A stretch of 63,996 bases of DNA, filler included. It is 5 parts of 5 records of this genome, joined end to end, with 100 filler letters (N's around TTAATTAATTAA, not from the genome) between each part and the next. Parts side by side here need not be neighbours in the genome. Positions count along the whole stretch, not along the records: positions 1 to 21,340 come from SRR20825010_1423; 4 more parts are not named here. One strand, 5' to 3'. How positions within the stretch are numbered: position 1 is the first letter of the stretch; each line of letters opens with the position of its first letter. The notes under the pieces are model-generated. The model was given only the letters and a program-made list of their open reading frames with translations, was not told the origin of the DNA and did not search any database. Below are positions 1 through 63,996 of the stretch, piece after piece. Both the position numbers and the translations under genes were made by a program.

Positions 1-94
1 GAACCGCAAAGAAACATATTGAAAACTTCAGTTTCCATTTCCAAGAAATTAAGTAATAGAGCTGAAACTCTTTTATAACATTACTATAATTCAT
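1..94 (-). CDS. Possible 5' end of a gene running off the window edge (MNYSNVIKEFQLYYLISWKWKLKFSICFFAV...)
   Basis: ATG at 94 on the minus strand, frame open to position 1, divergent from the ORF at 294; too short to assign a product. Confidence 0.35.
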   Translation of the reverse strand, partial: MNYSNVIKEFQLYYLISWKWKLKFSICFFAV

Positions 95-178
95 TTTAAT
101 TTTACAAAGCGCTTTTAAAAACTATTGGCCATAGATTCTGTGATATTCTAAATTTTAGTAAAATCTGTATTAAAAAAT

Positions 179-225
179 ATCATTAAATACCGTGAGAACA
201 AAAATTGGAATTACTGTTATATTGC
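179..225 (+). promoter_or_regulatory. Palindromic operator-like box (179-196) plus Bacteroidetes -7-like element (218-225)
   Basis: ATCATTAAATACCGTGAG, 21-nt gap, then TATATTGC; same geometry as six other promoters in this contig. Confidence 0.6.
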
Positions 226-293
226 AAACAATTATCACCATTTTTAAGAGGTGAATAACTCATGTTTATGATAGGTATAAAGCAATACAAGAT

Positions 294-3200
294 ATGATTC
301 CAATAGAAGACGCTAATAAATACATCGAAAAACATCAAAAACCAGAAGTAGACCGTTTTGAATTTCGGTTGTTCTCTGAACCTTATAAAATTTTAGGGAA
401 AATATTAGGAAGAATCGAAAAAGAAGAAAGAGTATGGTATAATGTTTCAGATTTTATTGCAGCATTTGATGATCCGCTTACTATAAATCCTTGGTCGAAT
501 GAAGAAGGTATGCGCCTAGCAATGCAACTTTACGGGGTGGTACATGCACCTTATCTAGCTGGCATGTGGGATTTTATGAACACACTACCTTATCAAAAAG
601 GTTATGATAGACAAGCATTTAGATCAAAACCATCAAAAGATATTTTAATTAATAAAATAAATTACTTAATCCGATTTTTACAATTTAGTAGAATGGGTTA
701 TAATGGATTAACACTTCAAGAACACTTTATATACAGTACGTATCATCCTAATTTTAGCAGTTATTTTTTAGCCTCAGTTCTTCACAATGCCGAAGGAGTT
801 TTCGATGAATTACTAGACAATATTATTCAAGGTGAAGATGAAATTGGAGGAATTAGTGCAGATATTATTAAAGCGCTGTTACTTTCTGATGAGGAAAAAC
901 ATTGGGAGATGGTCTCTAAATTATTACTTGCGGCTCAACGCCAAGAAGGTTTAAGGCAAACCATTTTAGAATCGCTAGACGAGTCTAGTCTTGGTGCGCT
1001 TAAACATATAATCAATGTGGTATTAGAAAATGATTTAACACGCTTTAGTAGTGTAACTAGAGCTGTTAGTACTTGGTTTGGCTTAAGATGGGATCTCCCT
1101 AAAAAACCAGTTATAAATCGTGTTTTAACACTTGCACAATCTTTAATTTTAAATTTAAAAGAAGTAGATGGCTATCTTAAAAGTAAAGACAATTTAGAAG
1201 TTTTAGTCGGTTTATGGGCTATAGGAATTTTAGACGTCGATACAGCAAATAGGAAAGCACTAGATATAGTTTTCTCTTCCGAAGATAGAAACAAGAAGAT
1301 TTTAGCATTGTATTTTATTTGGAAAACAGAGCGTACTAATGATGCCTTAGTACCATATTTTACTAAAGAGCTAGGAAAAGATTATGCATTAGACCATTGG
1401 ATGGCGGTAAACTTACCTCCTACCACATTAAATAATGATACTTTTGAGCGCCTATTAACGGTTGCAAAATCTGTGACAGAAAAAGGCAAAACCTTCGAAA
1501 GTAAAATATTCTCGTGGTGGAGCTTTACACCTGAACCAACGTATTTCTTCCAGTTTATTATCAATAGCGCTACAGAAGCACAATTAGAGTTAATGGCGAA
1601 CGATTTTGAAGAATTTCCTACAGAATATAGAGAAACCTATATTCGTAAAGTATTTCCTTTACATTATAGCTATTCTTTTAATAATTATCAGCAACAGTCT
1701 AAGAAAAAAGAGCGCCTCAATTATGACCAAAATTTTTGGAAAAGAGCTTTAGCTAGACGTGCTATTTATAACCGAAATGAGGTAGTTATGGCTACGGGAT
1801 TGAATTTATTTAGTAAAATGCATTTGTATGACGCAGATTTGGAAATTGCTGAAGATTTACTAAGACGAAAACATAAAGGATTACGTACCTCTTTAATTCA
1901 GTTGTTGGTTGACTTGCCAGTAGACCGCTTAAGAAAGAGTGTTACAAATTTAGTAACAGCAAAAAATATTGATCAGCGATTAGCTGGTTTAGAAGTATTA
2001 ACTATTTTACACGACGCCAATAGACAATCGGATTTTATTGAAACGCAAATAAGCCTTTATAACGAGCGTCCTAAAATCTCTAAAAACGAACAAGTCTATT
2101 TAGATAAGTTTTCAAACAATACGCAAGAATATAATTATAATAATGGTTTTGGAGCGGTAAATTATGATGATTTATCACCACTTTATATTCCACAATCTCA
2201 TTTTAAAACAAAAACTAGTTTTTTAGATAAATTAGGAATTTCAACCTCAGACTCTTCATCCTTTAAGTTTAAAGAATTTATTAATGTCAACAAAATAGTT
2301 ACTCAAGTAAATCTATTGATTGCTCTTGTTACCGAAAACCGACATTATGAATACCAAATGGAAGGGTATCAAGGAGAAATGCATACTACATATATAGAGA
2401 AAGGGCTTCACCAAATAAAAGAATTGAGGGATGATGCTACAGCAGAAGACCATTTGCATAATATTCCTTTAGCCCACTTATGGATAGAATGGTATAAAAA
2501 AAGTGAGCTCAATGATTTTGAAATGTATGCTGCCATACGTTATATCAATAATAGTAGTTACCCTTACGGATATTATAAAATATTAGAACCATTTTTAAGG
2601 CAATATTACCCAGACTTATCTGGATTAAGTATAGGAAATAAAGACACCCATTACTCTAGGTTAAATAGTTATAACAAAATTTTAAAGCGTTTATTTAGGG
2701 CATATGTAGACACCAGCACAGTAGCCGACTTTAAACTTCATATGTTCGAAGACATGATTGCTAATTTCCCTGATAAATTTAAATTAATAAAGTTTCAAGA
2801 TAATGGTTACCATTATACAACAACTTATAATTGGACAAGTATAATACTTCAATTAACCCCAAATTTTAGTGTCAATAATTTAAACCAACTTACTTCAGAG
2901 CAACTTTTAAAGTACTGGAATATTAAAATGTATTTAATAGCACAAAACATTACACACCCTACAGTTGCTTCAAATATTAAAGTGCTTACTGATAATTCAG
3001 AAAAAAGAAGTAATCTGGAATTTCCTGAGATTGAAACCACCTTAAAACTATATGAAAACGGTTTAATTAACAACGATGATTTACTTCTCCAAGCTTTAAA
3101 TAAAAATCAATTAATAACCATTATTGATGGTGGTTTTAATTATAGGATGAATTACAAAAATGGATTAAAGCAAAATACAATTCCTAAAGAAGTCTTTCTC

Positions 3201-5294
3201 CCTTTAAAAACCAATTTATTAGAAACAGAGTTAGAACGAGGAGATTTGGCAACACCTGCTTCTAATTACATTAATGCAATTCATAGAGTTGAAGGTGTTG
3301 ATTATGTATTCAGAGTTCTAGAACGTTTAGGAGAAGAAACTTTTGAGCGCGGGTACAGCTATTATGGAGATAGTAAAAAGTCTAAGTTTAGTGCTATCCT
3401 CAAAATGACCCAGTTTAAAGACACCGAATCTTATGCTGATTTTGCTAGTCTTGCAGATGCTTTAAAAATTAGCAAAATACGTTTTATAGAATTGGCGTGT
3501 TATGCTACGCAGTGGGCTAGTGTTGTGGGCCAATATTTAAAAATTGATAATTTAGAAAATGCTGTTTGGTGGTTTCAAGCGCACGCTTCAGATTATATGA
3601 ATAGCGAAAAAGAAACTATTATTTCCCGGTACTCTAACATCCCAAAAAACGATTTCTCGTTAGGCGCAATAGATATCGATTGGTTTAATAAAGTATATAA
3701 TAGCTTAGGTAAAGCAAACTGGAAACTACTTCATAAGGCTGCAAAATATATTACAGATGGTAATGGACACAGACAAGTAAAATTATACTCTAGTGTTATA
3801 CTAGGGGAAGTTAAAATTACCGAAACCCTACAAAAAATTAAAGAAAAACGTGATAAAGATTACGTGCGCGCATTAGGATTAATTCCTTTAAGTAAAACCG
3901 TTCCAGAAAAAGATTTATTAAAACGCTACAATCTACTACAAGACTTTTTAAAAGAAAGTAAACAGTTTGGTCAACAACGACAAGAAAGCGAAGCTATTGC
4001 AGTGGAGATTGCTTTAGATAATTTATCTCGAAATGCGGGCTACCAAGATCGTGTGCGTTTTAGTTGGGCTATGGAAGCAAAAGCTACCCAAGCAATAATG
4101 AAAAATGCAGTTATAACCATAGATGAAACGGTTATAGAACTCGTCATTACAAACCATGGTAAAACAGAGATTAAGGTTTCCAAAGCTGGAAAATTATTAA
4201 AAAATATTCCAGCCAAACTACGCAAAGAAAAACAGGTTATAGCCTTAAAAGACAACAAAACCTATCTTTCTAGACAATACAGTAGAACACGTTTATCATT
4301 AGAAAACGCAATGGTCAACGAAGATGAATTTACTGCTTTAGAAATTCATAGTATGATGCAACATCCTATTGTACAAGTGATGTTGAGTAAGTTAGTAATG
4401 TACGTTCCTCAAAAAGAGATTTCAGGTTTTTATGATGAAGGTATTTTAACAGATTTTCATGGAAAAACACATTCGTTAGCTGAAGATGATGTTTTGCTTA
4501 TTGCACATGCTTCTCATTTGTTCCAAGTAGTTGAATGGGATAGCTACCAAAAATATTTATTTGCAGAACGGATTACCCAACCATTTAAACAAGTTTTTAG
4601 AGAATTATATTTAATAACCAATGATGAGCGTGAACATAGTAACCGCTCAGAACGTTACCAAGGATATCAAATTCAGCCTAAAAAAACCGTAGCACTTTTA
4701 AGAGGTCGTGGTTGGACCGTGAGTATGGAAGATGGCTTACAAAAAGTTTATCATAAATACGGTTTTATAGCTACAATGTATGCTATGGCCGACTGGTATT
4801 CCCCATCAGATGCCGAAGCACCAACCTTGGAGGATATTCGTTTTCACTCTATAGAAAACTATAAAACCATTCCTCTCTCTGAAATTCCACCGGTAATATT
4901 TAGTGAAATAATGAGAGACATCGATCTTGTAGTTAGTGTTGCTCACGTTGGTGGAGTAGATCCAGAAGCCAGCCATAGTACTATACAAATGCGTGCTGCA
5001 TTGGCTACAGCTTCAGCAAGCTTATTCAAACTTAAAAATAGTACCGTAAAAGAACGTTACATATTTATAAAAGGTACATTTGGCGAATACACCATACATT
5101 TAGGAAGTGGTCAGGTAAGCAAAAACGGACTTGCATTATCTATCATTCCAGTGCATAGTCAGCATAGAGGTCGTATGTTTTTACCATTTATAGACGACGA
5201 CCCCAAATCAGCAGAAATTATTTCTAAAATGAAATTACTTTCAGAAGATCATAAAATACAAGATCCAACAATTTTAGCGCAAATAAATAGCTAA
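294..5294 (+). CDS. Giant DUF4132-domain protein (MolR/YehI-like C-terminus; long helical N-terminal region, probably DUF5724-like)
   Basis: 1666-aa ORF; C-terminal motifs HPIV..ML..LV, IAHASHL, QPFKQVFRELY, IFSEIMRDIDLVVSVAH and FLPFIDDDPKSAEIISK are typical of DUF4132 proteins. Confidence 0.8.
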   Translation: MIPIEDANKYIEKHQKPEVDRFEFRLFSEPYKILGKILGRIEKEERVWYNVSDFIAAFDDPLTINPWSNEEGMRLAMQLYGVVHAPYLAGMWDFMNTLPYQKGYDRQAFRSKPSKDILINKINYLIRFLQFSRMGYNGLTLQEHFIYSTYHPNFSSYFLASVLHNAEGVFDELLDNIIQGEDEIGGISADIIKALLLSDEEKHWEMVSKLLLAAQRQEGLRQTILESLDESSLGALKHIINVVLENDLTRFSSVTRAVSTWFGLRWDLPKKPVINRVLTLAQSLILNLKEVDGYLKSKDNLEVLVGLWAIGILDVDTANRKALDIVFSSEDRNKKILALYFIWKTERTNDALVPYFTKELGKDYALDHWMAVNLPPTTLNNDTFERLLTVAKSVTEKGKTFESKIFSWWSFTPEPTYFFQFIINSATEAQLELMANDFEEFPTEYRETYIRKVFPLHYSYSFNNYQQQSKKKERLNYDQNFWKRALARRAIYNRNEVVMATGLNLFSKMHLYDADLEIAEDLLRRKHKGLRTSLIQLLVDLPVDRLRKSVTNLVTAKNIDQRLAGLEVLTILHDANRQSDFIETQISLYNERPKISKNEQVYLDKFSNNTQEYNYNNGFGAVNYDDLSPLYIPQSHFKTKTSFLDKLGISTSDSSSFKFKEFINVNKIVTQVNLLIALVTENRHYEYQMEGYQGEMHTTYIEKGLHQIKELRDDATAEDHLHNIPLAHLWIEWYKKSELNDFEMYAAIRYINNSSYPYGYYKILEPFLRQYYPDLSGLSIGNKDTHYSRLNSYNKILKRLFRAYVDTSTVADFKLHMFEDMIANFPDKFKLIKFQDNGYHYTTTYNWTSIILQLTPNFSVNNLNQLTSEQLLKYWNIKMYLIAQNITHPTVASNIKVLTDNSEKRSNLEFPEIETTLKLYENGLINNDDLLLQALNKNQLITIIDGGFNYRMNYKNGLKQNTIPKEVFLPLKTNLLETELERGDLATPASNYINAIHRVEGVDYVFRVLERLGEETFERGYSYYGDSKKSKFSAILKMTQFKDTESYADFASLADALKISKIRFIELACYATQWASVVGQYLKIDNLENAVWWFQAHASDYMNSEKETIISRYSNIPKNDFSLGAIDIDWFNKVYNSLGKANWKLLHKAAKYITDGNGHRQVKLYSSVILGEVKITETLQKIKEKRDKDYVRALGLIPLSKTVPEKDLLKRYNLLQDFLKESKQFGQQRQESEAIAVEIALDNLSRNAGYQDRVRFSWAMEAKATQAIMKNAVITIDETVIELVITNHGKTEIKVSKAGKLLKNIPAKLRKEKQVIALKDNKTYLSRQYSRTRLSLENAMVNEDEFTALEIHSMMQHPIVQVMLSKLVMYVPQKEISGFYDEGILTDFHGKTHSLAEDDVLLIAHASHLFQVVEWDSYQKYLFAERITQPFKQVFRELYLITNDEREHSNRSERYQGYQIQPKKTVALLRGRGWTVSMEDGLQKVYHKYGFIATMYAMADWYSPSDAEAPTLEDIRFHSIENYKTIPLSEIPPVIFSEIMRDIDLVVSVAHVGGVDPEASHSTIQMRAALATASASLFKLKNSTVKERYIFIKGTFGEYTIHLGSGQVSKNGLALSIIPVHSQHRGRMFLPFIDDDPKSAEIISKMKLLSEDHKIQDPTILAQINS

Positions 5295-5307
5295 TCTAAA
5301 AATCATA

Positions 5308-5398
5308 AGGGCGTTACCTCGCTTAGGCGGGGTCGGGCTTTCTGTTGCAAGTCCTCGTGCTATCGCACTATGGGCTTTTCACGACAATCCCTAACGCA
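5308..5398 (+). ncRNA. Structured intergenic element, probably a Flavo-1 RNA motif or Flavobacteriaceae repeat
   Basis: GC-rich patch in AT-rich DNA; GCGTTA (5311-5316) pairs with TAACGC (5392-5397); internal GGTCGGGCTTTC...CAAGTCCTCG...GGGCTTTTC...CAATCCC resembles the Flavo-1 consensus as recalled. Confidence 0.6.
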
Positions 5399-5415
5399 AA
5401 AAAAATCCGTATACT

Positions 5416-5829
5416 ATGGAACTTACATTACAACTAAAAAAACTCGGGAAGAAAAAAGTAAAAGAAGTTCCTTTTACCTTAGAAGAATCACCTAAAAACT
5501 TAGAAGCCTTATTAGTTGGTTGTGTAAAACATCAAGTTGAGGCTTTTAATGCAAAACTACAAGAAGTCAATGTTATTGGTTTTTTAAGTCCAGCCGAAAT
5601 ACAAGAACAAGCGCAAAAGGGTAAAGTAGATTTTGGAGAAATAACCAACACCGATTTAGCAAATCTGCAAAAAGCAATCGACAATGTTTTATTAGCCTTT
5701 AAAGACGGACTCTTTGTAGTCTTTATAGACAATAAGGAAATTACCGATTTAAAAACGCCGCTAAAACTAACTTCGAAAAGTATTGTTACCTTTATTAGAA
5801 TGACATTTTTAGTGGGTACGTATTGGTAA
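5416..5829 (+). CDS. Conserved DUF4132-partner protein, possible ubiquitin-like (beta-grasp) fold
   Basis: 137 aa; C-terminus FVVFIDNKEITDLKTPLKLTSKSIVTFIRMTFLVG-TYW matches the MoaD/ThiS C-terminal strand pattern. Confidence 0.7.
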   Translation: MELTLQLKKLGKKKVKEVPFTLEESPKNLEALLVGCVKHQVEAFNAKLQEVNVIGFLSPAEIQEQAQKGKVDFGEITNTDLANLQKAIDNVLLAFKDGLFVVFIDNKEITDLKTPLKLTSKSIVTFIRMTFLVGTYW

Positions 5830-5909
5830 TTTCTTTTAATTAATTATGAAAGAAGGTTGTCTTTACAATCTATTCTGAATTTGTTTCATTTAATTTAAGC
5901 ATCCACTAT

Positions 5910-6815
5910 TTACAACCATTCTGTATCAATACCCATTTCAATAAACTCATCATAAATAGTATCTTTAGCATAGCATAAGGTTGCTTTTTTTAAATTAGGG
6001 AACTGTTTTGCATCGGTACTGTGTTCAATATCCCAATACTCCACTGCTCCACCAGAAAAAGGAGCTAAATTCATATAAATTTCGTTTCCGCCATCTTGAT
6101 AGATTTCTGTAACTTCTTCAGCCAAACGCTTTGGGATTGGTAAATCTTTAAAATATTGTTCTACTTCAGCAATAGGCCCGTAACCTTCCTCATCAATATC
6201 TATCTCGCGACCTCTATACCATTTTGCAAATTCGTGAATATCAAATTGAGGCTTCAACAATTCTTTAGTATACATTAGCTCTTCAATAACCGATAATTTA
6301 AATCCAAAATCTTCGAAAGTAATAACTTCTTCATCAAGTCGCTTAATTTTGTATTTATCTTCCGGTATTCCTTCCCAACGCACATACGGTTTGTAAGCAC
6401 TTATTTCTATTGCGCTAACGGTGTCTTCGTTCATATCAAACCAAGCACTAATGCCATTCGAGACTAAAGCACCACTATCATCATTTTTAAATAATTTTAT
6501 ATGCTGGTTTTTATGCGATTTATAGTAGCTTACAATTTCTTGATTGTTGTAATGAAATATCCCTGAAAATGCTTTTTTTGGACTAAAGTCATAGGTTTCA
6601 GGTTGTAATTCTATAATTATAGATTCTATAAGTTCCCCACTTTTTGAGTAAGCCAATATTCCTAGATCATCCCAAGTAAAAATAGTATTGTTTTTCTTCT
6701 TTAAGGTTCGATAATTTTTAGTTAAATGGTCTTTTAACACATCCAAAGACACTGGAAACTCAACCATTCTTGAATTTATTTGAAAACCTTTTGGAGATAA
6801 ATGTAACGCAATCAT
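5910..6815 (-). CDS. Hypothetical protein with C-terminal DUF6892-like domain
   Basis: 301 aa; FEDFGFKLSVIEELMY...YFKDLPIP...EIYQDGGNEIY...FPNLKK pattern recalled for DUF6892. Confidence 0.65.
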   Translation of the reverse strand: MIALHLSPKGFQINSRMVEFPVSLDVLKDHLTKNYRTLKKKNNTIFTWDDLGILAYSKSGELIESIIIELQPETYDFSPKKAFSGIFHYNNQEIVSYYKSHKNQHIKLFKNDDSGALVSNGISAWFDMNEDTVSAIEISAYKPYVRWEGIPEDKYKIKRLDEEVITFEDFGFKLSVIEELMYTKELLKPQFDIHEFAKWYRGREIDIDEEGYGPIAEVEQYFKDLPIPKRLAEEVTEIYQDGGNEIYMNLAPFSGGAVEYWDIEHSTDAKQFPNLKKATLCYAKDTIYDEFIEMGIDTEWL

Positions 6816-6833
6816 AAGTCTATTTTAAGATTT

Positions 6834-6880
6834 CAAAAATAATAGCTTAATCTATATTTTTAATCCCTATCTTCCGTGAT
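6834..6880 (-). promoter_or_regulatory. Operator-like box (6863-6880) plus -7 element (6841-6834)
   Basis: Minus strand reads ATCACGGAAGATAGGGAT, 21-nt gap, TATTTTTG (perfect TAnnTTTG). Confidence 0.7.
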
Positions 6881-6947
6881 ATTTTATATCTTGAAGCTAT
6901 TCCTTTTTAGAATTATTTAAATTAACGCATATACTAAAAAGCCAAAA

Positions 6948-6994
6948 ATCCCCTATTTCGGGGATAAAATCTAAAAAGATTAGCTCTAAATTTG
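6948..6994 (+). promoter_or_regulatory. Operator-like box (6948-6965) plus -7 element (6987-6994)
   Basis: ATCCCC-TATTTC-GGGGAT (perfect 6-bp arms), 21-nt gap, TAAATTTG. Confidence 0.75.
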
Positions 6995-7010
6995 TTGAAA
7001 ACCTTTTATT

Positions 7011-7361
7011 ATGGAAGATCAAGTAAAGAGTGCAGCGTTTATAGCATCATTAAAACGCAATAACGAAAAAATAAGAGACGATCGTGCGCATGCAATTGCA
7101 GAAGATGCACAATTAATGTACAAACGTGAAACCGAAGATTTGGCATTATCGCTAAAACGCTTAAAACGTGAACAAGAAAATATGCTTGATATGAGCCCTA
7201 CAGATGCCAACAGTCTGGTCTTAGCATCCGATTTTAATGCGAAAGATTACGTAGCAAAAGACATCGAAATGTCTGTAAAAATAAGGAACTTAGAAATAAA
7301 ATTAGAATTAGCCAAAAAACGTTATTTACATTTATTTGGTGGAACAATAAACGAATTATAA
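7011..7361 (+). CDS. Small coiled-coil hypothetical protein
   Basis: 116 aa with heptad-like helical segments; first gene of a tightly spaced three-gene operon. Confidence 0.75.
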   Translation: MEDQVKSAAFIASLKRNNEKIRDDRAHAIAEDAQLMYKRETEDLALSLKRLKREQENMLDMSPTDANSLVLASDFNAKDYVAKDIEMSVKIRNLEIKLELAKKRYLHLFGGTINEL

Positions 7362-7363
7362 CT

Positions 7364-8230
7364 ATGGGAGGAGGAAGATTTAGTCACGATGCGTATTCTC
7401 GATTGAGAAAATCTAAAGGCTACAGTAATAAATCTAGAGAAGAAATTTTTACGGCTAGACAAATAGATCCTGAAATGGATCCTACAAAAGTAATAGTTAG
7501 AGAGTCTCGAGATTCTGAGGAACATCCTGAAACGCTTTCTATTATTGTTGCTTTAGATGTAACAGGAAGTATGGGGTTTGTGCCAGAGCATATTGTAAAA
7601 GAAGCTTTGCCAGACCTTATTGGTTCTTTAATGGAAGCTGGTATTGAACATCCACAAGTGTTATTTTTAGGCATTGGAGATTTTATTTATGATAATGCAC
7701 CATTACAAGTTGGACAATTTGAGTCATCAGCAGAGTTATTAGACCGTTGGTTAACCCGAGTTTATTTAGAAGGTGGCGGAGGTGGAAACAATCAAGAAGG
7801 CTATAATCTAGCACATTTATTTGCTGCAAGACATACATCGATTGATTGTTGGGAAAAAAGACAACAAAAAGGATTTTTATTTACCATTGGTGATGAACCT
7901 GTTTCTTCTGACATTCCTGCTGAAATTATAAAGAGATATACCCTTGCAGATGAGGCAGAAACCATAACTACAGAAGCCATTATTAAAGAGGCTCAAGAGA
8001 AATACAATGTTTTTCATATGCATTTAGAACATAATGAATTGTCTAAGCAAGAAAAACGTAAGGGAAATTGGAAAACGCTTTTAGGCGAAAATTATATGGA
8101 AATACCAGATTTTAAATCCGTGGCAAAACGGATTGCAGAAGTGGTCATTAACAACCATAAACCAGGTGCCGCTACCAATAGATTTAATGCTTCTGGGAGT
8201 TCAGATATTAAAGTAGAGAATATGCTATAA
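7364..8230 (+). CDS. VWA (MIDAS) domain protein
   Basis: ALDVTGSM MIDAS-type motif, LEGGGGGNNQEGY loop, FTIGDE; N-terminal MGGG. Confidence 0.85.
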   Translation: MGGGRFSHDAYSRLRKSKGYSNKSREEIFTARQIDPEMDPTKVIVRESRDSEEHPETLSIIVALDVTGSMGFVPEHIVKEALPDLIGSLMEAGIEHPQVLFLGIGDFIYDNAPLQVGQFESSAELLDRWLTRVYLEGGGGGNNQEGYNLAHLFAARHTSIDCWEKRQQKGFLFTIGDEPVSSDIPAEIIKRYTLADEAETITTEAIIKEAQEKYNVFHMHLEHNELSKQEKRKGNWKTLLGENYMEIPDFKSVAKRIAEVVINNHKPGAATNRFNASGSSDIKVENML

Positions 8231-9364
8231 ATGCAAAAATGTAGTCTTGTTATAGATTTGGGATTTGGTGATGCCGGAAAAGGCTTAACAACAGATTTTC
8301 TGGCATCTCAGTGTCCTCAAAAAAGTATCATCGTTCGATTTTCTGGAGGTCATCAAATTGGCCATACTGTTAGCACAAAAGAACTTACGCATACCTTTAG
8401 TAATTTTGGTTCGGGTACGTTATTAGGAGTACCTACTTATTATACTGAAAATACCACTCTTTTCCCACCTGGGATTCTAAAAGAAGGGAATTTTCTAAAA
8501 ACATACCAGCCTAAATTATACTTAAATCCATTGGCTATGGTAACTACCATTTATGACATAGCCTATAATCGAGCCATTGAAAAACAACAACATCACGGGT
8601 CTTGTGGCTTGGGCTTTGGAACAACAATCGCTCGAAACAAGGAAGAAGTTTATTTATATGCCAATGATTTAAAATTTCAATGGGTTTTGAAGCAGCGTTT
8701 ACAAAGCATTAAAACCTACTACCAACATAAACTAAAAACCGAGAACAAAAGTGTTCAAGCGTATTACCATAATGAATTAAAAGAATACGATGAAGACTTC
8801 TTCATAAATTGCTGTATAGCCATCCAGAAGTTTTATAATGTAGCCTCACTTTCAGAGTTAGCATTCACTTATGAGCATTTTATTTTTGAAGGTAGTCAGG
8901 GTATTCTATTAGATACCCAACACGGTTTTTATCCACATACCACTTGGAGCTACACCACATCTAAAAATGCTATTCAGCTTATAAAAAAACATTTAAGTGT
9001 TTCAGCGGAAATAGACATCTATTACATTACGCGTTGTTATCAAACCCGTCATGGTAATGGACCTATGTCTAACACGGAAGCTGTAACACTTTTGAATAAT
9101 GAAAATGAAGCAAATATCACCAACGAATTTCAAGGGGAGTTTAGGACCAAGGCATTGGATCATGAATTACTTAATTACGCCTTAAGTTGTGACTCTATTC
9201 ATTATCAAAATTTAAAAATTAATAAATATTTAATATTGACATGCCTAGATCAACTTCCGGATTTTTCATGTGAAAGCTTACTTCAAAAAGTAAAAACTAA
9301 ATTCAAAACAGTTTACGGTAGTTATGGACCTAAACGCCAATGTATCAAAGTTATTTCAAAATAA
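8231..9364 (+). CDS. Divergent adenylosuccinate-synthetase (PurA)-fold protein
   Basis: GFGDAGKG, RFSGGHQIGHTV, FEGSQGILLD..HGFYPHTT, YQTRHGNGP and SYGP align to PurA motifs; the aspartate-binding loop is altered. Confidence 0.85.
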   Translation: MQKCSLVIDLGFGDAGKGLTTDFLASQCPQKSIIVRFSGGHQIGHTVSTKELTHTFSNFGSGTLLGVPTYYTENTTLFPPGILKEGNFLKTYQPKLYLNPLAMVTTIYDIAYNRAIEKQQHHGSCGLGFGTTIARNKEEVYLYANDLKFQWVLKQRLQSIKTYYQHKLKTENKSVQAYYHNELKEYDEDFFINCCIAIQKFYNVASLSELAFTYEHFIFEGSQGILLDTQHGFYPHTTWSYTTSKNAIQLIKKHLSVSAEIDIYYITRCYQTRHGNGPMSNTEAVTLLNNENEANITNEFQGEFRTKALDHELLNYALSCDSIHYQNLKINKYLILTCLDQLPDFSCESLLQKVKTKFKTVYGSYGPKRQCIKVISK

Positions 9365-9510
9365 ATCAGTATGCCAATTGCCAACGCATTAGGCATTTTA
9401 TAAAAAATGTATTTTTAGATCCAAGGCAAGCCTTGGTGTATTTAAATTTCCATTATACCGTAAAGTAATTCTGATGCATCACTCTCTAGAAGTATTTCGT
9501 TATTTTCAAA

Positions 9511-9557
9511 ATCATTAGTTTCAGGGATAAAGAACTCATTAGTTCAAAGTACCTTAG
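9511..9557 (+). promoter_or_regulatory. Operator-like box (9511-9528) plus -7-like element (9550-9557)
   Basis: ATCATTAGTTTCAGGGAT, 21-nt gap, TACCTTAG. Confidence 0.6.
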
Positions 9558-9581
9558 TTGCTTTAAACAACAATAGAGAAA

Positions 9582-10634
9582 ATGAACAATCCCATATTAT
9601 ATTCAGAAGGTTTTAAAGCACTGAAGTGGAATGATTTTAATTTCAAAACTATTCAAATAAACACCCTTTCAGCTCTTAAAGATCCAAGACACTATAACAA
9701 CTGTTTTATTTTTAGAGATTCACTTATAAAGGCCGTTGAAGAAGTATCTGGAAAGAAAGTTTCTAAGCTTCTTTTCATTACTCCAGATTATAAAACTGTT
9801 TATAAATTCTACATAATTGCTTATTTAGAAGGTAAAATAGTTTTCCCGCTTACAATAGAAAACACGCCATTATTTAAAGAATGGTTTACGGCTATAGATG
9901 ATGAAAAGGATAAAGATCTTATTTCTACTATTTATAACTTCAGTCATAGTAGTTATAGCTCACAACCGATTACTAATTTAGAGCATATGACTTTTCATGA
10001 AAATACAGGGGATTTTATTAATCAATTTATTCCAAATGAGTTTATAGCTGAACAATTGGCTAAAGAAAAGGCTGATTTTTTAAATCCTTATATTCAATTA
10101 AAAGCACAAATTAATATTGAAGAAGTAAAGCAAACCTTTGAAACCTTAATTAAGGCTAAAGGGTTAACCATAAATTCTCCGACAAATAACGATGCCATTT
10201 ATGATGCTTTTGAAAAAGAAGCGGGATTTCCTTTTCCACAAATTATCAAAGCGTACCTAAGCTTGCATAATGGTATTGACAGATGCGCCATAATGGGTGC
10301 TGAAACAATTTACAAAGAATGGAAACAATGGAAAGCTATCTATGATGATTGGACGCAAGAAGAGTTGCTAGATACGTACACTACAAATCAAGGAAAAGCA
10401 TTATTAATGTACACTACCCCTTATTGGATTCCATTTTTTGATTTAAGTAATGGCAATTTTTTAGCCTTCGATTTTGCACCTAATACCAAAGGTACTGCTG
10501 GGCAAATTATTCGTTATGGTGCCGATCAAGAAATTGGATATATCCATGCAGACAACTTACATACATTTCTAAAAAGTTTACTAAATAATGAAGGTGAAAT
10601 TGAGGATCATGAATGGTTTTATACAGCCCAGTAG
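9582..10634 (+). CDS. SMI1/KNR4 (SUKH) family protein with unknown N-terminal domain
   Basis: FEKEAGFPFP..IKAYLSLHNG and WIPFFDLSNGNFLAFDFAP..KGTAGQII are SUKH motifs. Confidence 0.8.
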   Translation: MNNPILYSEGFKALKWNDFNFKTIQINTLSALKDPRHYNNCFIFRDSLIKAVEEVSGKKVSKLLFITPDYKTVYKFYIIAYLEGKIVFPLTIENTPLFKEWFTAIDDEKDKDLISTIYNFSHSSYSSQPITNLEHMTFHENTGDFINQFIPNEFIAEQLAKEKADFLNPYIQLKAQINIEEVKQTFETLIKAKGLTINSPTNNDAIYDAFEKEAGFPFPQIIKAYLSLHNGIDRCAIMGAETIYKEWKQWKAIYDDWTQEELLDTYTTNQGKALLMYTTPYWIPFFDLSNGNFLAFDFAPNTKGTAGQIIRYGADQEIGYIHADNLHTFLKSLLNNEGEIEDHEWFYTAQ

Positions 10635-10658
10635 ATGTATTAAAAAAGAAAATAATTT

Positions 10659-13160
10659 TTGATTAACACCCAGCAAATGTCTACTATTTTTAAAGAGCAC
10701 ATAATTCCTAAATTAAATATAAAATCATTTAAAGGCGCTGAAATAAAAGCATTACTTCAGATATTAAAATTAATGCATGCCACCGACAATGAAATCTATA
10801 AGAATGCAAAAAAGGATTTTGATACAAATACTACAACCCCTAATTTTACTAATAATCTATCCCAAAGTATTTACTTACACCCAAAAATATATGCCAAGGA
10901 AAGACAAGGCTTAAAATTTGTTGAGTCTTGGCTTCCACTCTTGGAAAATGGTTTTTATCCTGATAAAAAAAGTACTAGAAAACTTCTTGAATTTTTACAC
11001 TTCAATCTCAGTTATTTTCAGTCAGAAGATACCTCAGAAATAGAAAAAATTCAACTTTTTAAAGTTTTAAAATTGCTGATTCAGAGTAAATCTGAAGCCT
11101 CTCTTCCTGTGGCGTGTTTTTTAATTCATAGGATTTTTGATATTCGAGATGTATTGAACTCAGATTTTATAATTCAGCATTGCCTCAAACATCAGCTATT
11201 AACAGAAGGATATACCATTAAAAATACAGATCTTTCGATAAGTACAATTCCGTTTGCCATTGATAAGCATTTTATCACGCATTTTTTTGATGGCAATTGG
11301 CATCTATTTATCACAAAGTTTCATCAATTATTACCTGTGGGTCTTGTATATGCTCCATCCGCTTACGATTTGATGTCATCCTGGTTTAGTTTTGATTTAG
11401 CGTCTTTTTATGAAAGCCACCAAGAGATGGCCATTTTCGCAAATCAAGCACTAAAAGAACGTATTATTTGGGGAGAAACTAAAAGCTTAGAACTGCTAAA
11501 TATCCAAACTAAGAACGGTAATTATCCCTTAATAAATGTTTTAGCCAAAAAAACTTGGGATGCTGGTGATGTATTACTATTCAACAATCGAGATAAAAAC
11601 ATACCGCAGCAACAGTTAGATAGTTGTTATTTAAATTTTTTAGATTGGTTACTAGTAGATGCTGGAAGCAATTTGAATTCGGAAGCTTTTACTGGTTACG
11701 GAATTAAAATTTTAAGTGAGTGCACAGCAGAAGCACTTCCGTTAGAATGCATTCCATTTTGGCTTCACAAATGTCATCCAAAAACTAGTCATAAAAATCA
11801 GAGGGAACTATTAAATCCCATATTCACCAAGTTACTACTAGAAACAACGCACGCAACACTTCCTGCAATGCGTTTTGAAGGAGCAGATTTTCAAGTCAAA
11901 GGAACATTTTTAATTTCCGAAATATTCAAGACAGAAAATAACCTAAAAGAGTGGCTTGAAGACTTTAAAAAGGAAGGTATTAAAAACCCATTAAATCAAT
12001 TTTTAATACGCATCTATTATGATGCTAATGAAGAACTAACTTTAATATACACTAAAGAAGAACAAGAATATTTACAGTTATATTTAATAGAATTAGCATA
12101 CTCTTCTAGATATGTAAGTGATTCTATTAGAAAGAAAAATCTACCTATCCTTGTAAAAACTCTTGCTAAATTATGTGCAGAACCAGTAAATTTCTCACGT
12201 GTTAACGAGATTTGGGCACTAAAAAATATTGATGTTTGTATTATAGATATTTGTAACAATTTTGCTCGAGAACACTATATCAATGAAAATAGTCCGTTAA
12301 ACTTAAATCTTATACAAGCTTGGTTTAATTATTTAGGCGATTATTTCTATAGTCTAACCAAGGAGGCTGTTTGGGTATCAGAAGCATTAACCACTCAAGG
12401 CTTACGCACAGCAAATTTCTTCAATATAGAAAAAGAAGATGTTAGCTATTTTTTAGAAAGATTAATTAACCGTATCATTGATTTTCATAAACGATGTAAG
12501 CTCAAGGAAGAAACCAATCCTATATTCAATAATATTTCTAAACAAATTGAATTGTATTTAACCGATTTTCTTATAGCATTAAAAGAAGAAAAACTAAATA
12601 TAAATACTATAAACTATCTCTATAATTATTGTAAAAGTGATGGAGCTGGTTTAATAAAACAATCCAAATTAATTACTGCTATTAATAATTTACATCAATT
12701 TCATTTTAAAGAAGAATTATCAACAGAAACCGATTATGAAGTATCACAATTACCTGTCTCTAAAGTTGAAATTGAAATCGTTGAGATTAATAAAAAGTAT
12801 GTAGATGCCGTACTTCATAATCTAGAAAATTATAAAGAGGAAGGATGCGACACCCAGTTATTAACAGGTTTATATGAAAAGATAGACGACTTTAAAATCT
12901 GGATAAATTGTGATAAAACTGGAATCGAAACACGATTTAGTCAAGCCCTTTATAAGACGTTGCTCGATACAAATTTAACCCCTAAAACAGATTTAAAAAC
13001 CTACGGCACGCTTTGCAGAAACCTATTTGTGTATTTAGTAAAAGGAACTAAAATGTCCGATTCCTACGTAATGGGATTAAAGGCTATGACAAAATCTGGA
13101 GTCTATCCAGAACATATAACAGCTAATCTACGGCAAGTGGTTAAAGATTTAAATGTTTAA
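10659..13160 (+). CDS. Large hypothetical protein (ATG at 10677 is an alternative start)
   Basis: 833-aa ORF in operon context; no recognisable motif; Leu-rich and probably helical. Confidence 0.75.
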   Translation: MINTQQMSTIFKEHIIPKLNIKSFKGAEIKALLQILKLMHATDNEIYKNAKKDFDTNTTTPNFTNNLSQSIYLHPKIYAKERQGLKFVESWLPLLENGFYPDKKSTRKLLEFLHFNLSYFQSEDTSEIEKIQLFKVLKLLIQSKSEASLPVACFLIHRIFDIRDVLNSDFIIQHCLKHQLLTEGYTIKNTDLSISTIPFAIDKHFITHFFDGNWHLFITKFHQLLPVGLVYAPSAYDLMSSWFSFDLASFYESHQEMAIFANQALKERIIWGETKSLELLNIQTKNGNYPLINVLAKKTWDAGDVLLFNNRDKNIPQQQLDSCYLNFLDWLLVDAGSNLNSEAFTGYGIKILSECTAEALPLECIPFWLHKCHPKTSHKNQRELLNPIFTKLLLETTHATLPAMRFEGADFQVKGTFLISEIFKTENNLKEWLEDFKKEGIKNPLNQFLIRIYYDANEELTLIYTKEEQEYLQLYLIELAYSSRYVSDSIRKKNLPILVKTLAKLCAEPVNFSRVNEIWALKNIDVCIIDICNNFAREHYINENSPLNLNLIQAWFNYLGDYFYSLTKEAVWVSEALTTQGLRTANFFNIEKEDVSYFLERLINRIIDFHKRCKLKEETNPIFNNISKQIELYLTDFLIALKEEKLNINTINYLYNYCKSDGAGLIKQSKLITAINNLHQFHFKEELSTETDYEVSQLPVSKVEIEIVEINKKYVDAVLHNLENYKEEGCDTQLLTGLYEKIDDFKIWINCDKTGIETRFSQALYKTLLDTNLTPKTDLKTYGTLCRNLFVYLVKGTKMSDSYVMGLKAMTKSGVYPEHITANLRQVVKDLNV

Positions 13161-13163
13161 ATA

Positions 13164-13823
13164 ATGACACAAGATATCACACCCAAAATTCAGAACCAAT
13201 TAAATTTATCGGCCTTGATTTTGAAGAAAAATCATAAAAACGCAGCCTTAAAAAGTTGGTCGGGTTTTAACCTAAAAGATGCAATGCACGTTAAGCATGC
13301 GGAAAGACTTTTAACTATGTACGGTATTAAATCAGGCTTGCATTTACGGAACAGTTTACAACGTTACGAGAGCGGACAAATGGTATCTCATACTTTTGAA
13401 AAATTAGCCGCAGCGTTTCGCAATGATACCAGTAAGACTTTTGAAGCTAAATACCAAGCTCTAGAAAGTCCTAAAACCAAAAACACCTACAAAATGGTGT
13501 GGAAATATCGTTTCAGTTTAAAAAATCAAAAACTCAGAGGATATGAAATGGCAATGTACATTTTTCAAATGAGATTAGGCCTCGTCTTAGACTTTATAAC
13601 AACAGAAGAAATGATGTTGCGTTTAGAAGAAGCCTACAATATTACAAAGTCCACGTTTTCTAGTTGGGGAGAATTTCACCGCAACGTGTGCTTGGGAGAT
13701 GAGTACGTTTTAGGGGCTACAGAACTCGATGTTAGTAAATTCCCAGGGACAGAAACACTTTGGGAGCACTACCAACGCTTACATATAGCACATGCCGATT
13801 GGTTTAAAGAATGGAAAAAATGA
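13164..13823 (+). CDS. DUF1266-like protein
   Basis: LLTMYGIKS...GYEMA...RLG...TFSSWGEFHRNVCLG resembles DUF1266 (WGI / AWD..R / F.SW.EF...Y..G). Confidence 0.65.
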   Translation: MTQDITPKIQNQLNLSALILKKNHKNAALKSWSGFNLKDAMHVKHAERLLTMYGIKSGLHLRNSLQRYESGQMVSHTFEKLAAAFRNDTSKTFEAKYQALESPKTKNTYKMVWKYRFSLKNQKLRGYEMAMYIFQMRLGLVLDFITTEEMMLRLEEAYNITKSTFSSWGEFHRNVCLGDEYVLGATELDVSKFPGTETLWEHYQRLHIAHADWFKEWKK

Positions 13824-16063
13824 GGATAACAGAACAAGAGCTTATACAACAAATTGAGCGTGCAGAACAACTGTACAAGACCAACCTTTATATGCATTTA
13901 CAGCCTGTAATTAGTAATATACAAGAGCACCTAGAGCTTTTAACTAATAATTCAGACTATGCCAAATATTACCGCATTTATATGCTGTATATTGGGATTT
14001 ATGAAGAACTGAATATGCAAGTTTTGCAGTCTTATTTACAAGCATTAATTAACATTAATGAAGTAGAAGCATCAGATTACGAATACGTTTGTAGTTATTA
14101 CAAACAATGTGAAGAAACAGTGTACCAAGAAGCTTTAATGCTATATCCATACAACGAAACTTTACACCTACATTACGCTTTAAAATTACAAGAAGATAAA
14201 CGTTTTAAAGAAGCTATTGTTACTTTAAAATATATCCTAGAATGTTATCCTGCCTCCACAGAAGCTCGATTCTTACTTTGGGATATTGAAGCAACTCAAT
14301 TAGCACATTTATGTGCATCAAACGAAGAAGCAAACTGCTATGAACTTTTAGAATTAGCTTCGGCTACTCATAATGAAGAAGTTTTAAAAGGATTACAATT
14401 AGATCATCGATTAGATAAAGCAAATCAAACTTTAGCCTATATACAGGTTGCACTGTGGGAAGAAAGGTCTACTGAAATAAAACAACATTGGAATACAGAA
14501 TGGAAACTTTTAGAATTGACAGCAGTAACACGTATGCTCTTGGCAGATTATGCAAAATCTTTTATGATGTACGATATGGTATCTCAAGTTTTAAAAGCAC
14601 CTTCAGAACCAGAGTTTCCAGAAGAAGAGTATAGTAATTTTGAGGAATATCAAACGTTTATCAAGGCGTTTGCTACTTCTGGCTGGCAATTGGCACAACA
14701 TCAATATGTATTGATAGGAAATTCGGCATATTTTTATTCAAAAAATAAAGAAATCTTAGATATTAGTGTAGAAAGAGGCTTAGCTTTAAATCCTAAAAAC
14801 CCATTACTATTGGTATTAAAGGCAAAATCCTTTTTTTTTGTCAATAATTATAACGAGACCGGAGTAAATTACCACGAAGCATTTAAAAACGGTCTCCGTT
14901 TGAGTGAATATCTATTTTATTTACTAGAAGTAAATAGTAGAATTGAAAATTGGCAAGGTATATTAGATATTGTTGCTCAGTTTCATAAAGGGACTCCTCC
15001 TACACTTAAAACCTTATTTTTTAAAGCACGTGCACTCGTCAAATTAAGACAATTTGATGAAGCTCTGGAAACGATTAATGTAGCGCTTTCTGATTTTCCG
15101 TTACCACCTCATTCTTACGCACCATGGTTGTATAACTTAAGAATGATTATTCATAAACAAAACCATAACTACACGGCTTTTTTTGAAGATATGCAGTCAG
15201 AAATCAATTATTATACTATTGGCGACTCAGAATATTGTAGCACAATGAATATGTGTATTGAAGCCCTTATTGAAATGGGCAATTATCAAGAATGTTACAA
15301 ATATGCCATATATAACCACGAACAAGGACAATTATTACCAGAATTATATCCTGTGTTTCTGTGGATTTGTTTTTATGATTATTTAGAAAAACCTGATGAT
15401 ATAGCAGACGCTTCAGAACTAGATTTAATACAAGAACCTTCTACTTTTATAGAATACAGAACCAATGGTTTAATATATTGGATGCTAGGTAACATCTGTG
15501 CTGCTACAAATGCATTACAACAAGCGGCACAACTAGCCACAAACAAAGCTTACTATTTAAAACTAGCATTAAGTTGCGCTAAAGAGGATTTTAATACTAC
15601 AAAAAGTATTGCTGCTTGCCAAATTATTAAAACCCAGATACCAGAATCTAGTGACTGGAAAACAGACTATCTGTTAGCCGATTTATTAAAAACAGGGAAG
15701 CATTATAAAAAAGCATTAGCTAGTTTTAACCAATTATTACAAAGCTATCCAGACTATTCGTTTTTTGAATTTCCAAAAGACAATAATAATATGATGCTAG
15801 CCACACTTAAAACATTATCTAAAGCTATAGAGAATGAAGGAGATTACATCAAATACAACGCTATGCTTTTAAGTAAAGAGAATCCTTCTGCTAACGCATT
15901 ATTAGAACATTTAGAGGTCGTACAAACGCACTTTGAAACTGATAAATTCCTTCTGCATAATTTATTAGAACAAATTTTCAAGTTAAATATTGATTTAGAA
16001 AATAATGAATTAGAATTGTTAAAAGACATCAAATCTAAAATAAGAACCTCATATTTCAATTAA
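13811..16063 (+). CDS. TPR-repeat protein
   Basis: 750 aa with multiple TPR-like helices (e.g. KARALVKLRQFDEALETINVAL); ATG at 13820 forms an ATGA overlap with the upstream stop. Confidence 0.8.
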   Translation: MEKMRITEQELIQQIERAEQLYKTNLYMHLQPVISNIQEHLELLTNNSDYAKYYRIYMLYIGIYEELNMQVLQSYLQALININEVEASDYEYVCSYYKQCEETVYQEALMLYPYNETLHLHYALKLQEDKRFKEAIVTLKYILECYPASTEARFLLWDIEATQLAHLCASNEEANCYELLELASATHNEEVLKGLQLDHRLDKANQTLAYIQVALWEERSTEIKQHWNTEWKLLELTAVTRMLLADYAKSFMMYDMVSQVLKAPSEPEFPEEEYSNFEEYQTFIKAFATSGWQLAQHQYVLIGNSAYFYSKNKEILDISVERGLALNPKNPLLLVLKAKSFFFVNNYNETGVNYHEAFKNGLRLSEYLFYLLEVNSRIENWQGILDIVAQFHKGTPPTLKTLFFKARALVKLRQFDEALETINVALSDFPLPPHSYAPWLYNLRMIIHKQNHNYTAFFEDMQSEINYYTIGDSEYCSTMNMCIEALIEMGNYQECYKYAIYNHEQGQLLPELYPVFLWICFYDYLEKPDDIADASELDLIQEPSTFIEYRTNGLIYWMLGNICAATNALQQAAQLATNKAYYLKLALSCAKEDFNTTKSIAACQIIKTQIPESSDWKTDYLLADLLKTGKHYKKALASFNQLLQSYPDYSFFEFPKDNNNMMLATLKTLSKAIENEGDYIKYNAMLLSKENPSANALLEHLEVVQTHFETDKFLLHNLLEQIFKLNIDLENNELELLKDIKSKIRTSYFN

Positions 16064-16084
16064 AGGTATTAAGTTTACATTTTA

Positions 16085-18052
16085 ATGAAGTTATCTCTTA
16101 CATATTTTATATTCAATTTCTTCTTTTATATAGGAATTAGCACCTTGTCTTATGCTCAAGACATAGATAGTACGATTGAATTAGATTCTCTTGCAAACAT
16201 TTATTATACCAATATTTATACGCAACCCCAAATTGCAAAATTAGCCGCTACAAAATGGCTCGAAGGAAGCAAAAATTCAGATTTGGGACTTCAAGAAGCA
16301 AGTGCCTTGTATGCATTAGGAAACCTTAGTAATATTATTGGAGAATATAAAAACACCATAAAATATACAAATCAAGCTATTGATTTACTTAAAAAACTGG
16401 ACACTAAAAAAGGATTAGCGGCTTGTTATAATATCCTCGCTTCTGCCTATAAAAATTTAGGTGAATATCCGAAAGCTATTGACTGTTTTATGAATTGCTT
16501 AAAGTATTCAAAACAAACCAATAGCCAAATACAGGAAGCTAATGCATATCTAAATATAGCAACATTGTATCTGCTTCAAAAAGATTATAAAAAATCAGCA
16601 GAAAATCTAGATCGTGCTGCCAATCTCTATCGCTCTTTAGGAGATGATGATGGAGTGCTCACAACGCTATTTAATTTTGCAAATATTTTAAAAGAACAAG
16701 GTAAGTTTAGTCAAGCAAGAAAGCATTACCAAACCGTTTTAGATTACAGAGAAAAAGAAGGTAATAAAGCGGCTGTTGCCTATGTAAATATAAATCTTTC
16801 GCAAATGTTAGTGGAAGAAGGTAAGTGTAAAGAAGCTGTTGTAGCTCTAAAAAAAACATTAGCTCTTTTAGAAGAGCTAAAATTTAATTCAGACATTAGT
16901 ATTGTTTTAAACGATTTAGGTTTATGCGAAACAAAATTAGGTAATACAATTGCAGCGATAAATTATTTTCAACGCGCTTTAGCTATTGGCGAAGAACAAT
17001 CGCTACACCCATACAGTTCCGACATATACAAGAATCTGGCAAATTTATATCAAAAAGAAAACAATTATAAAAAAGCATTTGAATTCTATCAAAAAGGAGT
17101 GGCAAGTACTGCGGAGCAAAACTCACTTGATAAAAAGGTATATGTAGCTGAAATACAAGAACGCTATGAAACAGCATTAAAGGAAGCTAGAATTCAATTA
17201 TTAGAAAAAGAACAAAAATTAGGAGAAACAGAATTGCAAAAAGTAGAGCTCACTGTAAAACGCCAACGCTTAGTTAGAAATGTTTTAATAGCTGGATTTA
17301 TATTGGTTTTTATTACTTTAATTATTTTAAGGGTTTCTCATATTAAAAGACTACGCATTCAAAAAGAATTGAGTATCCAGCAAGAGGAAAATGCTAAGCA
17401 GCAAATAAATAAAATGATAAATGATCATAAACTATCTGTTATTGAGCGCTATCAAGAAGGTCAAGATGAAGAACGTTCAAGACTTGCTCGGGAAATTCAT
17501 GATGGTATTGGCAGCGATTTAGCAAGCATCAAAATAGCGTTCGAGCAGTATTCAGAACAACACCATGATGATTTCCAATCTAGGAGAATCGCTTCTGCTA
17601 TTAATAATGCTTGTGCGGATGTTCGTAGCCTTTCTCATCAATTACACCCGCTCCCCTTTTCAAAAATAGGATTCACTAGTTTTTTAAGTGATTTTATTGA
17701 TCAAATAACTAAAAAAACAGCTACTGAAATTCAAACTTTTTTCTTTCCAGAAGAAGCGATTGATGAGTTACCTGATTTCTTACTAGCAGACGTATACCGT
17801 ATTGTACAAGAATTAATTAATAATATTCTAAAACATGCAGAAGCCAAGCATGCTGCTGTTCAACTCACCATGCATGAAGATCATTTAAATATTGTTATAA
17901 ACGATGATGGTATAGGTTTTCAAAATAACAAAAAATCGGGAATAGGGCTTCGAAATATAAAAGAACGCTTACATAAAATTCAAGGTAGTTTAGAAATCGA
18001 TTGTAGCCCAGGACGCGGAACATCAATTACCATTGACATACCAGTAAATTAA
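16085..18052 (+). CDS. TPR-containing membrane sensor histidine kinase (HisKA_3/NarX type)
   Basis: N-terminal signal, TPR array, one TM segment, ERSRLAREIHDGIG H-box, YRIVQELINNILKHA, DDGIGF, GIGLRNI. Confidence 0.92.
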   Translation: MKLSLTYFIFNFFFYIGISTLSYAQDIDSTIELDSLANIYYTNIYTQPQIAKLAATKWLEGSKNSDLGLQEASALYALGNLSNIIGEYKNTIKYTNQAIDLLKKLDTKKGLAACYNILASAYKNLGEYPKAIDCFMNCLKYSKQTNSQIQEANAYLNIATLYLLQKDYKKSAENLDRAANLYRSLGDDDGVLTTLFNFANILKEQGKFSQARKHYQTVLDYREKEGNKAAVAYVNINLSQMLVEEGKCKEAVVALKKTLALLEELKFNSDISIVLNDLGLCETKLGNTIAAINYFQRALAIGEEQSLHPYSSDIYKNLANLYQKENNYKKAFEFYQKGVASTAEQNSLDKKVYVAEIQERYETALKEARIQLLEKEQKLGETELQKVELTVKRQRLVRNVLIAGFILVFITLIILRVSHIKRLRIQKELSIQQEENAKQQINKMINDHKLSVIERYQEGQDEERSRLAREIHDGIGSDLASIKIAFEQYSEQHHDDFQSRRIASAINNACADVRSLSHQLHPLPFSKIGFTSFLSDFIDQITKKTATEIQTFFFPEEAIDELPDFLLADVYRIVQELINNILKHAEAKHAAVQLTMHEDHLNIVINDDGIGFQNNKKSGIGLRNIKERLHKIQGSLEIDCSPGRGTSITIDIPVN

Positions 18053-18058
18053 TAAATT

Positions 18059-18694
18059 GTGGAGAAAACAAACATTATAATTGCAGACGATCATTTAATG
18101 TTCATTGAAGGGATCAATACCATTTTAAAAAATATGGACGAAATTGGAGAAGTGCATATTGCAACTGAAGGGAAACAGGTTATTAGATTACTCTCTCAGT
18201 TTAAAATTGGTTTAATTATAAGCGACATTAGTATGCCCAAAATGGACGGTATAGAATTGCTTACAGAAATTAAAAAAAAGCATAAAGACGTAAAAATAAT
18301 CATGTTGAGCATGCTCGACAATCATAGAACAGTACATAAAGTCATACAAAAAGGGGCAGACGGTTTTGTTCCGAAGTTTACAAGTAAAGAAGAGCTACAA
18401 AAAGCGGTACGTTCCGTTTTAAATGATGAACAATACTTTTCTGAACTCATAAAACAACGATATATGGAAAGTGTTTTTGAACGCAAAAAATATAAAAACA
18501 TCGAACTATCACCAAGAGAGAAGGATGTCTTAGCGCTTTTAGGAGAAGAGCTTACTTCTAAAGAGATTTCAGAAAAATTATTTATCTCTGTAAATACAGT
18601 AGAAACGCATAGAAAAAATATCCTATTAAAAACAGGTTCTAAAACTACAACTGGCGCAGTACGATTTGCAATAGAGTCTGGACTATTTGATTAA
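18059..18694 (+). CDS. NarL/LuxR-family response regulator
   Basis: IADDH, DISMPKMDG receiver motifs; LSPREKDVL...EISEKLFISVNTVETHRKNI LuxR HTH; GTG start. Confidence 0.95.
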   Translation: MEKTNIIIADDHLMFIEGINTILKNMDEIGEVHIATEGKQVIRLLSQFKIGLIISDISMPKMDGIELLTEIKKKHKDVKIIMLSMLDNHRTVHKVIQKGADGFVPKFTSKEELQKAVRSVLNDEQYFSELIKQRYMESVFERKKYKNIELSPREKDVLALLGEELTSKEISEKLFISVNTVETHRKNILLKTGSKTTTGAVRFAIESGLFD

Positions 18695-18781
18695 AAAAGC
18701 GGCTGTATAAAAAGTGAATTTATAGTTTCAAACTGAGTTTAGACACTTATTATTTAGTCACTTTTTTGTTTTTTTAAACTA

Positions 18782-19765
18782 CTATTCCGTTCTAATATCA
18801 TAAAAGGCCAAAGCAGCTCTAATCTCTTTTAATTCCTTATTAGATGTAGTTATATCATTCTTTTCTGTAAGCATCTCTCCGCGATAAATAAACCTTGATT
18901 CCAAATCAAAATAAACAATATAAATTCCCTTTAAAGGGTTTTGATATTTCTCATTTTCTTTATTATTTATTCTAGTATCTTCTAAATATTGAACCCAGGC
19001 TCCCTTAGATAAAGAAGATTTATCCAAGAATATTTTTCTATACTCACTAATTTTATAATAAGGATACGTGAGCTCCAATTTGGTTTGAATATTATTTTCA
19101 ATTTTAGTTTTAAAAAGTTCAAAATTAGTTACATTTTCAGATAAGTGAAAAGCATGTACTTTCCACATATTGTCTTCTAATTTCAAAGGCACTGTTATGA
19201 ATCCTTCAGGGTAACTAGGTGTTTTAACTAATAAGCTGTGTTCATAACCATTATTTAATACGTCATAGGAAGCATTCAATTTATCAACAAATTTGGTAAT
19301 TATTTCTTCCAATGTATCTGAAGTTAGTGCTTCTTTAAAAATTAATTCAATCACCGCTAAACCATATTTTACATCTAGAATATCACTTTTAAAATCTACA
19401 ATTACCGCTTGTTTAGCTTCATGATATTTCAATGCTTTTTGATATAGATCATTAAATTCTATGTGATATGAAGCTATATAATCGGCAATCAATATTTTTT
19501 TAGCATCAAAATATGTGTAAAACTCTATATCAGGATTTTTTTTATGATATATATGTACAGAAAATGAATTAGGATTCATAGTAGCTGCATTAAAAAATCT
19601 ATTTAAATTTTTATAAGTAAGCTCACCATTATACTCTCTTTCAAGATATTCTTCTAAATTTTTAGAGGCTTGTTTCTTAGATATTCCACCCACTATTTGT
19701 GCGCAATTAGTAAAAAGAAGTAAGATTCCTAATAAGCAAAGACCTATAATAATTATAGTTTTCAT
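18782..19765 (-). CDS. Hypothetical exported protein or lipoprotein
   Basis: Start reassigned to ATG 19765 (MKTIIIIGLCLLGILLLFTNC, lipobox-like); the promoter box at 19793-19786 lies inside the longer 19804 call. Confidence 0.7.
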   Translation of the reverse strand: MKTIIIIGLCLLGILLLFTNCAQIVGGISKKQASKNLEEYLEREYNGELTYKNLNRFFNAATMNPNSFSVHIYHKKNPDIEFYTYFDAKKILIADYIASYHIEFNDLYQKALKYHEAKQAVIVDFKSDILDVKYGLAVIELIFKEALTSDTLEEIITKFVDKLNASYDVLNNGYEHSLLVKTPSYPEGFITVPLKLEDNMWKVHAFHLSENVTNFELFKTKIENNIQTKLELTYPYYKISEYRKIFLDKSSLSKGAWVQYLEDTRINNKENEKYQNPLKGIYIVYFDLESRFIYRGEMLTEKNDITTSNKELKEIRAALAFYDIRTE

Positions 19766-19785
19766 AAATGATATTTTATACCATA

Positions 19786-19832
19786 TAAATTTAAGTCTGT
19801 TCAAGTTTTAAACGCTCACTGTTTTCCGTGAA
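19786..19832 (-). promoter_or_regulatory. Operator-like box (19815-19832) plus -7-like element (19793-19786)
   Basis: Minus strand TTCACGGAAAACAGTGAG, 21-nt gap, TAAATTTA. Confidence 0.65.
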
Positions 19833-19840
19833 TTTATATT

Positions 19841-19887
19841 ATCACTTAAATGAGGTGTTTATTTGAGAATGTGTTCTAATATCTTTG
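19841..19887 (+). promoter_or_regulatory. Operator-like box (19841-19858) plus -7 element (19880-19887)
   Basis: ATCACTTAAATGAGGTGT, 21-nt gap, TATCTTTG (perfect TAnnTTTG). Confidence 0.6.
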
Positions 19888-19916
19888 AATTATAAAATAA
19901 TACTAATATAAATATC

Positions 19917-20312
19917 ATGGGATTACAAGAAAAAAGAGCTGCAAAGGCTATAGAAGATCAATATTTAGGAGATTATCAAAAAGAAATTAATGAGGTGGTT
20001 GGTAAAGAATTACCTATAAACATTAATTGGGATACTTTTGAAATGGATTTCATAAAATTTGTTCCTAGTGTATGCTTGCAACGCCTTACTGATGGTTTAA
20101 GAGAAGTTTGTAAAGATGCTATGGGAAAAGAAGCTGTTCAAGAGGTTGTTAACTCTATAAAGGTTTATTGCATTCCAAATGAAGGAGCTGAAGAAAAAAA
20201 GGGACTTAATCTAGAAAACGGTGTGTTTTCTTTAACTGCTTGTTGGGGAGGCCATCACAGTGGATACTTTACAGACTTAGTAATACGCGAATATTTAGAG
20301 AATAACTTATAA
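19917..20312 (+). CDS. Conserved hypothetical protein (MGLxEKRA family)
   Basis: 131 aa with its own promoter and terminator; similar to the C-terminal half of 20503-21192. Confidence 0.8.
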   Translation: MGLQEKRAAKAIEDQYLGDYQKEINEVVGKELPININWDTFEMDFIKFVPSVCLQRLTDGLREVCKDAMGKEAVQEVVNSIKVYCIPNEGAEEKKGLNLENGVFSLTACWGGHHSGYFTDLVIREYLENNL

Positions 20313-20340
20313 AATATAATGACATTATTTTGAGGGGTCA

Positions 20341-20378
20341 AAAAAGCCTTTAAGAAATTCATCTTAAAGGCTTTTTTT
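20341..20378 (+). terminator. Intrinsic terminator (probably bidirectional)
   Basis: AAAAAGCCTTTAAGA-aattca-TCTTAAAGGCTTTTTTT between convergent genes. Confidence 0.85.
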
Positions 20379-20502
20379 CATCAGAATAACATTCCATGTT
20401 AAAACTGTAATCACATTGGCTTAATACAAGTGTTTTTTTGTATTCTTATTTTTTTATATTAATAACTCTATTCTACTAACTACATTAGATTCTTACTTAA
20501 TT

Positions 20503-21192
20503 TTATAAATGAGCTTCTATTTGTTCTTGTAATTGGATTGCATTTGGAAAACTTCTAAATACTTTAGAAGTGTCTATTGTAATAAAAAGTACACCTTCTA
20601 CTATTCTAGTTTTATTCTCTTTAGCTAGATTAAATTCAATTTTTGAAACTGAAGTTATAAAAGCTTCTTTAGCCAATGAATCTGAAGCTATTCTAGAAAT
20701 TGTTTCTTTGAGTAAAACTAATACTTTTAATGCATAATATTTCCCTGTATCTTCTGGTGTATTCTTATCATTATAAACTATGGAAATTTCTTTATCTATA
20801 ATAGACTTTACTACTAACTCTAAATCTTTGATATCTTTTTTTAGCTGAAGTATAGTTGGTATTTCTTCATCTTCAGGAATGAAAGGAATTTTTCCGTCAG
20901 ATAAAAGGTAGGCATATTTATTAATGTTACTTATTGAAATTGAAGAAATAGCATGAGCTGATATGTAATTAAATTGAGCCTTCCCGTCAAATAAATCACA
21001 TAATAAAATTGCTTTCTTGTCAGAATCATAATTCACAAAAAAACCAGAAGTACTATCTAAATTCATACTAATGGTAACTTGTGGCATTTGTGGTCTTTCC
21101 TTATCTCTTTCTATAGCTGCAATCTCTAGAAGCATTTCTAAAACTTGATTATTATCTAATACTGGTAATTGGAGCATTGTTTTAAAATCCAT
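20503..21192 (-). CDS. Two-domain hypothetical protein; C-terminal domain paralogous to 19917-20312
   Basis: 229 aa; LKETISRIASDSLAKEAFITSVSKIEF vs LTDGLREVCKDAMGKEAVQEVVNSIKV. Confidence 0.75.
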   Translation of the reverse strand: MDFKTMLQLPVLDNNQVLEMLLEIAAIERDKERPQMPQVTISMNLDSTSGFFVNYDSDKKAILLCDLFDGKAQFNYISAHAISSISISNINKYAYLLSDGKIPFIPEDEEIPTILQLKKDIKDLELVVKSIIDKEISIVYNDKNTPEDTGKYYALKVLVLLKETISRIASDSLAKEAFITSVSKIEFNLAKENKTRIVEGVLFITIDTSKVFRSFPNAIQLQEQIEAHL

Positions 21193-21217
21193 ATTTACTT
21201 TAATTTAAGTTTAATTA

Positions 21218-21264
21218 CAAAGTTGGCGCAATGCACTACATTTTAAGTAACCAATTTCAGTGAT
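21218..21264 (-). promoter_or_regulatory. Operator-like box (21247-21264) plus -7-like element (21225-21218)
   Basis: Minus strand ATCACTGAAATTGGTTAC, 21-nt gap, CAACTTTG. Confidence 0.6.
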
Positions 21265-21340
21265 ATTTAGATTTGGCTTATGTACAGTAGAAAAATGAGA
21301 AGATTATAATATTCTTATGCTAGCTACCCTAAAAATTAAC

Positions 21341-21440
21341 NNNNNNNNNNNNNNNNNNNNNNNNNNNNNNNNNNNNNNNNNNNNTTAATTAATTAANNNN
21401 NNNNNNNNNNNNNNNNNNNNNNNNNNNNNNNNNNNNNNNN
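21341..21440. other. Artificial contig spacer
   Basis: 44 N + TTAATTAATTAA (stops in all frames) + 44 N. Confidence 0.99.
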
Positions 21441-21441
21441 T

Positions 21442-21507
21442 GGACTGTACTGGCACTTTGTGGATTTGGTTTGGGTATTTGTATTTACCTTCTTCTACTT
21501 GGTATAG
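21442..21507 (+). CDS. Cytochrome c oxidase subunit III, 3' fragment
   Basis: GLYWHFVDLVWVFVFTFFYLV* is the COX3 C-terminal signature. Confidence 0.9.
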   Translation, partial: GLYWHFVDLVWVFVFTFFYLV

Positions 21508-21563
21508 TTCTGGGAAAAATAAAATTTAGAATTAAAAGAATACTTAAAAAAATAGAATTAGAA

Positions 21564-21947
21564 ATGGCACACGAACATAAACTGGAAATATTTAGAGGTC
21601 TGTTGAAGTTTAAGTCCAACACCCAAAAAATATGGGGAGTACTTATATTCCTTACTTTGGTTACCATAGTTGAGGTGGCATTGGGGATTTTAAAACCTGC
21701 TGCGTTGACTCATTCATATTTCCTTGGAATGAAAGTCTTGAATTGGATTTTTATCATATTAACCTTGGTAAAGGCCTATTATATTGCTTGGGACTTTATG
21801 CACCTTAGGGATGAAAGGAGTTCTTTGAGAAGGGCTATTGTATGGACCCCAATATTCCTTGTGGCCTACCTTATTTTTATTCTTCTCTTTGAAGCGGATT
21901 ATATATACCACGTGTATAGCGATGGCTTCGTTAAGTGGAATTTCTAA
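21564..21947 (+). CDS. Cytochrome c oxidase subunit IV family protein
   Basis: Start at MAHEH (21564); TM helices; KAYYIAWDFMHL motif; follows COX3. Confidence 0.88.
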   Translation: MAHEHKLEIFRGLLKFKSNTQKIWGVLIFLTLVTIVEVALGILKPAALTHSYFLGMKVLNWIFIILTLVKAYYIAWDFMHLRDERSSLRRAIVWTPIFLVAYLIFILLFEADYIYHVYSDGFVKWNF

Positions 21948-21963
21948 CGAATAATTAACAGCT

Positions 21964-21993
21964 AAAAAAGACGGTATAACAACCGTCTTTTTT
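21964..21993 (+). terminator. Intrinsic terminator
   Basis: AAAAAAGACGGT-ataaca-ACCGTCTTTTTT. Confidence 0.8.
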
Positions 21994-22082
21994 ATTTTTG
22001 CACTTATTCGGTTTGCACTGATTTTGCGGCGTTAGAATGTTTTTTCTTTAAAAGTCTAACGTTGGAAACTAATAGATATTAG

Positions 22083-22715
22083 ATGAAGAAAACATTAGTA
22101 CTTGTTACCTTATTTGTACTGCCTATAGTAATATATTTATTTTTTGCTTCTGGTATTACAAACTTTGGCAAATTGGCAACTTTAACGGAGAATGTTTCTG
22201 AAATTGATTTTGCGGCCAAGGATGTATCCTTGGCGGGTAAAATTACCGTGTTGGGGTTTCTTGGGAAAGACGTGGAAAGCAAAAAAGGCAATGCCTTTAA
22301 TTTGAACCAGAAGATATATAAGCGCTTTAACGAGTTTAACGATTTTCAATTTGTTATGGTGATGCCCAAAGGTACGGAGCAGGGCGTGGAAGAATTGAAA
22401 AAGGAGCTGGAGCAATTGGCAGATGTGGGCAAATGGAATTTTGTGTATGGCGATGAAGATGAAATTAATGCACTTTTTGGAAGTTTAAAGACAAACCTGA
22501 GCTTGGATGGGAATTTGAGTACTCCTTTCGTGTTTATTATTGATAAGGATAGGGTGCTTAGGGGAAGGGATGATGATGAGGATGAGGGTGTCAAATATGG
22601 TTTCGATACCTCCTCGGTGGCGGATTTAAACAATAAGATGGAAGATGATATAAAAATTATACTGGCCGAATATAGGATGGCCCTTAAAAAGAACAATGCA
22701 GATAGGCCAAAATAA
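22083..22715 (+). CDS. Membrane-anchored thioredoxin/SCO-like protein lacking the cysteine motif
   Basis: N-terminal anchor; FVFIIDKDRVLRGR parallels the SCO C-terminal strand; cox operon context. Confidence 0.75.
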   Translation: MKKTLVLVTLFVLPIVIYLFFASGITNFGKLATLTENVSEIDFAAKDVSLAGKITVLGFLGKDVESKKGNAFNLNQKIYKRFNEFNDFQFVMVMPKGTEQGVEELKKELEQLADVGKWNFVYGDEDEINALFGSLKTNLSLDGNLSTPFVFIIDKDRVLRGRDDDEDEGVKYGFDTSSVADLNNKMEDDIKIILAEYRMALKKNNADRPK

Positions 22716-23443
22716 TGCAAAAAAATAATTATACATATGTTTGGGTTTCATTGGTAATCCTAGTTTTTGGAATCATTTTTGTCCCAAAAATTGTTGATCG
22801 GGTACAAGGTGGTTCCGTTACACAAAATGATAGGTTAAACCTAAAAGAGGCCAACGATAAGCTGGCATATGTTGAAATGAACGGTGAAAGGCGTAAAGTG
22901 CCGCCATTTGCCTTTAGGGATCAAGACAGTCTGTTGATTACCAACGACGATTATAAGGGGAAGGTTTATCTGGTAGAATTCTTTTTTACTACCTGTCCTA
23001 CAATTTGTCCCATAATGAACAAAAATTTGGTTCAGATTCAAAATGAATTTAAGGATTTTGAAAATTTTGGGGTGGCTTCATTTACTATAAACCCGGAATA
23101 TGATACACCGGGGGTGTTGAAGGAATATGCCGAAGATTATGGTATAGCCAACATGGACTGGCATTTGCTAACGGGGAATTTAAATGATATTTATACCTTG
23201 GCCAATACCGGATTCAGTATTTTTGCCGCTGAAGTTCCGGATGCGGAAGGCGGGTTTGAACATTCAGGTCTTTTTGCATTGGTCGACAAAAATGGTTACA
23301 TACGTTCCAGGGTGGATAAGTTTGGAAATCCAATTGTCTATTACAGGGGGACCATTACCGAGCAGGAAGGGGAAAATGACCATGGGGAGGAAGAACAGAT
23401 ATCGATTCTAAAAGAGGATATTAAAAAATTATTGGTAGAATAA
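22715..23443 (+). CDS. SCO family copper chaperone
   Basis: FFFTTCPTICP (CxxxC), conserved His in FEHSG, LVDKNGYIR. Confidence 0.93.
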   Translation: MQKNNYTYVWVSLVILVFGIIFVPKIVDRVQGGSVTQNDRLNLKEANDKLAYVEMNGERRKVPPFAFRDQDSLLITNDDYKGKVYLVEFFFTTCPTICPIMNKNLVQIQNEFKDFENFGVASFTINPEYDTPGVLKEYAEDYGIANMDWHLLTGNLNDIYTLANTGFSIFAAEVPDAEGGFEHSGLFALVDKNGYIRSRVDKFGNPIVYYRGTITEQEGENDHGEEEQISILKEDIKKLLVE

Positions 23444-23976
23444 TGGATACAATTGCTTTAAAAGAAAAAAAATTCAATAAGATCATAAACTTGGTGTCCA
23501 TTGTTATACCCCTTGTAGTGGCGCTGCTCTTTGGGGTTAAATTACCCAATGTGGAACCTCTTGGTTTTTTACCTCCCATATATGCTGCTGTAAATGGTTT
23601 AACAGCTATTTTGTTGGTTGTTGCCGTTCTTGCCGTTAAGAACGGGAAGTTAGGGTTGCATCAAAAATTAATGACCGCTTGTATTGTTCTTTCCTTGGCA
23701 TTTCTAGTGATGTATGTGGCCTATCATATGACCTCGGATTCTACTTCATTTGGAGGGGAAGGAATTGTTAAGTATGTCTATTTCTTTATTTTGGTAACCC
23801 ATATCATTCTTTCTATAGTGATTATACCTTTGGTACTGCGCACCTATGCAAAAGCTTACCTTAAAAATTATGAGGCACATAGGAAACTGGCAAAGATTAC
23901 CTTTCCGTTATGGCTTTATGTTGCCGTTACCGGGGTGGTGGTCTATTTAATGATATCTCCCTATTATGTGCACTAA
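23443..23976 (+). CDS. DUF420 membrane protein
   Basis: Several TM helices; HQKLM, FLVMYVAYH, THIILS, HRKLAKITFPLWLYVAVTG. Confidence 0.9.
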   Translation: MDTIALKEKKFNKIINLVSIVIPLVVALLFGVKLPNVEPLGFLPPIYAAVNGLTAILLVVAVLAVKNGKLGLHQKLMTACIVLSLAFLVMYVAYHMTSDSTSFGGEGIVKYVYFFILVTHIILSIVIIPLVLRTYAKAYLKNYEAHRKLAKITFPLWLYVAVTGVVVYLMISPYYVH

Positions 23977-24013
23977 AAGATCAACATTATATCCAAGACC
24001 TATTAATTTTAAA

Positions 24014-24226
24014 ATGCGGTATACCGTATTGCTTTTAACTTTGGTTTTTTTGTTGGTTCCAGGATTGGCAGAGGCCCAATGCGCCATGTGTCGGGCAGTG
24101 TTGGAAAGTGAAGGAAGTGAAGCTGCCGCCAAGGGTATCAATAATGGTATTGTATATCTTATGGCCATTCCTTATCTATTGGTGGCTGGTTTATTCTTCT
24201 TTATCTATAAAAAGATGAAAGCCTAA
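24014..24226 (+). CDS. Small exported/membrane protein with QCAMC motif
   Basis: Start at MRYTVLL; signal peptide, AQCAMCRA, GINNGIVYLMAIPY TM segment. Confidence 0.75.
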   Translation: MRYTVLLLTLVFLLVPGLAEAQCAMCRAVLESEGSEAAAKGINNGIVYLMAIPYLLVAGLFFFIYKKMKA

Positions 24227-24263
24227 TAGGTGATTAATTTTAACATTTATTTAGAGTTACACC

Positions 24264-24293
24264 TGTAACAATTTCATTTCACAAGGGTCTTAT
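24264..24293 (+). promoter_or_regulatory. Putative ECF sigma promoter
   Basis: TGTAAC-N17-GTCTTAT; identical elements and spacing at 28075-28104. Confidence 0.6.
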
Positions 24294-24314
24294 TCAATAA
24301 ACACTATTGGGCCT

Positions 24315-25562
24315 ATGTTTGATATTGAAAGATGGCAGGAAATTTTTGATGCCATACGGAAAAATAAACTCCGCACTATTCTTACCGGTCTTTCCGTAGC
24401 CTCGGGCATATTTATATTGGTGGTATTATTGGCGTTTGGGCAGGGCATGCAGAATGGCATAGCCAAAGAATTTGAAGCCGATGCCAGTAATAGGATCGGG
24501 GTATGGACACAGGTTACTACCCAGGAATACATGGGCTTAAATCCAGGCAGGCCCATACAGTTGCGAAATAATAATTACCAAGCCATCAATTCCAAATTTG
24601 CCGTAGACCTAGAGAACAGATCCCCGTTTTTTAGGGTAAGAAATGTAACTGTAGATTATAAGGCTGAATCAGGTTCCTATTCCGTACAGGGCGTGTCTCC
24701 CTTATTTCAGAATATCGAAAATCAATTTATTTCCCAAGGCCGATATTTAAATTATGGCGATGAGGAAAACGTTGCCAAGGTAGTGGTGATCAGCAATAAA
24801 ATTAAACGGGAACTGCTTAAAGGGGAAGAAAATCCCATTGGTGCATTTTTGAAACTTTCAGGGATTAATTTTCAGATTATTGGGGTTTATGGGGATAAGG
24901 GTGGCGATAGGGAAGAGGATAGGCTTTTTATTCCGATAAGTACTGCCCAACGGGTTTTTAATGGAAGCGATAACCTAAATATGCTGTTCTATACATTAAA
25001 ACCTTCCGCCAGTTTGGATGAGACTGTTGCAAAGTCCGTAAAATTGACCGAAGATATCAAAACCTATCTTAAAGAAGCGCATATGGTAGCGCCCAATGAC
25101 CCCAGTGCCATTAATACGTTTAATACACTGGAGGCGGTAAAACGATTTCAAAATTTAACGGGCGGGATTAGATTTTTCTTCTGGTTCGTTGGTATATGCA
25201 CTATTGTGGCTGGTGTTGTCGGTGTAAGTAATATTATGATGATTATTGTGAAGGAAAGAACCCGGGAGATAGGGGTAAGAAAGGCTTTGGGTGCAAGGCC
25301 AAGGGCTATTGTGGGCATGATATTGCACGAGGCAATCTTTGTTACCAGTGTTGCAGGATTGGCCGGGTTAATATTTAGCATGGGATTGTTGGAATTTGTG
25401 GGTCCTAACCTACAGGTAGATTATGTCCTTAATCCTTCCATTAATTTCAAGGTGGCACTTGGCACAGTTGTTTTATTGATAATAGCTGGGGCCTTGGCAG
25501 GTTTTTTTCCAGCTTGGCGGGCTGCTACCATTAGACCTATAGAAGCCTTGAGGGATGAATAG
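24315..25562 (+). CDS. MacB-type ABC transporter permease
   Basis: NKLRTILTGL, periplasmic domain, GVSNIMMIIVKERTREIGVRKALGA, PAWRAA...PIEALRDE. Confidence 0.95.
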   Translation: MFDIERWQEIFDAIRKNKLRTILTGLSVASGIFILVVLLAFGQGMQNGIAKEFEADASNRIGVWTQVTTQEYMGLNPGRPIQLRNNNYQAINSKFAVDLENRSPFFRVRNVTVDYKAESGSYSVQGVSPLFQNIENQFISQGRYLNYGDEENVAKVVVISNKIKRELLKGEENPIGAFLKLSGINFQIIGVYGDKGGDREEDRLFIPISTAQRVFNGSDNLNMLFYTLKPSASLDETVAKSVKLTEDIKTYLKEAHMVAPNDPSAINTFNTLEAVKRFQNLTGGIRFFFWFVGICTIVAGVVGVSNIMMIIVKERTREIGVRKALGARPRAIVGMILHEAIFVTSVAGLAGLIFSMGLLEFVGPNLQVDYVLNPSINFKVALGTVVLLIIAGALAGFFPAWRAATIRPIEALRDE

Positions 25563-25589
25563 GACCGTTGTTTAAAATAACCAAAAGAT

Positions 25590-26849
25590 ATGTTCAATAA
25601 GGACCGATGGAAAGAAATACTTGAAGTGCTGACCAGTAACTGGTTCAGGACCATTTTAACGGCATTTGGGGTTTTTTGGGGGATATTGATATTGATCGTT
25701 CTCTTGGCCGCCGGAAAAGGATTGGAGAACGGTATACGGTCCAATTTTGGTGATATAGCAACCAATACGATGTTTATGTGGACCCAAGGAACCTCCATGG
25801 CTTACAAAGGCTTGCCAAAGGGTAGGCGTTTTACATTTAAGTTGGAGGATGTAGACGCCATAAAGCAAAAAGTGCCGGATCTAAGGTTTGTTTCCCCTAG
25901 AAATCAATTGGGAGGTTTTAATGGGGCCAATAATGTGGTGAGGGGAATAAAAACGGGTGCATTTAATGTCTATGGGGATTATCCCGATATTATTAATCAG
26001 GATCCAATGGGCATCACATCAGGCCGATTTATAAACCAATTGGATATAGAAGGAAAAAGAAAGGTGGCGGTAATAGGTGAAGGGGTTCGTGCCAGCTTAT
26101 ATGATGTAGGGGAAGAGGCAATAGGTACCTATATTAAGATACAGGGAGTGAATTTTATGGTTGTTGGAACCTATAAAAAGAATTCCAACGACGGCAACGC
26201 CGAGGAGATCCAAAAGGAAATTTTTATACCCTTTACTTCCTTTTCCCAAGCGTTTAACCAAGCTAATAACGTGGGCTGGATGGCCATCACTGCCGATGAC
26301 AATTCTTCAATCACCCAACTAAAGGAGCAGATATTTACAGTAGTACGGGAAAATCAAAAAATTCATCCCCAAGATTTGCGTGCTATTGGGCATTTTGATC
26401 TGTTTGAGGAGTTTAACAGAGTGCTTGGCCTGTTTAAGGCTATGAGATGGATAGCTTATTTTGTTGGTGTTCTGGTATTGTTGTCCGGTGTAATTGGGGT
26501 TAGCAATATTATGTTGATAGTGGTCAAGGAACGGACCAAGGAAATTGGGATAAGACGGGCCTTGGGCGAAAACCCATGGTCTATTAAACTTCAAATTATT
26601 ATGGAATCTATTTTTTTGACCATTATGTCAGGGATGGCAGGAATCAGTTTTGGGGCCATGGTCATCTACCTCATTAATTATTTTCTGGCGAGCAATGGAC
26701 CCATTGAAATGTTCCTAAATCCCAGTGTAAGTTTAGCGGTGGTAGTTGTGGCCTTGATCATTTTGGTAATATCGGGGTTGTTGGCCGGATTTATACCTGC
26801 GCAGAGCGCTATAAAAATTAAGCCAATAGAGGCGTTGAGAATGGAGTAA
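25590..26849 (+). CDS. MacB-type ABC transporter permease
   Basis: GVSNIMLIVVKERTKEIGIRRALG FtsX-type motif. Confidence 0.95.
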   Translation: MFNKDRWKEILEVLTSNWFRTILTAFGVFWGILILIVLLAAGKGLENGIRSNFGDIATNTMFMWTQGTSMAYKGLPKGRRFTFKLEDVDAIKQKVPDLRFVSPRNQLGGFNGANNVVRGIKTGAFNVYGDYPDIINQDPMGITSGRFINQLDIEGKRKVAVIGEGVRASLYDVGEEAIGTYIKIQGVNFMVVGTYKKNSNDGNAEEIQKEIFIPFTSFSQAFNQANNVGWMAITADDNSSITQLKEQIFTVVRENQKIHPQDLRAIGHFDLFEEFNRVLGLFKAMRWIAYFVGVLVLLSGVIGVSNIMLIVVKERTKEIGIRRALGENPWSIKLQIIMESIFLTIMSGMAGISFGAMVIYLINYFLASNGPIEMFLNPSVSLAVVVVALIILVISGLLAGFIPAQSAIKIKPIEALRME

Positions 26850-26931
26850 TCAAACCTTCATTATGAAACCGTAAAATTTTGAACTAGGAATAACAATATA
26901 AGTAGAAATCAATCAATCAAAAATCAGAAAC

Positions 26932-28044
26932 ATGAAAAAGTCGATTACTGTTATAATTTTAATATTTATCGTTTTTAGCTGTGGTGGGGCATTGTATTAC
27001 CTATATAAAAAGAATGCCGAAGATCCGGTGGTCTATGCAACAGAAAAGCCTTCCACACAGACCATAATAAAGAAGACTGTGGCTACGGGCAGTATACTTC
27101 CTTTGGAAGAGGTGTTGATTAAACCGAATATTTCAGGGGTTATAGAGGAAGTTTTTGTAGAAGGGGGAGACTATGTTAAATCGGGCGATCTTATTGCTAA
27201 GATAAAGGTAGTGCCCAACCTTTCTTCCTTGAACGAGGCCAAGAATACCATAGAAGAAGCCAAGATCTCCCTGGATGACCAAAAGCGCAATTGGGAACGT
27301 CAAAATACCTTGTTCGATAAGGGAGTAATTTCCAAAGTAGATCTGGAAAAGGCAGAGGTTGCCTATGACCAGGCAAAACAAACTTATGCTGCTGCCAATA
27401 AACGCTTTGATATAGTTAAGACAGGAACTACCAAAGGGTACGGCAATGAGGCAAATACTTTGATACGGGCAACGGTTAGCGGAATGGTATTGGAAGTGCC
27501 GGTAGAAGTTGGAAATCAGGTCATAGAATCCAATAATTTTAATGAGGGCACTACAATTGCAGCCATTGCGGACGTAGACAAGATGATTTTTGAAGGCAAG
27601 GTAGACGAATCGGAAGTAGGTAAAATTAAGGAAAATCTACCACTGGAAATAACAGTGGGGGCCATTGAGAATGCGGTGTTCGACGCCGTTTTGGACTATA
27701 TAGCGCCCAAGGGAAAAGTGGAAAATGGTGCCATTCAGTTCGAGATCAAAGGTACCTTAAAGAAGCGCGATTCCATATTTATTAGGGCGGGTCTCAGTGC
27801 CAACGCTTCAATTATACTTGCAAAGGCAGATAGTGTTCTGGCGGTGAAGGAAGCCTTGATCCAATTTGATCCCGATACCAAAAAACCTTTTGTGGAAATC
27901 GCTACTGGGAGCCAGAAATTTGAACGTAGGGAAATTCAATTAGGGGTGAGCGACGGAATCTATATCCAAATTTTAAATGGAATAAAACCCGATGATGAAA
28001 TAAAAGTTTGGAACGAAATAAAACCAGCAGCCCTTGGGGTATAA
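26932..28044 (+). CDS. Efflux periplasmic adaptor (MacA/HlyD family)
   Basis: N-terminal anchor, KPNISGVIEEVFVEGGDYVKSGD lipoyl half, coiled hairpin, IRATVSGMV. Confidence 0.93.
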   Translation: MKKSITVIILIFIVFSCGGALYYLYKKNAEDPVVYATEKPSTQTIIKKTVATGSILPLEEVLIKPNISGVIEEVFVEGGDYVKSGDLIAKIKVVPNLSSLNEAKNTIEEAKISLDDQKRNWERQNTLFDKGVISKVDLEKAEVAYDQAKQTYAAANKRFDIVKTGTTKGYGNEANTLIRATVSGMVLEVPVEVGNQVIESNNFNEGTTIAAIADVDKMIFEGKVDESEVGKIKENLPLEITVGAIENAVFDAVLDYIAPKGKVENGAIQFEIKGTLKKRDSIFIRAGLSANASIILAKADSVLAVKEALIQFDPDTKKPFVEIATGSQKFERREIQLGVSDGIYIQILNGIKPDDEIKVWNEIKPAALGV

Positions 28045-28074
28045 ATTTTTTAACATAGCTTTAACATAACCTGT

Positions 28075-28104
28075 TGTAACGACTTTATCGATTGTCGGTC
28101 TTAT
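28075..28104 (+). promoter_or_regulatory. Putative ECF sigma promoter (second copy)
   Basis: TGTAAC-N17-GTCTTAT upstream of the ABC ATPase. Confidence 0.6.
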
Positions 28105-28143
28105 ATTCGTATTTTCAGGCAAGCTTACCTAATTCAAAAAATC

Positions 28144-28845
28144 ATGATAGAAATTAAAGATCTTCATAAATCCTATAAAATGGGAAGCAATTCCCTTCAT
28201 GTATTAAAAGGCATTAATTTTTCTGTGGAAGAAGGGGAGCTTGTGGCCATTATGGGGTCTTCGGGTTCTGGCAAGTCTACCCTGCTCAATATACTTGGCA
28301 TGTTGGACGTACTGGATGAAGGGTCATATACCTTGGACGGGGTGCCCATTAAAGATCTAAATGAGACCAAGGCGGCACAATACAGGAACAAGTTTTTGGG
28401 GTTTGTTTTCCAATCCTTTAATTTGATCAATTACAAAAGTGCAATGGAAAATGTGGCACTTCCTCTGTATTATCAGAAAGTGGGAAGGAAGGAAAGGCAG
28501 GAAAAGGCTTTAAAATACTTGGAACAAGTGGGCTTAAGGGAATGGGCGGACCATTTGCCAAGTGAATTGTCCGGAGGGCAAAAACAAAGGGTGGCCATAG
28601 CCAGGGCCATGGCAGCTGAGCCCAAAGTATTGTTGGCGGATGAACCTACCGGTGCCTTGGACAGTACCACTTCCTACGAGGTCATGGATCTTATCCAAAA
28701 AATAAACGATGCCGGCAATACCATACTAATAGTTACTCATGAGCCGGACATTGCGGACATGTGCAAGAGAATTGTCCATTTAAAAGACGGGGTTATTGTT
28801 GAGGATAAAAAAATAACCCAGGTTAGAGCCTCCCAATATGTTTAG
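28144..28845 (+). CDS. ABC transporter ATP-binding protein (LolD/MacB type)
   Basis: Walker A GSSGSGKST, LSGGQKQRVAIARA, Walker B LLADEPTG. Confidence 0.97.
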   Translation: MIEIKDLHKSYKMGSNSLHVLKGINFSVEEGELVAIMGSSGSGKSTLLNILGMLDVLDEGSYTLDGVPIKDLNETKAAQYRNKFLGFVFQSFNLINYKSAMENVALPLYYQKVGRKERQEKALKYLEQVGLREWADHLPSELSGGQKQRVAIARAMAAEPKVLLADEPTGALDSTTSYEVMDLIQKINDAGNTILIVTHEPDIADMCKRIVHLKDGVIVEDKKITQVRASQYV

Positions 28846-30067
28846 TAGGGATAATTGGAAGGAAATATTTGAAACTATTCACAAGAATAAACTGCGGACC
28901 TTTCTCTCCGGGTTTACTGTGGCTTTGGGCATTTTAATTTTCGTTGTTCTGTTTGGAATGGGCAACGGACTGGTAAACACCTTCAATGAGTTTTTTGGGG
29001 ATGATGCTACCAATGTGCTTTATGTTTTTCCCGGAAGGACTACGATACCTTATAAAGGCTATAAATCCAATAGGACCATTGAGTTCGATAACAGTGATTT
29101 GGTGGATATCAACAAAAATTTCGCAATGTTCGTGGAGTATTCTACCCCAAGGATTTCCAGAGGAGGTCTGGTCAAATACAAGAATGAATCCAATAACTAT
29201 ACTACCAGAGCGGTTGGTCCGTCGCATCAATATGCCGAAAAGACCATTATGATGAAGGGTCGCTTTATAAACGAAGAGGATGTAAAAAACAAAACAAAAT
29301 ATGTGGCCATTGGGAGGTTGGTAGAGCAGGATCTTTTTGGAAATAACAGTGCCATAGGCGAATACATAGATGTGGCCGGGAGTGCTTTTATGGTTATCGG
29401 AGTTTTTCAGGATGACGGAGGCGATAATGAGGAAAGATTGATCTATATGCCCTATACAACAAGACAGCTCATTGAGAAAAACAACGATAAAATAGACCAA
29501 ATAATAGTGGCTTTCAAACCAGAGATCGGTTACGCTGGGGCAATGGCGCTGGATAGAAGCCTGGATCGATTTTTTAGGGAAAAGAAATATATAAGCCCGG
29601 ATGACCAGAACGGAGTGTTTATCAGAAATGTGGCTGACCAGTTGAAGCAAAATCAGCAGTTTGCCAGGGTATTGCAAATTATAGTTGCCTTGGTGGCCTT
29701 TGGTACCATAATCGCGGGCATAATAGGGATCAGTAATATTATGGTGTTTGTGGTCAAGGAACGTACAAAGGAGCTTGGGATTAGAAAGGCGCTCGGGGCC
29801 ACACCTAAATCGGTTATCGGATCTATTCTATTGGAGTCGGTTTTTATTACTACCATTTCGGGATTTTTCGGAATGCTTTTGGGGATTTTTATTTTGAACT
29901 CCTTGGGTGAAAAGTTGAAGGACTACTTTATAACCAATCCATATATAGATATAACAATGGCCATTAGTGCAACCCTGGTATTGATACTGTTTGGGGCCAT
30001 TGCAGGATACATTCCGGCAAAAAGAGCAGCGGAAATAAAACCAATTGAAGCCTTAAGAGACGAATAA
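28838..30067 (+). CDS. MacB-type ABC transporter permease
   Basis: Paralog of 24315-25562; KERTKELGIRKALGA. Confidence 0.95.
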   Translation: MFSRDNWKEIFETIHKNKLRTFLSGFTVALGILIFVVLFGMGNGLVNTFNEFFGDDATNVLYVFPGRTTIPYKGYKSNRTIEFDNSDLVDINKNFAMFVEYSTPRISRGGLVKYKNESNNYTTRAVGPSHQYAEKTIMMKGRFINEEDVKNKTKYVAIGRLVEQDLFGNNSAIGEYIDVAGSAFMVIGVFQDDGGDNEERLIYMPYTTRQLIEKNNDKIDQIIVAFKPEIGYAGAMALDRSLDRFFREKKYISPDDQNGVFIRNVADQLKQNQQFARVLQIIVALVAFGTIIAGIIGISNIMVFVVKERTKELGIRKALGATPKSVIGSILLESVFITTISGFFGMLLGIFILNSLGEKLKDYFITNPYIDITMAISATLVLILFGAIAGYIPAKRAAEIKPIEALRDE

Positions 30068-30068
30068 T

Positions 30069-31331
30069 ATGCGATTTTTATTTGATAGTAATACATGGCA
30101 GGAGATTTTTGGTTCTATTGGAAAGAATAGGACCAGGACCATTATTACGGTGATAGGTGTATTATGGGGAATTTTAATTTATATCGTTTTGTCGGGAGCC
30201 GCTAAAGGCTTGGACAATGGGTTCGAGAAGCAATTTCAAAATGTGGCCATGAACAGTATGTTCACTTGGGCGCAAAGTACAAGTATGCCCTATAAGGGAT
30301 TTAAGACAGGAAGACAGTTGCAGCTTAAATTGAATGACGGGGTCTTATTAAAAAATAGAATTCCTGAGATTCAATATATTGCCCCAAGGAATGTGAAGGG
30401 CATTTTTGGAGGTAGCCCGGCCCAGATTATTAGAAGCGGTAAGTCTGGGAATTATGCGGTCTATGGCGATTATCCCATTTCCACAAAAATTGCAACCAAG
30501 AAAATCTATGATGGGGGCAGATTTATAAATGATGAGGATATTGATGGTGCCAGAAAAGTATGTGTTATCGGAGAGCGCACGCAAAAGGATTTGTTTGAGA
30601 GTGATGAGAATCCCATAGGGGGATATATTAGGATCGATAATGTATTTTTCCAAGTAGTGGGAGTGCACAAGTTTACGCCCGGAGGTGGATTTGAAAGCGA
30701 TTCCGATATTTATATACCCTTTACTACTTTCAAAAAATTATATAATACAGGTGAAAATGTGGGTTGGTTCGCTATCGCAGCCTATGACGACGCAGATGTT
30801 ATTAAGGTGGAGGAAAATGTGAAAGCGGTTCTTAAGACTATTCACAACGTAAACCCAAAGGATGAACGTGCCATTGGTTCGTTTAATCTAGGAGAAATAT
30901 TCAACAGAATTGTTGGCTTTGCAAAGGGTCTTACCTTCATGTCCTTGGTGGTTGGGATTGCAACTATTTTGGCGGGAGTTATAGGGATTGGCAATATTTT
31001 ATTGATTTCGGTAAAGGAGAGGACCAAAGAATTGGGAGTTAGGCGTGCCCTTGGTGCCACCCCAAAGGAAGTGCGTTCCCTTATCATCCTGGAGTCGGTG
31101 TTTCTAACCATGCTGGCCGGCGTTATGGGAATTGTTCTAGGGGCGGGAGTGCTAAGTCTGATCAATAAGTTAACCCAGGGCATGGATTTTCCTTACGCCA
31201 ATCCAACCGTACCCATACCTTATGTTTTGGGGGCCCTGGCCTTAATGGTAGTGCTTGGGACATTAATAGGCCTGATACCTGCGCAAAGAGCAGTAAGTAT
31301 AAAACCAATAGATGCTTTAAGAGAAGAATAA
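30069..31331 (+). CDS. MacB-type ABC transporter permease
   Basis: Paralog of 25590-26849 (shared MF.W.Q.TSM.YKG...GR, .PRN, YGDYP). Confidence 0.95.
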   Translation: MRFLFDSNTWQEIFGSIGKNRTRTIITVIGVLWGILIYIVLSGAAKGLDNGFEKQFQNVAMNSMFTWAQSTSMPYKGFKTGRQLQLKLNDGVLLKNRIPEIQYIAPRNVKGIFGGSPAQIIRSGKSGNYAVYGDYPISTKIATKKIYDGGRFINDEDIDGARKVCVIGERTQKDLFESDENPIGGYIRIDNVFFQVVGVHKFTPGGGFESDSDIYIPFTTFKKLYNTGENVGWFAIAAYDDADVIKVEENVKAVLKTIHNVNPKDERAIGSFNLGEIFNRIVGFAKGLTFMSLVVGIATILAGVIGIGNILLISVKERTKELGVRRALGATPKEVRSLIILESVFLTMLAGVMGIVLGAGVLSLINKLTQGMDFPYANPTVPIPYVLGALALMVVLGTLIGLIPAQRAVSIKPIDALREE

Positions 31332-31362
31332 AACAAACCAATAAAAATAAATATATAGTAAA

Positions 31363-32511
31363 ATGAACAAGATTGTAAAATATGTGCTAATCGGAGTTTT
31401 GGTGCTGGGAGCTCTTTGGGCAGCGGCCTTTTTTGTGAAGTCGAATAGCAAGTCGGCCATTACCTACGAGACTAAAAATCCTTTTACCGCCAATATCCAA
31501 AAGAAATCTGTGGCAACCGGAAAGGTAGTGCCCGAGGACGAGGTAGAGATAAAACCTCAGATTTCAGGTATTATAGACGAAATCTTTTTGAAAGAGGGTG
31601 CCAAGGTAAATGCGGGCGACCTAATTGCAAAAATAAAGGTGGTTCCTAATGAACAGTCCATGAACCAGGCTAGAGGTCGGGTAAAAAATGCAGAAATAGC
31701 ATTGAACAATACCAAGATTGAATATGACCGGAATAAGGCCATATTTGATAAAGGAGTAATTTCTTCCCAAGATTTTAATACGCAACAGTTGCGATATGAC
31801 CAGGCAAAATTGGAACTTCAGAACGCACAATCCGATTACCAGATTATCCGTGATGGGTCTGCCGGTGGCAGTGCCACGGCCAACACTAACATTCGGGCTA
31901 CTGTTTCCGGGACTGTCCTTGAGATTCCCGTGAAGGAAGGAGATCAGGTAATTCAGAGTAACAACTTTAATGACGGGACTACCATAGCCACTATTGCTGA
32001 TTTGAGTATTATGATATTTGAAGGGAAAGTGGATGAAGGTGAGGTGGGAAAATTGGAATTGGGAATGCCCCTGGAAATTAGTTTGGGCGCCATTAACGAT
32101 AAAAAGTTCGATGCCAAACTTAGGTTTATTGCACCTAAGGGGGTTGAGGAATCTGGAGCTGTACAGTTTAAGATAGAGGGCGATGTAACCGTAGAGGACG
32201 ACTTTTTGATCCGTGCCGGTTATAGTGCCAATGCCTCCTTGGTACTGGAAAAGAAGGATAGTGTAATGGTAATACCAGAGGCGCTTTTACAATTTGATAA
32301 GGTAACGGATAAACCCTTTGTTGAAGTGGCCATAGGTACTGTAGAGGAACAAAAATTTGAAAGAAAGGATGTTGAAATAGGGATTTCGGACGGGGTTAAT
32401 GTGGAAATTGTTTCGGGCATTACCAAGGATGATAAGGTGAAGATATGGAACAAAACGGAGCCTATTAAGAAAGGTACCGAAGAAGATAGTGAAACAGAGG
32501 AAGGTAAATAA
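31363..32511 (+). CDS. Efflux periplasmic adaptor (MacA/HlyD family)
   Basis: Paralog of 26932-28044 (VIQSNNFNDGTTIA, MIFEGKVDE). Confidence 0.93.
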   Translation: MNKIVKYVLIGVLVLGALWAAAFFVKSNSKSAITYETKNPFTANIQKKSVATGKVVPEDEVEIKPQISGIIDEIFLKEGAKVNAGDLIAKIKVVPNEQSMNQARGRVKNAEIALNNTKIEYDRNKAIFDKGVISSQDFNTQQLRYDQAKLELQNAQSDYQIIRDGSAGGSATANTNIRATVSGTVLEIPVKEGDQVIQSNNFNDGTTIATIADLSIMIFEGKVDEGEVGKLELGMPLEISLGAINDKKFDAKLRFIAPKGVEESGAVQFKIEGDVTVEDDFLIRAGYSANASLVLEKKDSVMVIPEALLQFDKVTDKPFVEVAIGTVEEQKFERKDVEIGISDGVNVEIVSGITKDDKVKIWNKTEPIKKGTEEDSETEEGK

Positions 32512-32552
32512 GCGGAACATCAATCAAAAAACAATCAAAAAATAATCAAAAC

Positions 32553-33893
32553 ATGAAAATTAAGATACTTATAGGGTTGTTTATTTTCTGTTGTGGCGTA
32601 CTATCCGCCCAAGAAAAGAAATGGACCTTGGAAGAATGTGTTTACTATGCCGTGGAGAATAACTTGACCATAGAGCAGTTTGAACTCGATCTTGAAAATG
32701 CCAAAATAGATAAGTCCGATGCCATCGGTGATATGTTGCCCAATTTTAATGCAAATGCAAGTGTTTCCGGTAATTCTGGGCTCGTTTTGGATCAATCCAG
32801 GAACCAACAGGTTACTGGAACCGTAACAACTGCATCAGGAGGATTTAGTTCCTCGGTAAATCTATTTGATGGGCTCAGGAATATTCATCGGTTAAATAGG
32901 GCAAAACTGAATGCCTTGGCCAATCAGTATAGATTGGATAACTTAAAGGACGATATTATGCTTGCGGTGGCCAATGCCTACTTACAGGTTTTGTCCAATA
33001 AGGAGTCGCTTAAAGTCTTTAGGGCACAATATGCCGTTACCGAGCAGGATCTGGTCAGGACCAAGGAATTGGTGGATGCCGGTGTTGTTCCAAGGGGCGA
33101 TTTGTTGGAAATAGAGGCTACTGCCGCGAATCAGGAACAGCAAATTGTAAATGGGGAGAACCAAGTGTTGATCTCTAGGATAGGCCTGGCACAATTACTT
33201 CAAATCAGGGACTACGAAAATTTTGATATCGCGGATGAGGAATTTGACATTCCACCCTCCAATATATTGGACAATTCCCCCAAAACGATTTTCGACAAGG
33301 CCCTTACCTTTAGGAATGACATTAAATTCTCACTTTCCAATGTGGAATTGGCTCAAAAAGATTTACAAATAGCCAAAGGTGCAGTTTACCCAACTTTAGG
33401 GGCTTTCTTTAACTATGGAACACGTTATTCAAGCGAATTTAGAGATCCAGTGACTTTTAATAGAATCGCCTTTGCCGACCAGTTGTATTTAACGGATGGT
33501 ATTGCCTATGGGCTGCAATTGAATATTCCTGTATTTAATGGATTTAGTGTTAACAACAATATTAAAAGGGCCAAAATTGGGGTAGAAAGGTCACGTTTGC
33601 AGTTGGAACAGGATAAATTGGATTTGGAAACCAATGTCAATCAGGCCTATGTAGATGTTAAGAGCTTTTCAAAGGCCTATGAAGCCGCCCAAAAAACTTT
33701 GGATGCCCGTAGGTTGGCCTATAATTATTCAAAAGAGCGATTTGATGTAGGCCTAATGAACGCCTTCGATTTTAGTCAGTCGCAGTCCAGGGTAGATAAT
33801 GCAGAGGCCGAATTAATAAGGACCAAATATGACTATATATTTAGATTAAAGGTTCTGGAATTTTATTTTGGTTTACCTATAACATTGGATTAA
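32553..33893 (+). CDS. TolC-family outer membrane efflux protein
   Basis: Signal peptide, WTLEECVYYAVENN, VANAYLQVL, LNIPVFNG, two OEP repeats. Confidence 0.93.
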   Translation: MKIKILIGLFIFCCGVLSAQEKKWTLEECVYYAVENNLTIEQFELDLENAKIDKSDAIGDMLPNFNANASVSGNSGLVLDQSRNQQVTGTVTTASGGFSSSVNLFDGLRNIHRLNRAKLNALANQYRLDNLKDDIMLAVANAYLQVLSNKESLKVFRAQYAVTEQDLVRTKELVDAGVVPRGDLLEIEATAANQEQQIVNGENQVLISRIGLAQLLQIRDYENFDIADEEFDIPPSNILDNSPKTIFDKALTFRNDIKFSLSNVELAQKDLQIAKGAVYPTLGAFFNYGTRYSSEFRDPVTFNRIAFADQLYLTDGIAYGLQLNIPVFNGFSVNNNIKRAKIGVERSRLQLEQDKLDLETNVNQAYVDVKSFSKAYEAAQKTLDARRLAYNYSKERFDVGLMNAFDFSQSQSRVDNAEAELIRTKYDYIFRLKVLEFYFGLPITLD

Positions 33894-33912
33894 GCTATAT
33901 TTGCGGTCTATT

Positions 33913-34584
33913 ATGGCTATGATATTAAATTTAGAGACCGCAACCACGAATTGTTCCGTGAGTATTGCCAACAAAGGGGAAATAATTTCTTTAAGGGAAG
34001 ATAATAGTCCAAACTATTCGCATTCGGAACAGTTGCACATTTTTATAGAGGAAGCTTTGAAAGGGGCTTCCTTAACTTTTAAGGATATATCCGCCATTGC
34101 CGTTAGCAAGGGTCCTGGGTCTTATACGGGTCTGAGAATAGGAGTGTCGGCAGCCAAGGGGCTCTGTTTTTCATTGGATCTTCCGCTGATATCGGTTTCC
34201 ACACTGGAAAGTTTGGCAAAGCAGGGATATGAAAAAAACTATGATTTTATAATTCCTCTCTTGGATGCCAGGAGAATGGAAGTATATTCGGCCGTTTTTG
34301 ATGCGGAAGGTAACAATATAAGGGAGACTAGAGCAGAAATTATCAACAAGGACAGCTTTTTGGAATATGCACAAAAAGGCAGTGTTTTGCTAATTGGGGA
34401 CGGAGCGGAAAAATGCAGGGAACTGTTGGATCACCCAAATTTTAGTTACCGTTCGGCATTGCCTACTGCTAAAGAAATGGGAGTATTGTCCTATAAAAAG
34501 TTCAAAGCAAACGATTTTGAAAATGTCGCCTACTTTGAACCATACTATTTAAAGGACTTTATGTTGCCATCCAAAAAATCTTAG
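33913..34584 (+). CDS. tsaB: tRNA threonylcarbamoyladenosine biosynthesis protein TsaB
   Basis: ILNLETATTNCSV, HSEQL, AVSKGPGSYTGLRIG, DARRMEVY; TATATTTG promoter at 33896-33903 favours ATG 33913 or 33919 over TTG 33901. Confidence 0.95.
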   Translation: MAMILNLETATTNCSVSIANKGEIISLREDNSPNYSHSEQLHIFIEEALKGASLTFKDISAIAVSKGPGSYTGLRIGVSAAKGLCFSLDLPLISVSTLESLAKQGYEKNYDFIIPLLDARRMEVYSAVFDAEGNNIRETRAEIINKDSFLEYAQKGSVLLIGDGAEKCRELLDHPNFSYRSALPTAKEMGVLSYKKFKANDFENVAYFEPYYLKDFMLPSKKS

Positions 34585-34586
34585 AC

Positions 34587-35417
34587 TCAAGATTGGTGGA
34601 TAACCCTTTGTGGGAAAGGAATTTCTATACCTGCGGCATCAAACCTGTTTTTTAGCTCTTCCATAACATGAAAGTGGGCTGCCCAAAATACTTCATTTTC
34701 GGCCCAAAAACGCAAGGAAAGGTTAACGGAGCTATCTCCCAATTCGGCCACATATACTTCTGGGGCCGGATCTTTTAAGATGTTTTCATTCTCCGCACAT
34801 ATCTCCAGTAAAATTTCTTTGGCCAATTTTATATTGGAGCCATACCCTATACCCACCGCAATCTTGTCCCTTCGCGTGTTTTGGGCATTATAATTAATGA
34901 TGTTGTTATTGGATAATTGGCCATTGGGAACTATGGCGATTTGATTTCCAAAGGTGCTTAGTTTAGTTGTAAAAATGGTAATTTCCTTAACCGTGCCATC
35001 TACCCCCTGAGCCGAGATAAAATCACCTACCTTAAATGGTTTAAACACCAAGATAAGTACTCCTCCTGCAAAATTGGCCAAGGAACCTTGTAGGGCCAGG
35101 CCAATGGCCAGACCGGCGGCACCAATAATGGCTACCAAGGAAGAGGATTGAACACCCAACTGGGTAATTACCAGTACAAATAGCATTATTTTTAGGCCGA
35201 TACTGATAAAACTCATCAAGAACGATTCCAGGGAAGGGTCGTATTCGGCCTTCCTAAAAAATTTCTTGACCATTCTGTTGATTAATCTTATAATCCAAAG
35301 ACCTACTACAAAAATAAGTGCGGCTGTGACCAGGGAGGTGGCCAAACCGGGCAAAATTTCCCATGCCCATTCCTGGGCTTTAGTAATGTTGTCCTCGTAG
35401 TCGTTCAATATATTCAT
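34587..35417 (-). CDS. mscS: Small-conductance mechanosensitive channel
   Basis: GAAGLAIGLALQGSLANFAGG, KPFKVGDFI, GIEIPFPQR. Confidence 0.93.
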   Translation of the reverse strand: MNILNDYEDNITKAQEWAWEILPGLATSLVTAALIFVVGLWIIRLINRMVKKFFRKAEYDPSLESFLMSFISIGLKIMLFVLVITQLGVQSSSLVAIIGAAGLAIGLALQGSLANFAGGVLILVFKPFKVGDFISAQGVDGTVKEITIFTTKLSTFGNQIAIVPNGQLSNNNIINYNAQNTRRDKIAVGIGYGSNIKLAKEILLEICAENENILKDPAPEVYVAELGDSSVNLSLRFWAENEVFWAAHFHVMEELKNRFDAAGIEIPFPQRVIHQS

Positions 35418-35550
35418 GTAATTTTAATTTTTTGCAAAACAATAAAAAATCCATTTCCTTGTCAAATCCCAAACACTAAACAATTGTTAATCTTGCTGAC
35501 AATTACTGTTGGAATCTAGAGTTTTGATTAGGGTTAGAAAAATATAGTAC

Positions 35551-35576
35551 AAAAAAAGCGCCTTTTATCGGCGCTT
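35551..35576 (-). terminator. Intrinsic terminator after dodecin
   Basis: AAGCGCC-ttttatc-GGCGCTT stem with a U-tract on the minus strand. Confidence 0.7.
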
Positions 35577-35598
35577 ATTGATTGAAATACGAATAATA

Positions 35599-35799
35599 TT
35601 AATTCACTTCAAAAGTGATTTTAACATTTACCCGATAATTGTCGATTTTTCCATCCTTAACGGTAGCGCTTTGTTCATTAATGTAAACCGAACGTATATT
35701 TTTTACCGTTTTGGAAGCATGATCAACAGCATTTTTAGCAGCATCTTCCCACCCTTTGTTGGAATTTGCCAATACTTCGATAACTTTTAAGATAGACAT
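35599..35799 (-). CDS. Dodecin family protein
   Basis: 66 aa; KVIEVLANS..GWEDAAKNAV..ASKTVKNI...YRVNVKITF. Confidence 0.92.
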   Translation of the reverse strand: MSILKVIEVLANSNKGWEDAAKNAVDHASKTVKNIRSVYINEQSATVKDGKIDNYRVNVKITFEVN

Positions 35800-35870
35800 A
35801 GTATAAATTTTTTAGATTCTCTTAAAGTTAACAAATAAAAGCTAGAATGAGGGGTTATTGTTATTGAAAA

Positions 35871-36773
35871 TCAACCATTTAAGGCAACTACTTCATTTAC
35901 CATATCGCCCATCATATTTTTAAGCATGGTTTCGATTCCATTTTTTAGGGTATAGGTAGATGATGGGCAACCACTGCAAGCTCCTTGCAAAATAACGTTG
36001 ACGGTTTTTGTGTCCTCTTCATAGGACTTAAAGAGAATGTTGCCACCATCACTAGCTACTGCAGGTTTTACATACTCCTCTAAAATATCAATGATCTGCT
36101 TGGATATGTCGTCCAAATTGGTGTCTTCCAATTGGGCTTCCGGAGTGTTGGTATTTTGTTTTTGAAGACTCTTGGCCGAAACCACTTCCTTGCCGGCCGC
36201 AATAAAATCCCTGATTTTTTCACGAAGCTCCAAGGTAATATCGTCCCATTCCGCAACATCATACTTGTTTATGGAAACATAATTAACATCAAAAAACACT
36301 TCCTTTACAAAGGGCAGCATAAATAGTTGTTTGGCCAATTCCGAATCTTTGGCCTCATCTATGTTTTTAAATTCAAAAGTCGTTGGTACAATTCTTTTGT
36401 TGGTCACGAATTTCATCACGGACGGATTGGGGGTAACTTCGGCATATACTGTTACGGCCACCTTCTTTTGATTTTCATCCTCCTTAACAACAGGTTCGCC
36501 AGCGTTAAGATAATCTACCAACTGCTGTGCCACACTATCCTTAACATCGTCCCATTCCACAATATCATAACGCTCCAATCCTATAAAGTTACCTGAGATA
36601 TAGACCGTTTTTATAAACGGCAGATAAAATAACTGTTGGGCCAAAGGCGAAATTTTAGCTTCGTCTATGTTTTTGAATTCGTAGTTATTATTTTTTGTTA
36701 TGAAATGATTAGTCTCAAATTTCAGTATCGCCGGATTCTTCGTGGGTACCACGGTAATTATAAACTCCTCCAT
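35871..36773 (-). CDS. NifU/Nfu-family Fe-S scaffold with two Nfu_N domains
   Basis: Duplicated TxNPxxxKF...LAxQLFxLPFxKxV domains; PAVASDGG, LQGACSGCPSS. Confidence 0.93.
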   Translation of the reverse strand: MEEFIITVVPTKNPAILKFETNHFITKNNNYEFKNIDEAKISPLAQQLFYLPFIKTVYISGNFIGLERYDIVEWDDVKDSVAQQLVDYLNAGEPVVKEDENQKKVAVTVYAEVTPNPSVMKFVTNKRIVPTTFEFKNIDEAKDSELAKQLFMLPFVKEVFFDVNYVSINKYDVAEWDDITLELREKIRDFIAAGKEVVSAKSLQKQNTNTPEAQLEDTNLDDISKQIIDILEEYVKPAVASDGGNILFKSYEEDTKTVNVILQGACSGCPSSTYTLKNGIETMLKNMMGDMVNEVVALNG

Positions 36774-36891
36774 TTAAATATTTTTTACAAAAGTACGAAG
36801 GTTTTCTAAGTTATGGCATATATAATAATGTAGTATTTCAACCGTTATCATTTATATTTGGACGATGTTATTAACGCACCCCTCATCTTAA

Positions 36892-37884
36892 ATGAAACGA
36901 CATTTATTGATTTTACTTTCGTTTTTTGCGATTGGCTATCAGTCCATTGCTCAAGAAGGTGTTCCTGTTTATTTTGATTATTTAGCGGATAACTACTATT
37001 TGGTATACCCATCTATGGCCGGAATAGGCGAAGGAGGGAAAATTAGGGCAACTATTAGAAAACAATGGTTTAGTGTAGATGAGGCTCCCAATATGCAGAC
37101 CTTGAATGCACATTTTAGGGTTGGTGAAAGAAGCGGCTATGGAGCTACCGTTTTCAATGATGCCAACGGCTATCATTCCCAAACGGGATTTAAACTTACC
37201 TATGCACATCATTTAAGATTGGGTGGGGACTTTAGAAGTCTAAATCAACTCTCTTTTGGACTTAGTGCAGGCATACAACAAAGTAATTTGGACGAGTCGG
37301 AGTTTGTTTCTGTTATTCCAGATCCAATAATTACGGGTTCCAGGAATAGTGTTGGCTATTTCAATATGGATTTGGGAATGTCCTATAATTTTATGGAATT
37401 CTATGCCCATGCCGCTGTCCATAATCTAATGGGGAGAGGTAGGGATCTATATTCGGCCATAGAATCCAATAACTTAAGAAAATACCTCATATCATCGGGT
37501 TATGTGTTTGGAAAGAGCGAATGGCAAGTGGAGCCTTCGGTTCTATTTCAGTTTACCGAGTTTACCCAGGAAAAGGCAATCGATATTAACGCCAAAGTTT
37601 ATAAGAGTGTAGATTTTGGAACGGTTTGGGGCGGTCTTTCCTATCGAAGAAGTTTTGATGGAGCACAATACCAAACTGCCAGCGATTTTGGGGAACAGCG
37701 TTTACAGCTTTTTACGCCAATAGTGGGGGTTAACTACAAGAATTTTTTGGTCTCCTATAACTATTCCTACCAAATGGGGGATGTTAGATTTGATAATGGC
37801 GGATTTCATCAAATTACCCTTGGTTACGATTTTGGACAGACTGAGAAAAGATACGATTGTAAGTGCCCAGCTGTTAATTACTAA
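36892..37884 (+). CDS. Type IX secretion system membrane protein, PorP/SprF family
   Basis: Signal peptide, YYLVYPSMAG, RKQW..V.EAP..QTL, alternating beta-strands, GFHQITLGY. Confidence 0.88.
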   Translation: MKRHLLILLSFFAIGYQSIAQEGVPVYFDYLADNYYLVYPSMAGIGEGGKIRATIRKQWFSVDEAPNMQTLNAHFRVGERSGYGATVFNDANGYHSQTGFKLTYAHHLRLGGDFRSLNQLSFGLSAGIQQSNLDESEFVSVIPDPIITGSRNSVGYFNMDLGMSYNFMEFYAHAAVHNLMGRGRDLYSAIESNNLRKYLISSGYVFGKSEWQVEPSVLFQFTEFTQEKAIDINAKVYKSVDFGTVWGGLSYRRSFDGAQYQTASDFGEQRLQLFTPIVGVNYKNFLVSYNYSYQMGDVRFDNGGFHQITLGYDFGQTEKRYDCKCPAVNY

Positions 37885-38053
37885 TTCCGAAGCTGCGCTT
37901 TGCAGTTTGTCAATATTTCCTTTATTATTGATATTTGGTACTTGTGTATCCAAGAATTAAATGTCCAACAGATTTTTTAGATCCATTGAACATTTTATTA
38001 AATCTTTCAGTCATTTACAGCCTTAAGAGTATATTTTTTAGTAGGTAAAGGGC

Positions 38054-39232
38054 TTATTCCCAACGATAATTTTTCTTGGCCGCCTGTTTTTTAATAGCGA
38101 TAAGCATGGCATTTTCCAATTCGCCCTTTTCATTATCCTTTTGCTGTGAGGCAATATAAGCTTCCCTTTTGCTGTTCAGGTCTTGGATTTCTTTTTGGAT
38201 ATCGCTACGCTCCTTTTTCTTTCCTTCTATAAAGGATGCAATTTCAGTTTTGGATTTTCCCTTTAACTCCATTGGCAATTGCTCCTTTTCAATCTTGTCT
38301 ATGTCAAACCCTTCGGCCTTGGAGGCATCCACTAAGTCCCAGGAAGAATTGGTGTAAAGTCTGGACGATTTGCTGACCGCTCTTTTAACCGCAACAGCTT
38401 CCTCCATTTCCATGGCATTGCTATCCTGGGCGCTTTGCTGCTGTATTTTTGCAGCGCCTAAGGCCCCATAGGAAATATAGGTTTTGTTCAGTCTGGAATT
38501 TAATTTAATAATCACATCATCATAGGGTGTGGCTATATGTACTACCTTCCTGTTGTGGTCTATGGCCATATATTCTCCTCCCGTTAATTGGGCCCCATTT
38601 TTCCAACCTGTATTGATGCCTTGCTCGTAGGCACCACAAAAAATTGTATTTACAATAACATCCTTTTCCCTGGCGTTGGCCACCGCATCCTTATAATTTA
38701 ATTTTCCTTGGGTAAAGGGTTCATTGCCGGCAATAAAGATCATCTTTAGCTGGTCTGGATTTTTTCCCCAGTCCAATTGGCTCAAAGAAGTTTGTATTAC
38801 TTGTCCGCAATATTCTTCCCCTCCATTGGTTGAGAGTGAGAATAGTTTTTCTGAAATCTCATCCAGATCACTGCTAAAACCTAAAACCTGTTGAATATAA
38901 CCTTCCCTGGAGGATAAATCATCGTTGCCGTATTGGTATAGGGCAATCTGCAGCTGAGGCCTGCCATCGTTGCCACATTTGGCATGCGTAAATTTGTTCA
39001 CAATATCCCATAATTGTGCTTTCGCCTGATTTATTAGTCCGTCCATACTATTGCTGGTATCTAGCAGGAGTGCTATTCTGACCATATTATTGGCCGGCTT
39101 GGAGTCTTCTTTTGCAACTTCGGTGAAACCAGGGTCTTTTAGGGTGTGCCTATTATTAAGATCGTGGCCAAAAATTTGACCCATTCCTAGGGCAATAGCC
39201 CCTAAAACTAATATTTGCTTTACATTTTTCAT
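38054..39232 (-). CDS. Exported VWA domain protein
   Basis: Signal peptide; LLLDTSNSMDG MIDAS motif; TNGGEEYCG; FIAGNEPF. Confidence 0.88.
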   Translation of the reverse strand: MKNVKQILVLGAIALGMGQIFGHDLNNRHTLKDPGFTEVAKEDSKPANNMVRIALLLDTSNSMDGLINQAKAQLWDIVNKFTHAKCGNDGRPQLQIALYQYGNDDLSSREGYIQQVLGFSSDLDEISEKLFSLSTNGGEEYCGQVIQTSLSQLDWGKNPDQLKMIFIAGNEPFTQGKLNYKDAVANAREKDVIVNTIFCGAYEQGINTGWKNGAQLTGGEYMAIDHNRKVVHIATPYDDVIIKLNSRLNKTYISYGALGAAKIQQQSAQDSNAMEMEEAVAVKRAVSKSSRLYTNSSWDLVDASKAEGFDIDKIEKEQLPMELKGKSKTEIASFIEGKKKERSDIQKEIQDLNSKREAYIASQQKDNEKGELENAMLIAIKKQAAKKNYRWE

Positions 39233-39545
39233 AGTACTTTATTTTAGTTGAACATTGATTCTTATGTATTCGTAGCGGTTGGTTAATTATAGCTAACCAC
39301 TATTTTTAGTGTGTTATGAGCCACCTGTGTTCTAAGTATCTTTATAATAATTGGTGATACCATGGGTTAAAAGTAGGATCAACATTATTCAAAAAAAACA
39401 AGCAATGAGTAAACGGCCATTTTGGATGAGGCAAGTAGGGTTTTGGATTCGTTAAGCATGTTTTAGGTTTGTAAACTGCACTATTTATGGGAATAGGGCA
39501 TTTTTTAGTATGGTTTAAATCAATTAAGTTTATCATATATATTAT

Positions 39546-41756
39546 ATGGGCATGGCCAAATTTTTTCACATATGTTTATTGCTGGTACTAGGTTCCGCAT
39601 CGGGGTATTCCCAAATATCGCAGACCGCATCTAATTTTGAACTACAGGGGGTGGTCAGGGAAAAGGGAAGTAATCAAGGCCTTTCCGGTGTGGCAGTGTC
39701 CACCAACAGTGGGGAGTATACGCTGACGAATGCCAAAGGGGAATTTAAAATAAAGGTCTACATAGGGCAGGAGCTAATCTTTGAAAGTCCCCTAATGGAA
39801 ACCGTACGATATAGGGTAACAAGTAAGGACCAATTGGAAATTTTGGTAGAGACCAATATCAAGAATAATATTGGGTTAAGTAGGAGTAGTAGTCAAGCGG
39901 AAAGATCTACCTCTTTGTATTATACATATATAGATTCTGCCAATTATTACAAAAAGAGCAATATTCGAAAAAGCATCGATTTTATTACCCAATCACTTGC
40001 CCAATTAGGGTTGGGGAGTAATAAGGAGCAATTGGCTATAGCCTATTCCACACTGGGAGAGGTATACCAATATCACAAGCAGTACGATTTGGCCATTTCC
40101 AGCTACAAGGATGCGCTATTGGCCAACCAGACACTAAAAACATCATTACTGCTAGCCAAGACCTATGTGTTGAACAAGGAGTATGGGGAAGCTGAGAAGT
40201 TGCTGTCACCTTTGGAGAAAATAACCAAAATGGTGCCATTTCAGAGGGTGGAACTGTACGAGATCCTGGGAGATGCCTATGTTGGCTTGGGAGAGGTGGA
40301 TAAGGCTGTGGCTTTTTATGAAGAGGGGCTTAAAATTGCTGATAAGAATCAGATCGCCCCAAAAACCATAGACCTAAATTCCAAAATAGCCACTGCTTAC
40401 GCAAAGGGAAATCGACTTCAAGAAGCAAACGCCTATTTTAATAACTCCTTGGAGCTTTCTTCGGGACAAGCGCCCCAGCGTGCGGTTCAGGAAAAAGAGA
40501 AAGTGGCCGATTTTTACAACAAAAAAAATCAATTTGGACAAGAAATCCAATTGCGCAAAAAGAGTTTGGAGGATTTAAAAAAGATTCCCAAAAGCGAGGT
40601 CGCAGATGGATTATCCATGGAGGACGATTCCATATCGGCCCAAAGAATAAATTATAAAATTGCCAACGCCTATATTGCCCAGGATAAATATGATGAAGCT
40701 ATTCCATATTTGGAAGAAAGTATAAAAGATGCAGATGTTGATGATGATTTGTTGGTCAGGAAAGATGCCACACGTAAATTATCCGAAGTTTATAAGTATA
40801 AGGGCGACTACACCAAAGCTTTGGAGACCTATCAGGAGTATGTAGCCGTTGTAGATACCCTATATGTTAGAAAAGAGCAGGAAATAGCCAGGGCGGCCCG
40901 ATTTAATAGGGAGCTTGCTGCCAAGCAAAGTAGGATATCCGGCCTTGAACAGGAGAGGGAGCTTACCCAAAGTAAATACAGCTTGGCGCTCACGGAGCAG
41001 CAATTGGTGGCAGAAAGTATAAAACGACAAAATTGGATCATATATTCCTTGATCTTTGGAATGCTTTTGATGGGGTTGGCGGTCTACTTTTTTTACAGGA
41101 GCAATAAGCAACAAAAATTGGCCAATAATCTATTGGCCCTAAAATCCCTGAGGTCGCAAATGAACCCCCATTTTATATTCAATGCCTTGAATTCAGTAAA
41201 TAATTTTATTGCCAAAAGTGACGAAAGAAGCGCAAACAGGTACTTGAGCGACTTTTCTACCCTGATGCGGGCCGTATTGGAGAATTCCGATGAGGATTTT
41301 ATTCCCCTGTCCAAGGAGTTGGAATTGTTGGAGCTGTATACCAAGTTGGAGCATTCGCGCTTTTCGGATAAATTCGATTATAGGATTACAGTGGATGAGG
41401 ATATTGATATTGATGCCTTTCAGATACCGCCCATGTTGTTGCAACCTTATATAGAAAATGCCATATGGCACGGACTGCGCTATAGGGAGGACAAGGGGTT
41501 TTTGCAAATTTGGATTAAACAGAAAGATAAGCTTGCCTTGGAGATTTCTATAACCGACAACGGCATAGGTAGAAAGAATTCGGCGGCCTTGAAGACTCAA
41601 AATCAGAAAAAACAAAAATCCAAGGGTATGGGCAACATCAAAAAGAGAATAGAAATATTGAACGATATGTATAGGGATAGGGTAGATGTCATTATTTCAG
41701 ACCTGGAAACAAATGGCACTGGCACCAAGGTGCTATTTACAATTAAGAAGGACTGA
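39546..41756 (+). CDS. TPR-containing LytS-type sensor histidine kinase
   Basis: Carboxypeptidase-regulatory-like N-terminal domain, TPRs, TM segment, LRSQMNPHFIFNALNS, IPPMLLQPYIENAIWHG. Confidence 0.93.
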   Translation: MGMAKFFHICLLLVLGSASGYSQISQTASNFELQGVVREKGSNQGLSGVAVSTNSGEYTLTNAKGEFKIKVYIGQELIFESPLMETVRYRVTSKDQLEILVETNIKNNIGLSRSSSQAERSTSLYYTYIDSANYYKKSNIRKSIDFITQSLAQLGLGSNKEQLAIAYSTLGEVYQYHKQYDLAISSYKDALLANQTLKTSLLLAKTYVLNKEYGEAEKLLSPLEKITKMVPFQRVELYEILGDAYVGLGEVDKAVAFYEEGLKIADKNQIAPKTIDLNSKIATAYAKGNRLQEANAYFNNSLELSSGQAPQRAVQEKEKVADFYNKKNQFGQEIQLRKKSLEDLKKIPKSEVADGLSMEDDSISAQRINYKIANAYIAQDKYDEAIPYLEESIKDADVDDDLLVRKDATRKLSEVYKYKGDYTKALETYQEYVAVVDTLYVRKEQEIARAARFNRELAAKQSRISGLEQERELTQSKYSLALTEQQLVAESIKRQNWIIYSLIFGMLLMGLAVYFFYRSNKQQKLANNLLALKSLRSQMNPHFIFNALNSVNNFIAKSDERSANRYLSDFSTLMRAVLENSDEDFIPLSKELELLELYTKLEHSRFSDKFDYRITVDEDIDIDAFQIPPMLLQPYIENAIWHGLRYREDKGFLQIWIKQKDKLALEISITDNGIGRKNSAALKTQNQKKQKSKGMGNIKKRIEILNDMYRDRVDVIISDLETNGTGTKVLFTIKKD

Positions 41757-41829
41757 TATAAATTAGAGAAGTAAAGGTTCATAGGTCAGAGAGGCCTTAT
41801 AGGGAAGCAATAAAAACAAAAATTTGAGA

Positions 41830-42561
41830 ATGAAGTTAAATGCCCTAATTGTAGAAGATGAAGCAAATAGCAGGGAAATTCTACGTAATTATTTGGCCAA
41901 ATATTGTCCTGCCGTTAATTTGGTAGGCGAAGCGGCGACCATTAAGGAAGGGCTTGCCCTGATCAATAACAACGACCTGGATGTGGTATTCCTGGATGTG
42001 GAAATGCCTTTTGGAAATGCTTTCGATTTGTTGGACCAGCTACCTGACCGTAATTTTGAGACCGTTTTTGTCACTGCCTATAACCAGTACGCCATAGATG
42101 CGCTAAATGCCCACGCCGCCTATTATTTAATGAAGCCCATTAGCATAGATGAACTGATAAAGGCAGTGGACTATGTAGCTGCAATAAGGGAGAAGGAAAA
42201 GGCAATAGAGAATCGTGTTCTTACCCCTAAATTTAACAAGGTGGATGGAAAAATAACCCTGCCGCAACAGGATGGTTTTCAGGTGTTGAATGTGTCGGAT
42301 ATTTTATATTGCAAAGCGGATGACAATTACACGGAACTGTATTTGGAAAAACAAAAAATTCTGGTCAGTAAAACACTTAAATATTTTGAGGATGCCTTGT
42401 CCGACTATACCTTTGCCAGAGTCCATAAATCTTATCTGGTAAATGTAAATGAGATCGTTAAGTATAAGAAGGGTAAGGGTGGCAGTGTGGTAATTTCCAA
42501 CGGAAAGGAAATTTTGGTGTCTGCTTCCAAAAAGAAGGATTTGCTGTCGTTTTTTGAATAG
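41830..42561 (+). CDS. LytTR-family response regulator
   Basis: IVEDE, FLDVEMP receiver motifs; ILYCKADDNYT, SKTLKYFE, FARVHKSYLVN. Confidence 0.95.
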   Translation: MKLNALIVEDEANSREILRNYLAKYCPAVNLVGEAATIKEGLALINNNDLDVVFLDVEMPFGNAFDLLDQLPDRNFETVFVTAYNQYAIDALNAHAAYYLMKPISIDELIKAVDYVAAIREKEKAIENRVLTPKFNKVDGKITLPQQDGFQVLNVSDILYCKADDNYTELYLEKQKILVSKTLKYFEDALSDYTFARVHKSYLVNVNEIVKYKKGKGGSVVISNGKEILVSASKKKDLLSFFE

Positions 42562-42598
42562 CGTAGATTTGCCCAAAGTCTAAGGTTGCACGTTGGAG

Positions 42599-42858
42599 AT
42601 TGAGCGGAGTCGAAATCGTAGATGAAAAATAGTAATGAGCGGCAAACGGTCAACAGCAATCAGGGATGTTTACTACCTTGTGGCTTCGGCTACCATCAGC
42701 CACCGGATGAAAAATAGGAAGATTGAGAGGGTTAGAAATTGAAGTAAACTTGAGATTGTAAATAGTGAACAATCAACAGTTAATAATTAATAGTGAAAAA
42801 CGGGAAAGTCCAATGTAAAAAATACCCCCATTGTTCGTTCGAGCGCAGTCGAGAACTT
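42599..42858. repeat. Cluster of degenerate flavobacterial REP-like palindromes
   Basis: TTGAGCGGAGTCGAAA (~42600), GGCTTCGGCTACCATCAGCC (~42682), GTTCGAGCGCAGTCGAGAAC (~42837). Confidence 0.5.
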
Positions 42859-42933
42859 CTGATATTAGGTGGTGTCAAACCTTAGCAAGTAACGGATGTT
42901 AGAAACCAAAAAAACATAAACGAATAAACTAAG

Positions 42934-43443
42934 ATGATTAAGACCATAAATGGTAAATCGCCACAGATAGGGGAGGATTGTTATATTGCGGAGAATGCCA
43001 CCATTGTGGGCGATGTAGTTATGGGAAACCAATGCAGCATTTGGTTCAATGCCGTTTTAAGAGGTGATGTTCATTATATCAAAATGGGAAATAAGGTAAA
43101 CGTGCAGGATGGTGCCGTTATACATTGTACCTATCTAAAGTCGCCCACCAATATTGGCAACAATGTTTCCATAGGTCATAATGCCATTGTTCATGGCTGC
43201 ACCATTCATGATAATGTTTTAATCGGAATGGGGAGTATCGTCATGGACGATTGTGTTGTGGAAAGCAATAGTATTATTGCAGCAGGAGCCGTGGTTACCA
43301 AGGGAACCCGAGTGCCTTCAGGTACTGTTTTTGCTGGAATGCCGGCAAAAAAAATTAAGGATATCAGTACCGAGTTAAGTGTAGGGGAGGTAGAGCGTAT
43401 AGCCAATGCTTATGTAAAATATTCCGGTTGGTTCAAGGAGTGA
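42934..43443 (+). CDS. Gamma-carbonic anhydrase family protein (YrdA-like)
   Basis: Hexapeptide repeats; IWFNAVLRGD, NVQDGAVIH, IGHNAIVHGC. Confidence 0.95.
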   Translation: MIKTINGKSPQIGEDCYIAENATIVGDVVMGNQCSIWFNAVLRGDVHYIKMGNKVNVQDGAVIHCTYLKSPTNIGNNVSIGHNAIVHGCTIHDNVLIGMGSIVMDDCVVESNSIIAAGAVVTKGTRVPSGTVFAGMPAKKIKDISTELSVGEVERIANAYVKYSGWFKE

Positions 43444-43630
43444 TTTCTTTATATTTAAATATGCTTCAGGGAATATTTTCAGGTTTGTATGCTTGTAGAA
43501 AGGGAAACCTGATCTACCTCTCCTTTGGAGAGCCTGCCTTTGCCGGTAGGCAGGGTCGGAACTGTATTTTTCGACGGTTCCGGGTGAGGTGAAAATGTAA
43601 AATATTCCAGTTGGTTTAAGGAATAATTTC
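43412..43630 (+). repeat. 36-bp direct repeat duplicating the 3' end of the gamma-CA gene
   Basis: 43412-43447 vs 43595-43630, 32/36 identical, encoding VKYSGWFKE* vs VKYSSWFKE*. Confidence 0.85.
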
Positions 43631-43769
43631 AAGAAATAATAGGAGGTTGGAACTTGCCAATGCTGAGATTTGAACATCTAAATGAGCACTAATTCCTAGA
43701 ATTACGGGTAAACTCCTGATTAAATAGTCTTATTTTTGCACAATAATTAAACAGTATTAAAACAAAAGT

Positions 43770-44654
43770 ATGAAAGCATATATTTTTCCAGGACAAGGAG
43801 CACAATTTGTAGGAATGGGATTGGATCTTTATGAAAAGTATCCCTTGGCACAAAAAATGTTTGAAACTGCCAATGAAATTTTGGATTTTTCCATTACAGA
43901 CCTTATGTTCGAAGGTACCCCTGAGGATTTAAAGGAGACCAAGGTAACCCAGCCGGCCATTTTTTTGCATTCGGTAATTATGAGCAAGGTTATGGGGTCA
44001 AGTTTTAAACCGGATATGGTGGCAGGGCATTCCTTGGGAGAATTTTCTGCATTGGTGGCCAATGGGACCTTGGATTTTGAAGACGGATTGAAATTGGTTT
44101 TCCAGAGGGCCATGGCCATGCAAAAGGCCTGTGAAATACAGCCAAGTACTATGGCGGCCGTTTTGGGATTGGATGATGCCATTGTGGAAAAAATATGCGC
44201 GGAAATCCCTGGTATTGTTGTGCCTGCCAACTACAACTGCCCAGGGCAATTGGTCATCTCTGGGGAGGTGGAGGCTATAAATATTGCCTGTGAAAAATTG
44301 AAGGAGGCCGGTGCCCGTAGGGCCTTGGTGCTACCAGTGGGAGGAGCATTCCACTCGCCTTTAATGGAGCCTGCAAGGGAAGAATTGGCAGCGGCCATTG
44401 AAAATACCACATTCAAGACACCTAGTTGTGCCATATACCAAAATGTACCTACTACAGCAGTTAAGGGTCCAGAGGCTATAAAAGCAAATTTAATAGCCCA
44501 GTTAACAGCGCCGGTAAAATGGACACAAAGCGTGCAGCAAATGGTAGCCGATGGAGCAACCTTGTTTACGGAAGTGGGGCCAGGGAAGGTACTTCAGGGC
44601 TTGGTGAAAAAAATTCATCCTGCCGCCGAAACCATGTCTGCGGAGCTTTCTTAA
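43770..44654 (+). CDS. fabD: Malonyl-CoA:ACP transacylase
   Basis: FPGQGAQ, TQPAI, GHSLGE, ANYNCPGQ, GAFHS. Confidence 0.97.
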   Translation: MKAYIFPGQGAQFVGMGLDLYEKYPLAQKMFETANEILDFSITDLMFEGTPEDLKETKVTQPAIFLHSVIMSKVMGSSFKPDMVAGHSLGEFSALVANGTLDFEDGLKLVFQRAMAMQKACEIQPSTMAAVLGLDDAIVEKICAEIPGIVVPANYNCPGQLVISGEVEAINIACEKLKEAGARRALVLPVGGAFHSPLMEPAREELAAAIENTTFKTPSCAIYQNVPTTAVKGPEAIKANLIAQLTAPVKWTQSVQQMVADGATLFTEVGPGKVLQGLVKKIHPAAETMSAELS

Positions 44655-44809
44655 ATGGCTTTGTAATAGTTTTTTGCCGTTTATCTGATAATTTTATATT
44701 TAACCCTTATTCTTAGGCTTATGGGGTATTTTTTCTTAATATTGATTCCCTATTTTGGGGATATGGCAAGGCCATTCCCTGTTTGAATCTTAGAATGATA
44801 TAACCCGCT

Positions 44810-44966
44810 ATGAAAATAAATACCCTACATAATCTACTTTCCAATTTTGTGGTTGCTTCAAGACTTAAGTTTTTGGTATTTGTCAGTACCCTTTTGTTTT
44901 TTGGGTTTAGTGGGTATGGGCAGACGGTGGCTTTCGATGCGACTGCGTCCAACGGGCTAGAATCGG
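44810..44966 (+). CDS. 5' fragment of an exported protein (possible start of a Calx-beta domain)
   Basis: Signal-peptide-like stretch followed by QTVAFDATASNGLES; truncated at the contig end. Confidence 0.5.
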
Positions 44967-45066
44967 NNNNNNNNNNNNNNNNNNNNNNNNNNNNNNNNNN
45001 NNNNNNNNNNTTAATTAATTAANNNNNNNNNNNNNNNNNNNNNNNNNNNNNNNNNNNNNNNNNNNN
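44967..45066. other. Artificial contig spacer
   Basis: N44-TTAATTAATTAA-N44. Confidence 0.99.
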
Positions 45067-45488
45067 CGATATAAGTTATAGGAATCAATCATTTCTCCGG
45101 AACTATTGATCAGAAAAATTATAGGGGAATTGAAATCACTTATAAAAACACTGTCTGCATTATGCACAAAAATACCTGAGGGTGATCTGATGAAATTGGG
45201 ATCTAATGGAATCTCATAGACAAATTCTCCTTTGATCAAATCAACTACAAAAACCTTATCCTTTGGTTTGTTTGCAATAATATAGGCTAAGCCATCTTGA
45301 TGAATGTGAGAAGCGCTAATTGTACCTCCAAAATCATTAGGACTAGTAATACCCAAATCCAGATTAGCTGAGAGAATTTCGGTACTAATATTCCCACCAC
45401 AACTGTCATCAATTAAATCACCAGATTTTCCGCATGAAAGAATTAAAAGGATTGGGCAAAGAAAAAGAATAGTTGAAATGATTCGCAC
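45067..45488 (-). CDS. Lipoprotein, DUF4221-like, 3'-truncated
   Basis: GTG start at 45488 gives MRIISTILFLCPILLILSC lipobox; GIFVHNADSVFI...LINSSGE beta-propeller-like strands. Confidence 0.55.
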
Positions 45489-45637
45489 TTGATGAAAATT
45501 TGACTCGACTAAGACATGCAACGATAGTTGTAATATTAAACTTTTCATTTTTTATTTCAAACATCAAAAACACCAATCTACCCCCCCCCCCAAACTAACT
45601 AGTTGATTTTCAGCGATAATAATAACCACCTAGTATC

Positions 45638-47566
45638 TCAACTCAAAAACTCCCACACACTTTTATACCCATTCTGCGCCTCAAAGTACTGAAGTAGCTG
45701 ATCAAAGAAAGGGTTTTGAGTAAGTGTACCAGAATCACCTATTAGCACCAATTTACGCTTCGCCCGGGTCAGGGCTACATTCATTCGACGAGTATCAGCG
45801 AGGAAACCTATCTCCCCTTTCTCATTGGATCGCGTGAGGGAAATCATCATAAGATCCCGTTCCTGACCTTGGAAACCATCTACCGTATCGATGGTGATTT
45901 GCTCTTTTACAGCCAGCAAACTTGGGTAATCCTCCGAATCAAAAATCAATGCTCGCAATCTCCGCACCTGAGCTCCATAAGGCGCGATCAGGCCAATCGT
46001 CCAATCATTTTGCAGGAAATTATCTACCCCGATTCTCTCCACCAGATCATTCAGGTATTTCGCTGCGAAGAGTGCCTCTTCAGGATTAAAGGTACTCAAG
46101 CTCTCCGCTTCCTTCTGATCCGAATACCCTGCTCCAGCGGTATCTATCCATTCTAAGACAGATTCCTCCGAAGGAAATACATGAGTTTTGGTACGCTCAT
46201 CCGCGATCAATTTCCCCTTATAAAACTGCTCATTGGAAAAACCCATAATTACCTCAGGCATCCTGTATTGCACTTGCAGCATTTGCGCAGCTTGGGGTTT
46301 ACGAGCGATCACTTTCTCGAAAAGCGTCTCTGCAAGCCCATCCTTTCCTGCCTGATAGGATTTGATCGTAGGCGGCAGCTGGCAGTGATCTCCTGCAAAC
46401 ACCACCTTCTTGGCCTTCAAAATCGGAATCCAAGTTGCTGCTTCCAATCCCTGCGCTGCTTCGTCAATAAATACCACATCAAACTCCATCCCTTTCAGGT
46501 TGTAGGACGATGCGCCGACAAGTGTACAAGCAAAAACCTTTGTCTTCTGATAAATATCGTATTGTATGTATTCCTCGAGTGACTTGGACGCTTCACGCAG
46601 TCGGGAAACTTCCGCAAACATCATCTTGCGCTGGACACGCTCATTGTGCCCAAAATTGCGTTTGTATTGCTTGGCAATTTTCAGCTGTTGGTCAGTTTCT
46701 TTCCGAAGCTTCTTCAGATCTCTGTAGCTGGCATGAAAAGCTGTTTTGGCATCCAAGGTCTGATTCAAAATCTTCTCCTCCACTCGTGCTGGATGTCCAA
46801 ATCTCAAGGTCTCTATCCCTCGATCAATCAGTTTTTCTACCAAAAGATCTACCGCAGCATTACTTGGCGCACATACCAAAATCGATTCGCCAGCGATTAC
46901 CGAATCCTGGATCGCCTCGATCAGCGTAGTGGTCTTTCCAGTACCTGGAGGTCCATGTACGACTGCTACATCCTTTGCATTGGCGATCAGTTCACAGGCT
47001 TGGTTTTGGGAGAAATTGAGATTGGATTTAGAAGCAAGTTGCTTTTCAGAAAACTGAGGAGCTTTTTCACCCAGTAGAATATCTTTCAATTCATCCACCC
47101 GCTTGTTTTCAGCCGAAATCACTTTCTTGAGCGCAAACTCCATTTCTCTATAGCTCGCCTCATCAAAAAGTAAATCCACTCCTAACTTGCTTCCTTGCAT
47201 CCATTCCGGTAATTCATCGGCCTGCAAGGTGACCATCATAGTATTTTGCTTCACAAAATTGATCACGCCATTCACGCGATCCTCAGAAGAGTTATACGAC
47301 TCATGGGTGCTGAAAAATGACACAGACTTACCAGAATTGAAGGACGAAGCATGATTGGAATCCGAGCGCTCTACTTCCACCAAGAGGCGCTCACCCATAC
47401 CGATTTTGCTCTTTTTGAGTTGAACAGGATGCCAAGTGATACCTGCCTTTTTTTTATCCGCCAGAGAGGAATTCAGAAATTTCTGTTTGTATTGGGCGAG
47501 ATCTTCCTGCCATTCCAGTTTTAAAAGTTTCAGACCTTTCTTTAATTCCTCCGTGACTTTGTCCAT
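45638..47566 (-). CDS. Superfamily 1 helicase, DNA2/NAM7/IGHMBP2-like
   Basis: HGPPGTGKTTT, APSNAAVD, IDEAAQ, GDHCQLPP, QYRM, TVDGFQGQE, RRMNVALTRAK. Confidence 0.95.
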   Translation of the reverse strand: MDKVTEELKKGLKLLKLEWQEDLAQYKQKFLNSSLADKKKAGITWHPVQLKKSKIGMGERLLVEVERSDSNHASSFNSGKSVSFFSTHESYNSSEDRVNGVINFVKQNTMMVTLQADELPEWMQGSKLGVDLLFDEASYREMEFALKKVISAENKRVDELKDILLGEKAPQFSEKQLASKSNLNFSQNQACELIANAKDVAVVHGPPGTGKTTTLIEAIQDSVIAGESILVCAPSNAAVDLLVEKLIDRGIETLRFGHPARVEEKILNQTLDAKTAFHASYRDLKKLRKETDQQLKIAKQYKRNFGHNERVQRKMMFAEVSRLREASKSLEEYIQYDIYQKTKVFACTLVGASSYNLKGMEFDVVFIDEAAQGLEAATWIPILKAKKVVFAGDHCQLPPTIKSYQAGKDGLAETLFEKVIARKPQAAQMLQVQYRMPEVIMGFSNEQFYKGKLIADERTKTHVFPSEESVLEWIDTAGAGYSDQKEAESLSTFNPEEALFAAKYLNDLVERIGVDNFLQNDWTIGLIAPYGAQVRRLRALIFDSEDYPSLLAVKEQITIDTVDGFQGQERDLMMISLTRSNEKGEIGFLADTRRMNVALTRAKRKLVLIGDSGTLTQNPFFDQLLQYFEAQNGYKSVWEFLS

Positions 47567-47629
47567 CAATGCGTATTTTAGCCCGAAACTAATCAAAACC
47601 TATCGGGTTTTCCCATCCAACCGCTTTCA

Positions 47630-48235
47630 ATGAACTATCTAGCACACGCATACCTTTCTTTTGGTCAAGATGAAGTGCTTGTGGGGAATTTCATGGGTGA
47701 TTTTGTGAAAGGAAAAATGATGGACACCTTTCCTGAGGAAGTCCAGAATGGGATTAAGCTCCATAGAGCAATAGACAAGTTCACAGATACGCATCCTCTT
47801 GTACGGGCAGGACAGAGTTATCTGAGACCACAATTCGGGCATTACGCTACGGTCATCACGGATATTTACTTTGATTATTACCTGTCAAAAAATTGGGAGA
47901 AATATTCCCGTATTCCTCTTGAGGACTTTATCCAAAACACCTTTACTACGCTGAAGCATCACCGCCAACTTTTTCCGGATCGCTTCGCAAATATGTTTCA
48001 ATGGATGGTGCAGGACAATTGGCTTTTGAAATACGGGAAAATTAAAGGGATGGAACAAACGTTCATAGGGATGTCCCGAAGAACCAGTTTTGATTCCAAG
48101 ATGGAGGTGGCACATTTAGCCTTATTGGAGAAAGAAGCAGAATTTCAGGTGATATTCTTCGCTTTTTTCGAGGATTTGGAGACTTTTGCACGAGAGAAAT
48201 TACTAGAAATCCAAGAAGCCAATGCTGGTCATTAA
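47630..48235 (+). CDS. acpH: Acyl carrier protein phosphodiesterase (AcpH/DUF479 family)
   Basis: MNYLAHAYLS, GNFMGDFVKG, GIKLHRAIDKFTDTHP, DIYFDYYL. Confidence 0.88.
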   Translation: MNYLAHAYLSFGQDEVLVGNFMGDFVKGKMMDTFPEEVQNGIKLHRAIDKFTDTHPLVRAGQSYLRPQFGHYATVITDIYFDYYLSKNWEKYSRIPLEDFIQNTFTTLKHHRQLFPDRFANMFQWMVQDNWLLKYGKIKGMEQTFIGMSRRTSFDSKMEVAHLALLEKEAEFQVIFFAFFEDLETFAREKLLEIQEANAGH

Positions 48236-48677
48236 ACCAAAAGTATCCACTTACATTTCATTGAGCCTAGTGCTGCTCATTCTCATTTCGGGTTTGGTAT
48301 ATATCCTTAGAGATTTTGCCTACACAGGTAGTTTCGGGATTTGGTTTTATCTGATTGCCTGTACGCTGATCACCTTGGTGATCCTGATGCTGCTGGTGAA
48401 AATGCTTGCTGGCTATAGATTTATCACTGCAGGAAGGGATCAAATCATCGTCAAACTTCCCTTGAGAGGATACACCAAAACCTATCCCGTTGCTCAGATT
48501 CTAGCTTGGGAGGAGGAAATCGTTAAGGCTAATAAGAAGGAATTTCGCCAGGTGACTATAGCTTTCACTGACAAGCAATCTATATCAGTTTCCAATCACG
48601 AACATGAGGCCTATGCAGACCTAGTCGCATATTTAGCTAAAAAAGCGGGGAAACAGAAGGTGAAGAGTAAAAAGTGA
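48222..48677 (+). CDS. Hypothetical membrane protein
   Basis: Two N-terminal TM helices plus a soluble domain; overlaps the acpH stop. Confidence 0.75.
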   Translation: MLVIKPKVSTYISLSLVLLILISGLVYILRDFAYTGSFGIWFYLIACTLITLVILMLLVKMLAGYRFITAGRDQIIVKLPLRGYTKTYPVAQILAWEEEIVKANKKEFRQVTIAFTDKQSISVSNHEHEAYADLVAYLAKKAGKQKVKSKK

Positions 48678-48753
48678 GAGGTTGGAAGTTAAAAGTAGGA
48701 AGTTAGAAGGGATAGGTGAAAAGTATTCAGTCACAGTGATCAGTATCAGATTT

Positions 48754-48937
48754 ATGGTTAGTCCAGCTTCTGGAGAAGCAGGACAACAATAGAGAAACTA
48801 TGATGTCCGATGCATAATGCCGATGCTGCTGAAAATAAAGTAAGTGGTAAAAGGTGAAAAGAGGGAAGTCTTCGCCACCGTTCGTATCTCACGAATGGTC
48901 ATGGACAGTCCAGCTTCTGATGAAGCAGGAAAACAAT
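48754..48937. repeat. Two copies of a 37-bp hairpin repeat (REP-like)
   Basis: 48754-48790 vs 48901-48937, 32/37 identical; core TCCAGCTTC-N4-GAAGCAGGA. Confidence 0.75.
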
Positions 48938-49020
48938 TGAAGTAGGAAATCGGATTATACTTCCAAACTGCGTTCTCCACGTAACCCTTTGTATGCTTTG
49001 CGGTAAAATCACTAAAAGCA

Positions 49021-49049
49021 AAAAAGCCTGAGATCAATCTCAGGCTTTT
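49021..49049 (-). terminator. Intrinsic terminator after ppa
   Basis: AAAAGCCTGAGAT-ca-ATCTCAGGCTTTT immediately past the stop codon. Confidence 0.85.
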
Positions 49050-49052
49050 AGT

Positions 49053-49592
49053 TTATCGTTTCGTTCGGAAATTCTGATCATAAAGATCAACGCTTTCTCT
49101 GATGATTCGCATCGCATCTTCTTTGCCAAGGAAGTCTTCTACTTTCACTTCCTTGTTTTCGAGCTTCTTATAGTCTTCAAAGAATCTGTGAACTTCCTTC
49201 ATCAAATGCGGAGGAAGATCATCAATGTCATTGATGTAATTGACAGATTGATCACCAGCTGCAACAGCGATGATCTTGTCATCAGCTTCACCACCGTCAA
49301 TCATTCGCATCACACCGATCACCTTAGCTTCTACCAAACACATAGAAGGGATATCAATCTGAGAAATGATCAGAATGTCCAATGGATCATGGTCTTCACA
49401 GAAAGTCTGTGGAATAAAACCATAATTTGCTGGGTAATGCACCGCAGAGAAGAGCACACGGTCCAGCATCAGCATCCCGGTTTTCTTGTCCAACTCGTAC
49501 TTTCCTTTGCTACCCTTTGGTATTTCAATTACTCCTGTTACGAATTCAGGGGCATTTTTCCCGATGTTGACGTCATGCCAGGGATTAATCAT
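49053..49592 (-). CDS. ppa: Inorganic pyrophosphatase (family I)
   Basis: [46 protein letters not shown]. Confidence 0.97.
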
Positions 49593-49682
49593 AATATCTT
49601 TAATTAGTTGATAAAAAGTGAAGCTTTTCGCAAAGCACGTGCAAAGATAGGATTTAGCTTGAAAATGACCAGTAACCTGTCA

Positions 49683-50768
49683 TTATTTCATATTCGGCAA
49701 AGTGACTTTGAAAGTAGTCCCAGTCCCAAATACTGATTCCAAATCAATTTTTCCACCCATTTGCTCTACGGCTTCTTTGACCATATAGAGGCCCAAACCT
49801 GTGCCCACATTTCTCTGAGTAGCACGCGTGAATAAATTGAATACATCTGCGTGATGCTTCTCCTCTATCCCTATCCCATTATCTTCCAAGACAATAACAG
49901 CTTCAGATGCAGAAGCATCAATTCTAAGACTAATCCTTTTTTCACTCTGGTCTGCTCTCTGAAATTGAACTGAATTACTAAAGAGATTATTGAGTATTAC
50001 CCGGATTTTAGCATCATCAGAGGAGAAACTATTTTCTTGATTGATCTGAATATCAATATGAATATGACCTATATCAAACTTTGCTTTGTAAGCAGTTAAC
50101 TGCTGATCTACAATCCCTTTAAAGTCGATTTTCGTAATCTTATTATCAATTTTTGTAGATCTATAGAAGTCTAACATTTTATAGATAAAATCATCCAACT
50201 TACCCGTGGCACTATCTATCATGTCAAAATACTCTGCAGCCTCAGGGTCTTTCAATTCCATTTTAGCAAGCTTTGACACCCCCGAAATACTCATTAAAGG
50301 ACCTCGCAACTCATGCGATAAGCTGTAAACAAACTGATTCATTTCTGAATGCAACTTCTTTAGTTTCAGGTTTTTATCCTTCAACTCTCTGCGCATGAAG
50401 AAAATATCAGCCGCATTTTTAATCGAGTTTTTTATCTGCTCTATATTCCAAGGCTTATCAATAAATCTATATACCTCGCCCTTATTAATAGCATCTATTA
50501 CTGAAGCTATATCCGAATATCCTGTTAGCAGAATACGGATGGGATCGGGATTAAACTTTACCAATTCCTCAAAAAACTCTGTCCCCGTCATTCCGGGCAT
50601 TCTCTGATCAGCAATTACTACGTGAACTTCTTCCTCCCGTGCAATTCTCAATCCTTCATCTGCATCTATGGCAGTAAAAATTTTAAAATCTTTTCTTAAC
50701 GTAGCTCTGAAGGACTTAAGGTTATTATCCTCATCATCTATATAGAGGACATGAATTTTATCATTCAT
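49683..50768 (-). CDS. Hybrid receiver plus histidine kinase protein
   Basis: YIDDE, DQRMPGMTG receiver; SHELRGPL H-box; NLFSNS, DNGIGI, GTGLGL. Confidence 0.93.
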   Translation of the reverse strand: MNDKIHVLYIDDEDNNLKSFRATLRKDFKIFTAIDADEGLRIAREEEVHVVIADQRMPGMTGTEFFEELVKFNPDPIRILLTGYSDIASVIDAINKGEVYRFIDKPWNIEQIKNSIKNAADIFFMRRELKDKNLKLKKLHSEMNQFVYSLSHELRGPLMSISGVSKLAKMELKDPEAAEYFDMIDSATGKLDDFIYKMLDFYRSTKIDNKITKIDFKGIVDQQLTAYKAKFDIGHIHIDIQINQENSFSSDDAKIRVILNNLFSNSVQFQRADQSEKRISLRIDASASEAVIVLEDNGIGIEEKHHADVFNLFTRATQRNVGTGLGLYMVKEAVEQMGGKIDLESVFGTGTTFKVTLPNMK

Positions 50769-52860
50769 AGCGTTGGGTACTTTGATGTATAGGAAGAGTT
50801 ATTTTAAAGGTAGTACCCTGGTTCTCTTCCGAAATAACTTCCAGCGTTCCTTTGTGATTCTCAATAATAGAATAAACTATTGAAAGACCCAAACCTGTTC
50901 CCTTACCTACAGCTTTTGTAGTGAAGAAAGGCTCAAAAATTCGTTTCTTCACATGCTCAGGCATTCCCGGGCCATTATCTATAATTTCAATTGTTATAGA
51001 ATCTAATAGGGATCTGGTTCGTATTTCTATGTTTGGGTCATTAATAGTATCAATATGATCAGCCAATGCGTGAACCGCATTGTTAATAATATTCATAAAT
51101 ACCTGATTGATTTTACCAGCTAAACACTCAACTAATGGCAACTCACCAAAATCACGGATAATGCGAATCTTGGTTGGCATGGTGCTATTAAGCAAGATGA
51201 TCGTGCTATTAATACCATCATGGAGATCAACTTTCTTGACATCTTGCTCATCTACACGAGAAAAAAGTCGTAATCCCTTCACTATTTCAACTGTTCTTCT
51301 TGCGCCATCATCCATCCCCTTCAGCAGTTGCTCCACTTCATCAAGCACATAGTCTAGTTCCAAATCCGCCTCTAATTGCTTGGCTGCTTTTTGTGAATCA
51401 AGAGTAAACTCTTTCGCACCTGTCGTCCTGTAAAACTCTATCACTTCCATGATATCCTTTATGTCTCTTTTTAAGGGCATAATATTAGAACTCACAAAGT
51501 TGATCGGGTTATTGATTTCGTGTGCAATTCCGGCTGTCAGTTGACCAAGAGAAGCCATTTTTTCCTGATTTACCAGCTGACTTTGGGTATTCTGTAGATT
51601 ACGAAGCACTTGCTCCAATTCATCAGTTCTAATTCGTACTTTTTCCTCTAGCATCGCGTTTTGCTCACGCACTAGTTGATCATTCTCCGCAAGGGCCTTT
51701 AAACGCTCAGCCTGCTCTTTTTCCTTTTCCTTTTTAAGAATGTTGATCTTATCTGCTAATGCGAACGATAATAAAATCGCCTCAAAAGCAAAACCTATGG
51801 TAAACACATAATTAGTAAAGAAGTTATGTGGTAGAAAATCTCCATATGTAAGGAGAAAGATAAACATGCTTATGATAAGCAAAGACCAAGCAATCAAAAA
51901 GAATTTAGCAGGCCGATATCCTCTTCTAAGGCTATAAATCGAAATAGAAAGCAAATAAAAGGAAACTAATCCCAATAACATTTGCATGATTCTGATATTC
52001 AATTGACCAAACCCCAAATCGAATATAAACGAAAGGAAAATCAAAAAATACACTATCAGAATCCCTATTCCTATATTAAATAGTTTCTTATTGAGTCGCT
52101 TAATATTCAGGAATTTCAGTGAATAAAAAATCCCAATCATAGACACCAATATGGTACTTAAGAAGAATGAATTTTCCTTCATAAACACATTATCGGGCCA
52201 TAAATACGCATCCACATAACCCCCTAAAATACCTTGGGTAATCCCCTCAAGGAATATGTACAGTATATAAATCCCATACAGGTAATCGCGAGTAGAAGAC
52301 CATAAAAACATGTTATAAAAAAACATTGCAAGGACAATCCCGAAGTAAATCCCAAACAACACATTTTTCTCATCCAATTTAAATCCGGAGCCTACACCAT
52401 CATCTATTCCTATAGGGACAATAATATTCCCTAAACTTTTTACTCGAACGTAGTAGGTTAGACTGGCATTTACTGGCACAGTTCCTTTGTTGTAAAGCGA
52501 ATTAAAATTATTAGTAGTATAATTCACCCTTCCTAATTTTGACAATAACTCCCCTTTTTCACTATAAACCTCCACTTCATTAAGCATTGGATTATTGAAT
52601 GAAATTTGTAGGTTTTTCACTTCAGCGAATTTCTTGTTTAAAACCAATTTTATCCAAAAGACTGAATCGCTATACCCAAACAATAAATTAGGTTTCTCTA
52701 CTTTTTCAAAAACGGTGTTTACATCAGTAAAAAACGAATCAACACCTTCTCCGGAATCTTCAAGACTTATGTAGCCTATATACTGAAAATCAGAACTACT
52801 CCGATCAGCACATGAAAATAAAACAAAAACTGATAGTACTATAAAAATTATTCTACTCAT
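50761..52860 (-). CDS. 7TM-DISM sensor histidine kinase
   Basis: Extracellular [12 protein letters not shown] domain (DISMED2-like), about 7 TM helices ending [47 protein letters not shown]. Confidence 0.92.
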
Positions 52861-53543
52861 TCTAAATAAGAAGTATATTGAAGTGTGACATTTTTATTCC
52901 TATAAACCTCTTCTATAATAAGAGAGTTATTATTTCTGATTTGAAATATTGGTTCTCGATGTTCATCAGCAGTAAGAGGCAAGCCTATCACATCATGAAG
53001 TTTCATGGCTGTGGCGATGAGGTCTAATTTAGGATAATAAAAGGTACCATTATTTCCTACTTCGGTCAATATCTCGTAGCCAATCTCTAATCCAAGTTTT
53101 ACCGTAGTAGGGGCAAAAAGTGCATAAAGAGAGGTTAAGCCAAGTTTCGGGGCAAGTGCCAAACAAGCCTTAACCATAAAGATCGCACCAATACCCAATC
53201 CTGTTATCTTTCTAGAGTTCCATAAGCCGCACACCTCACCCGTACCCGAATCTAAATCTTTCTCAATAATATCTTTGATAGAGCTATCTAAATCTTGAAT
53301 TGCTTCCACCATAGGCAGAGGAGATTCAGAATTCGCCTTATGTATCCTAGCCCCACCATAAATCAACCCATCTACGCTCGATTCTACTATTACCACGATG
53401 ACATCTGGGTTTTGCGCCCAAGAGTCATTTGCAGATGTGACTTTTTTCACGCCGATGCTTTCTAGCACCTGCCTGTGTCCTTCTATAAACATTTTACATC
53501 TATCGGGATAATCAACAGCTTTAAATGCAATTAATTTGAACAT
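52857..53543 (-). CDS. Putative GNAT-like N-acyltransferase (FeeM/LuxI-like fold)
   Basis: 228 aa; IYGGARIH...PLPM...GEVCGLWNSR...GLGIG parallels the G..R / LP / E..RL pattern of N-acyl amino acid synthases; coupled to the ThiF-nitroreductase gene. Confidence 0.55.
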   Translation of the reverse strand: MFKLIAFKAVDYPDRCKMFIEGHRQVLESIGVKKVTSANDSWAQNPDVIVVIVESSVDGLIYGGARIHKANSESPLPMVEAIQDLDSSIKDIIEKDLDSGTGEVCGLWNSRKITGLGIGAIFMVKACLALAPKLGLTSLYALFAPTTVKLGLEIGYEILTEVGNNGTFYYPKLDLIATAMKLHDVIGLPLTADEHREPIFQIRNNNSLIIEEVYRNKNVTLQYTSYLE

Positions 53544-53545
53544 AA

Positions 53546-55566
53546 TTAGTGGACTATAAGACTATCCCAAATATCACGTCTATACGATCTCATAGTTGGT
53601 TCATCTGCAAGGTTAAGCCTAACCATGAATATTTCTTCACGCTTATTCTCCTTATTAAAGAGTCTATTTAATTCAGTCTTCAGCTCCATTATCGCCGCAG
53701 CCTCATCGTCAGTAAAACCTGTGACTTTCTCTCTTCCCACTCTATGGAAAAGAAATAAAGATGCTGCAATGGGCTGCATGCTAATGCCTATCATATTTGC
53801 TTTTAGCCAGATTCTTTGGAGTGCAACACCCGCTTTCAAAAAAGCAACCGGGGAATAATCATCTGTTTCCAGCATAAGAACTGCAGAAGATGAGAGTACT
53901 GTTTCATCGGAAATGTTAGACAAGGCATGGCCTAAGTCATATTTTCTAAAAAATTTCACTGTTTCTGAATCTCTTACTAATCCCATCGCAGCTCTTGCAG
54001 ATTTATCCATTTCTAGAGTGGCGATATCTATTCCATCCCCAGTCTCTTTCGCTTCCTGATTTGACCAGCGGATTTCATTTATAAAATCCTTATATCCTTG
54101 CTCATGTAATAATCTGTATCGATCCATTGCACCGATCACATTAGCCAATTTAACTAAATCTTCTTGTTCTTTGAGGTCTTCAACAAAAACATCGCTTTCT
54201 AAACCAATGCTTTTTAAGACATTTAGGTTCTCATCTGATAATTCTTGCTTCGAGCCATTCTTTCTATTTGTACAGCGGAGTGCAATTCCTTTAGAAAGCT
54301 CAGCGAAAGGAACAGTAATCTTTTCATTCGATTTAGAAATAAAACGTACCTGAGCAATATAGTTGTCATCAAATTGATCGATAGCATAGGTAATCTCCAC
54401 CGCAACTCCCATCTCAGCGCTGGCCAAGCGAATATTTTCCAACGCTGCACCAAAAGCCAAAAGAGATCCTGTGCTTTTATAATCTAGGAGGGTATGACTT
54501 AAGTTCCTGTTTTCAAAAAGATGTAAAACTCCTTTTTTATCAAAAACCCAGATCCAAGGCTGACTATTCCCTCCGGATGGAGCTAGATTAGCAGAGTTAA
54601 TTATCTTCTTTAGTTCAGCTCGTGACAACAGGTAAGGTGAGGCTTGGACATTTTCTGCGACTTTTATGTCGGATAGATTAAGACTCGGGCTTGTGAAAAT
54701 CTGCTCATGGTCTGAATTAAGAGGTTTTGTTGGAATAATTTCGTCAAGATCTACATAGTATCGCCCAGACTTTACATCTTCTCCCAAAAGAAATTTACGG
54801 GCTACATGCGCAACAGAAGCTCCTCCCAAAAATACAGCAGAAGCAAGTTGTGGCCATGAAGTCAAAGACTGGTTAATCTCTAAAAGAGAAATTTTCATCC
54901 TAGAAGACAATGTATCTACTCCGGTAATTTTCAGTACCATTGGTACTTTCTGCTTGTTTGTAAGATTTCGCAAAGAAGAGTAGTCTACATCTCCTACATA
55001 ACCATGAAAGATTGGCCTATCATGCTCAGTATCAAATCGCTCAATATCAAGCATCCCTCTATCAGAAGTTTCCATCATTACAGGGATTCTGTGCAGTTTA
55101 GCCTTTTCTCTTATTAATATTTTTATGTCCAAGCTATCACATTCATCTATTACTAGATCTAATTTGCCATCCTTAGTCAAAAAATCATCAATATTGCTTT
55201 CATCAACCCCTTTGCGGTAAATATTCAATTTAAGGTACGGATCTAATTCTGCTATTTCTCTTGCCGTAATTATAGTTTTTTCGGTCCCTAGATCACCAAG
55301 GCTAGCTCTGATCCTATTAAGATTACTCAGTTCAAGAGTATCAAAATCCGCCAATCTCATCTCTCCACAACCTCTTTCCATCGCAATGGCTAGTGCCACA
55401 CTCTGTCCTACTGAAAGACCAATAATACCGACCTTCTTACTTCTCAGCTCCTCTTGCTCAGTTTTGGTAATTTTATAATTATTCCTAGAAGTTCTTACCT
55501 CAATAAATTCCTCCTCTGGCAAAATACGCACTATAACATTATTCCATGGATAGTAAACCCAAGATC
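53546..55566 (-). CDS. ThiF-nitroreductase di-domain protein (Rv1355c/OxzB-like), 5'-truncated
   Basis: Frame open to the contig edge with WVYYPW; RTSRN, GIIGLSVG, LADFDTLELSNLNR, DECD (ThiF); APSGGNSQPW and RCTNRK (nitroreductase). Confidence 0.88.
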
Positions 55567-55666
55567 NNNNNNNNNNNNNNNNNNNNNNNNNNNNNNNNNN
55601 NNNNNNNNNNTTAATTAATTAANNNNNNNNNNNNNNNNNNNNNNNNNNNNNNNNNNNNNNNNNNNN
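55567..55666. other. Artificial contig spacer
   Basis: N44-TTAATTAATTAA-N44. Confidence 0.99.
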
Positions 55667-55798
55667 CGGCTTTCACGGCCATGCCCGATTGTCACCAAAG
55701 TGCCATCATCGCCAACCCTGGGTTACTCCACAGTTGCCGAACAACTCATGGGCATCTTATAGATGGCCGCCTTGCAACGTTGAGGGAGGCAATAATTC

Positions 55799-56680
55799 TT
55801 GTCGGAGATGTGTGGCTTCCAGCCCGACGAGGCCCGCCGGTCGCATCGCACCACGATTATTCATCAGCATCTGGACTGGGGAATGGTCCGGGCGGACATG
55901 GTCACGCGGACCGGACTGCGACGTCAGGAAACGCGGATTGCCGTTGACGATTACACGTTCCTGATCAACCTGCAGGGCGAAGCCAGGTCCGGTCAGGATT
56001 ATGTGGATGGCCGCCGCGTGGGGTTCTCCCCCCGCAAGGCCGGATCCCTTATCTTCCTGCCCCCCTTCTGTGAATGGACCGGGTGGGACGAAGGAGACCC
56101 GACCGGGTCATACCTGTTCGTGTCCATGGATGCGGATTTCGTTCAACAAACGCTTGGCAACGAGCATCAGGCAGGCTTGCAGCCGGCAATCGGCTTTCGC
56201 GACAGCATAATTGAAACAGCACTTCAAAGGATTGCGACCGAGCTGAAGCACCCGGACCCAACGAGCGCCATGATGGTGGAAAGCCAGGCGGTCCAGATCC
56301 TTGTGCAAATGGTCAGATTGAACGATGTAGCCCACGAGCCGGCCAAGGGCGGGTTCTCACCGTTCGATCTCAAGCGGGTTATTGCCCTAATGGAAGCGCG
56401 CCTTGCGGACCCGCCCAGCGCAGATGAACTCGCTTCGGAGCTCGGTGTGAGCCGACGACACTTCTTTCGAGCGTTCAAACAATCAACGGGGAAAACCCCA
56501 TCTGGCTACATGGCGGATCTTCGCCTGAAGCGCGCGTTGGAGCTGCTGATTGCCACGGATCGGCCGGCAACCGATATTGCGTTGGAATGCGGATTTTCGA
56601 GTTCGAGCCATTTTGCCTATGCCTTCAAGCGCGTTCATGGCGCTGGGCCGTCCGAATATCGCCGAAGGTGGCGAAGCTGA
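55799..56680 (+). CDS. AraC-family transcriptional regulator (start uncertain)
   Basis: LASELGVSRRHFFRAFKQSTGKTP...RLKRALELL...IALECGFSSSSHFAYAFKRVHGAGPSEYR. Confidence 0.92.
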   Translation: MSEMCGFQPDEARRSHRTTIIHQHLDWGMVRADMVTRTGLRRQETRIAVDDYTFLINLQGEARSGQDYVDGRRVGFSPRKAGSLIFLPPFCEWTGWDEGDPTGSYLFVSMDADFVQQTLGNEHQAGLQPAIGFRDSIIETALQRIATELKHPDPTSAMMVESQAVQILVQMVRLNDVAHEPAKGGFSPFDLKRVIALMEARLADPPSADELASELGVSRRHFFRAFKQSTGKTPSGYMADLRLKRALELLIATDRPATDIALECGFSSSSHFAYAFKRVHGAGPSEYRRRWRS

Positions 56681-57972
56681 TGGCGCGTTCACATTTTAAT
56701 CGGCGCTTCTTCAAGAAGATCGTCGTCTCCGCATATTGGTGTTGCAGGCAATCAGTTTATCACGCGGTGTCCGCCAATGACCTCCGAAAAGCCAACTTGG
56801 TCGATTGCCCACGGGCAGGACAGCAGCGGCAGCGCTTTAGATGGTTCCTTGCCTGTACATTCGCCTCGGCGACCGGGCGGAACGGCTACCACATTGCGTG
56901 CGCGTGGATCCTTGTGGCTGAAGGGTTTGGTAGTGCAGCCGTAGCGGTATATTTCGCCATCATCAGTGTAACGGAGTTATTGGCAAGCCCGCTTGCGGGC
57001 TGGATATCAGATCGTAGGGACCGTCGATTTCTGTACATCCTGGCAGATGGGTTCCGTTTTGCCGCCATTCTGGCATTGGGAGCCATCCTACTCGTAACTG
57101 ATCTGCGTTGGGCCATCTGGTTGTCCGCATTGATTTTCGCGACTTGTGACCGGATCGCGCTTACCGCGTCGCAATCGATGATCCCCGGCGTCACTGCTCA
57201 TATGCTGCTTTCCACGGGCAATTCCATCGCCTTTTTTCTGACCCAAGCAGGAAGCCTAGCTGCGGCAGCCTTGACCGGAGTTCTCCTGCACTTCTCGACG
57301 CCAACACAGACGTTCGCGGTGCTTTCCCTGGCCTTCGCCCTGTCGGTCGGTTTCATGCTGCAAGTTCGGCAAGACAGAGCCATACCCCTGCCTGAGGCAT
57401 CTGGACCGGCGCCAAGGCTGACCATGCAGCCGCACTTGCTGAAACTCGGGGCGATTTATGCTCTTCTCTACACGGGCGGGGTTCTCGTCAGTGTCATTGG
57501 TCCCAGTTTCGTGTTCGACGAACTTGCCGGTACCGCAATTGACTTCGGACAACTCGAGAGTGCCTGGTCAGCTGGATCGATCGTTGGCGCGCTCCTGCTC
57601 ATACCGCTTGTTCGCACGGCGAGGATTCCGGTGCTTCAGCTCATGAGCCTCGGCATGACCGCGTGCTCATTCGCAATGTTGAAAGTTCTGGACCTTCCGT
57701 GGTCGCTGCTGATCTTCGCGGTCCTTGGGGTGCTGTACAATCTCGGCCGCGTCGCAATCGAGGTCATGCTCCAATCCTGTGTTCCGGTTACCGCACTCGG
57801 ACGGGCAAAAGGTGCCTTGCACAGTGCGGGCGTCCTGCTCGGCGTCATCCTGTTCGGGTTCGTCGCCACAATCGGGGACACGATGCACCCCTCCAGCATA
57901 TTCTTTGCCTACGCCGTTGTTCTGACTGCGGGAGCACTCGCTCTGGGCCTCTGGCGCGTGCCTGACCGGTGA
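56680..57972 (+). CDS. MFS transporter (start uncertain)
   Basis: Many TM helices; AGWISDRRDRR motif A; TGATG overlap with the araC-like stop. Confidence 0.88.
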   Translation: MARSHFNRRFFKKIVVSAYWCCRQSVYHAVSANDLRKANLVDCPRAGQQRQRFRWFLACTFASATGRNGYHIACAWILVAEGFGSAAVAVYFAIISVTELLASPLAGWISDRRDRRFLYILADGFRFAAILALGAILLVTDLRWAIWLSALIFATCDRIALTASQSMIPGVTAHMLLSTGNSIAFFLTQAGSLAAAALTGVLLHFSTPTQTFAVLSLAFALSVGFMLQVRQDRAIPLPEASGPAPRLTMQPHLLKLGAIYALLYTGGVLVSVIGPSFVFDELAGTAIDFGQLESAWSAGSIVGALLLIPLVRTARIPVLQLMSLGMTACSFAMLKVLDLPWSLLIFAVLGVLYNLGRVAIEVMLQSCVPVTALGRAKGALHSAGVLLGVILFGFVATIGDTMHPSSIFFAYAVVLTAGALALGLWRVPDR

Positions 57973-58260
57973 AACGACGGTCGTTAATAACATGCGGATA
58001 GGCAGTTCTGATCCGCATCCAAGTCATAAAAATGCGTGAAGACACAAAGATCGTGCCAACCGGTACAGTTCCGCGGGTAGAAGGTCGACACCAATCGATG
58101 ACCTATGCCGCCGCTTGAAACGCCGATCAGGAACGCAAGCGCGACAGGGCTCCGTCTTGATCATCTCGACCTGACCGGTTAACGCGTACGCAATACTCGA
58201 CGCGCCTTCGGACATTGAACACCAAAGTTGAATATTTCCTCAATGCGACAGGAATTGCCG

Positions 58261-58470
58261 ATGGAAACCACAACGATTGAATCGCGCAGTGACTTCGCCC
58301 AATGGGCTATCGAACGCGCTCGTGCAATTGTTGCTGACCAAGCAAGCGATCTGGCAGTCGCCGCCCGCGATTGCAACGATGAAGAAATCGCCAGAACTGC
58401 ACATGCGCTCGGCAAAGCGATTTCAGAAGCACTGATCGAGGTATTCGACGGGCTAGTCCCGGACGAGTAG
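58261..58470 (+). CDS. Small helical hypothetical protein
   Basis: METTTIESRSDFAQWAIERARAIV...; AGGA upstream; protein-like composition. Confidence 0.55.
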   Translation: METTTIESRSDFAQWAIERARAIVADQASDLAVAARDCNDEEIARTAHALGKAISEALIEVFDGLVPDE

Positions 58471-58841
58471 GTAAGCGCGTTCGAGCCAGAAAACGAAGCC
58501 ATAGGTTAGCGGGGACGCACGTGTCGACCAAATAGGGCATTTTGCGCCCCCAAGCCTGTCGTTCACAATCGTGGATCCACGTCCCGAATGCAGCCGTTCG
58601 CGCACTCCGCACGAAGGTCCAGACATGGCGGAAACCGGTCATTCGCTGCGGATGCATGTTGATTGGGCCACAAAGGTGCAAGCGGACATCCAAACTACGC
58701 GAAGTCCAAGCCCAGTTCCGCATCGCCGCATGACGGCTTCGAGTCCTGAGCGGACGAACCGCCTCTGAGGGGCAGTACTAGTAGCCTGACAGAGACGAGC
58801 TCGAACTCGTCTGAGCACAACCAATGAGTGGATTCAATGTT

Positions 58842-58870
58842 AAAAATAAAATTGACATCATTTTCATTTT
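58842..58870 (+). promoter_or_regulatory. TTGACA -35 box overlapped by an imperfect palindrome (possible TetR operator)
   Basis: AAAATTGA-CATCATTT-TCATTTT in an AT-rich patch upstream of the TetR gene. Confidence 0.4.
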
Positions 58871-59015
58871 TATGCCAACCTGGCGTTGGTTGTCGTGTTG
58901 CAGAGGGCCGAGGAAGTCTGGGCGAAAATCGATCCATCCTCTCGGCGGGCGCCGACCGCCTAACCTTTGAGAAGCAATCAGTGCGTCCTGTATTTGTTCG
59001 GAGAACAGCGAGAGA

Positions 59016-59684
59016 ATGAACAGCCTTTCAACTCACCCTGTGGATCCTAACCGCGGTCAGAGTGAGTTTTGCGCTTGGCTTGCTGGCGACCGCGCAAGCC
59101 TCCGTAAGGGAGAGCGTACACGCAAGGATTTGATGGTGACCTGCGCTGAGCTTCTTGCTTCAGAGCCATTTGATCGCCTCAAAGTTTCGGGTCTGTGCAA
59201 TTCAGCAGGTGTCGCCCATGGAACGTTTTACGTCTACTTTGATAATCTGAACACGATCCTGGCAGAGGTGCTTGGCCTCTTTGTCGATTATGTTCAAATC
59301 CAGATGAGGTCGGCTGCGCGGCAAGGCGAGGACCCCGTCCGGGATACTACGGCGGCCTATTACGCGCTGTTCAAAGCAAATTCCCATTTGATGAAATGCC
59401 TCGTAATGGGCATCGACGCCTTTCCCGAAGCGCGAGCGGCGTTCCAGCGTCTCAACCATGAGTGGGCCAAAACCGTTGTTCGCTCCCTGAAAAGACGGAA
59501 CCAATCCGGACATTCCGCGGAAGACGAAATGATGCGTCGGGCCTATGCGCTCGGTGGCATGGTCGATCAGTATCTCACCGCCCTCTTTGTTGCCGAAGAC
59601 CCGTGGATTGCCTCGATCTCGCAGGACCCGGAGGCGGTGATCTCCACACTTACCGACATCTGGATGAAAGGCATGGAGGAATGA
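59016..59684 (+). CDS. TetR/AcrR-family regulator
   Basis: KGERTRKDL...LKVSGLCNSAGVAHGTFYVYFDN HTH. Confidence 0.92.
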   Translation: MNSLSTHPVDPNRGQSEFCAWLAGDRASLRKGERTRKDLMVTCAELLASEPFDRLKVSGLCNSAGVAHGTFYVYFDNLNTILAEVLGLFVDYVQIQMRSAARQGEDPVRDTTAAYYALFKANSHLMKCLVMGIDAFPEARAAFQRLNHEWAKTVVRSLKRRNQSGHSAEDEMMRRAYALGGMVDQYLTALFVAEDPWIASISQDPEAVISTLTDIWMKGMEE

Positions 59685-60220
59685 GCTTGCTTCAGGACGG
59701 GCACCTGATGCCATTGGACGAGATCGCGCAGCACCGGCAGCAGGCCTGGGAACGGCAAAGCGCCTATGTCGTGGAAAATTCGGCCTTTTACCAAAGGCTC
59801 TGGTATGGCAAGGCGCCGCCCCGACGGCTGGAAGATATTGCCCAGCTGCCGTTCTCGGACAAGGCGGGGCTACGACTGGCGCAGCCTGCGTCGCCACCAT
59901 TCGGTGATTACCTGGCAGCGCCAACCGAAAAGGTCAGCCGGCTGCACCGGACATCGGGAACCACAGGACAGGCGATGAACCTTGCGATGAGCGCGCAGGA
60001 TTGCGAAATCACCGAAATCGTCGGTGGCCGGGCGCAATCGCTTGCAGGGTTGAAAGCGGGCACGATGGTGGTCCACTGCCTGAATTACCAGATGTGGATG
60101 GGCGGGCTGACTGATCACCTGACGCTGGAGCGCACGGGTGCAACCGTCGTACCGTTCGGCGTCGGATCGACCGAGTTGCTGATCAACACGATACTGGAAA
60201 CCGGGATCACGGCGATTTCC
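59681..60220 (+). CDS. Phenylacetate-CoA ligase-like (PaaK family) adenylating enzyme, 3'-truncated
   Basis: ATGA overlap with the TetR stop; SAFYQRL, LPFSDK, RLHRTSGTTG, GATVVPFG. Confidence 0.85.
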
Positions 60221-60320
60221 NNNNNNNNNNNNNNNNNNNNNNNNNNNNNNNNNNNNNNNNNNNNTTAATTAATTAANNNNNNNNNNNNNNNNNNNNNNNN
60301 NNNNNNNNNNNNNNNNNNNN
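60221..60320. other. Artificial contig spacer
   Basis: N44-TTAATTAATTAA-N44. Confidence 0.99.
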
Positions 60321-60348
60321 GGATGGCCGGATCAAGTCCGGCCATGAC
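60321..60348. repeat. Alphaproteobacterial REP-like hairpin at the contig end
   Basis: ATGGCCGGA-tcaag-TCCGGCCAT followed by GAC. Confidence 0.7.
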
Positions 60349-60363
60349 AACCGAAAATTATGC

Positions 60364-61239
60364 TTACGGTCGCCGCGTTGGAAACACCTGTTTCAACCCC
60401 GCCACAATAATAAAGCTGATAATCACCAGCAGCATCCAGGAGCTGATCTTGTTCGGCCCCACAATGGCCCATGCCTGCGCCTGATCTGGATAAACCCAGC
60501 CGCCAAAAAATGTGGCGATATTCTCCGCGACCCAGATAAAAAATCCGATCAGAAAAAAGGCGAGCATCATCGGCATCTGCCGTGCCTTGCGCGTCACGGT
60601 GAACTCAACTTTTGTTTTCCAAAAAACGACCAGCACCGCCGTCGCCAGCGGCCAGCGCATATCCTGCATATAGTGGTTGGTGAAAAAATTCCCGTAGATC
60701 GCTATGCAGATCACAACGGCTAGCCATAGCGGCGGAAAATGCCTGACCTTCAAATCCTGCAACCGCCACGCCTGCATCATATAGCTGGCCACCGCCGCAT
60801 ACATGAAGCCGCTATAAAGCGGCACGGTTGAGAGGTGGAAGAATGCATATTCCGGGTAAGACCATGATTGCACGCCCGGCGACGTCTTGAAGAGTTCAAG
60901 CCCCATGCCGATGGCATGAAAGAATGAGAGCACCGCCACTTCGCGCGGGCTTTCAAGTCGCGTGGCGATCAGCACCACCTGAATGGCAATCGCCCCCAAA
61001 AATAGAAAATCATATCGCGCCAGTCCCGGTATCGCCACATAGGATGAAATGGCGAGCAGAAAGAGAAACGATCCAGCGAAGACGCAAGCCGCCGCCTGCT
61101 TGATGCCGAAAACCAAAAACTCACTTAAGCCCGCCGCCCATCTCGCGCCGATCATCCGTCCCAACACATTTTCAAGCGTCAGGAAATGGGGCGTCAACAA
61201 GGCGGGCAGGGCGATCTTATCGGCAGGTGTCACAGACAT
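60364..61239 (-). CDS. DUF817 membrane protein
   Basis: EFLVFGIKQAAAC.F, RYDFL, ELFKT...SWSYPE, VPLYSGFMYAAVASY, FFIWVAENIATF. Confidence 0.88.
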   Translation of the reverse strand: MSVTPADKIALPALLTPHFLTLENVLGRMIGARWAAGLSEFLVFGIKQAAACVFAGSFLFLLAISSYVAIPGLARYDFLFLGAIAIQVVLIATRLESPREVAVLSFFHAIGMGLELFKTSPGVQSWSYPEYAFFHLSTVPLYSGFMYAAVASYMMQAWRLQDLKVRHFPPLWLAVVICIAIYGNFFTNHYMQDMRWPLATAVLVVFWKTKVEFTVTRKARQMPMMLAFFLIGFFIWVAENIATFFGGWVYPDQAQAWAIVGPNKISSWMLLVIISFIIVAGLKQVFPTRRP

Positions 61240-61306
61240 GGAAGCTCACGGCGGAAGGACGATCACATAGTCTGCTCACGGAAATATGTGATTTTTATGG
61301 CCGTCC

Positions 61307-62023
61307 TCAGTCGAGCCCTGTCTTGCTCGGCGCCCAATAGGCTTTCGCCTTGATTTGGGCGGAACTCAGCCCGTGTTTTTTCAGAGCCTGACTAAGTCGC
61401 TGGATCGTCAGCGACTTGCCAGTCAGCGCCACGGTTCTCGCTGCATGAGCGTCAACGCAAGTGATGAGGCTCGTTTCCAATCCTTCCAGATGCGTGTCAC
61501 CTGCCATGCGTTCAACGAGCTTGGCATTGGCGATGCCCAGATGAGCGAGCACAGGTTCGCTTTCAGCGATAGAACTGACTTCGAAAATATAAGTCGCTTT
61601 GGCTGTGCCGCTCACCGCCAGCGCATAGGCAAGCCCGAAAGATGTTTCGTCGCCCACCAACACAAGCGGCGATCCTACATCTTCAAAATCCATTGATCGG
61701 CGCGGCCCAAATATAAGTGCGCTGTCGCCCACCTTGAGCCCGTCCGCCCAACGCGCAGCCGGTGCGTTGCCATGCAGATAGGCGAGAAAGCGCGTCGCGC
61801 CTTTTTCGTTGTCCCATAGCATCGGCGTGAAAGTGCGTGAGACGAACCCGCCAAGCTGCATCTGCATCTTCTGGCCCACCGCCCAGTGGTGATCTTTAAG
61901 GTTCGCGCCACTGAGATCGACCAAACGGAAATGTTCTGACAGCGTTTCGACATGAGAGACCTGCGCCTCGCGTGTCAGCCATTGCAGCAATTTGCCTTCA
62001 ACAAAACCGGGTTTTTTCAACAT
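61307..62023 (-). CDS. Siderophore-interacting protein (FAD-binding, ViuB/YqjH-like)
   Basis: SRTFTP, HGNAPAARWA, GPRRS, LVGDETS, KAYWAP. Confidence 0.85.
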   Translation of the reverse strand: MLKKPGFVEGKLLQWLTREAQVSHVETLSEHFRLVDLSGANLKDHHWAVGQKMQMQLGGFVSRTFTPMLWDNEKGATRFLAYLHGNAPAARWADGLKVGDSALIFGPRRSMDFEDVGSPLVLVGDETSFGLAYALAVSGTAKATYIFEVSSIAESEPVLAHLGIANAKLVERMAGDTHLEGLETSLITCVDAHAARTVALTGKSLTIQRLSQALKKHGLSSAQIKAKAYWAPSKTGLD

Positions 62024-62060
62024 GAACTCTTCCTAAAAGGGGAGCATCATGCTGTCATAG

Positions 62061-62077
62061 TTGCGAATGGTTCGCAA
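62061..62077. promoter_or_regulatory. Fur-like iron box
   Basis: Perfect TTGCGAA-TGG-TTCGCAA palindrome 38 nt upstream of the siderophore-interacting gene. Confidence 0.6.
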
Positions 62078-62086
62078 TAGGTGTTT

Positions 62087-63289
62087 TCAGAGCCCCAGCA
62101 CCAGCTTTGCCATGATCCCGCGCTGGATCTCGTTCGAGCCGCCATAGATGGATGCTGCGCGATTGTTGAGATAGCGCGGCATGGCCGTCAGCCCATAGGC
62201 CGGTCCCACCGGTTCCACATTCGAGCCGGGTGTGCGGGCAGGCATTTGCTCCACATGCGCGTAATAGGCAAGGCTCTCAATGGCGAGTTCGTCAATGGCC
62301 TGCGTCATTTCCGTGCCGCGTGTCTTCAGCATGGAGGAGGCAGGGCCGGGATTGCCTGTGCGCGCAATGTCGGCCATCACGCGATGCTCGGTCACTTCCA
62401 TCGCCTTGACCGAAATTTCCGCATCGATCAGTTTCGCGCGAAAGGCCGGCTCGTCAATCAGCCGCTCGCCGGTATCGGCCCGCTCCGCGCTTGCCATGGC
62501 GCGCACTTTTTCGATTCCGACGCCTAAGCCCGCCGCGAAAGCGCCTCCGCGCTCAAATTCGAGCAGATATTTGGCGACCGTCCAGCCGTCATTTTCCTCG
62601 CCCACGCGGTTGGCCTTTGGCACGCGCACATTGTCGAAGAATACCTGGTTCACTTCATGCTCACCGGCAAGTGTGATGATCGGCTCGACCTTCAAGCCGG
62701 GTGTGTCCATCTCAAGCAGAATGAAAGTAATGCCCTGTTGCGGCTTGCCGCTGGAGTCTGTGCGTACAAGGCAGAACATGCGATTGGCAAAATGCGCATG
62801 CGTCGTCCAGATTTTCGAGCCGTTCAGCACATAGTCATCGCCGTCAGAAACGGCTTTCAGTTGCAGCGAGGCAAGGTCCGAGCCGGAGCCGGGTTCGGAA
62901 TAGCCCTGACACCAATAGTCTTCACCGGCCAGTATACGTGGCAGATAGAAGTCTTTCTGTTCCTGTGTGCCATATTTCATCAGCACCGGCGCGCACATGC
63001 GCAGCCCCATGGGCGAGAGGTTGGGCGTGCCGTAGCGCGCACATTCCGACGCCCAGATATATTTCTGCATGTCGTTCCAGCCCGTGCCGCCATATTCGAC
63101 CGGCCAATGGGGCGCGACCCAGCCCTTTTTGTGCAGGATTTTCTGCCACTTCAGGTTCCACTCTTTGTCGGTGAAAACGCTCGTGGTCAGCGAGCCAGCG
63201 TCCTTCAACTCCGGCGTCAGATTTTCATCAAGAAAATTGCGCACTTCGTCGCGAAAGGCGGCATCCGCGCCCGTGAAATGAAGGTCCAT
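62087..63289 (-). CDS. Acyl-CoA dehydrogenase (PimC-like)
   Basis: WCQGYSEPGSGSDLASL, NGSKIWTT, NQVFFDNVRVP, SIYGGSNEIQR. Confidence 0.95.
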   Translation of the reverse strand: MDLHFTGADAAFRDEVRNFLDENLTPELKDAGSLTTSVFTDKEWNLKWQKILHKKGWVAPHWPVEYGGTGWNDMQKYIWASECARYGTPNLSPMGLRMCAPVLMKYGTQEQKDFYLPRILAGEDYWCQGYSEPGSGSDLASLQLKAVSDGDDYVLNGSKIWTTHAHFANRMFCLVRTDSSGKPQQGITFILLEMDTPGLKVEPIITLAGEHEVNQVFFDNVRVPKANRVGEENDGWTVAKYLLEFERGGAFAAGLGVGIEKVRAMASAERADTGERLIDEPAFRAKLIDAEISVKAMEVTEHRVMADIARTGNPGPASSMLKTRGTEMTQAIDELAIESLAYYAHVEQMPARTPGSNVEPVGPAYGLTAMPRYLNNRAASIYGGSNEIQRGIMAKLVLGL

Positions 63290-63428
63290 TCTGCTCCACC
63301 CGTATTTTTCTAAGCTGACGTTGCGTTAAGCGCTTTCGCGCCCGCCGCCTTTTCATCTGTCACTTTTTTGGGCCGAATGTCGAGGGTGCAACCGGGTCAA
63401 AACGGTGGGCTAAAGCCCCTGAAATGCA

Positions 63429-63470
63429 ATCACCCCGACTTCCTTGCGTGCAAGAGAAAGCCGGGGTGAT
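63429..63470 (-). terminator. Stem-loop downstream of the peroxiredoxin gene
   Basis: ATCACCCCG...CGGGGTGAT stem; no clear U-tract. Confidence 0.55.
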
Positions 63471-63497
63471 GGTCAGTCGGATTGTCTGAGCAGGTCG

Positions 63498-63996
63498 TCA
63501 GATATTTGTGGTGCGCAGGTAGGGACGGATTTCCGTCCAGCCCTGCGGGAACAAGGTTTTGGCTTCCTCGTCTTTGATGGACGGCGGAATGATAACTTTG
63601 TCACCCGGATGCCAGTCGGCCGGCATCGCGACGCGATTGGCGTCACCGGCTTGAAGCGCATCGATCACGCGCAGGATTTCGTCAAAGTTCCGGCCGACGC
63701 TCATCGGATAGGTCATCGTCAGGCGGATTTTCTTGTTCGGATCAATGATGAAGACGGAACGCACGGCCTGCGTCGCGCTCTGGTCGGGGTGGATCATATC
63801 GTAGAGCTTGGCAATCTTCAGATCGGGGTCGGCGATAATCGGAAAGCGCAAGATTGTGTTCTGCGTGGCGTTCACGTCTTCGATCCAGGCCAGATGCTCT
63901 TTGACCGTATCTGTCGACAAGCCGATCGGCTTGACGTTGCGCTTGGTAAAATCGTCGGCGAGTTGTGCCGTGCGGCCCATTTCTGTCGTGCAGACG
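63498..63996 (-). CDS. 1-Cys peroxiredoxin (Prx6 family), 5'-truncated
   Basis: Frame continues to the window end with VCTTEMG (peroxidatic Cys); FPIIAD, RSVFIIDP, YPMSVGRNFDEILRVIDALQ. Confidence 0.95.
   Translation of the reverse strand, partial: VCTTEMGRTAQLADDFTKRNVKPIGLSTDTVKEHLAWIEDVNATQNTILRFPIIADPDLKIAKLYDMIHPDQSATQAVRSVFIIDPNKKIRLTMTYPMSVGRNFDEILRVIDALQAGDANRVAMPADWHPGDKVIIPPSIKDEEAKTLFPQGWTEIRPYLRTTNI

Follow-up and report, generated by a model that had tools for sequence, protein, structure and literature searches.

A shared 18-bp palindrome, always 21 nt from the −7 box, marks seven promoters of a flavobacterial accessory island and suggests a single two-component regulon

Contig A is an ∼21-kb accessory gene island from a marine flavobacterium, and all seven of its promoters share an 18-bp palindrome. 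Direct observations are that this motif exists, has a rigid geometry, is conserved, is restricted to the island, and is linked to one two-component family. Our favored interpretation of these sequence comparisons, which we hold to be probable, is that the seven boxes are candidate operators of one regulon, belonging to an accessory island that is patchily distributed among the Flavobacteriaceae. The window (the whole stretch of DNA analyzed, 64 kb) consists of five contigs joined by N spacers. Because the G+C content differs among them (31.8% for A, 39 to 40% for B and C, and 56 to 57% for D and E), contig A may come from a different organism than the rest.

A sequence-only reading of this DNA had described seven 18-nt boxes, each separated by a 21-nt gap from an eight-letter −7 box, and every one of these elements reads in the sequence exactly as it was described. 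The seven composite promoters are as follows; the scores are from the leave-window-out matrix discussed below.

179..225 (+): composite promoter 1; box 179-196, 21-nt gap, −7 box 218-225 (TATATTGC); 5′ of the DUF5724/DUF4132 gene; score 27.7
6834..6880 (−): composite promoter 2; box 6863-6880, −7 box 6834-6841 (TATTTTTG); 5′ of the DUF6892/DUF7738 gene; score 25.7
6948..6994 (+): composite promoter 3; box 6948-6965, −7 box 6987-6994 (TAAATTTG); 5′ of the 116-aa/288-aa/PurA-like operon; score 30.4
9511..9557 (+): composite promoter 4; box 9511-9528, −7 box 9550-9557 (TACCTTAG); 5′ of the six-gene operon ending in kinase and regulator; score 28.6
19786..19832 (−): composite promoter 5; box 19815-19832, −7 box 19786-19793 (TAAATTTA); 5′ of the gene for an ∼322-aa secreted or lipoprotein-like protein; score 24.6
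19841..19887 (+): composite promoter 6; box 19841-19858 (the weakest), −7 box 19880-19887 (TATCTTTG); 5′ of the 131-aa gene; score 15.8
21218..21264 (−): composite promoter 7; box 21247-21264, −7 box 21218-21225 (CAACTTTG); 5′ of the 229-aa gene; score 26.6

Three of the seven −7 boxes are perfect matches to TAnnTTTG and three have one mismatch (at least five of the six fixed letters in six of the seven). The remaining one, that of promoter 1, is a conserved TAnnTTGC variant; there the box and TAnnTTGC are invariant in five genomes, while the spacer has diverged. A terminator-like hairpin (9421-9436) lies between promoter 4 and the preceding operon. The box of promoter 3 was also flagged by a scan as terminator-like on the minus strand, but we rejected an intrinsic terminator at 6948-6965: no minus-strand gene runs into the site, its right-hand neighbor is a plus-strand gene, and the geometry is the same as at the other six sites. 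Two further box-like sites, at 61275-61292 and 44745-44762, were rejected as members because they have no −7 box at 21 nt. An Rfam scan of contig A gave only a subthreshold Flavo-1 match, unrelated to the boxes, and a scan with the sigma-70 consensus, which is uninformative in this phylum, found 79 matches versus 90 expected.

Across 42 distinct sites the consensus is ATCACTGAAT(A/T)C(A/C)GTGAT followed by AAAA, a dyad that extends beyond the 5 + 5 positions of the earlier ATCAC-N8-GTGAT description. The last position of the −7 box is G at 34 of the 42 sites, and the −7 box is mostly of the primary-sigma type. With up to two mismatches allowed, the bare ATCAC-N8-GTGAT pattern was not enriched over the whole window (27 matches versus 23.3 ± 5.0 in shuffles), as might be expected had a chance pattern been picked by eye. 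Six of those 27 matches fell within the 1,553 noncoding bases of contig A, where ∼0.57 was expected (Poisson tail, ∼3e-5). A matrix of the box alone was used to locate boxes in the window and in two related genomes; in this set, which includes some duplicate overlapping loci, a perfect TAnnTTTG lay 3′ of the box at a gap of 21 nt in 22 cases and at no other gap from 12 to 30. Among further loci, most of which had been selected by a model with the spacing built in, the gap was 21 in 27, 22 in 3, and never of another length.

The leave-window-out matrix, trained on 49 sites from other genomes only, ranked the seven claimed sites 1 to 7 in the window. Six scored 24.6 to 30.4 and the seventh (19841-19858) scored 15.8; the next candidate, which is within a coding region, scored 12.9. 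Maxima in 20 simulated windows ranged from 2.2 to 15.0, a limit that the seventh site barely exceeds. Six sites are therefore unambiguous, and the seventh is weak by score yet lies at an orthologously conserved place; the orthologous sites in loci L005 and L006 are degenerate too. A profile built from 34 aligned sites (R1) found nothing else in the window at an E value of ≤10. A generic rule (an 18-bp palindrome pairing at 7 or more of 9 positions, then 21 nt and a −7 box) was too strict, recovering only one of the seven window sites. Start codons were found 14 to 86 nt 3′ of the −7 box at 35 of the 39 scored sites with a downstream open reading frame (ORF) in the locus. The spacing and ranking statistics (gap of 21 in 22 of 22 cases; ranks 1 to 7) are far beyond chance and exclude a chance pattern.

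The likeness of the seven promoters could also reflect shared descent from a promoter-bearing repeat that spread with gene cassettes, with the box itself unselected. Among gut Bacteroidales defense islands, cassette arrays with repeated intergenic promoters are known. However, in an alignment of 34 sites, nonorthologous promoters were alike only in the box, the A-tract that follows it, and the −7 box, and not in the spacer and flanks. Orthologous intergenic regions of other Flavobacteriaceae have kept exactly these three elements while the rest has diverged; the spacer has retained its 21-nt length but not its sequence. Shared descent or chance is largely refuted, and we consider it extremely improbable as an explanation of the boxes.

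Specificity was checked on the whole genomes G062, G063, and G001 and on sets of genomes sampled at genus, family, and class level. In G062 (4.1 Mb) and G063 (4.3 Mb), which supplied training sites, all matches of at least 22.5 bits were in the island stretch of one contig; in G001, the nearest genome, which is without the island, the motif peaked at 16.3 bits. An ortholog of the island's sensor kinase was present in 9 of 81 genomes of the genus of G062, and R1 at an E value of ≤1e-4 matched exactly those nine, with 8 to 13 matches each and none in the other 72. Seven of the nine motif-bearing genomes were outside the training set. The matches lay on the kinase contig within ∼40 to 46 kb in eight of the nine; in the ninth (G366), they were split over the kinase contig and one other. 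In a family sample of 151 genomes (150 genera), strong clusters occurred in G177 (nine sites), G069 (nine sites, on one contig), and G187 (four sites), exactly the 3 of 151 genomes with kinase orthologs of at least 64% identity. Outside the family, none of 147 genomes of the class had a match at an E value of ≤1e-3. Among the genomes scanned, the composite motif is found solely where the island occurs. Ten island genes besides those for the kinase and regulator are present in at least five of six islands, and the cooccurrence of motif and regulator partly reflects the island moving as one unit. A search with the DUF6892 protein in 61 relatives of the nearest genome gave weak partial matches only and no island, but this says little about accessory status, because the G+C content of contig A differs from that of contigs B to E; the 9 of 81 genomes in the genus of G062 are a better measure. 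The strains with an island include two named isolates that have been sequenced.

The transcription units of the island, with the kinase and regulator genes of unit 4 given separately, are as follows.

294..5829 (+): unit 1; 1,666-aa DUF5724+DUF4132+DUF7737 protein (294-5294) and 137-aa protein (5416-5829)
5910..6815 (−): unit 2; DUF7738+DUF6892 protein
7011..9364 (+): unit 3; 116-aa helical protein, 288-aa protein (weak AbiEii-like match), and adenylosuccinate-synthetase-like protein
9582..16063 (+): unit 4, first four genes; 350-aa SUKH-domain, 833-aa, DUF1266, and 750-aa TPR proteins
16085..18052 (+): sensor histidine kinase; Pfam HisKA_3 (PF07730) and HATPase_c (PF02518); signal peptide, TPR domain, one membrane helix
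18059..18694 (+): response regulator, the proposed box-binding protein; receiver PF00072 (E = 2.1e-27) and GerE/LuxR helix-turn-helix (HTH) PF00196 (E = 2e-14, residues 150 to 204)
18782..19750 (−): unit 5; ∼322-aa protein with a hydrophobic N terminus
19917..20312 (+): unit 6; 131-aa protein, 80 to 89% identical across islands
20503..21192 (−): unit 7; 229-aa protein

There is neither a box nor a −7 box between the two genes of unit 1. In unit 5, the true start of the ORF 18782-19804 is probably an internal ATG close to 19750. The 116-aa protein is 88 to 93% identical across islands. Among the island proteins, PADLOC gave weak matches only (the SUKH protein to PDC-M40A, the 288-aa protein to AbiEii), and the ESM Atlas placed the 116-aa and 131-aa proteins in unnamed clusters only.

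The kinase gene ends 6 nt before the regulator gene, and kinase orthologs (64 to 78% identity) are present in every motif-bearing island. The kinase's TPR domain is probably periplasmic. Island regulator orthologs are 87 to 91% identical, and residues D10, D11, D56, and K106 are invariant in eight aligned homologs. In NCBIfam, the regulator gives subthreshold matches to the MctR, NarL, UvrY, FimZ, and RcsB models; because none reaches its cutoff (the best, MctR, at 151.7 versus 300 bits; NarL at 109.3 versus 250), the protein is orthologous to no named regulator. The island has the components of a NarL/FixJ-type regulon: a receiver, a GerE HTH, an adjacent HisKA_3 kinase, and dyad sites at all seven units.

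Pfam and NCBIfam searches relaxed to an E value of ≤1 assigned a DNA-binding domain to the regulator and to no other island protein. It is unlikely that the boxes are instead bound by another conserved island protein (that of 116, 131, 137, 229, or 288 aa) or by a host factor confined to these genomes. The 116-aa and 131-aa proteins are conserved like the regulator and are without an assigned fold, and the 10 recurrent island genes noted above widen the field, but no DNA-binding domain was found in those proteins even at the permissive threshold. A host-wide factor should have sites beyond the island, and the whole-genome and 81-genome scans found none. Furthermore, paralogous loci with the same geometry have only the kinase and regulator in common with the island.

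In G062 and G063, the best match outside the island was at the promoter of a paralogous operon encoding a TPR-HisKA_3 kinase and a GerE regulator (ATACCTGTTTTCGGGGAT, 21 nt, TAAATTTG). Clusters in G026 and G066 have boxes of the type ATCCCTG-N4-CAGGGAT together with a kinase/regulator pair (25% and 46% identity, respectively) and no other island gene. When loci were picked by regulator homology alone, the box, 21-nt gap, and −7 box were found 5′ of the kinase operon in G030, G076, and G075. Altogether, 5 of 10 distinct paralogous loci have a related dyad box with a 21-nt gap; no box was found at L035, L038, L040, or L041, or, under the strict palindrome rule, at L042. In G076, G030, G181, G075, and G026, box-type sites occur that have no kinase or regulator homolog within 6 kb; these are compatible with regulon members but prove nothing. 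The recognition helices read SVNTVETH in the island regulators and SKHTVETY in the paralogs. There is no clean covariation of helix and box, because the boxes of islands and paralogs differ only subtly.

Promoters of the Bacteroidota primary sigma factor have a −33 TTG ∼19 nt upstream of the −7 box, and the place of the −33 element is the classic site for class II activators such as LuxR on the lux box. In the mapped transcriptome reported for Flavobacterium psychrophilum, the −7 box is at −12 to −5 (PMC9723704). If its position is the same here, the dyad, which ends 21 nt before the −7 box, would extend from about −51 to −34, and the operator would be centered near −42.5. The lux box is described as a 20-bp inverted repeat centered at −42.5 (PMC3376562). 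No −33 TTG was found at spacers of 16 to 22 nt in the three window sites examined. Since control promoters on contigs B to E rarely show TTG at this place either (2 of 14), its lack is no strong argument for activation.

The box abuts or overlaps the upstream promoter element, and sequence alone cannot give the sign of regulation; the same regulator might therefore act as a repressor, with an operator over the −33 region and a signal that relieves repression. The good −7 boxes (three of seven perfect; G last in 34 of 42) mean that such promoters might fire unaided. Yet a repressor needs overlap only, whereas the rigid phasing (22 of 22 at a gap of 21; 27 versus 3 at a gap of 22) suits contact with polymerase on one face of the helix. 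In addition, the predicted center near −42.5 is that of LuxR-type activators, and the consensus has AAAA where a −33 TTG would lie. We judge repression improbable. The fixed distance to the −7 box and the adjacent A-tract could alternatively point to a promoter element read by polymerase itself (through an alternative sigma factor or in the manner of an UP element), with no transcription factor. The TAnnTTGC box of the DUF5724 promoter in all five genomes also fits; a variant class TAnnTTGY is reported in F. psychrophilum (PMC9723704). Nonetheless, an 18-bp dyad suits a dimer and not sigma region 4, no sigma factor gene is in the window's island, the −7 box is of the primary-sigma type at most sites, and island-free congeners are without such promoters. 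A polymerase element is thus very unlikely.

The reading that we prefer is activation: regulator dimers probably sit at about −42.5 and switch on all seven units, their own operon included. Sequence comparisons are the basis on which we infer regulator binding, the direction of regulation, the transcription starts, and the signal. The kinase, with its signal peptide and a TPR domain outside the membrane, would sense an envelope or periplasmic signal and phosphorylate the NarL/LuxR-type regulator (receiver plus GerE HTH). A regulator dimer would then bind the 18-bp dyad, the halves of which read ATCACTGAA and T(A/T)CAGTGAT, taking the place of the −33 element as a class II activator does, and would recruit RNA polymerase with the primary sigma factor to all seven promoters. 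Because the promoter of the kinase/regulator operon is among them, the system may be subject to positive feedback (autoregulation), and ∼15 genes would be switched on together. The sequence-only reading had proposed such an island-wide regulon of ∼15 genes under the island's own NarL-type regulator, and every test that was run (conservation, island restriction, kinase cooccurrence, and paralog boxes) agrees with this putative assignment.

The consensus for CRP/FNR-type sites is TGTGA-N6-TCACA or TTGAT-N4-ATCAA. We rejected a site of this type because the order of the half-sites is reversed here (TCAC...GTGA), with 8 nt between them. The arrangement resembles LuxR/TraR class II promoters in having a GerE/LuxR HTH and a dyad of 18 to 20 bp (the tra box is 18 bp), here with a predicted center near −42.5, in the place of the upstream promoter element. 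Here, however, a phosphorylatable receiver and a TPR sensor kinase take the place of an acyl-homoserine-lactone domain, the core promoter is of the Bacteroidota −7 type, and the box sequence is unrelated. Members of the NarL/FixJ family (NarL/NarP, UhpA, RcsB, and DosR) share the receiver and GerE domains, a HisKA_3 partner, and inverted-repeat sites. NarL sites have a "7-2-7" arrangement of heptamers with a shorter distance between half-sites, whereas the dyad here is 7-4-7-like. In comparison with Bacteroidota primary-sigma promoters, the −7 box is alike, but a dyad and an A-tract are at the −33 place and there is no TTG. In the literature searched on the promoter motif and regulators, the DUF families, and flavobacterial LuxR, TPR, and kinase proteins, this regulon was not described.

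Bigger forms of the island are rich in polymorphic-toxin immunity families. They contain genes of families listed for heterogeneous polyimmunity loci (SUKH, SuFu-like, LRR, and DUF2314, which is Imm34) by Zhang et al. 2012 (PMC3482391), as well as DUF1963, DUF2262, and DUF1444 genes, and the Winogradskyella costae island has a 14-gene immunity-like operon. The window's island has one SUKH-domain protein and no recognized toxin gene. Its core genes (DUF5724/DUF4132, DUF6892, and PurA-like) are not among the immunity families seen named in that paper, which gives no dedicated regulator for loci of this kind and no immunity protein with a transcription-factor function; unlike the loci described there, the island has a two-component system and a common candidate operator that cover the whole locus. 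No dedicated regulation of polymorphic-toxin immunity loci was found in the literature searched. A tentative and rather doubtful extension is that this is an inducible conflict or polyimmunity island, in which a periplasm-facing TPR kinase detects attack or envelope damage and, by way of one 18-bp operator, turns on a battery of immunity-like and uncharacterized genes along with its own operon, and that its promoter grammar is family-wide. If so, the island would be a regulated, horizontally moving defense regulon against interbacterial toxins, and TPR-kinase/GerE pairs of Flavobacteriaceae would share a grammar (an 18-bp CnCTG-N4-CAGnG dyad, 21 nt, and a −7 box) from which regulons could be read in sequence.

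To our knowledge, hardly any operators of transcription activators have been defined in marine Flavobacteriaceae. The island offers a candidate operator that is readable from sequence, rigid in geometry, and paired with a named candidate regulator. It ties ∼15 genes of the window, mostly of function-unknown families (DUF5724/DUF4132, DUF6892/DUF7738, DUF1266, and a PurA-like enzyme), into one testable unit, which spans ∼45 kb in related genomes, and a single regulator would give an experimental handle on these families. The grammar, found at 5 of 10 paralogous loci, could permit regulon prediction for many orphan two-component systems.

The window of 63,996 bases consists of five contigs with N spacers between them. 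Contig A (window 1-21340), which carries the island, has a G+C content of 31.8%, versus 40.1% for contig B (21441-44966), 39.4% for contig C (45067-55566), 57.2% for contig D (55667-60220), and 56.1% for contig E (60321-63996). Given these strong differences, the assembly behind the window may be mixed, and as a control from the same genome as contig A, contigs B to E are weak. The G+C content of contig A is similar to that of Winogradskyella-type DNA (∼33%). Window 5300-10700 had a full share of its words in runs from three studies whose labels name five different organisms, and a partial share in marine metagenomes. Contig A contains 15 open reading frames (ORFs) in seven transcription units.

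Unit 1: 1666-aa DUF5724+DUF4132+DUF7737 protein, then a 137-aa protein
Unit 2: DUF7738+DUF6892 protein, on the strand opposite to unit 1
Unit 3 (7011-9364): operon for a 116-aa helical protein, a 288-aa protein, and an adenylosuccinate-synthetase-like (PurA-like) protein
Unit 4: six genes, for SUKH-domain, 833-aa, DUF1266, and 750-aa TPR proteins, a TPR+HisKA_3+HATPase kinase (16085-18052, +), and a receiver+GerE regulator (18059-18694, +)
Units 5 to 7: single genes, for proteins of about 322, 131, and 229 aa

The unit 3 operon was kept in all six islands compared, with 73 to 93% identity. The 288-aa protein of this operon matched AbiEii-like nucleotidyltransferases weakly (E = 0.0015), and the PurA-like enzyme is a divergent one. 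The G+C-rich 121-nt gap from the DUF5724 gene to the 137-aa gene holds a subthreshold match to the Flavo-1 RNA (RF01705) at 5327-5402 on the minus strand (32.3 bits, with the gathering threshold at 42; E = 0.002).

The sequence-only reading had placed an 18-bp dyad (the box) 21 nt upstream of a TAnnTTTG-like −7 box at seven contig A promoters.

Plus-strand boxes: 179-196, 6948-6965, 9511-9528, 19841-19858
Minus-strand boxes: 6863-6880, 19815-19832, 21247-21264

This observation was confirmed: boxes, gaps, and −7 boxes were identical to the reported sequences at all seven sites. Across the window, ATCAC-N8-GTGAT with ≤2 mismatches was not enriched (27 matches versus 23.3 ± 5.0 in shuffles); 6 of the 27 fell within the 1,553 noncoding bases of contig A, where about 0.57 would be expected. 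The decisive evidence that the pattern is real is the geometry. Among all boxes found with a box-only matrix in the window and two related genomes, a set that includes some duplicates from overlapping loci, there were 22 cases of a perfect TAnnTTTG 21 nt after the box and none at any other gap from 12 to 30 nt; for 5-of-6 matches, the numbers were 11 at 21 nt and ≤2 at any other gap. When the window was scored with a matrix of 49 sites, all from other genomes, the seven claimed sites ranked 1 to 7 (30.4, 28.6, 27.7, 26.6, 25.7, 24.6, and 15.8), the next candidate scored 12.9, and 20 simulated windows had top scores of 2.2 to 15.0. Six of the seven sites are thus beyond doubt. The seventh (19841-19858, preceding the 131-aa gene) has a low score, yet its orthologous position is conserved. 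A search of the window with profile R1 (sequence only, from the 34 aligned 61-nt sites of alignment A1) added none to these sites at E ≤ 10. The box-like sequences at 61275-61292 and 44745-44762 were rejected as members, having no −7 box at 21 nt.

When the kinase was used as the query, syntenic loci turned up in two strains, Winogradskyella costae Z3138 and W. psychrotolerans RS-3, whose kinases are 77% identical to that of the window. Every orthologous promoter in these two strains retained the box, the −7 box, and the exact 21-nt gap, while the spacer and the remaining intergenic DNA had diverged. The DUF5724 promoter showed the same pattern across five genomes. Its −7 box (218-225 in the window) reads TAnnTTGC instead of TAnnTTTG in all five aligned genomes (the others at loci L011, L020, L021, and L024), matching the TAnnTTGY class "SM5", which is known from Flavobacterium psychrophilum at the same position (PMC9723704). 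Just 3′ of this −7 box, at 232-254, lies an inverted repeat, TCACC-N10-GGTGA, that is common to the window and G069 (locus L021) and absent from G062 and G177. Over 42 distinct sites from six islands the consensus is AA(A/T)-ATCACTGAAT(A/T)C(A/C)GTGAT-AAAA-N17-TAnnTTTG, with T2 and G14 of the box invariant. Nonorthologous promoters have only the box, the A-tract, and the −7 box in common and therefore are not copies of a repeat. A pattern due to shared descent or chance is excluded by the conservation of the box and −7 box against the diverged remainder, the counts at gap 21, the unlike flanks, and the ranking within the window.

The W. costae island is larger than that of the window, about 40 kb, and its extra units bear additional boxes; none were found in the island flanks. 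The extra genes encode two LRR proteins, SuFu-like, SUKH, DUF2314, two DUF1963, DUF2262, DUF1444, GNAT, and EndoV-like proteins, and a 2OG-Fe(II) oxygenase. Behind one box, a run of 14 genes on the same strand (locus L012, 5596-14701, minus strand; G062:C48) includes the two DUF1963, DUF2262, DUF2314, SUKH, SuFu-like, 2OG-Fe(II) oxygenase, and EndoV-like genes, a content like that of a polyimmunity locus. A further, partial box lies at window 128-152. Its right half, ATTCTGTGAT, aligns with the divergent minus-strand box driving a W. costae LRR-protein gene; in the window, the left half and the −7 box are degenerate, and the contig end is close by.

In G062 (W. costae, 4.1 Mb) and G063 (4.3 Mb), all R1 hits of ≥22.5 bits lay within the island stretch of one contig, and the R1 maximum in G001, the nearest genome compared and one without the island, was 16.3 bits. 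Of 81 genomes in the genus of G062, 9 encode a kinase ortholog (71 to 77% identity), and exactly these 9 had R1 hits at E ≤ 1e−4 (8 to 13 each), the other 72 having none; 7 of the 9 had contributed no training site to R1. The hits lay on the contig of the kinase, spread over about 40 to 46 kb, in eight genomes; in G366 they fell on two contigs, C7, which holds the kinase, and C21. Among 151 genomes of the family (150 genera), G177 (9 hits, one contig), G069 (11 hits, 9 on one contig), and G187 (4 hits) had clusters of strong hits, and exactly these three had kinase orthologs (64 to 78% identity); G070, with a kinase paralog 30% identical, had no motif hit. Outside the family, none of the 147 genomes in the class sample had an R1 hit at E ≤ 1e−3. 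From this codistribution, the island is a patchily distributed accessory unit of the Flavobacteriaceae, and the composite motif travels with it.

At least five of the six islands have in common the genes for DUF5724, 137-aa, DUF6892, 116-aa, 288-aa, PurA-like, SUKH, ∼322-aa, and 131-aa proteins, the kinase, and the regulator, whose orthologs are 87 to 91% identical. Because many island genes travel together, co-occurrence alone does not name the box-binding protein. In Pfam and NCBIfam, the regulator alone among the island proteins matches a DNA-binding domain. Another island protein might bind the box, but the seven unassigned proteins had no DNA-binding domain in these databases even at E ≤ 1. 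A second line of evidence for the regulator comes from its paralogs. In unbiased scans of G062 and G063, the top nonisland match was the promoter of a paralogous operon for a TPR+HisKA_3 kinase and a receiver+GerE regulator (ATACCTGTTTTCGGGGAT, 21 nt, TAAATTTG). In the motif clusters of G026 and G066, boxes like ATCCCTGTTTTCAGGGAG and ATACCTGAAAACAGGGAT stand upstream of SUKH and LRR-like genes and also of the kinase operon; their kinase/regulator pair is 25%/46% identical to that of the island, and no other island gene is present. For the third line, further loci were picked solely because they contain a regulator paralog. Three had the box, 21-nt gap, and −7 box directly upstream of the kinase operon.

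G030: ATCCCATTATTCAGTGAG ... TACATTTG
G076: ACCCCTGTATTCGGGGGT ... TATATTTG
G075: TTCCCAGAATAGAGGGAT ... TAAATTGC

Counting all distinct paralog loci, 5 of 10 had the arrangement; L035, L038, L040, and L041 had no clear box, and L042 was checked by a strict palindrome rule only. The kinase and regulator are the only genes that the paralog loci and the island have in common. Together, the three lines point to the regulator as the probable reader of the box. Island and paralog boxes differ mainly at position 4 (A versus C), and the recognition helices read SVNTVETHRKN and SKHT[VI]E[TS]YRKN, respectively; these differences are compatible with such a reader but show no clean covariation.

Lone box-21-nt-−7 sites also occur far from kinase and regulator homologs (L027 to L034, in G076, G030, G026, G181, and G075). 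They precede genes for DUF1963, CN-hydrolase, 837-aa, alpha-2-macroglobulin, and TraB/PrgY-family proteins and a 1921-aa FG-GAP/HYR surface protein and may belong to regulons of paralogous regulators. In three paralogous kinase operons an ATG lies only 3 nt after the −7 box (L017, 6470-6476; L036, near 9323; L037, near 4487), which suggests leaderless transcripts.

The regulator retains receiver residues D10, D11, D56, and K106. From its N terminus, the kinase sequence comprises a signal peptide, TPR repeats over about 370 residues, a single membrane helix near residues 408-425, HisKA_3, and an ATPase domain; from this order, the sensor part probably faces the periplasm. The mapped F. psychrophilum transcriptome puts the primary-sigma box TAnnTTTG at −12 to −5 (PMC9723704). 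With the 21-nt gap, the dyad would therefore span −51 to −34, centered at −42.5, the position described for the lux box, where a LuxR dimer binds an inverted repeat of 20 bp (PMC3376562). The dyad end and A-tract occupy the −33 TTG position; the missing TTG is a weak argument for activation, because control promoters rarely have one either. The box might be an element read by polymerase itself. Of the 39 scored sites that are followed by an ORF within the locus, 35 had the start codon 14 to 86 nt after the −7 box, as expected of promoters. We infer regulator binding, the sign of regulation, the start sites, and the signal: dimers of the phosphorylated regulator would attach to the dyad and bring polymerase to each of the seven promoters, one of which (9511-9557) serves the regulator's own operon. 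The same regulator might act as a repressor at these boxes.

Comparison establishes the motif and its geometry, shows that it is conserved and restricted to the island, and associates it with this family of two-component systems. Conservation, island restriction, and the paralog promoters support the proposed island-wide regulon, putatively under the island's own regulator. The system has the sequence-level features of a two-component regulon of the NarL/FixJ family; its operator would be of the LuxR class II type. No named regulator is orthologous to the island's (best NCBIfam model, MctR; 151.7 bits versus a cutoff of 300). Freely accessible full-text literature on the promoter motif with regulators, the DUF families, and LuxR/TPR/kinase proteins of Flavobacteria yielded no description of the regulon. 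In the genes they hold, the larger islands are similar to the heterogeneous polyimmunity loci described by Zhang et al. 2012 (PMC3482391), whose immunity families include SUKH, SuFu, LRR, and DUF2314 (Imm34); according to the same paper, none of the immunity proteins was known to act as a transcription factor. One switch would link many families of unknown function with immunity-like genes, in a system that is clean, conserved, and testable in cultured strains.
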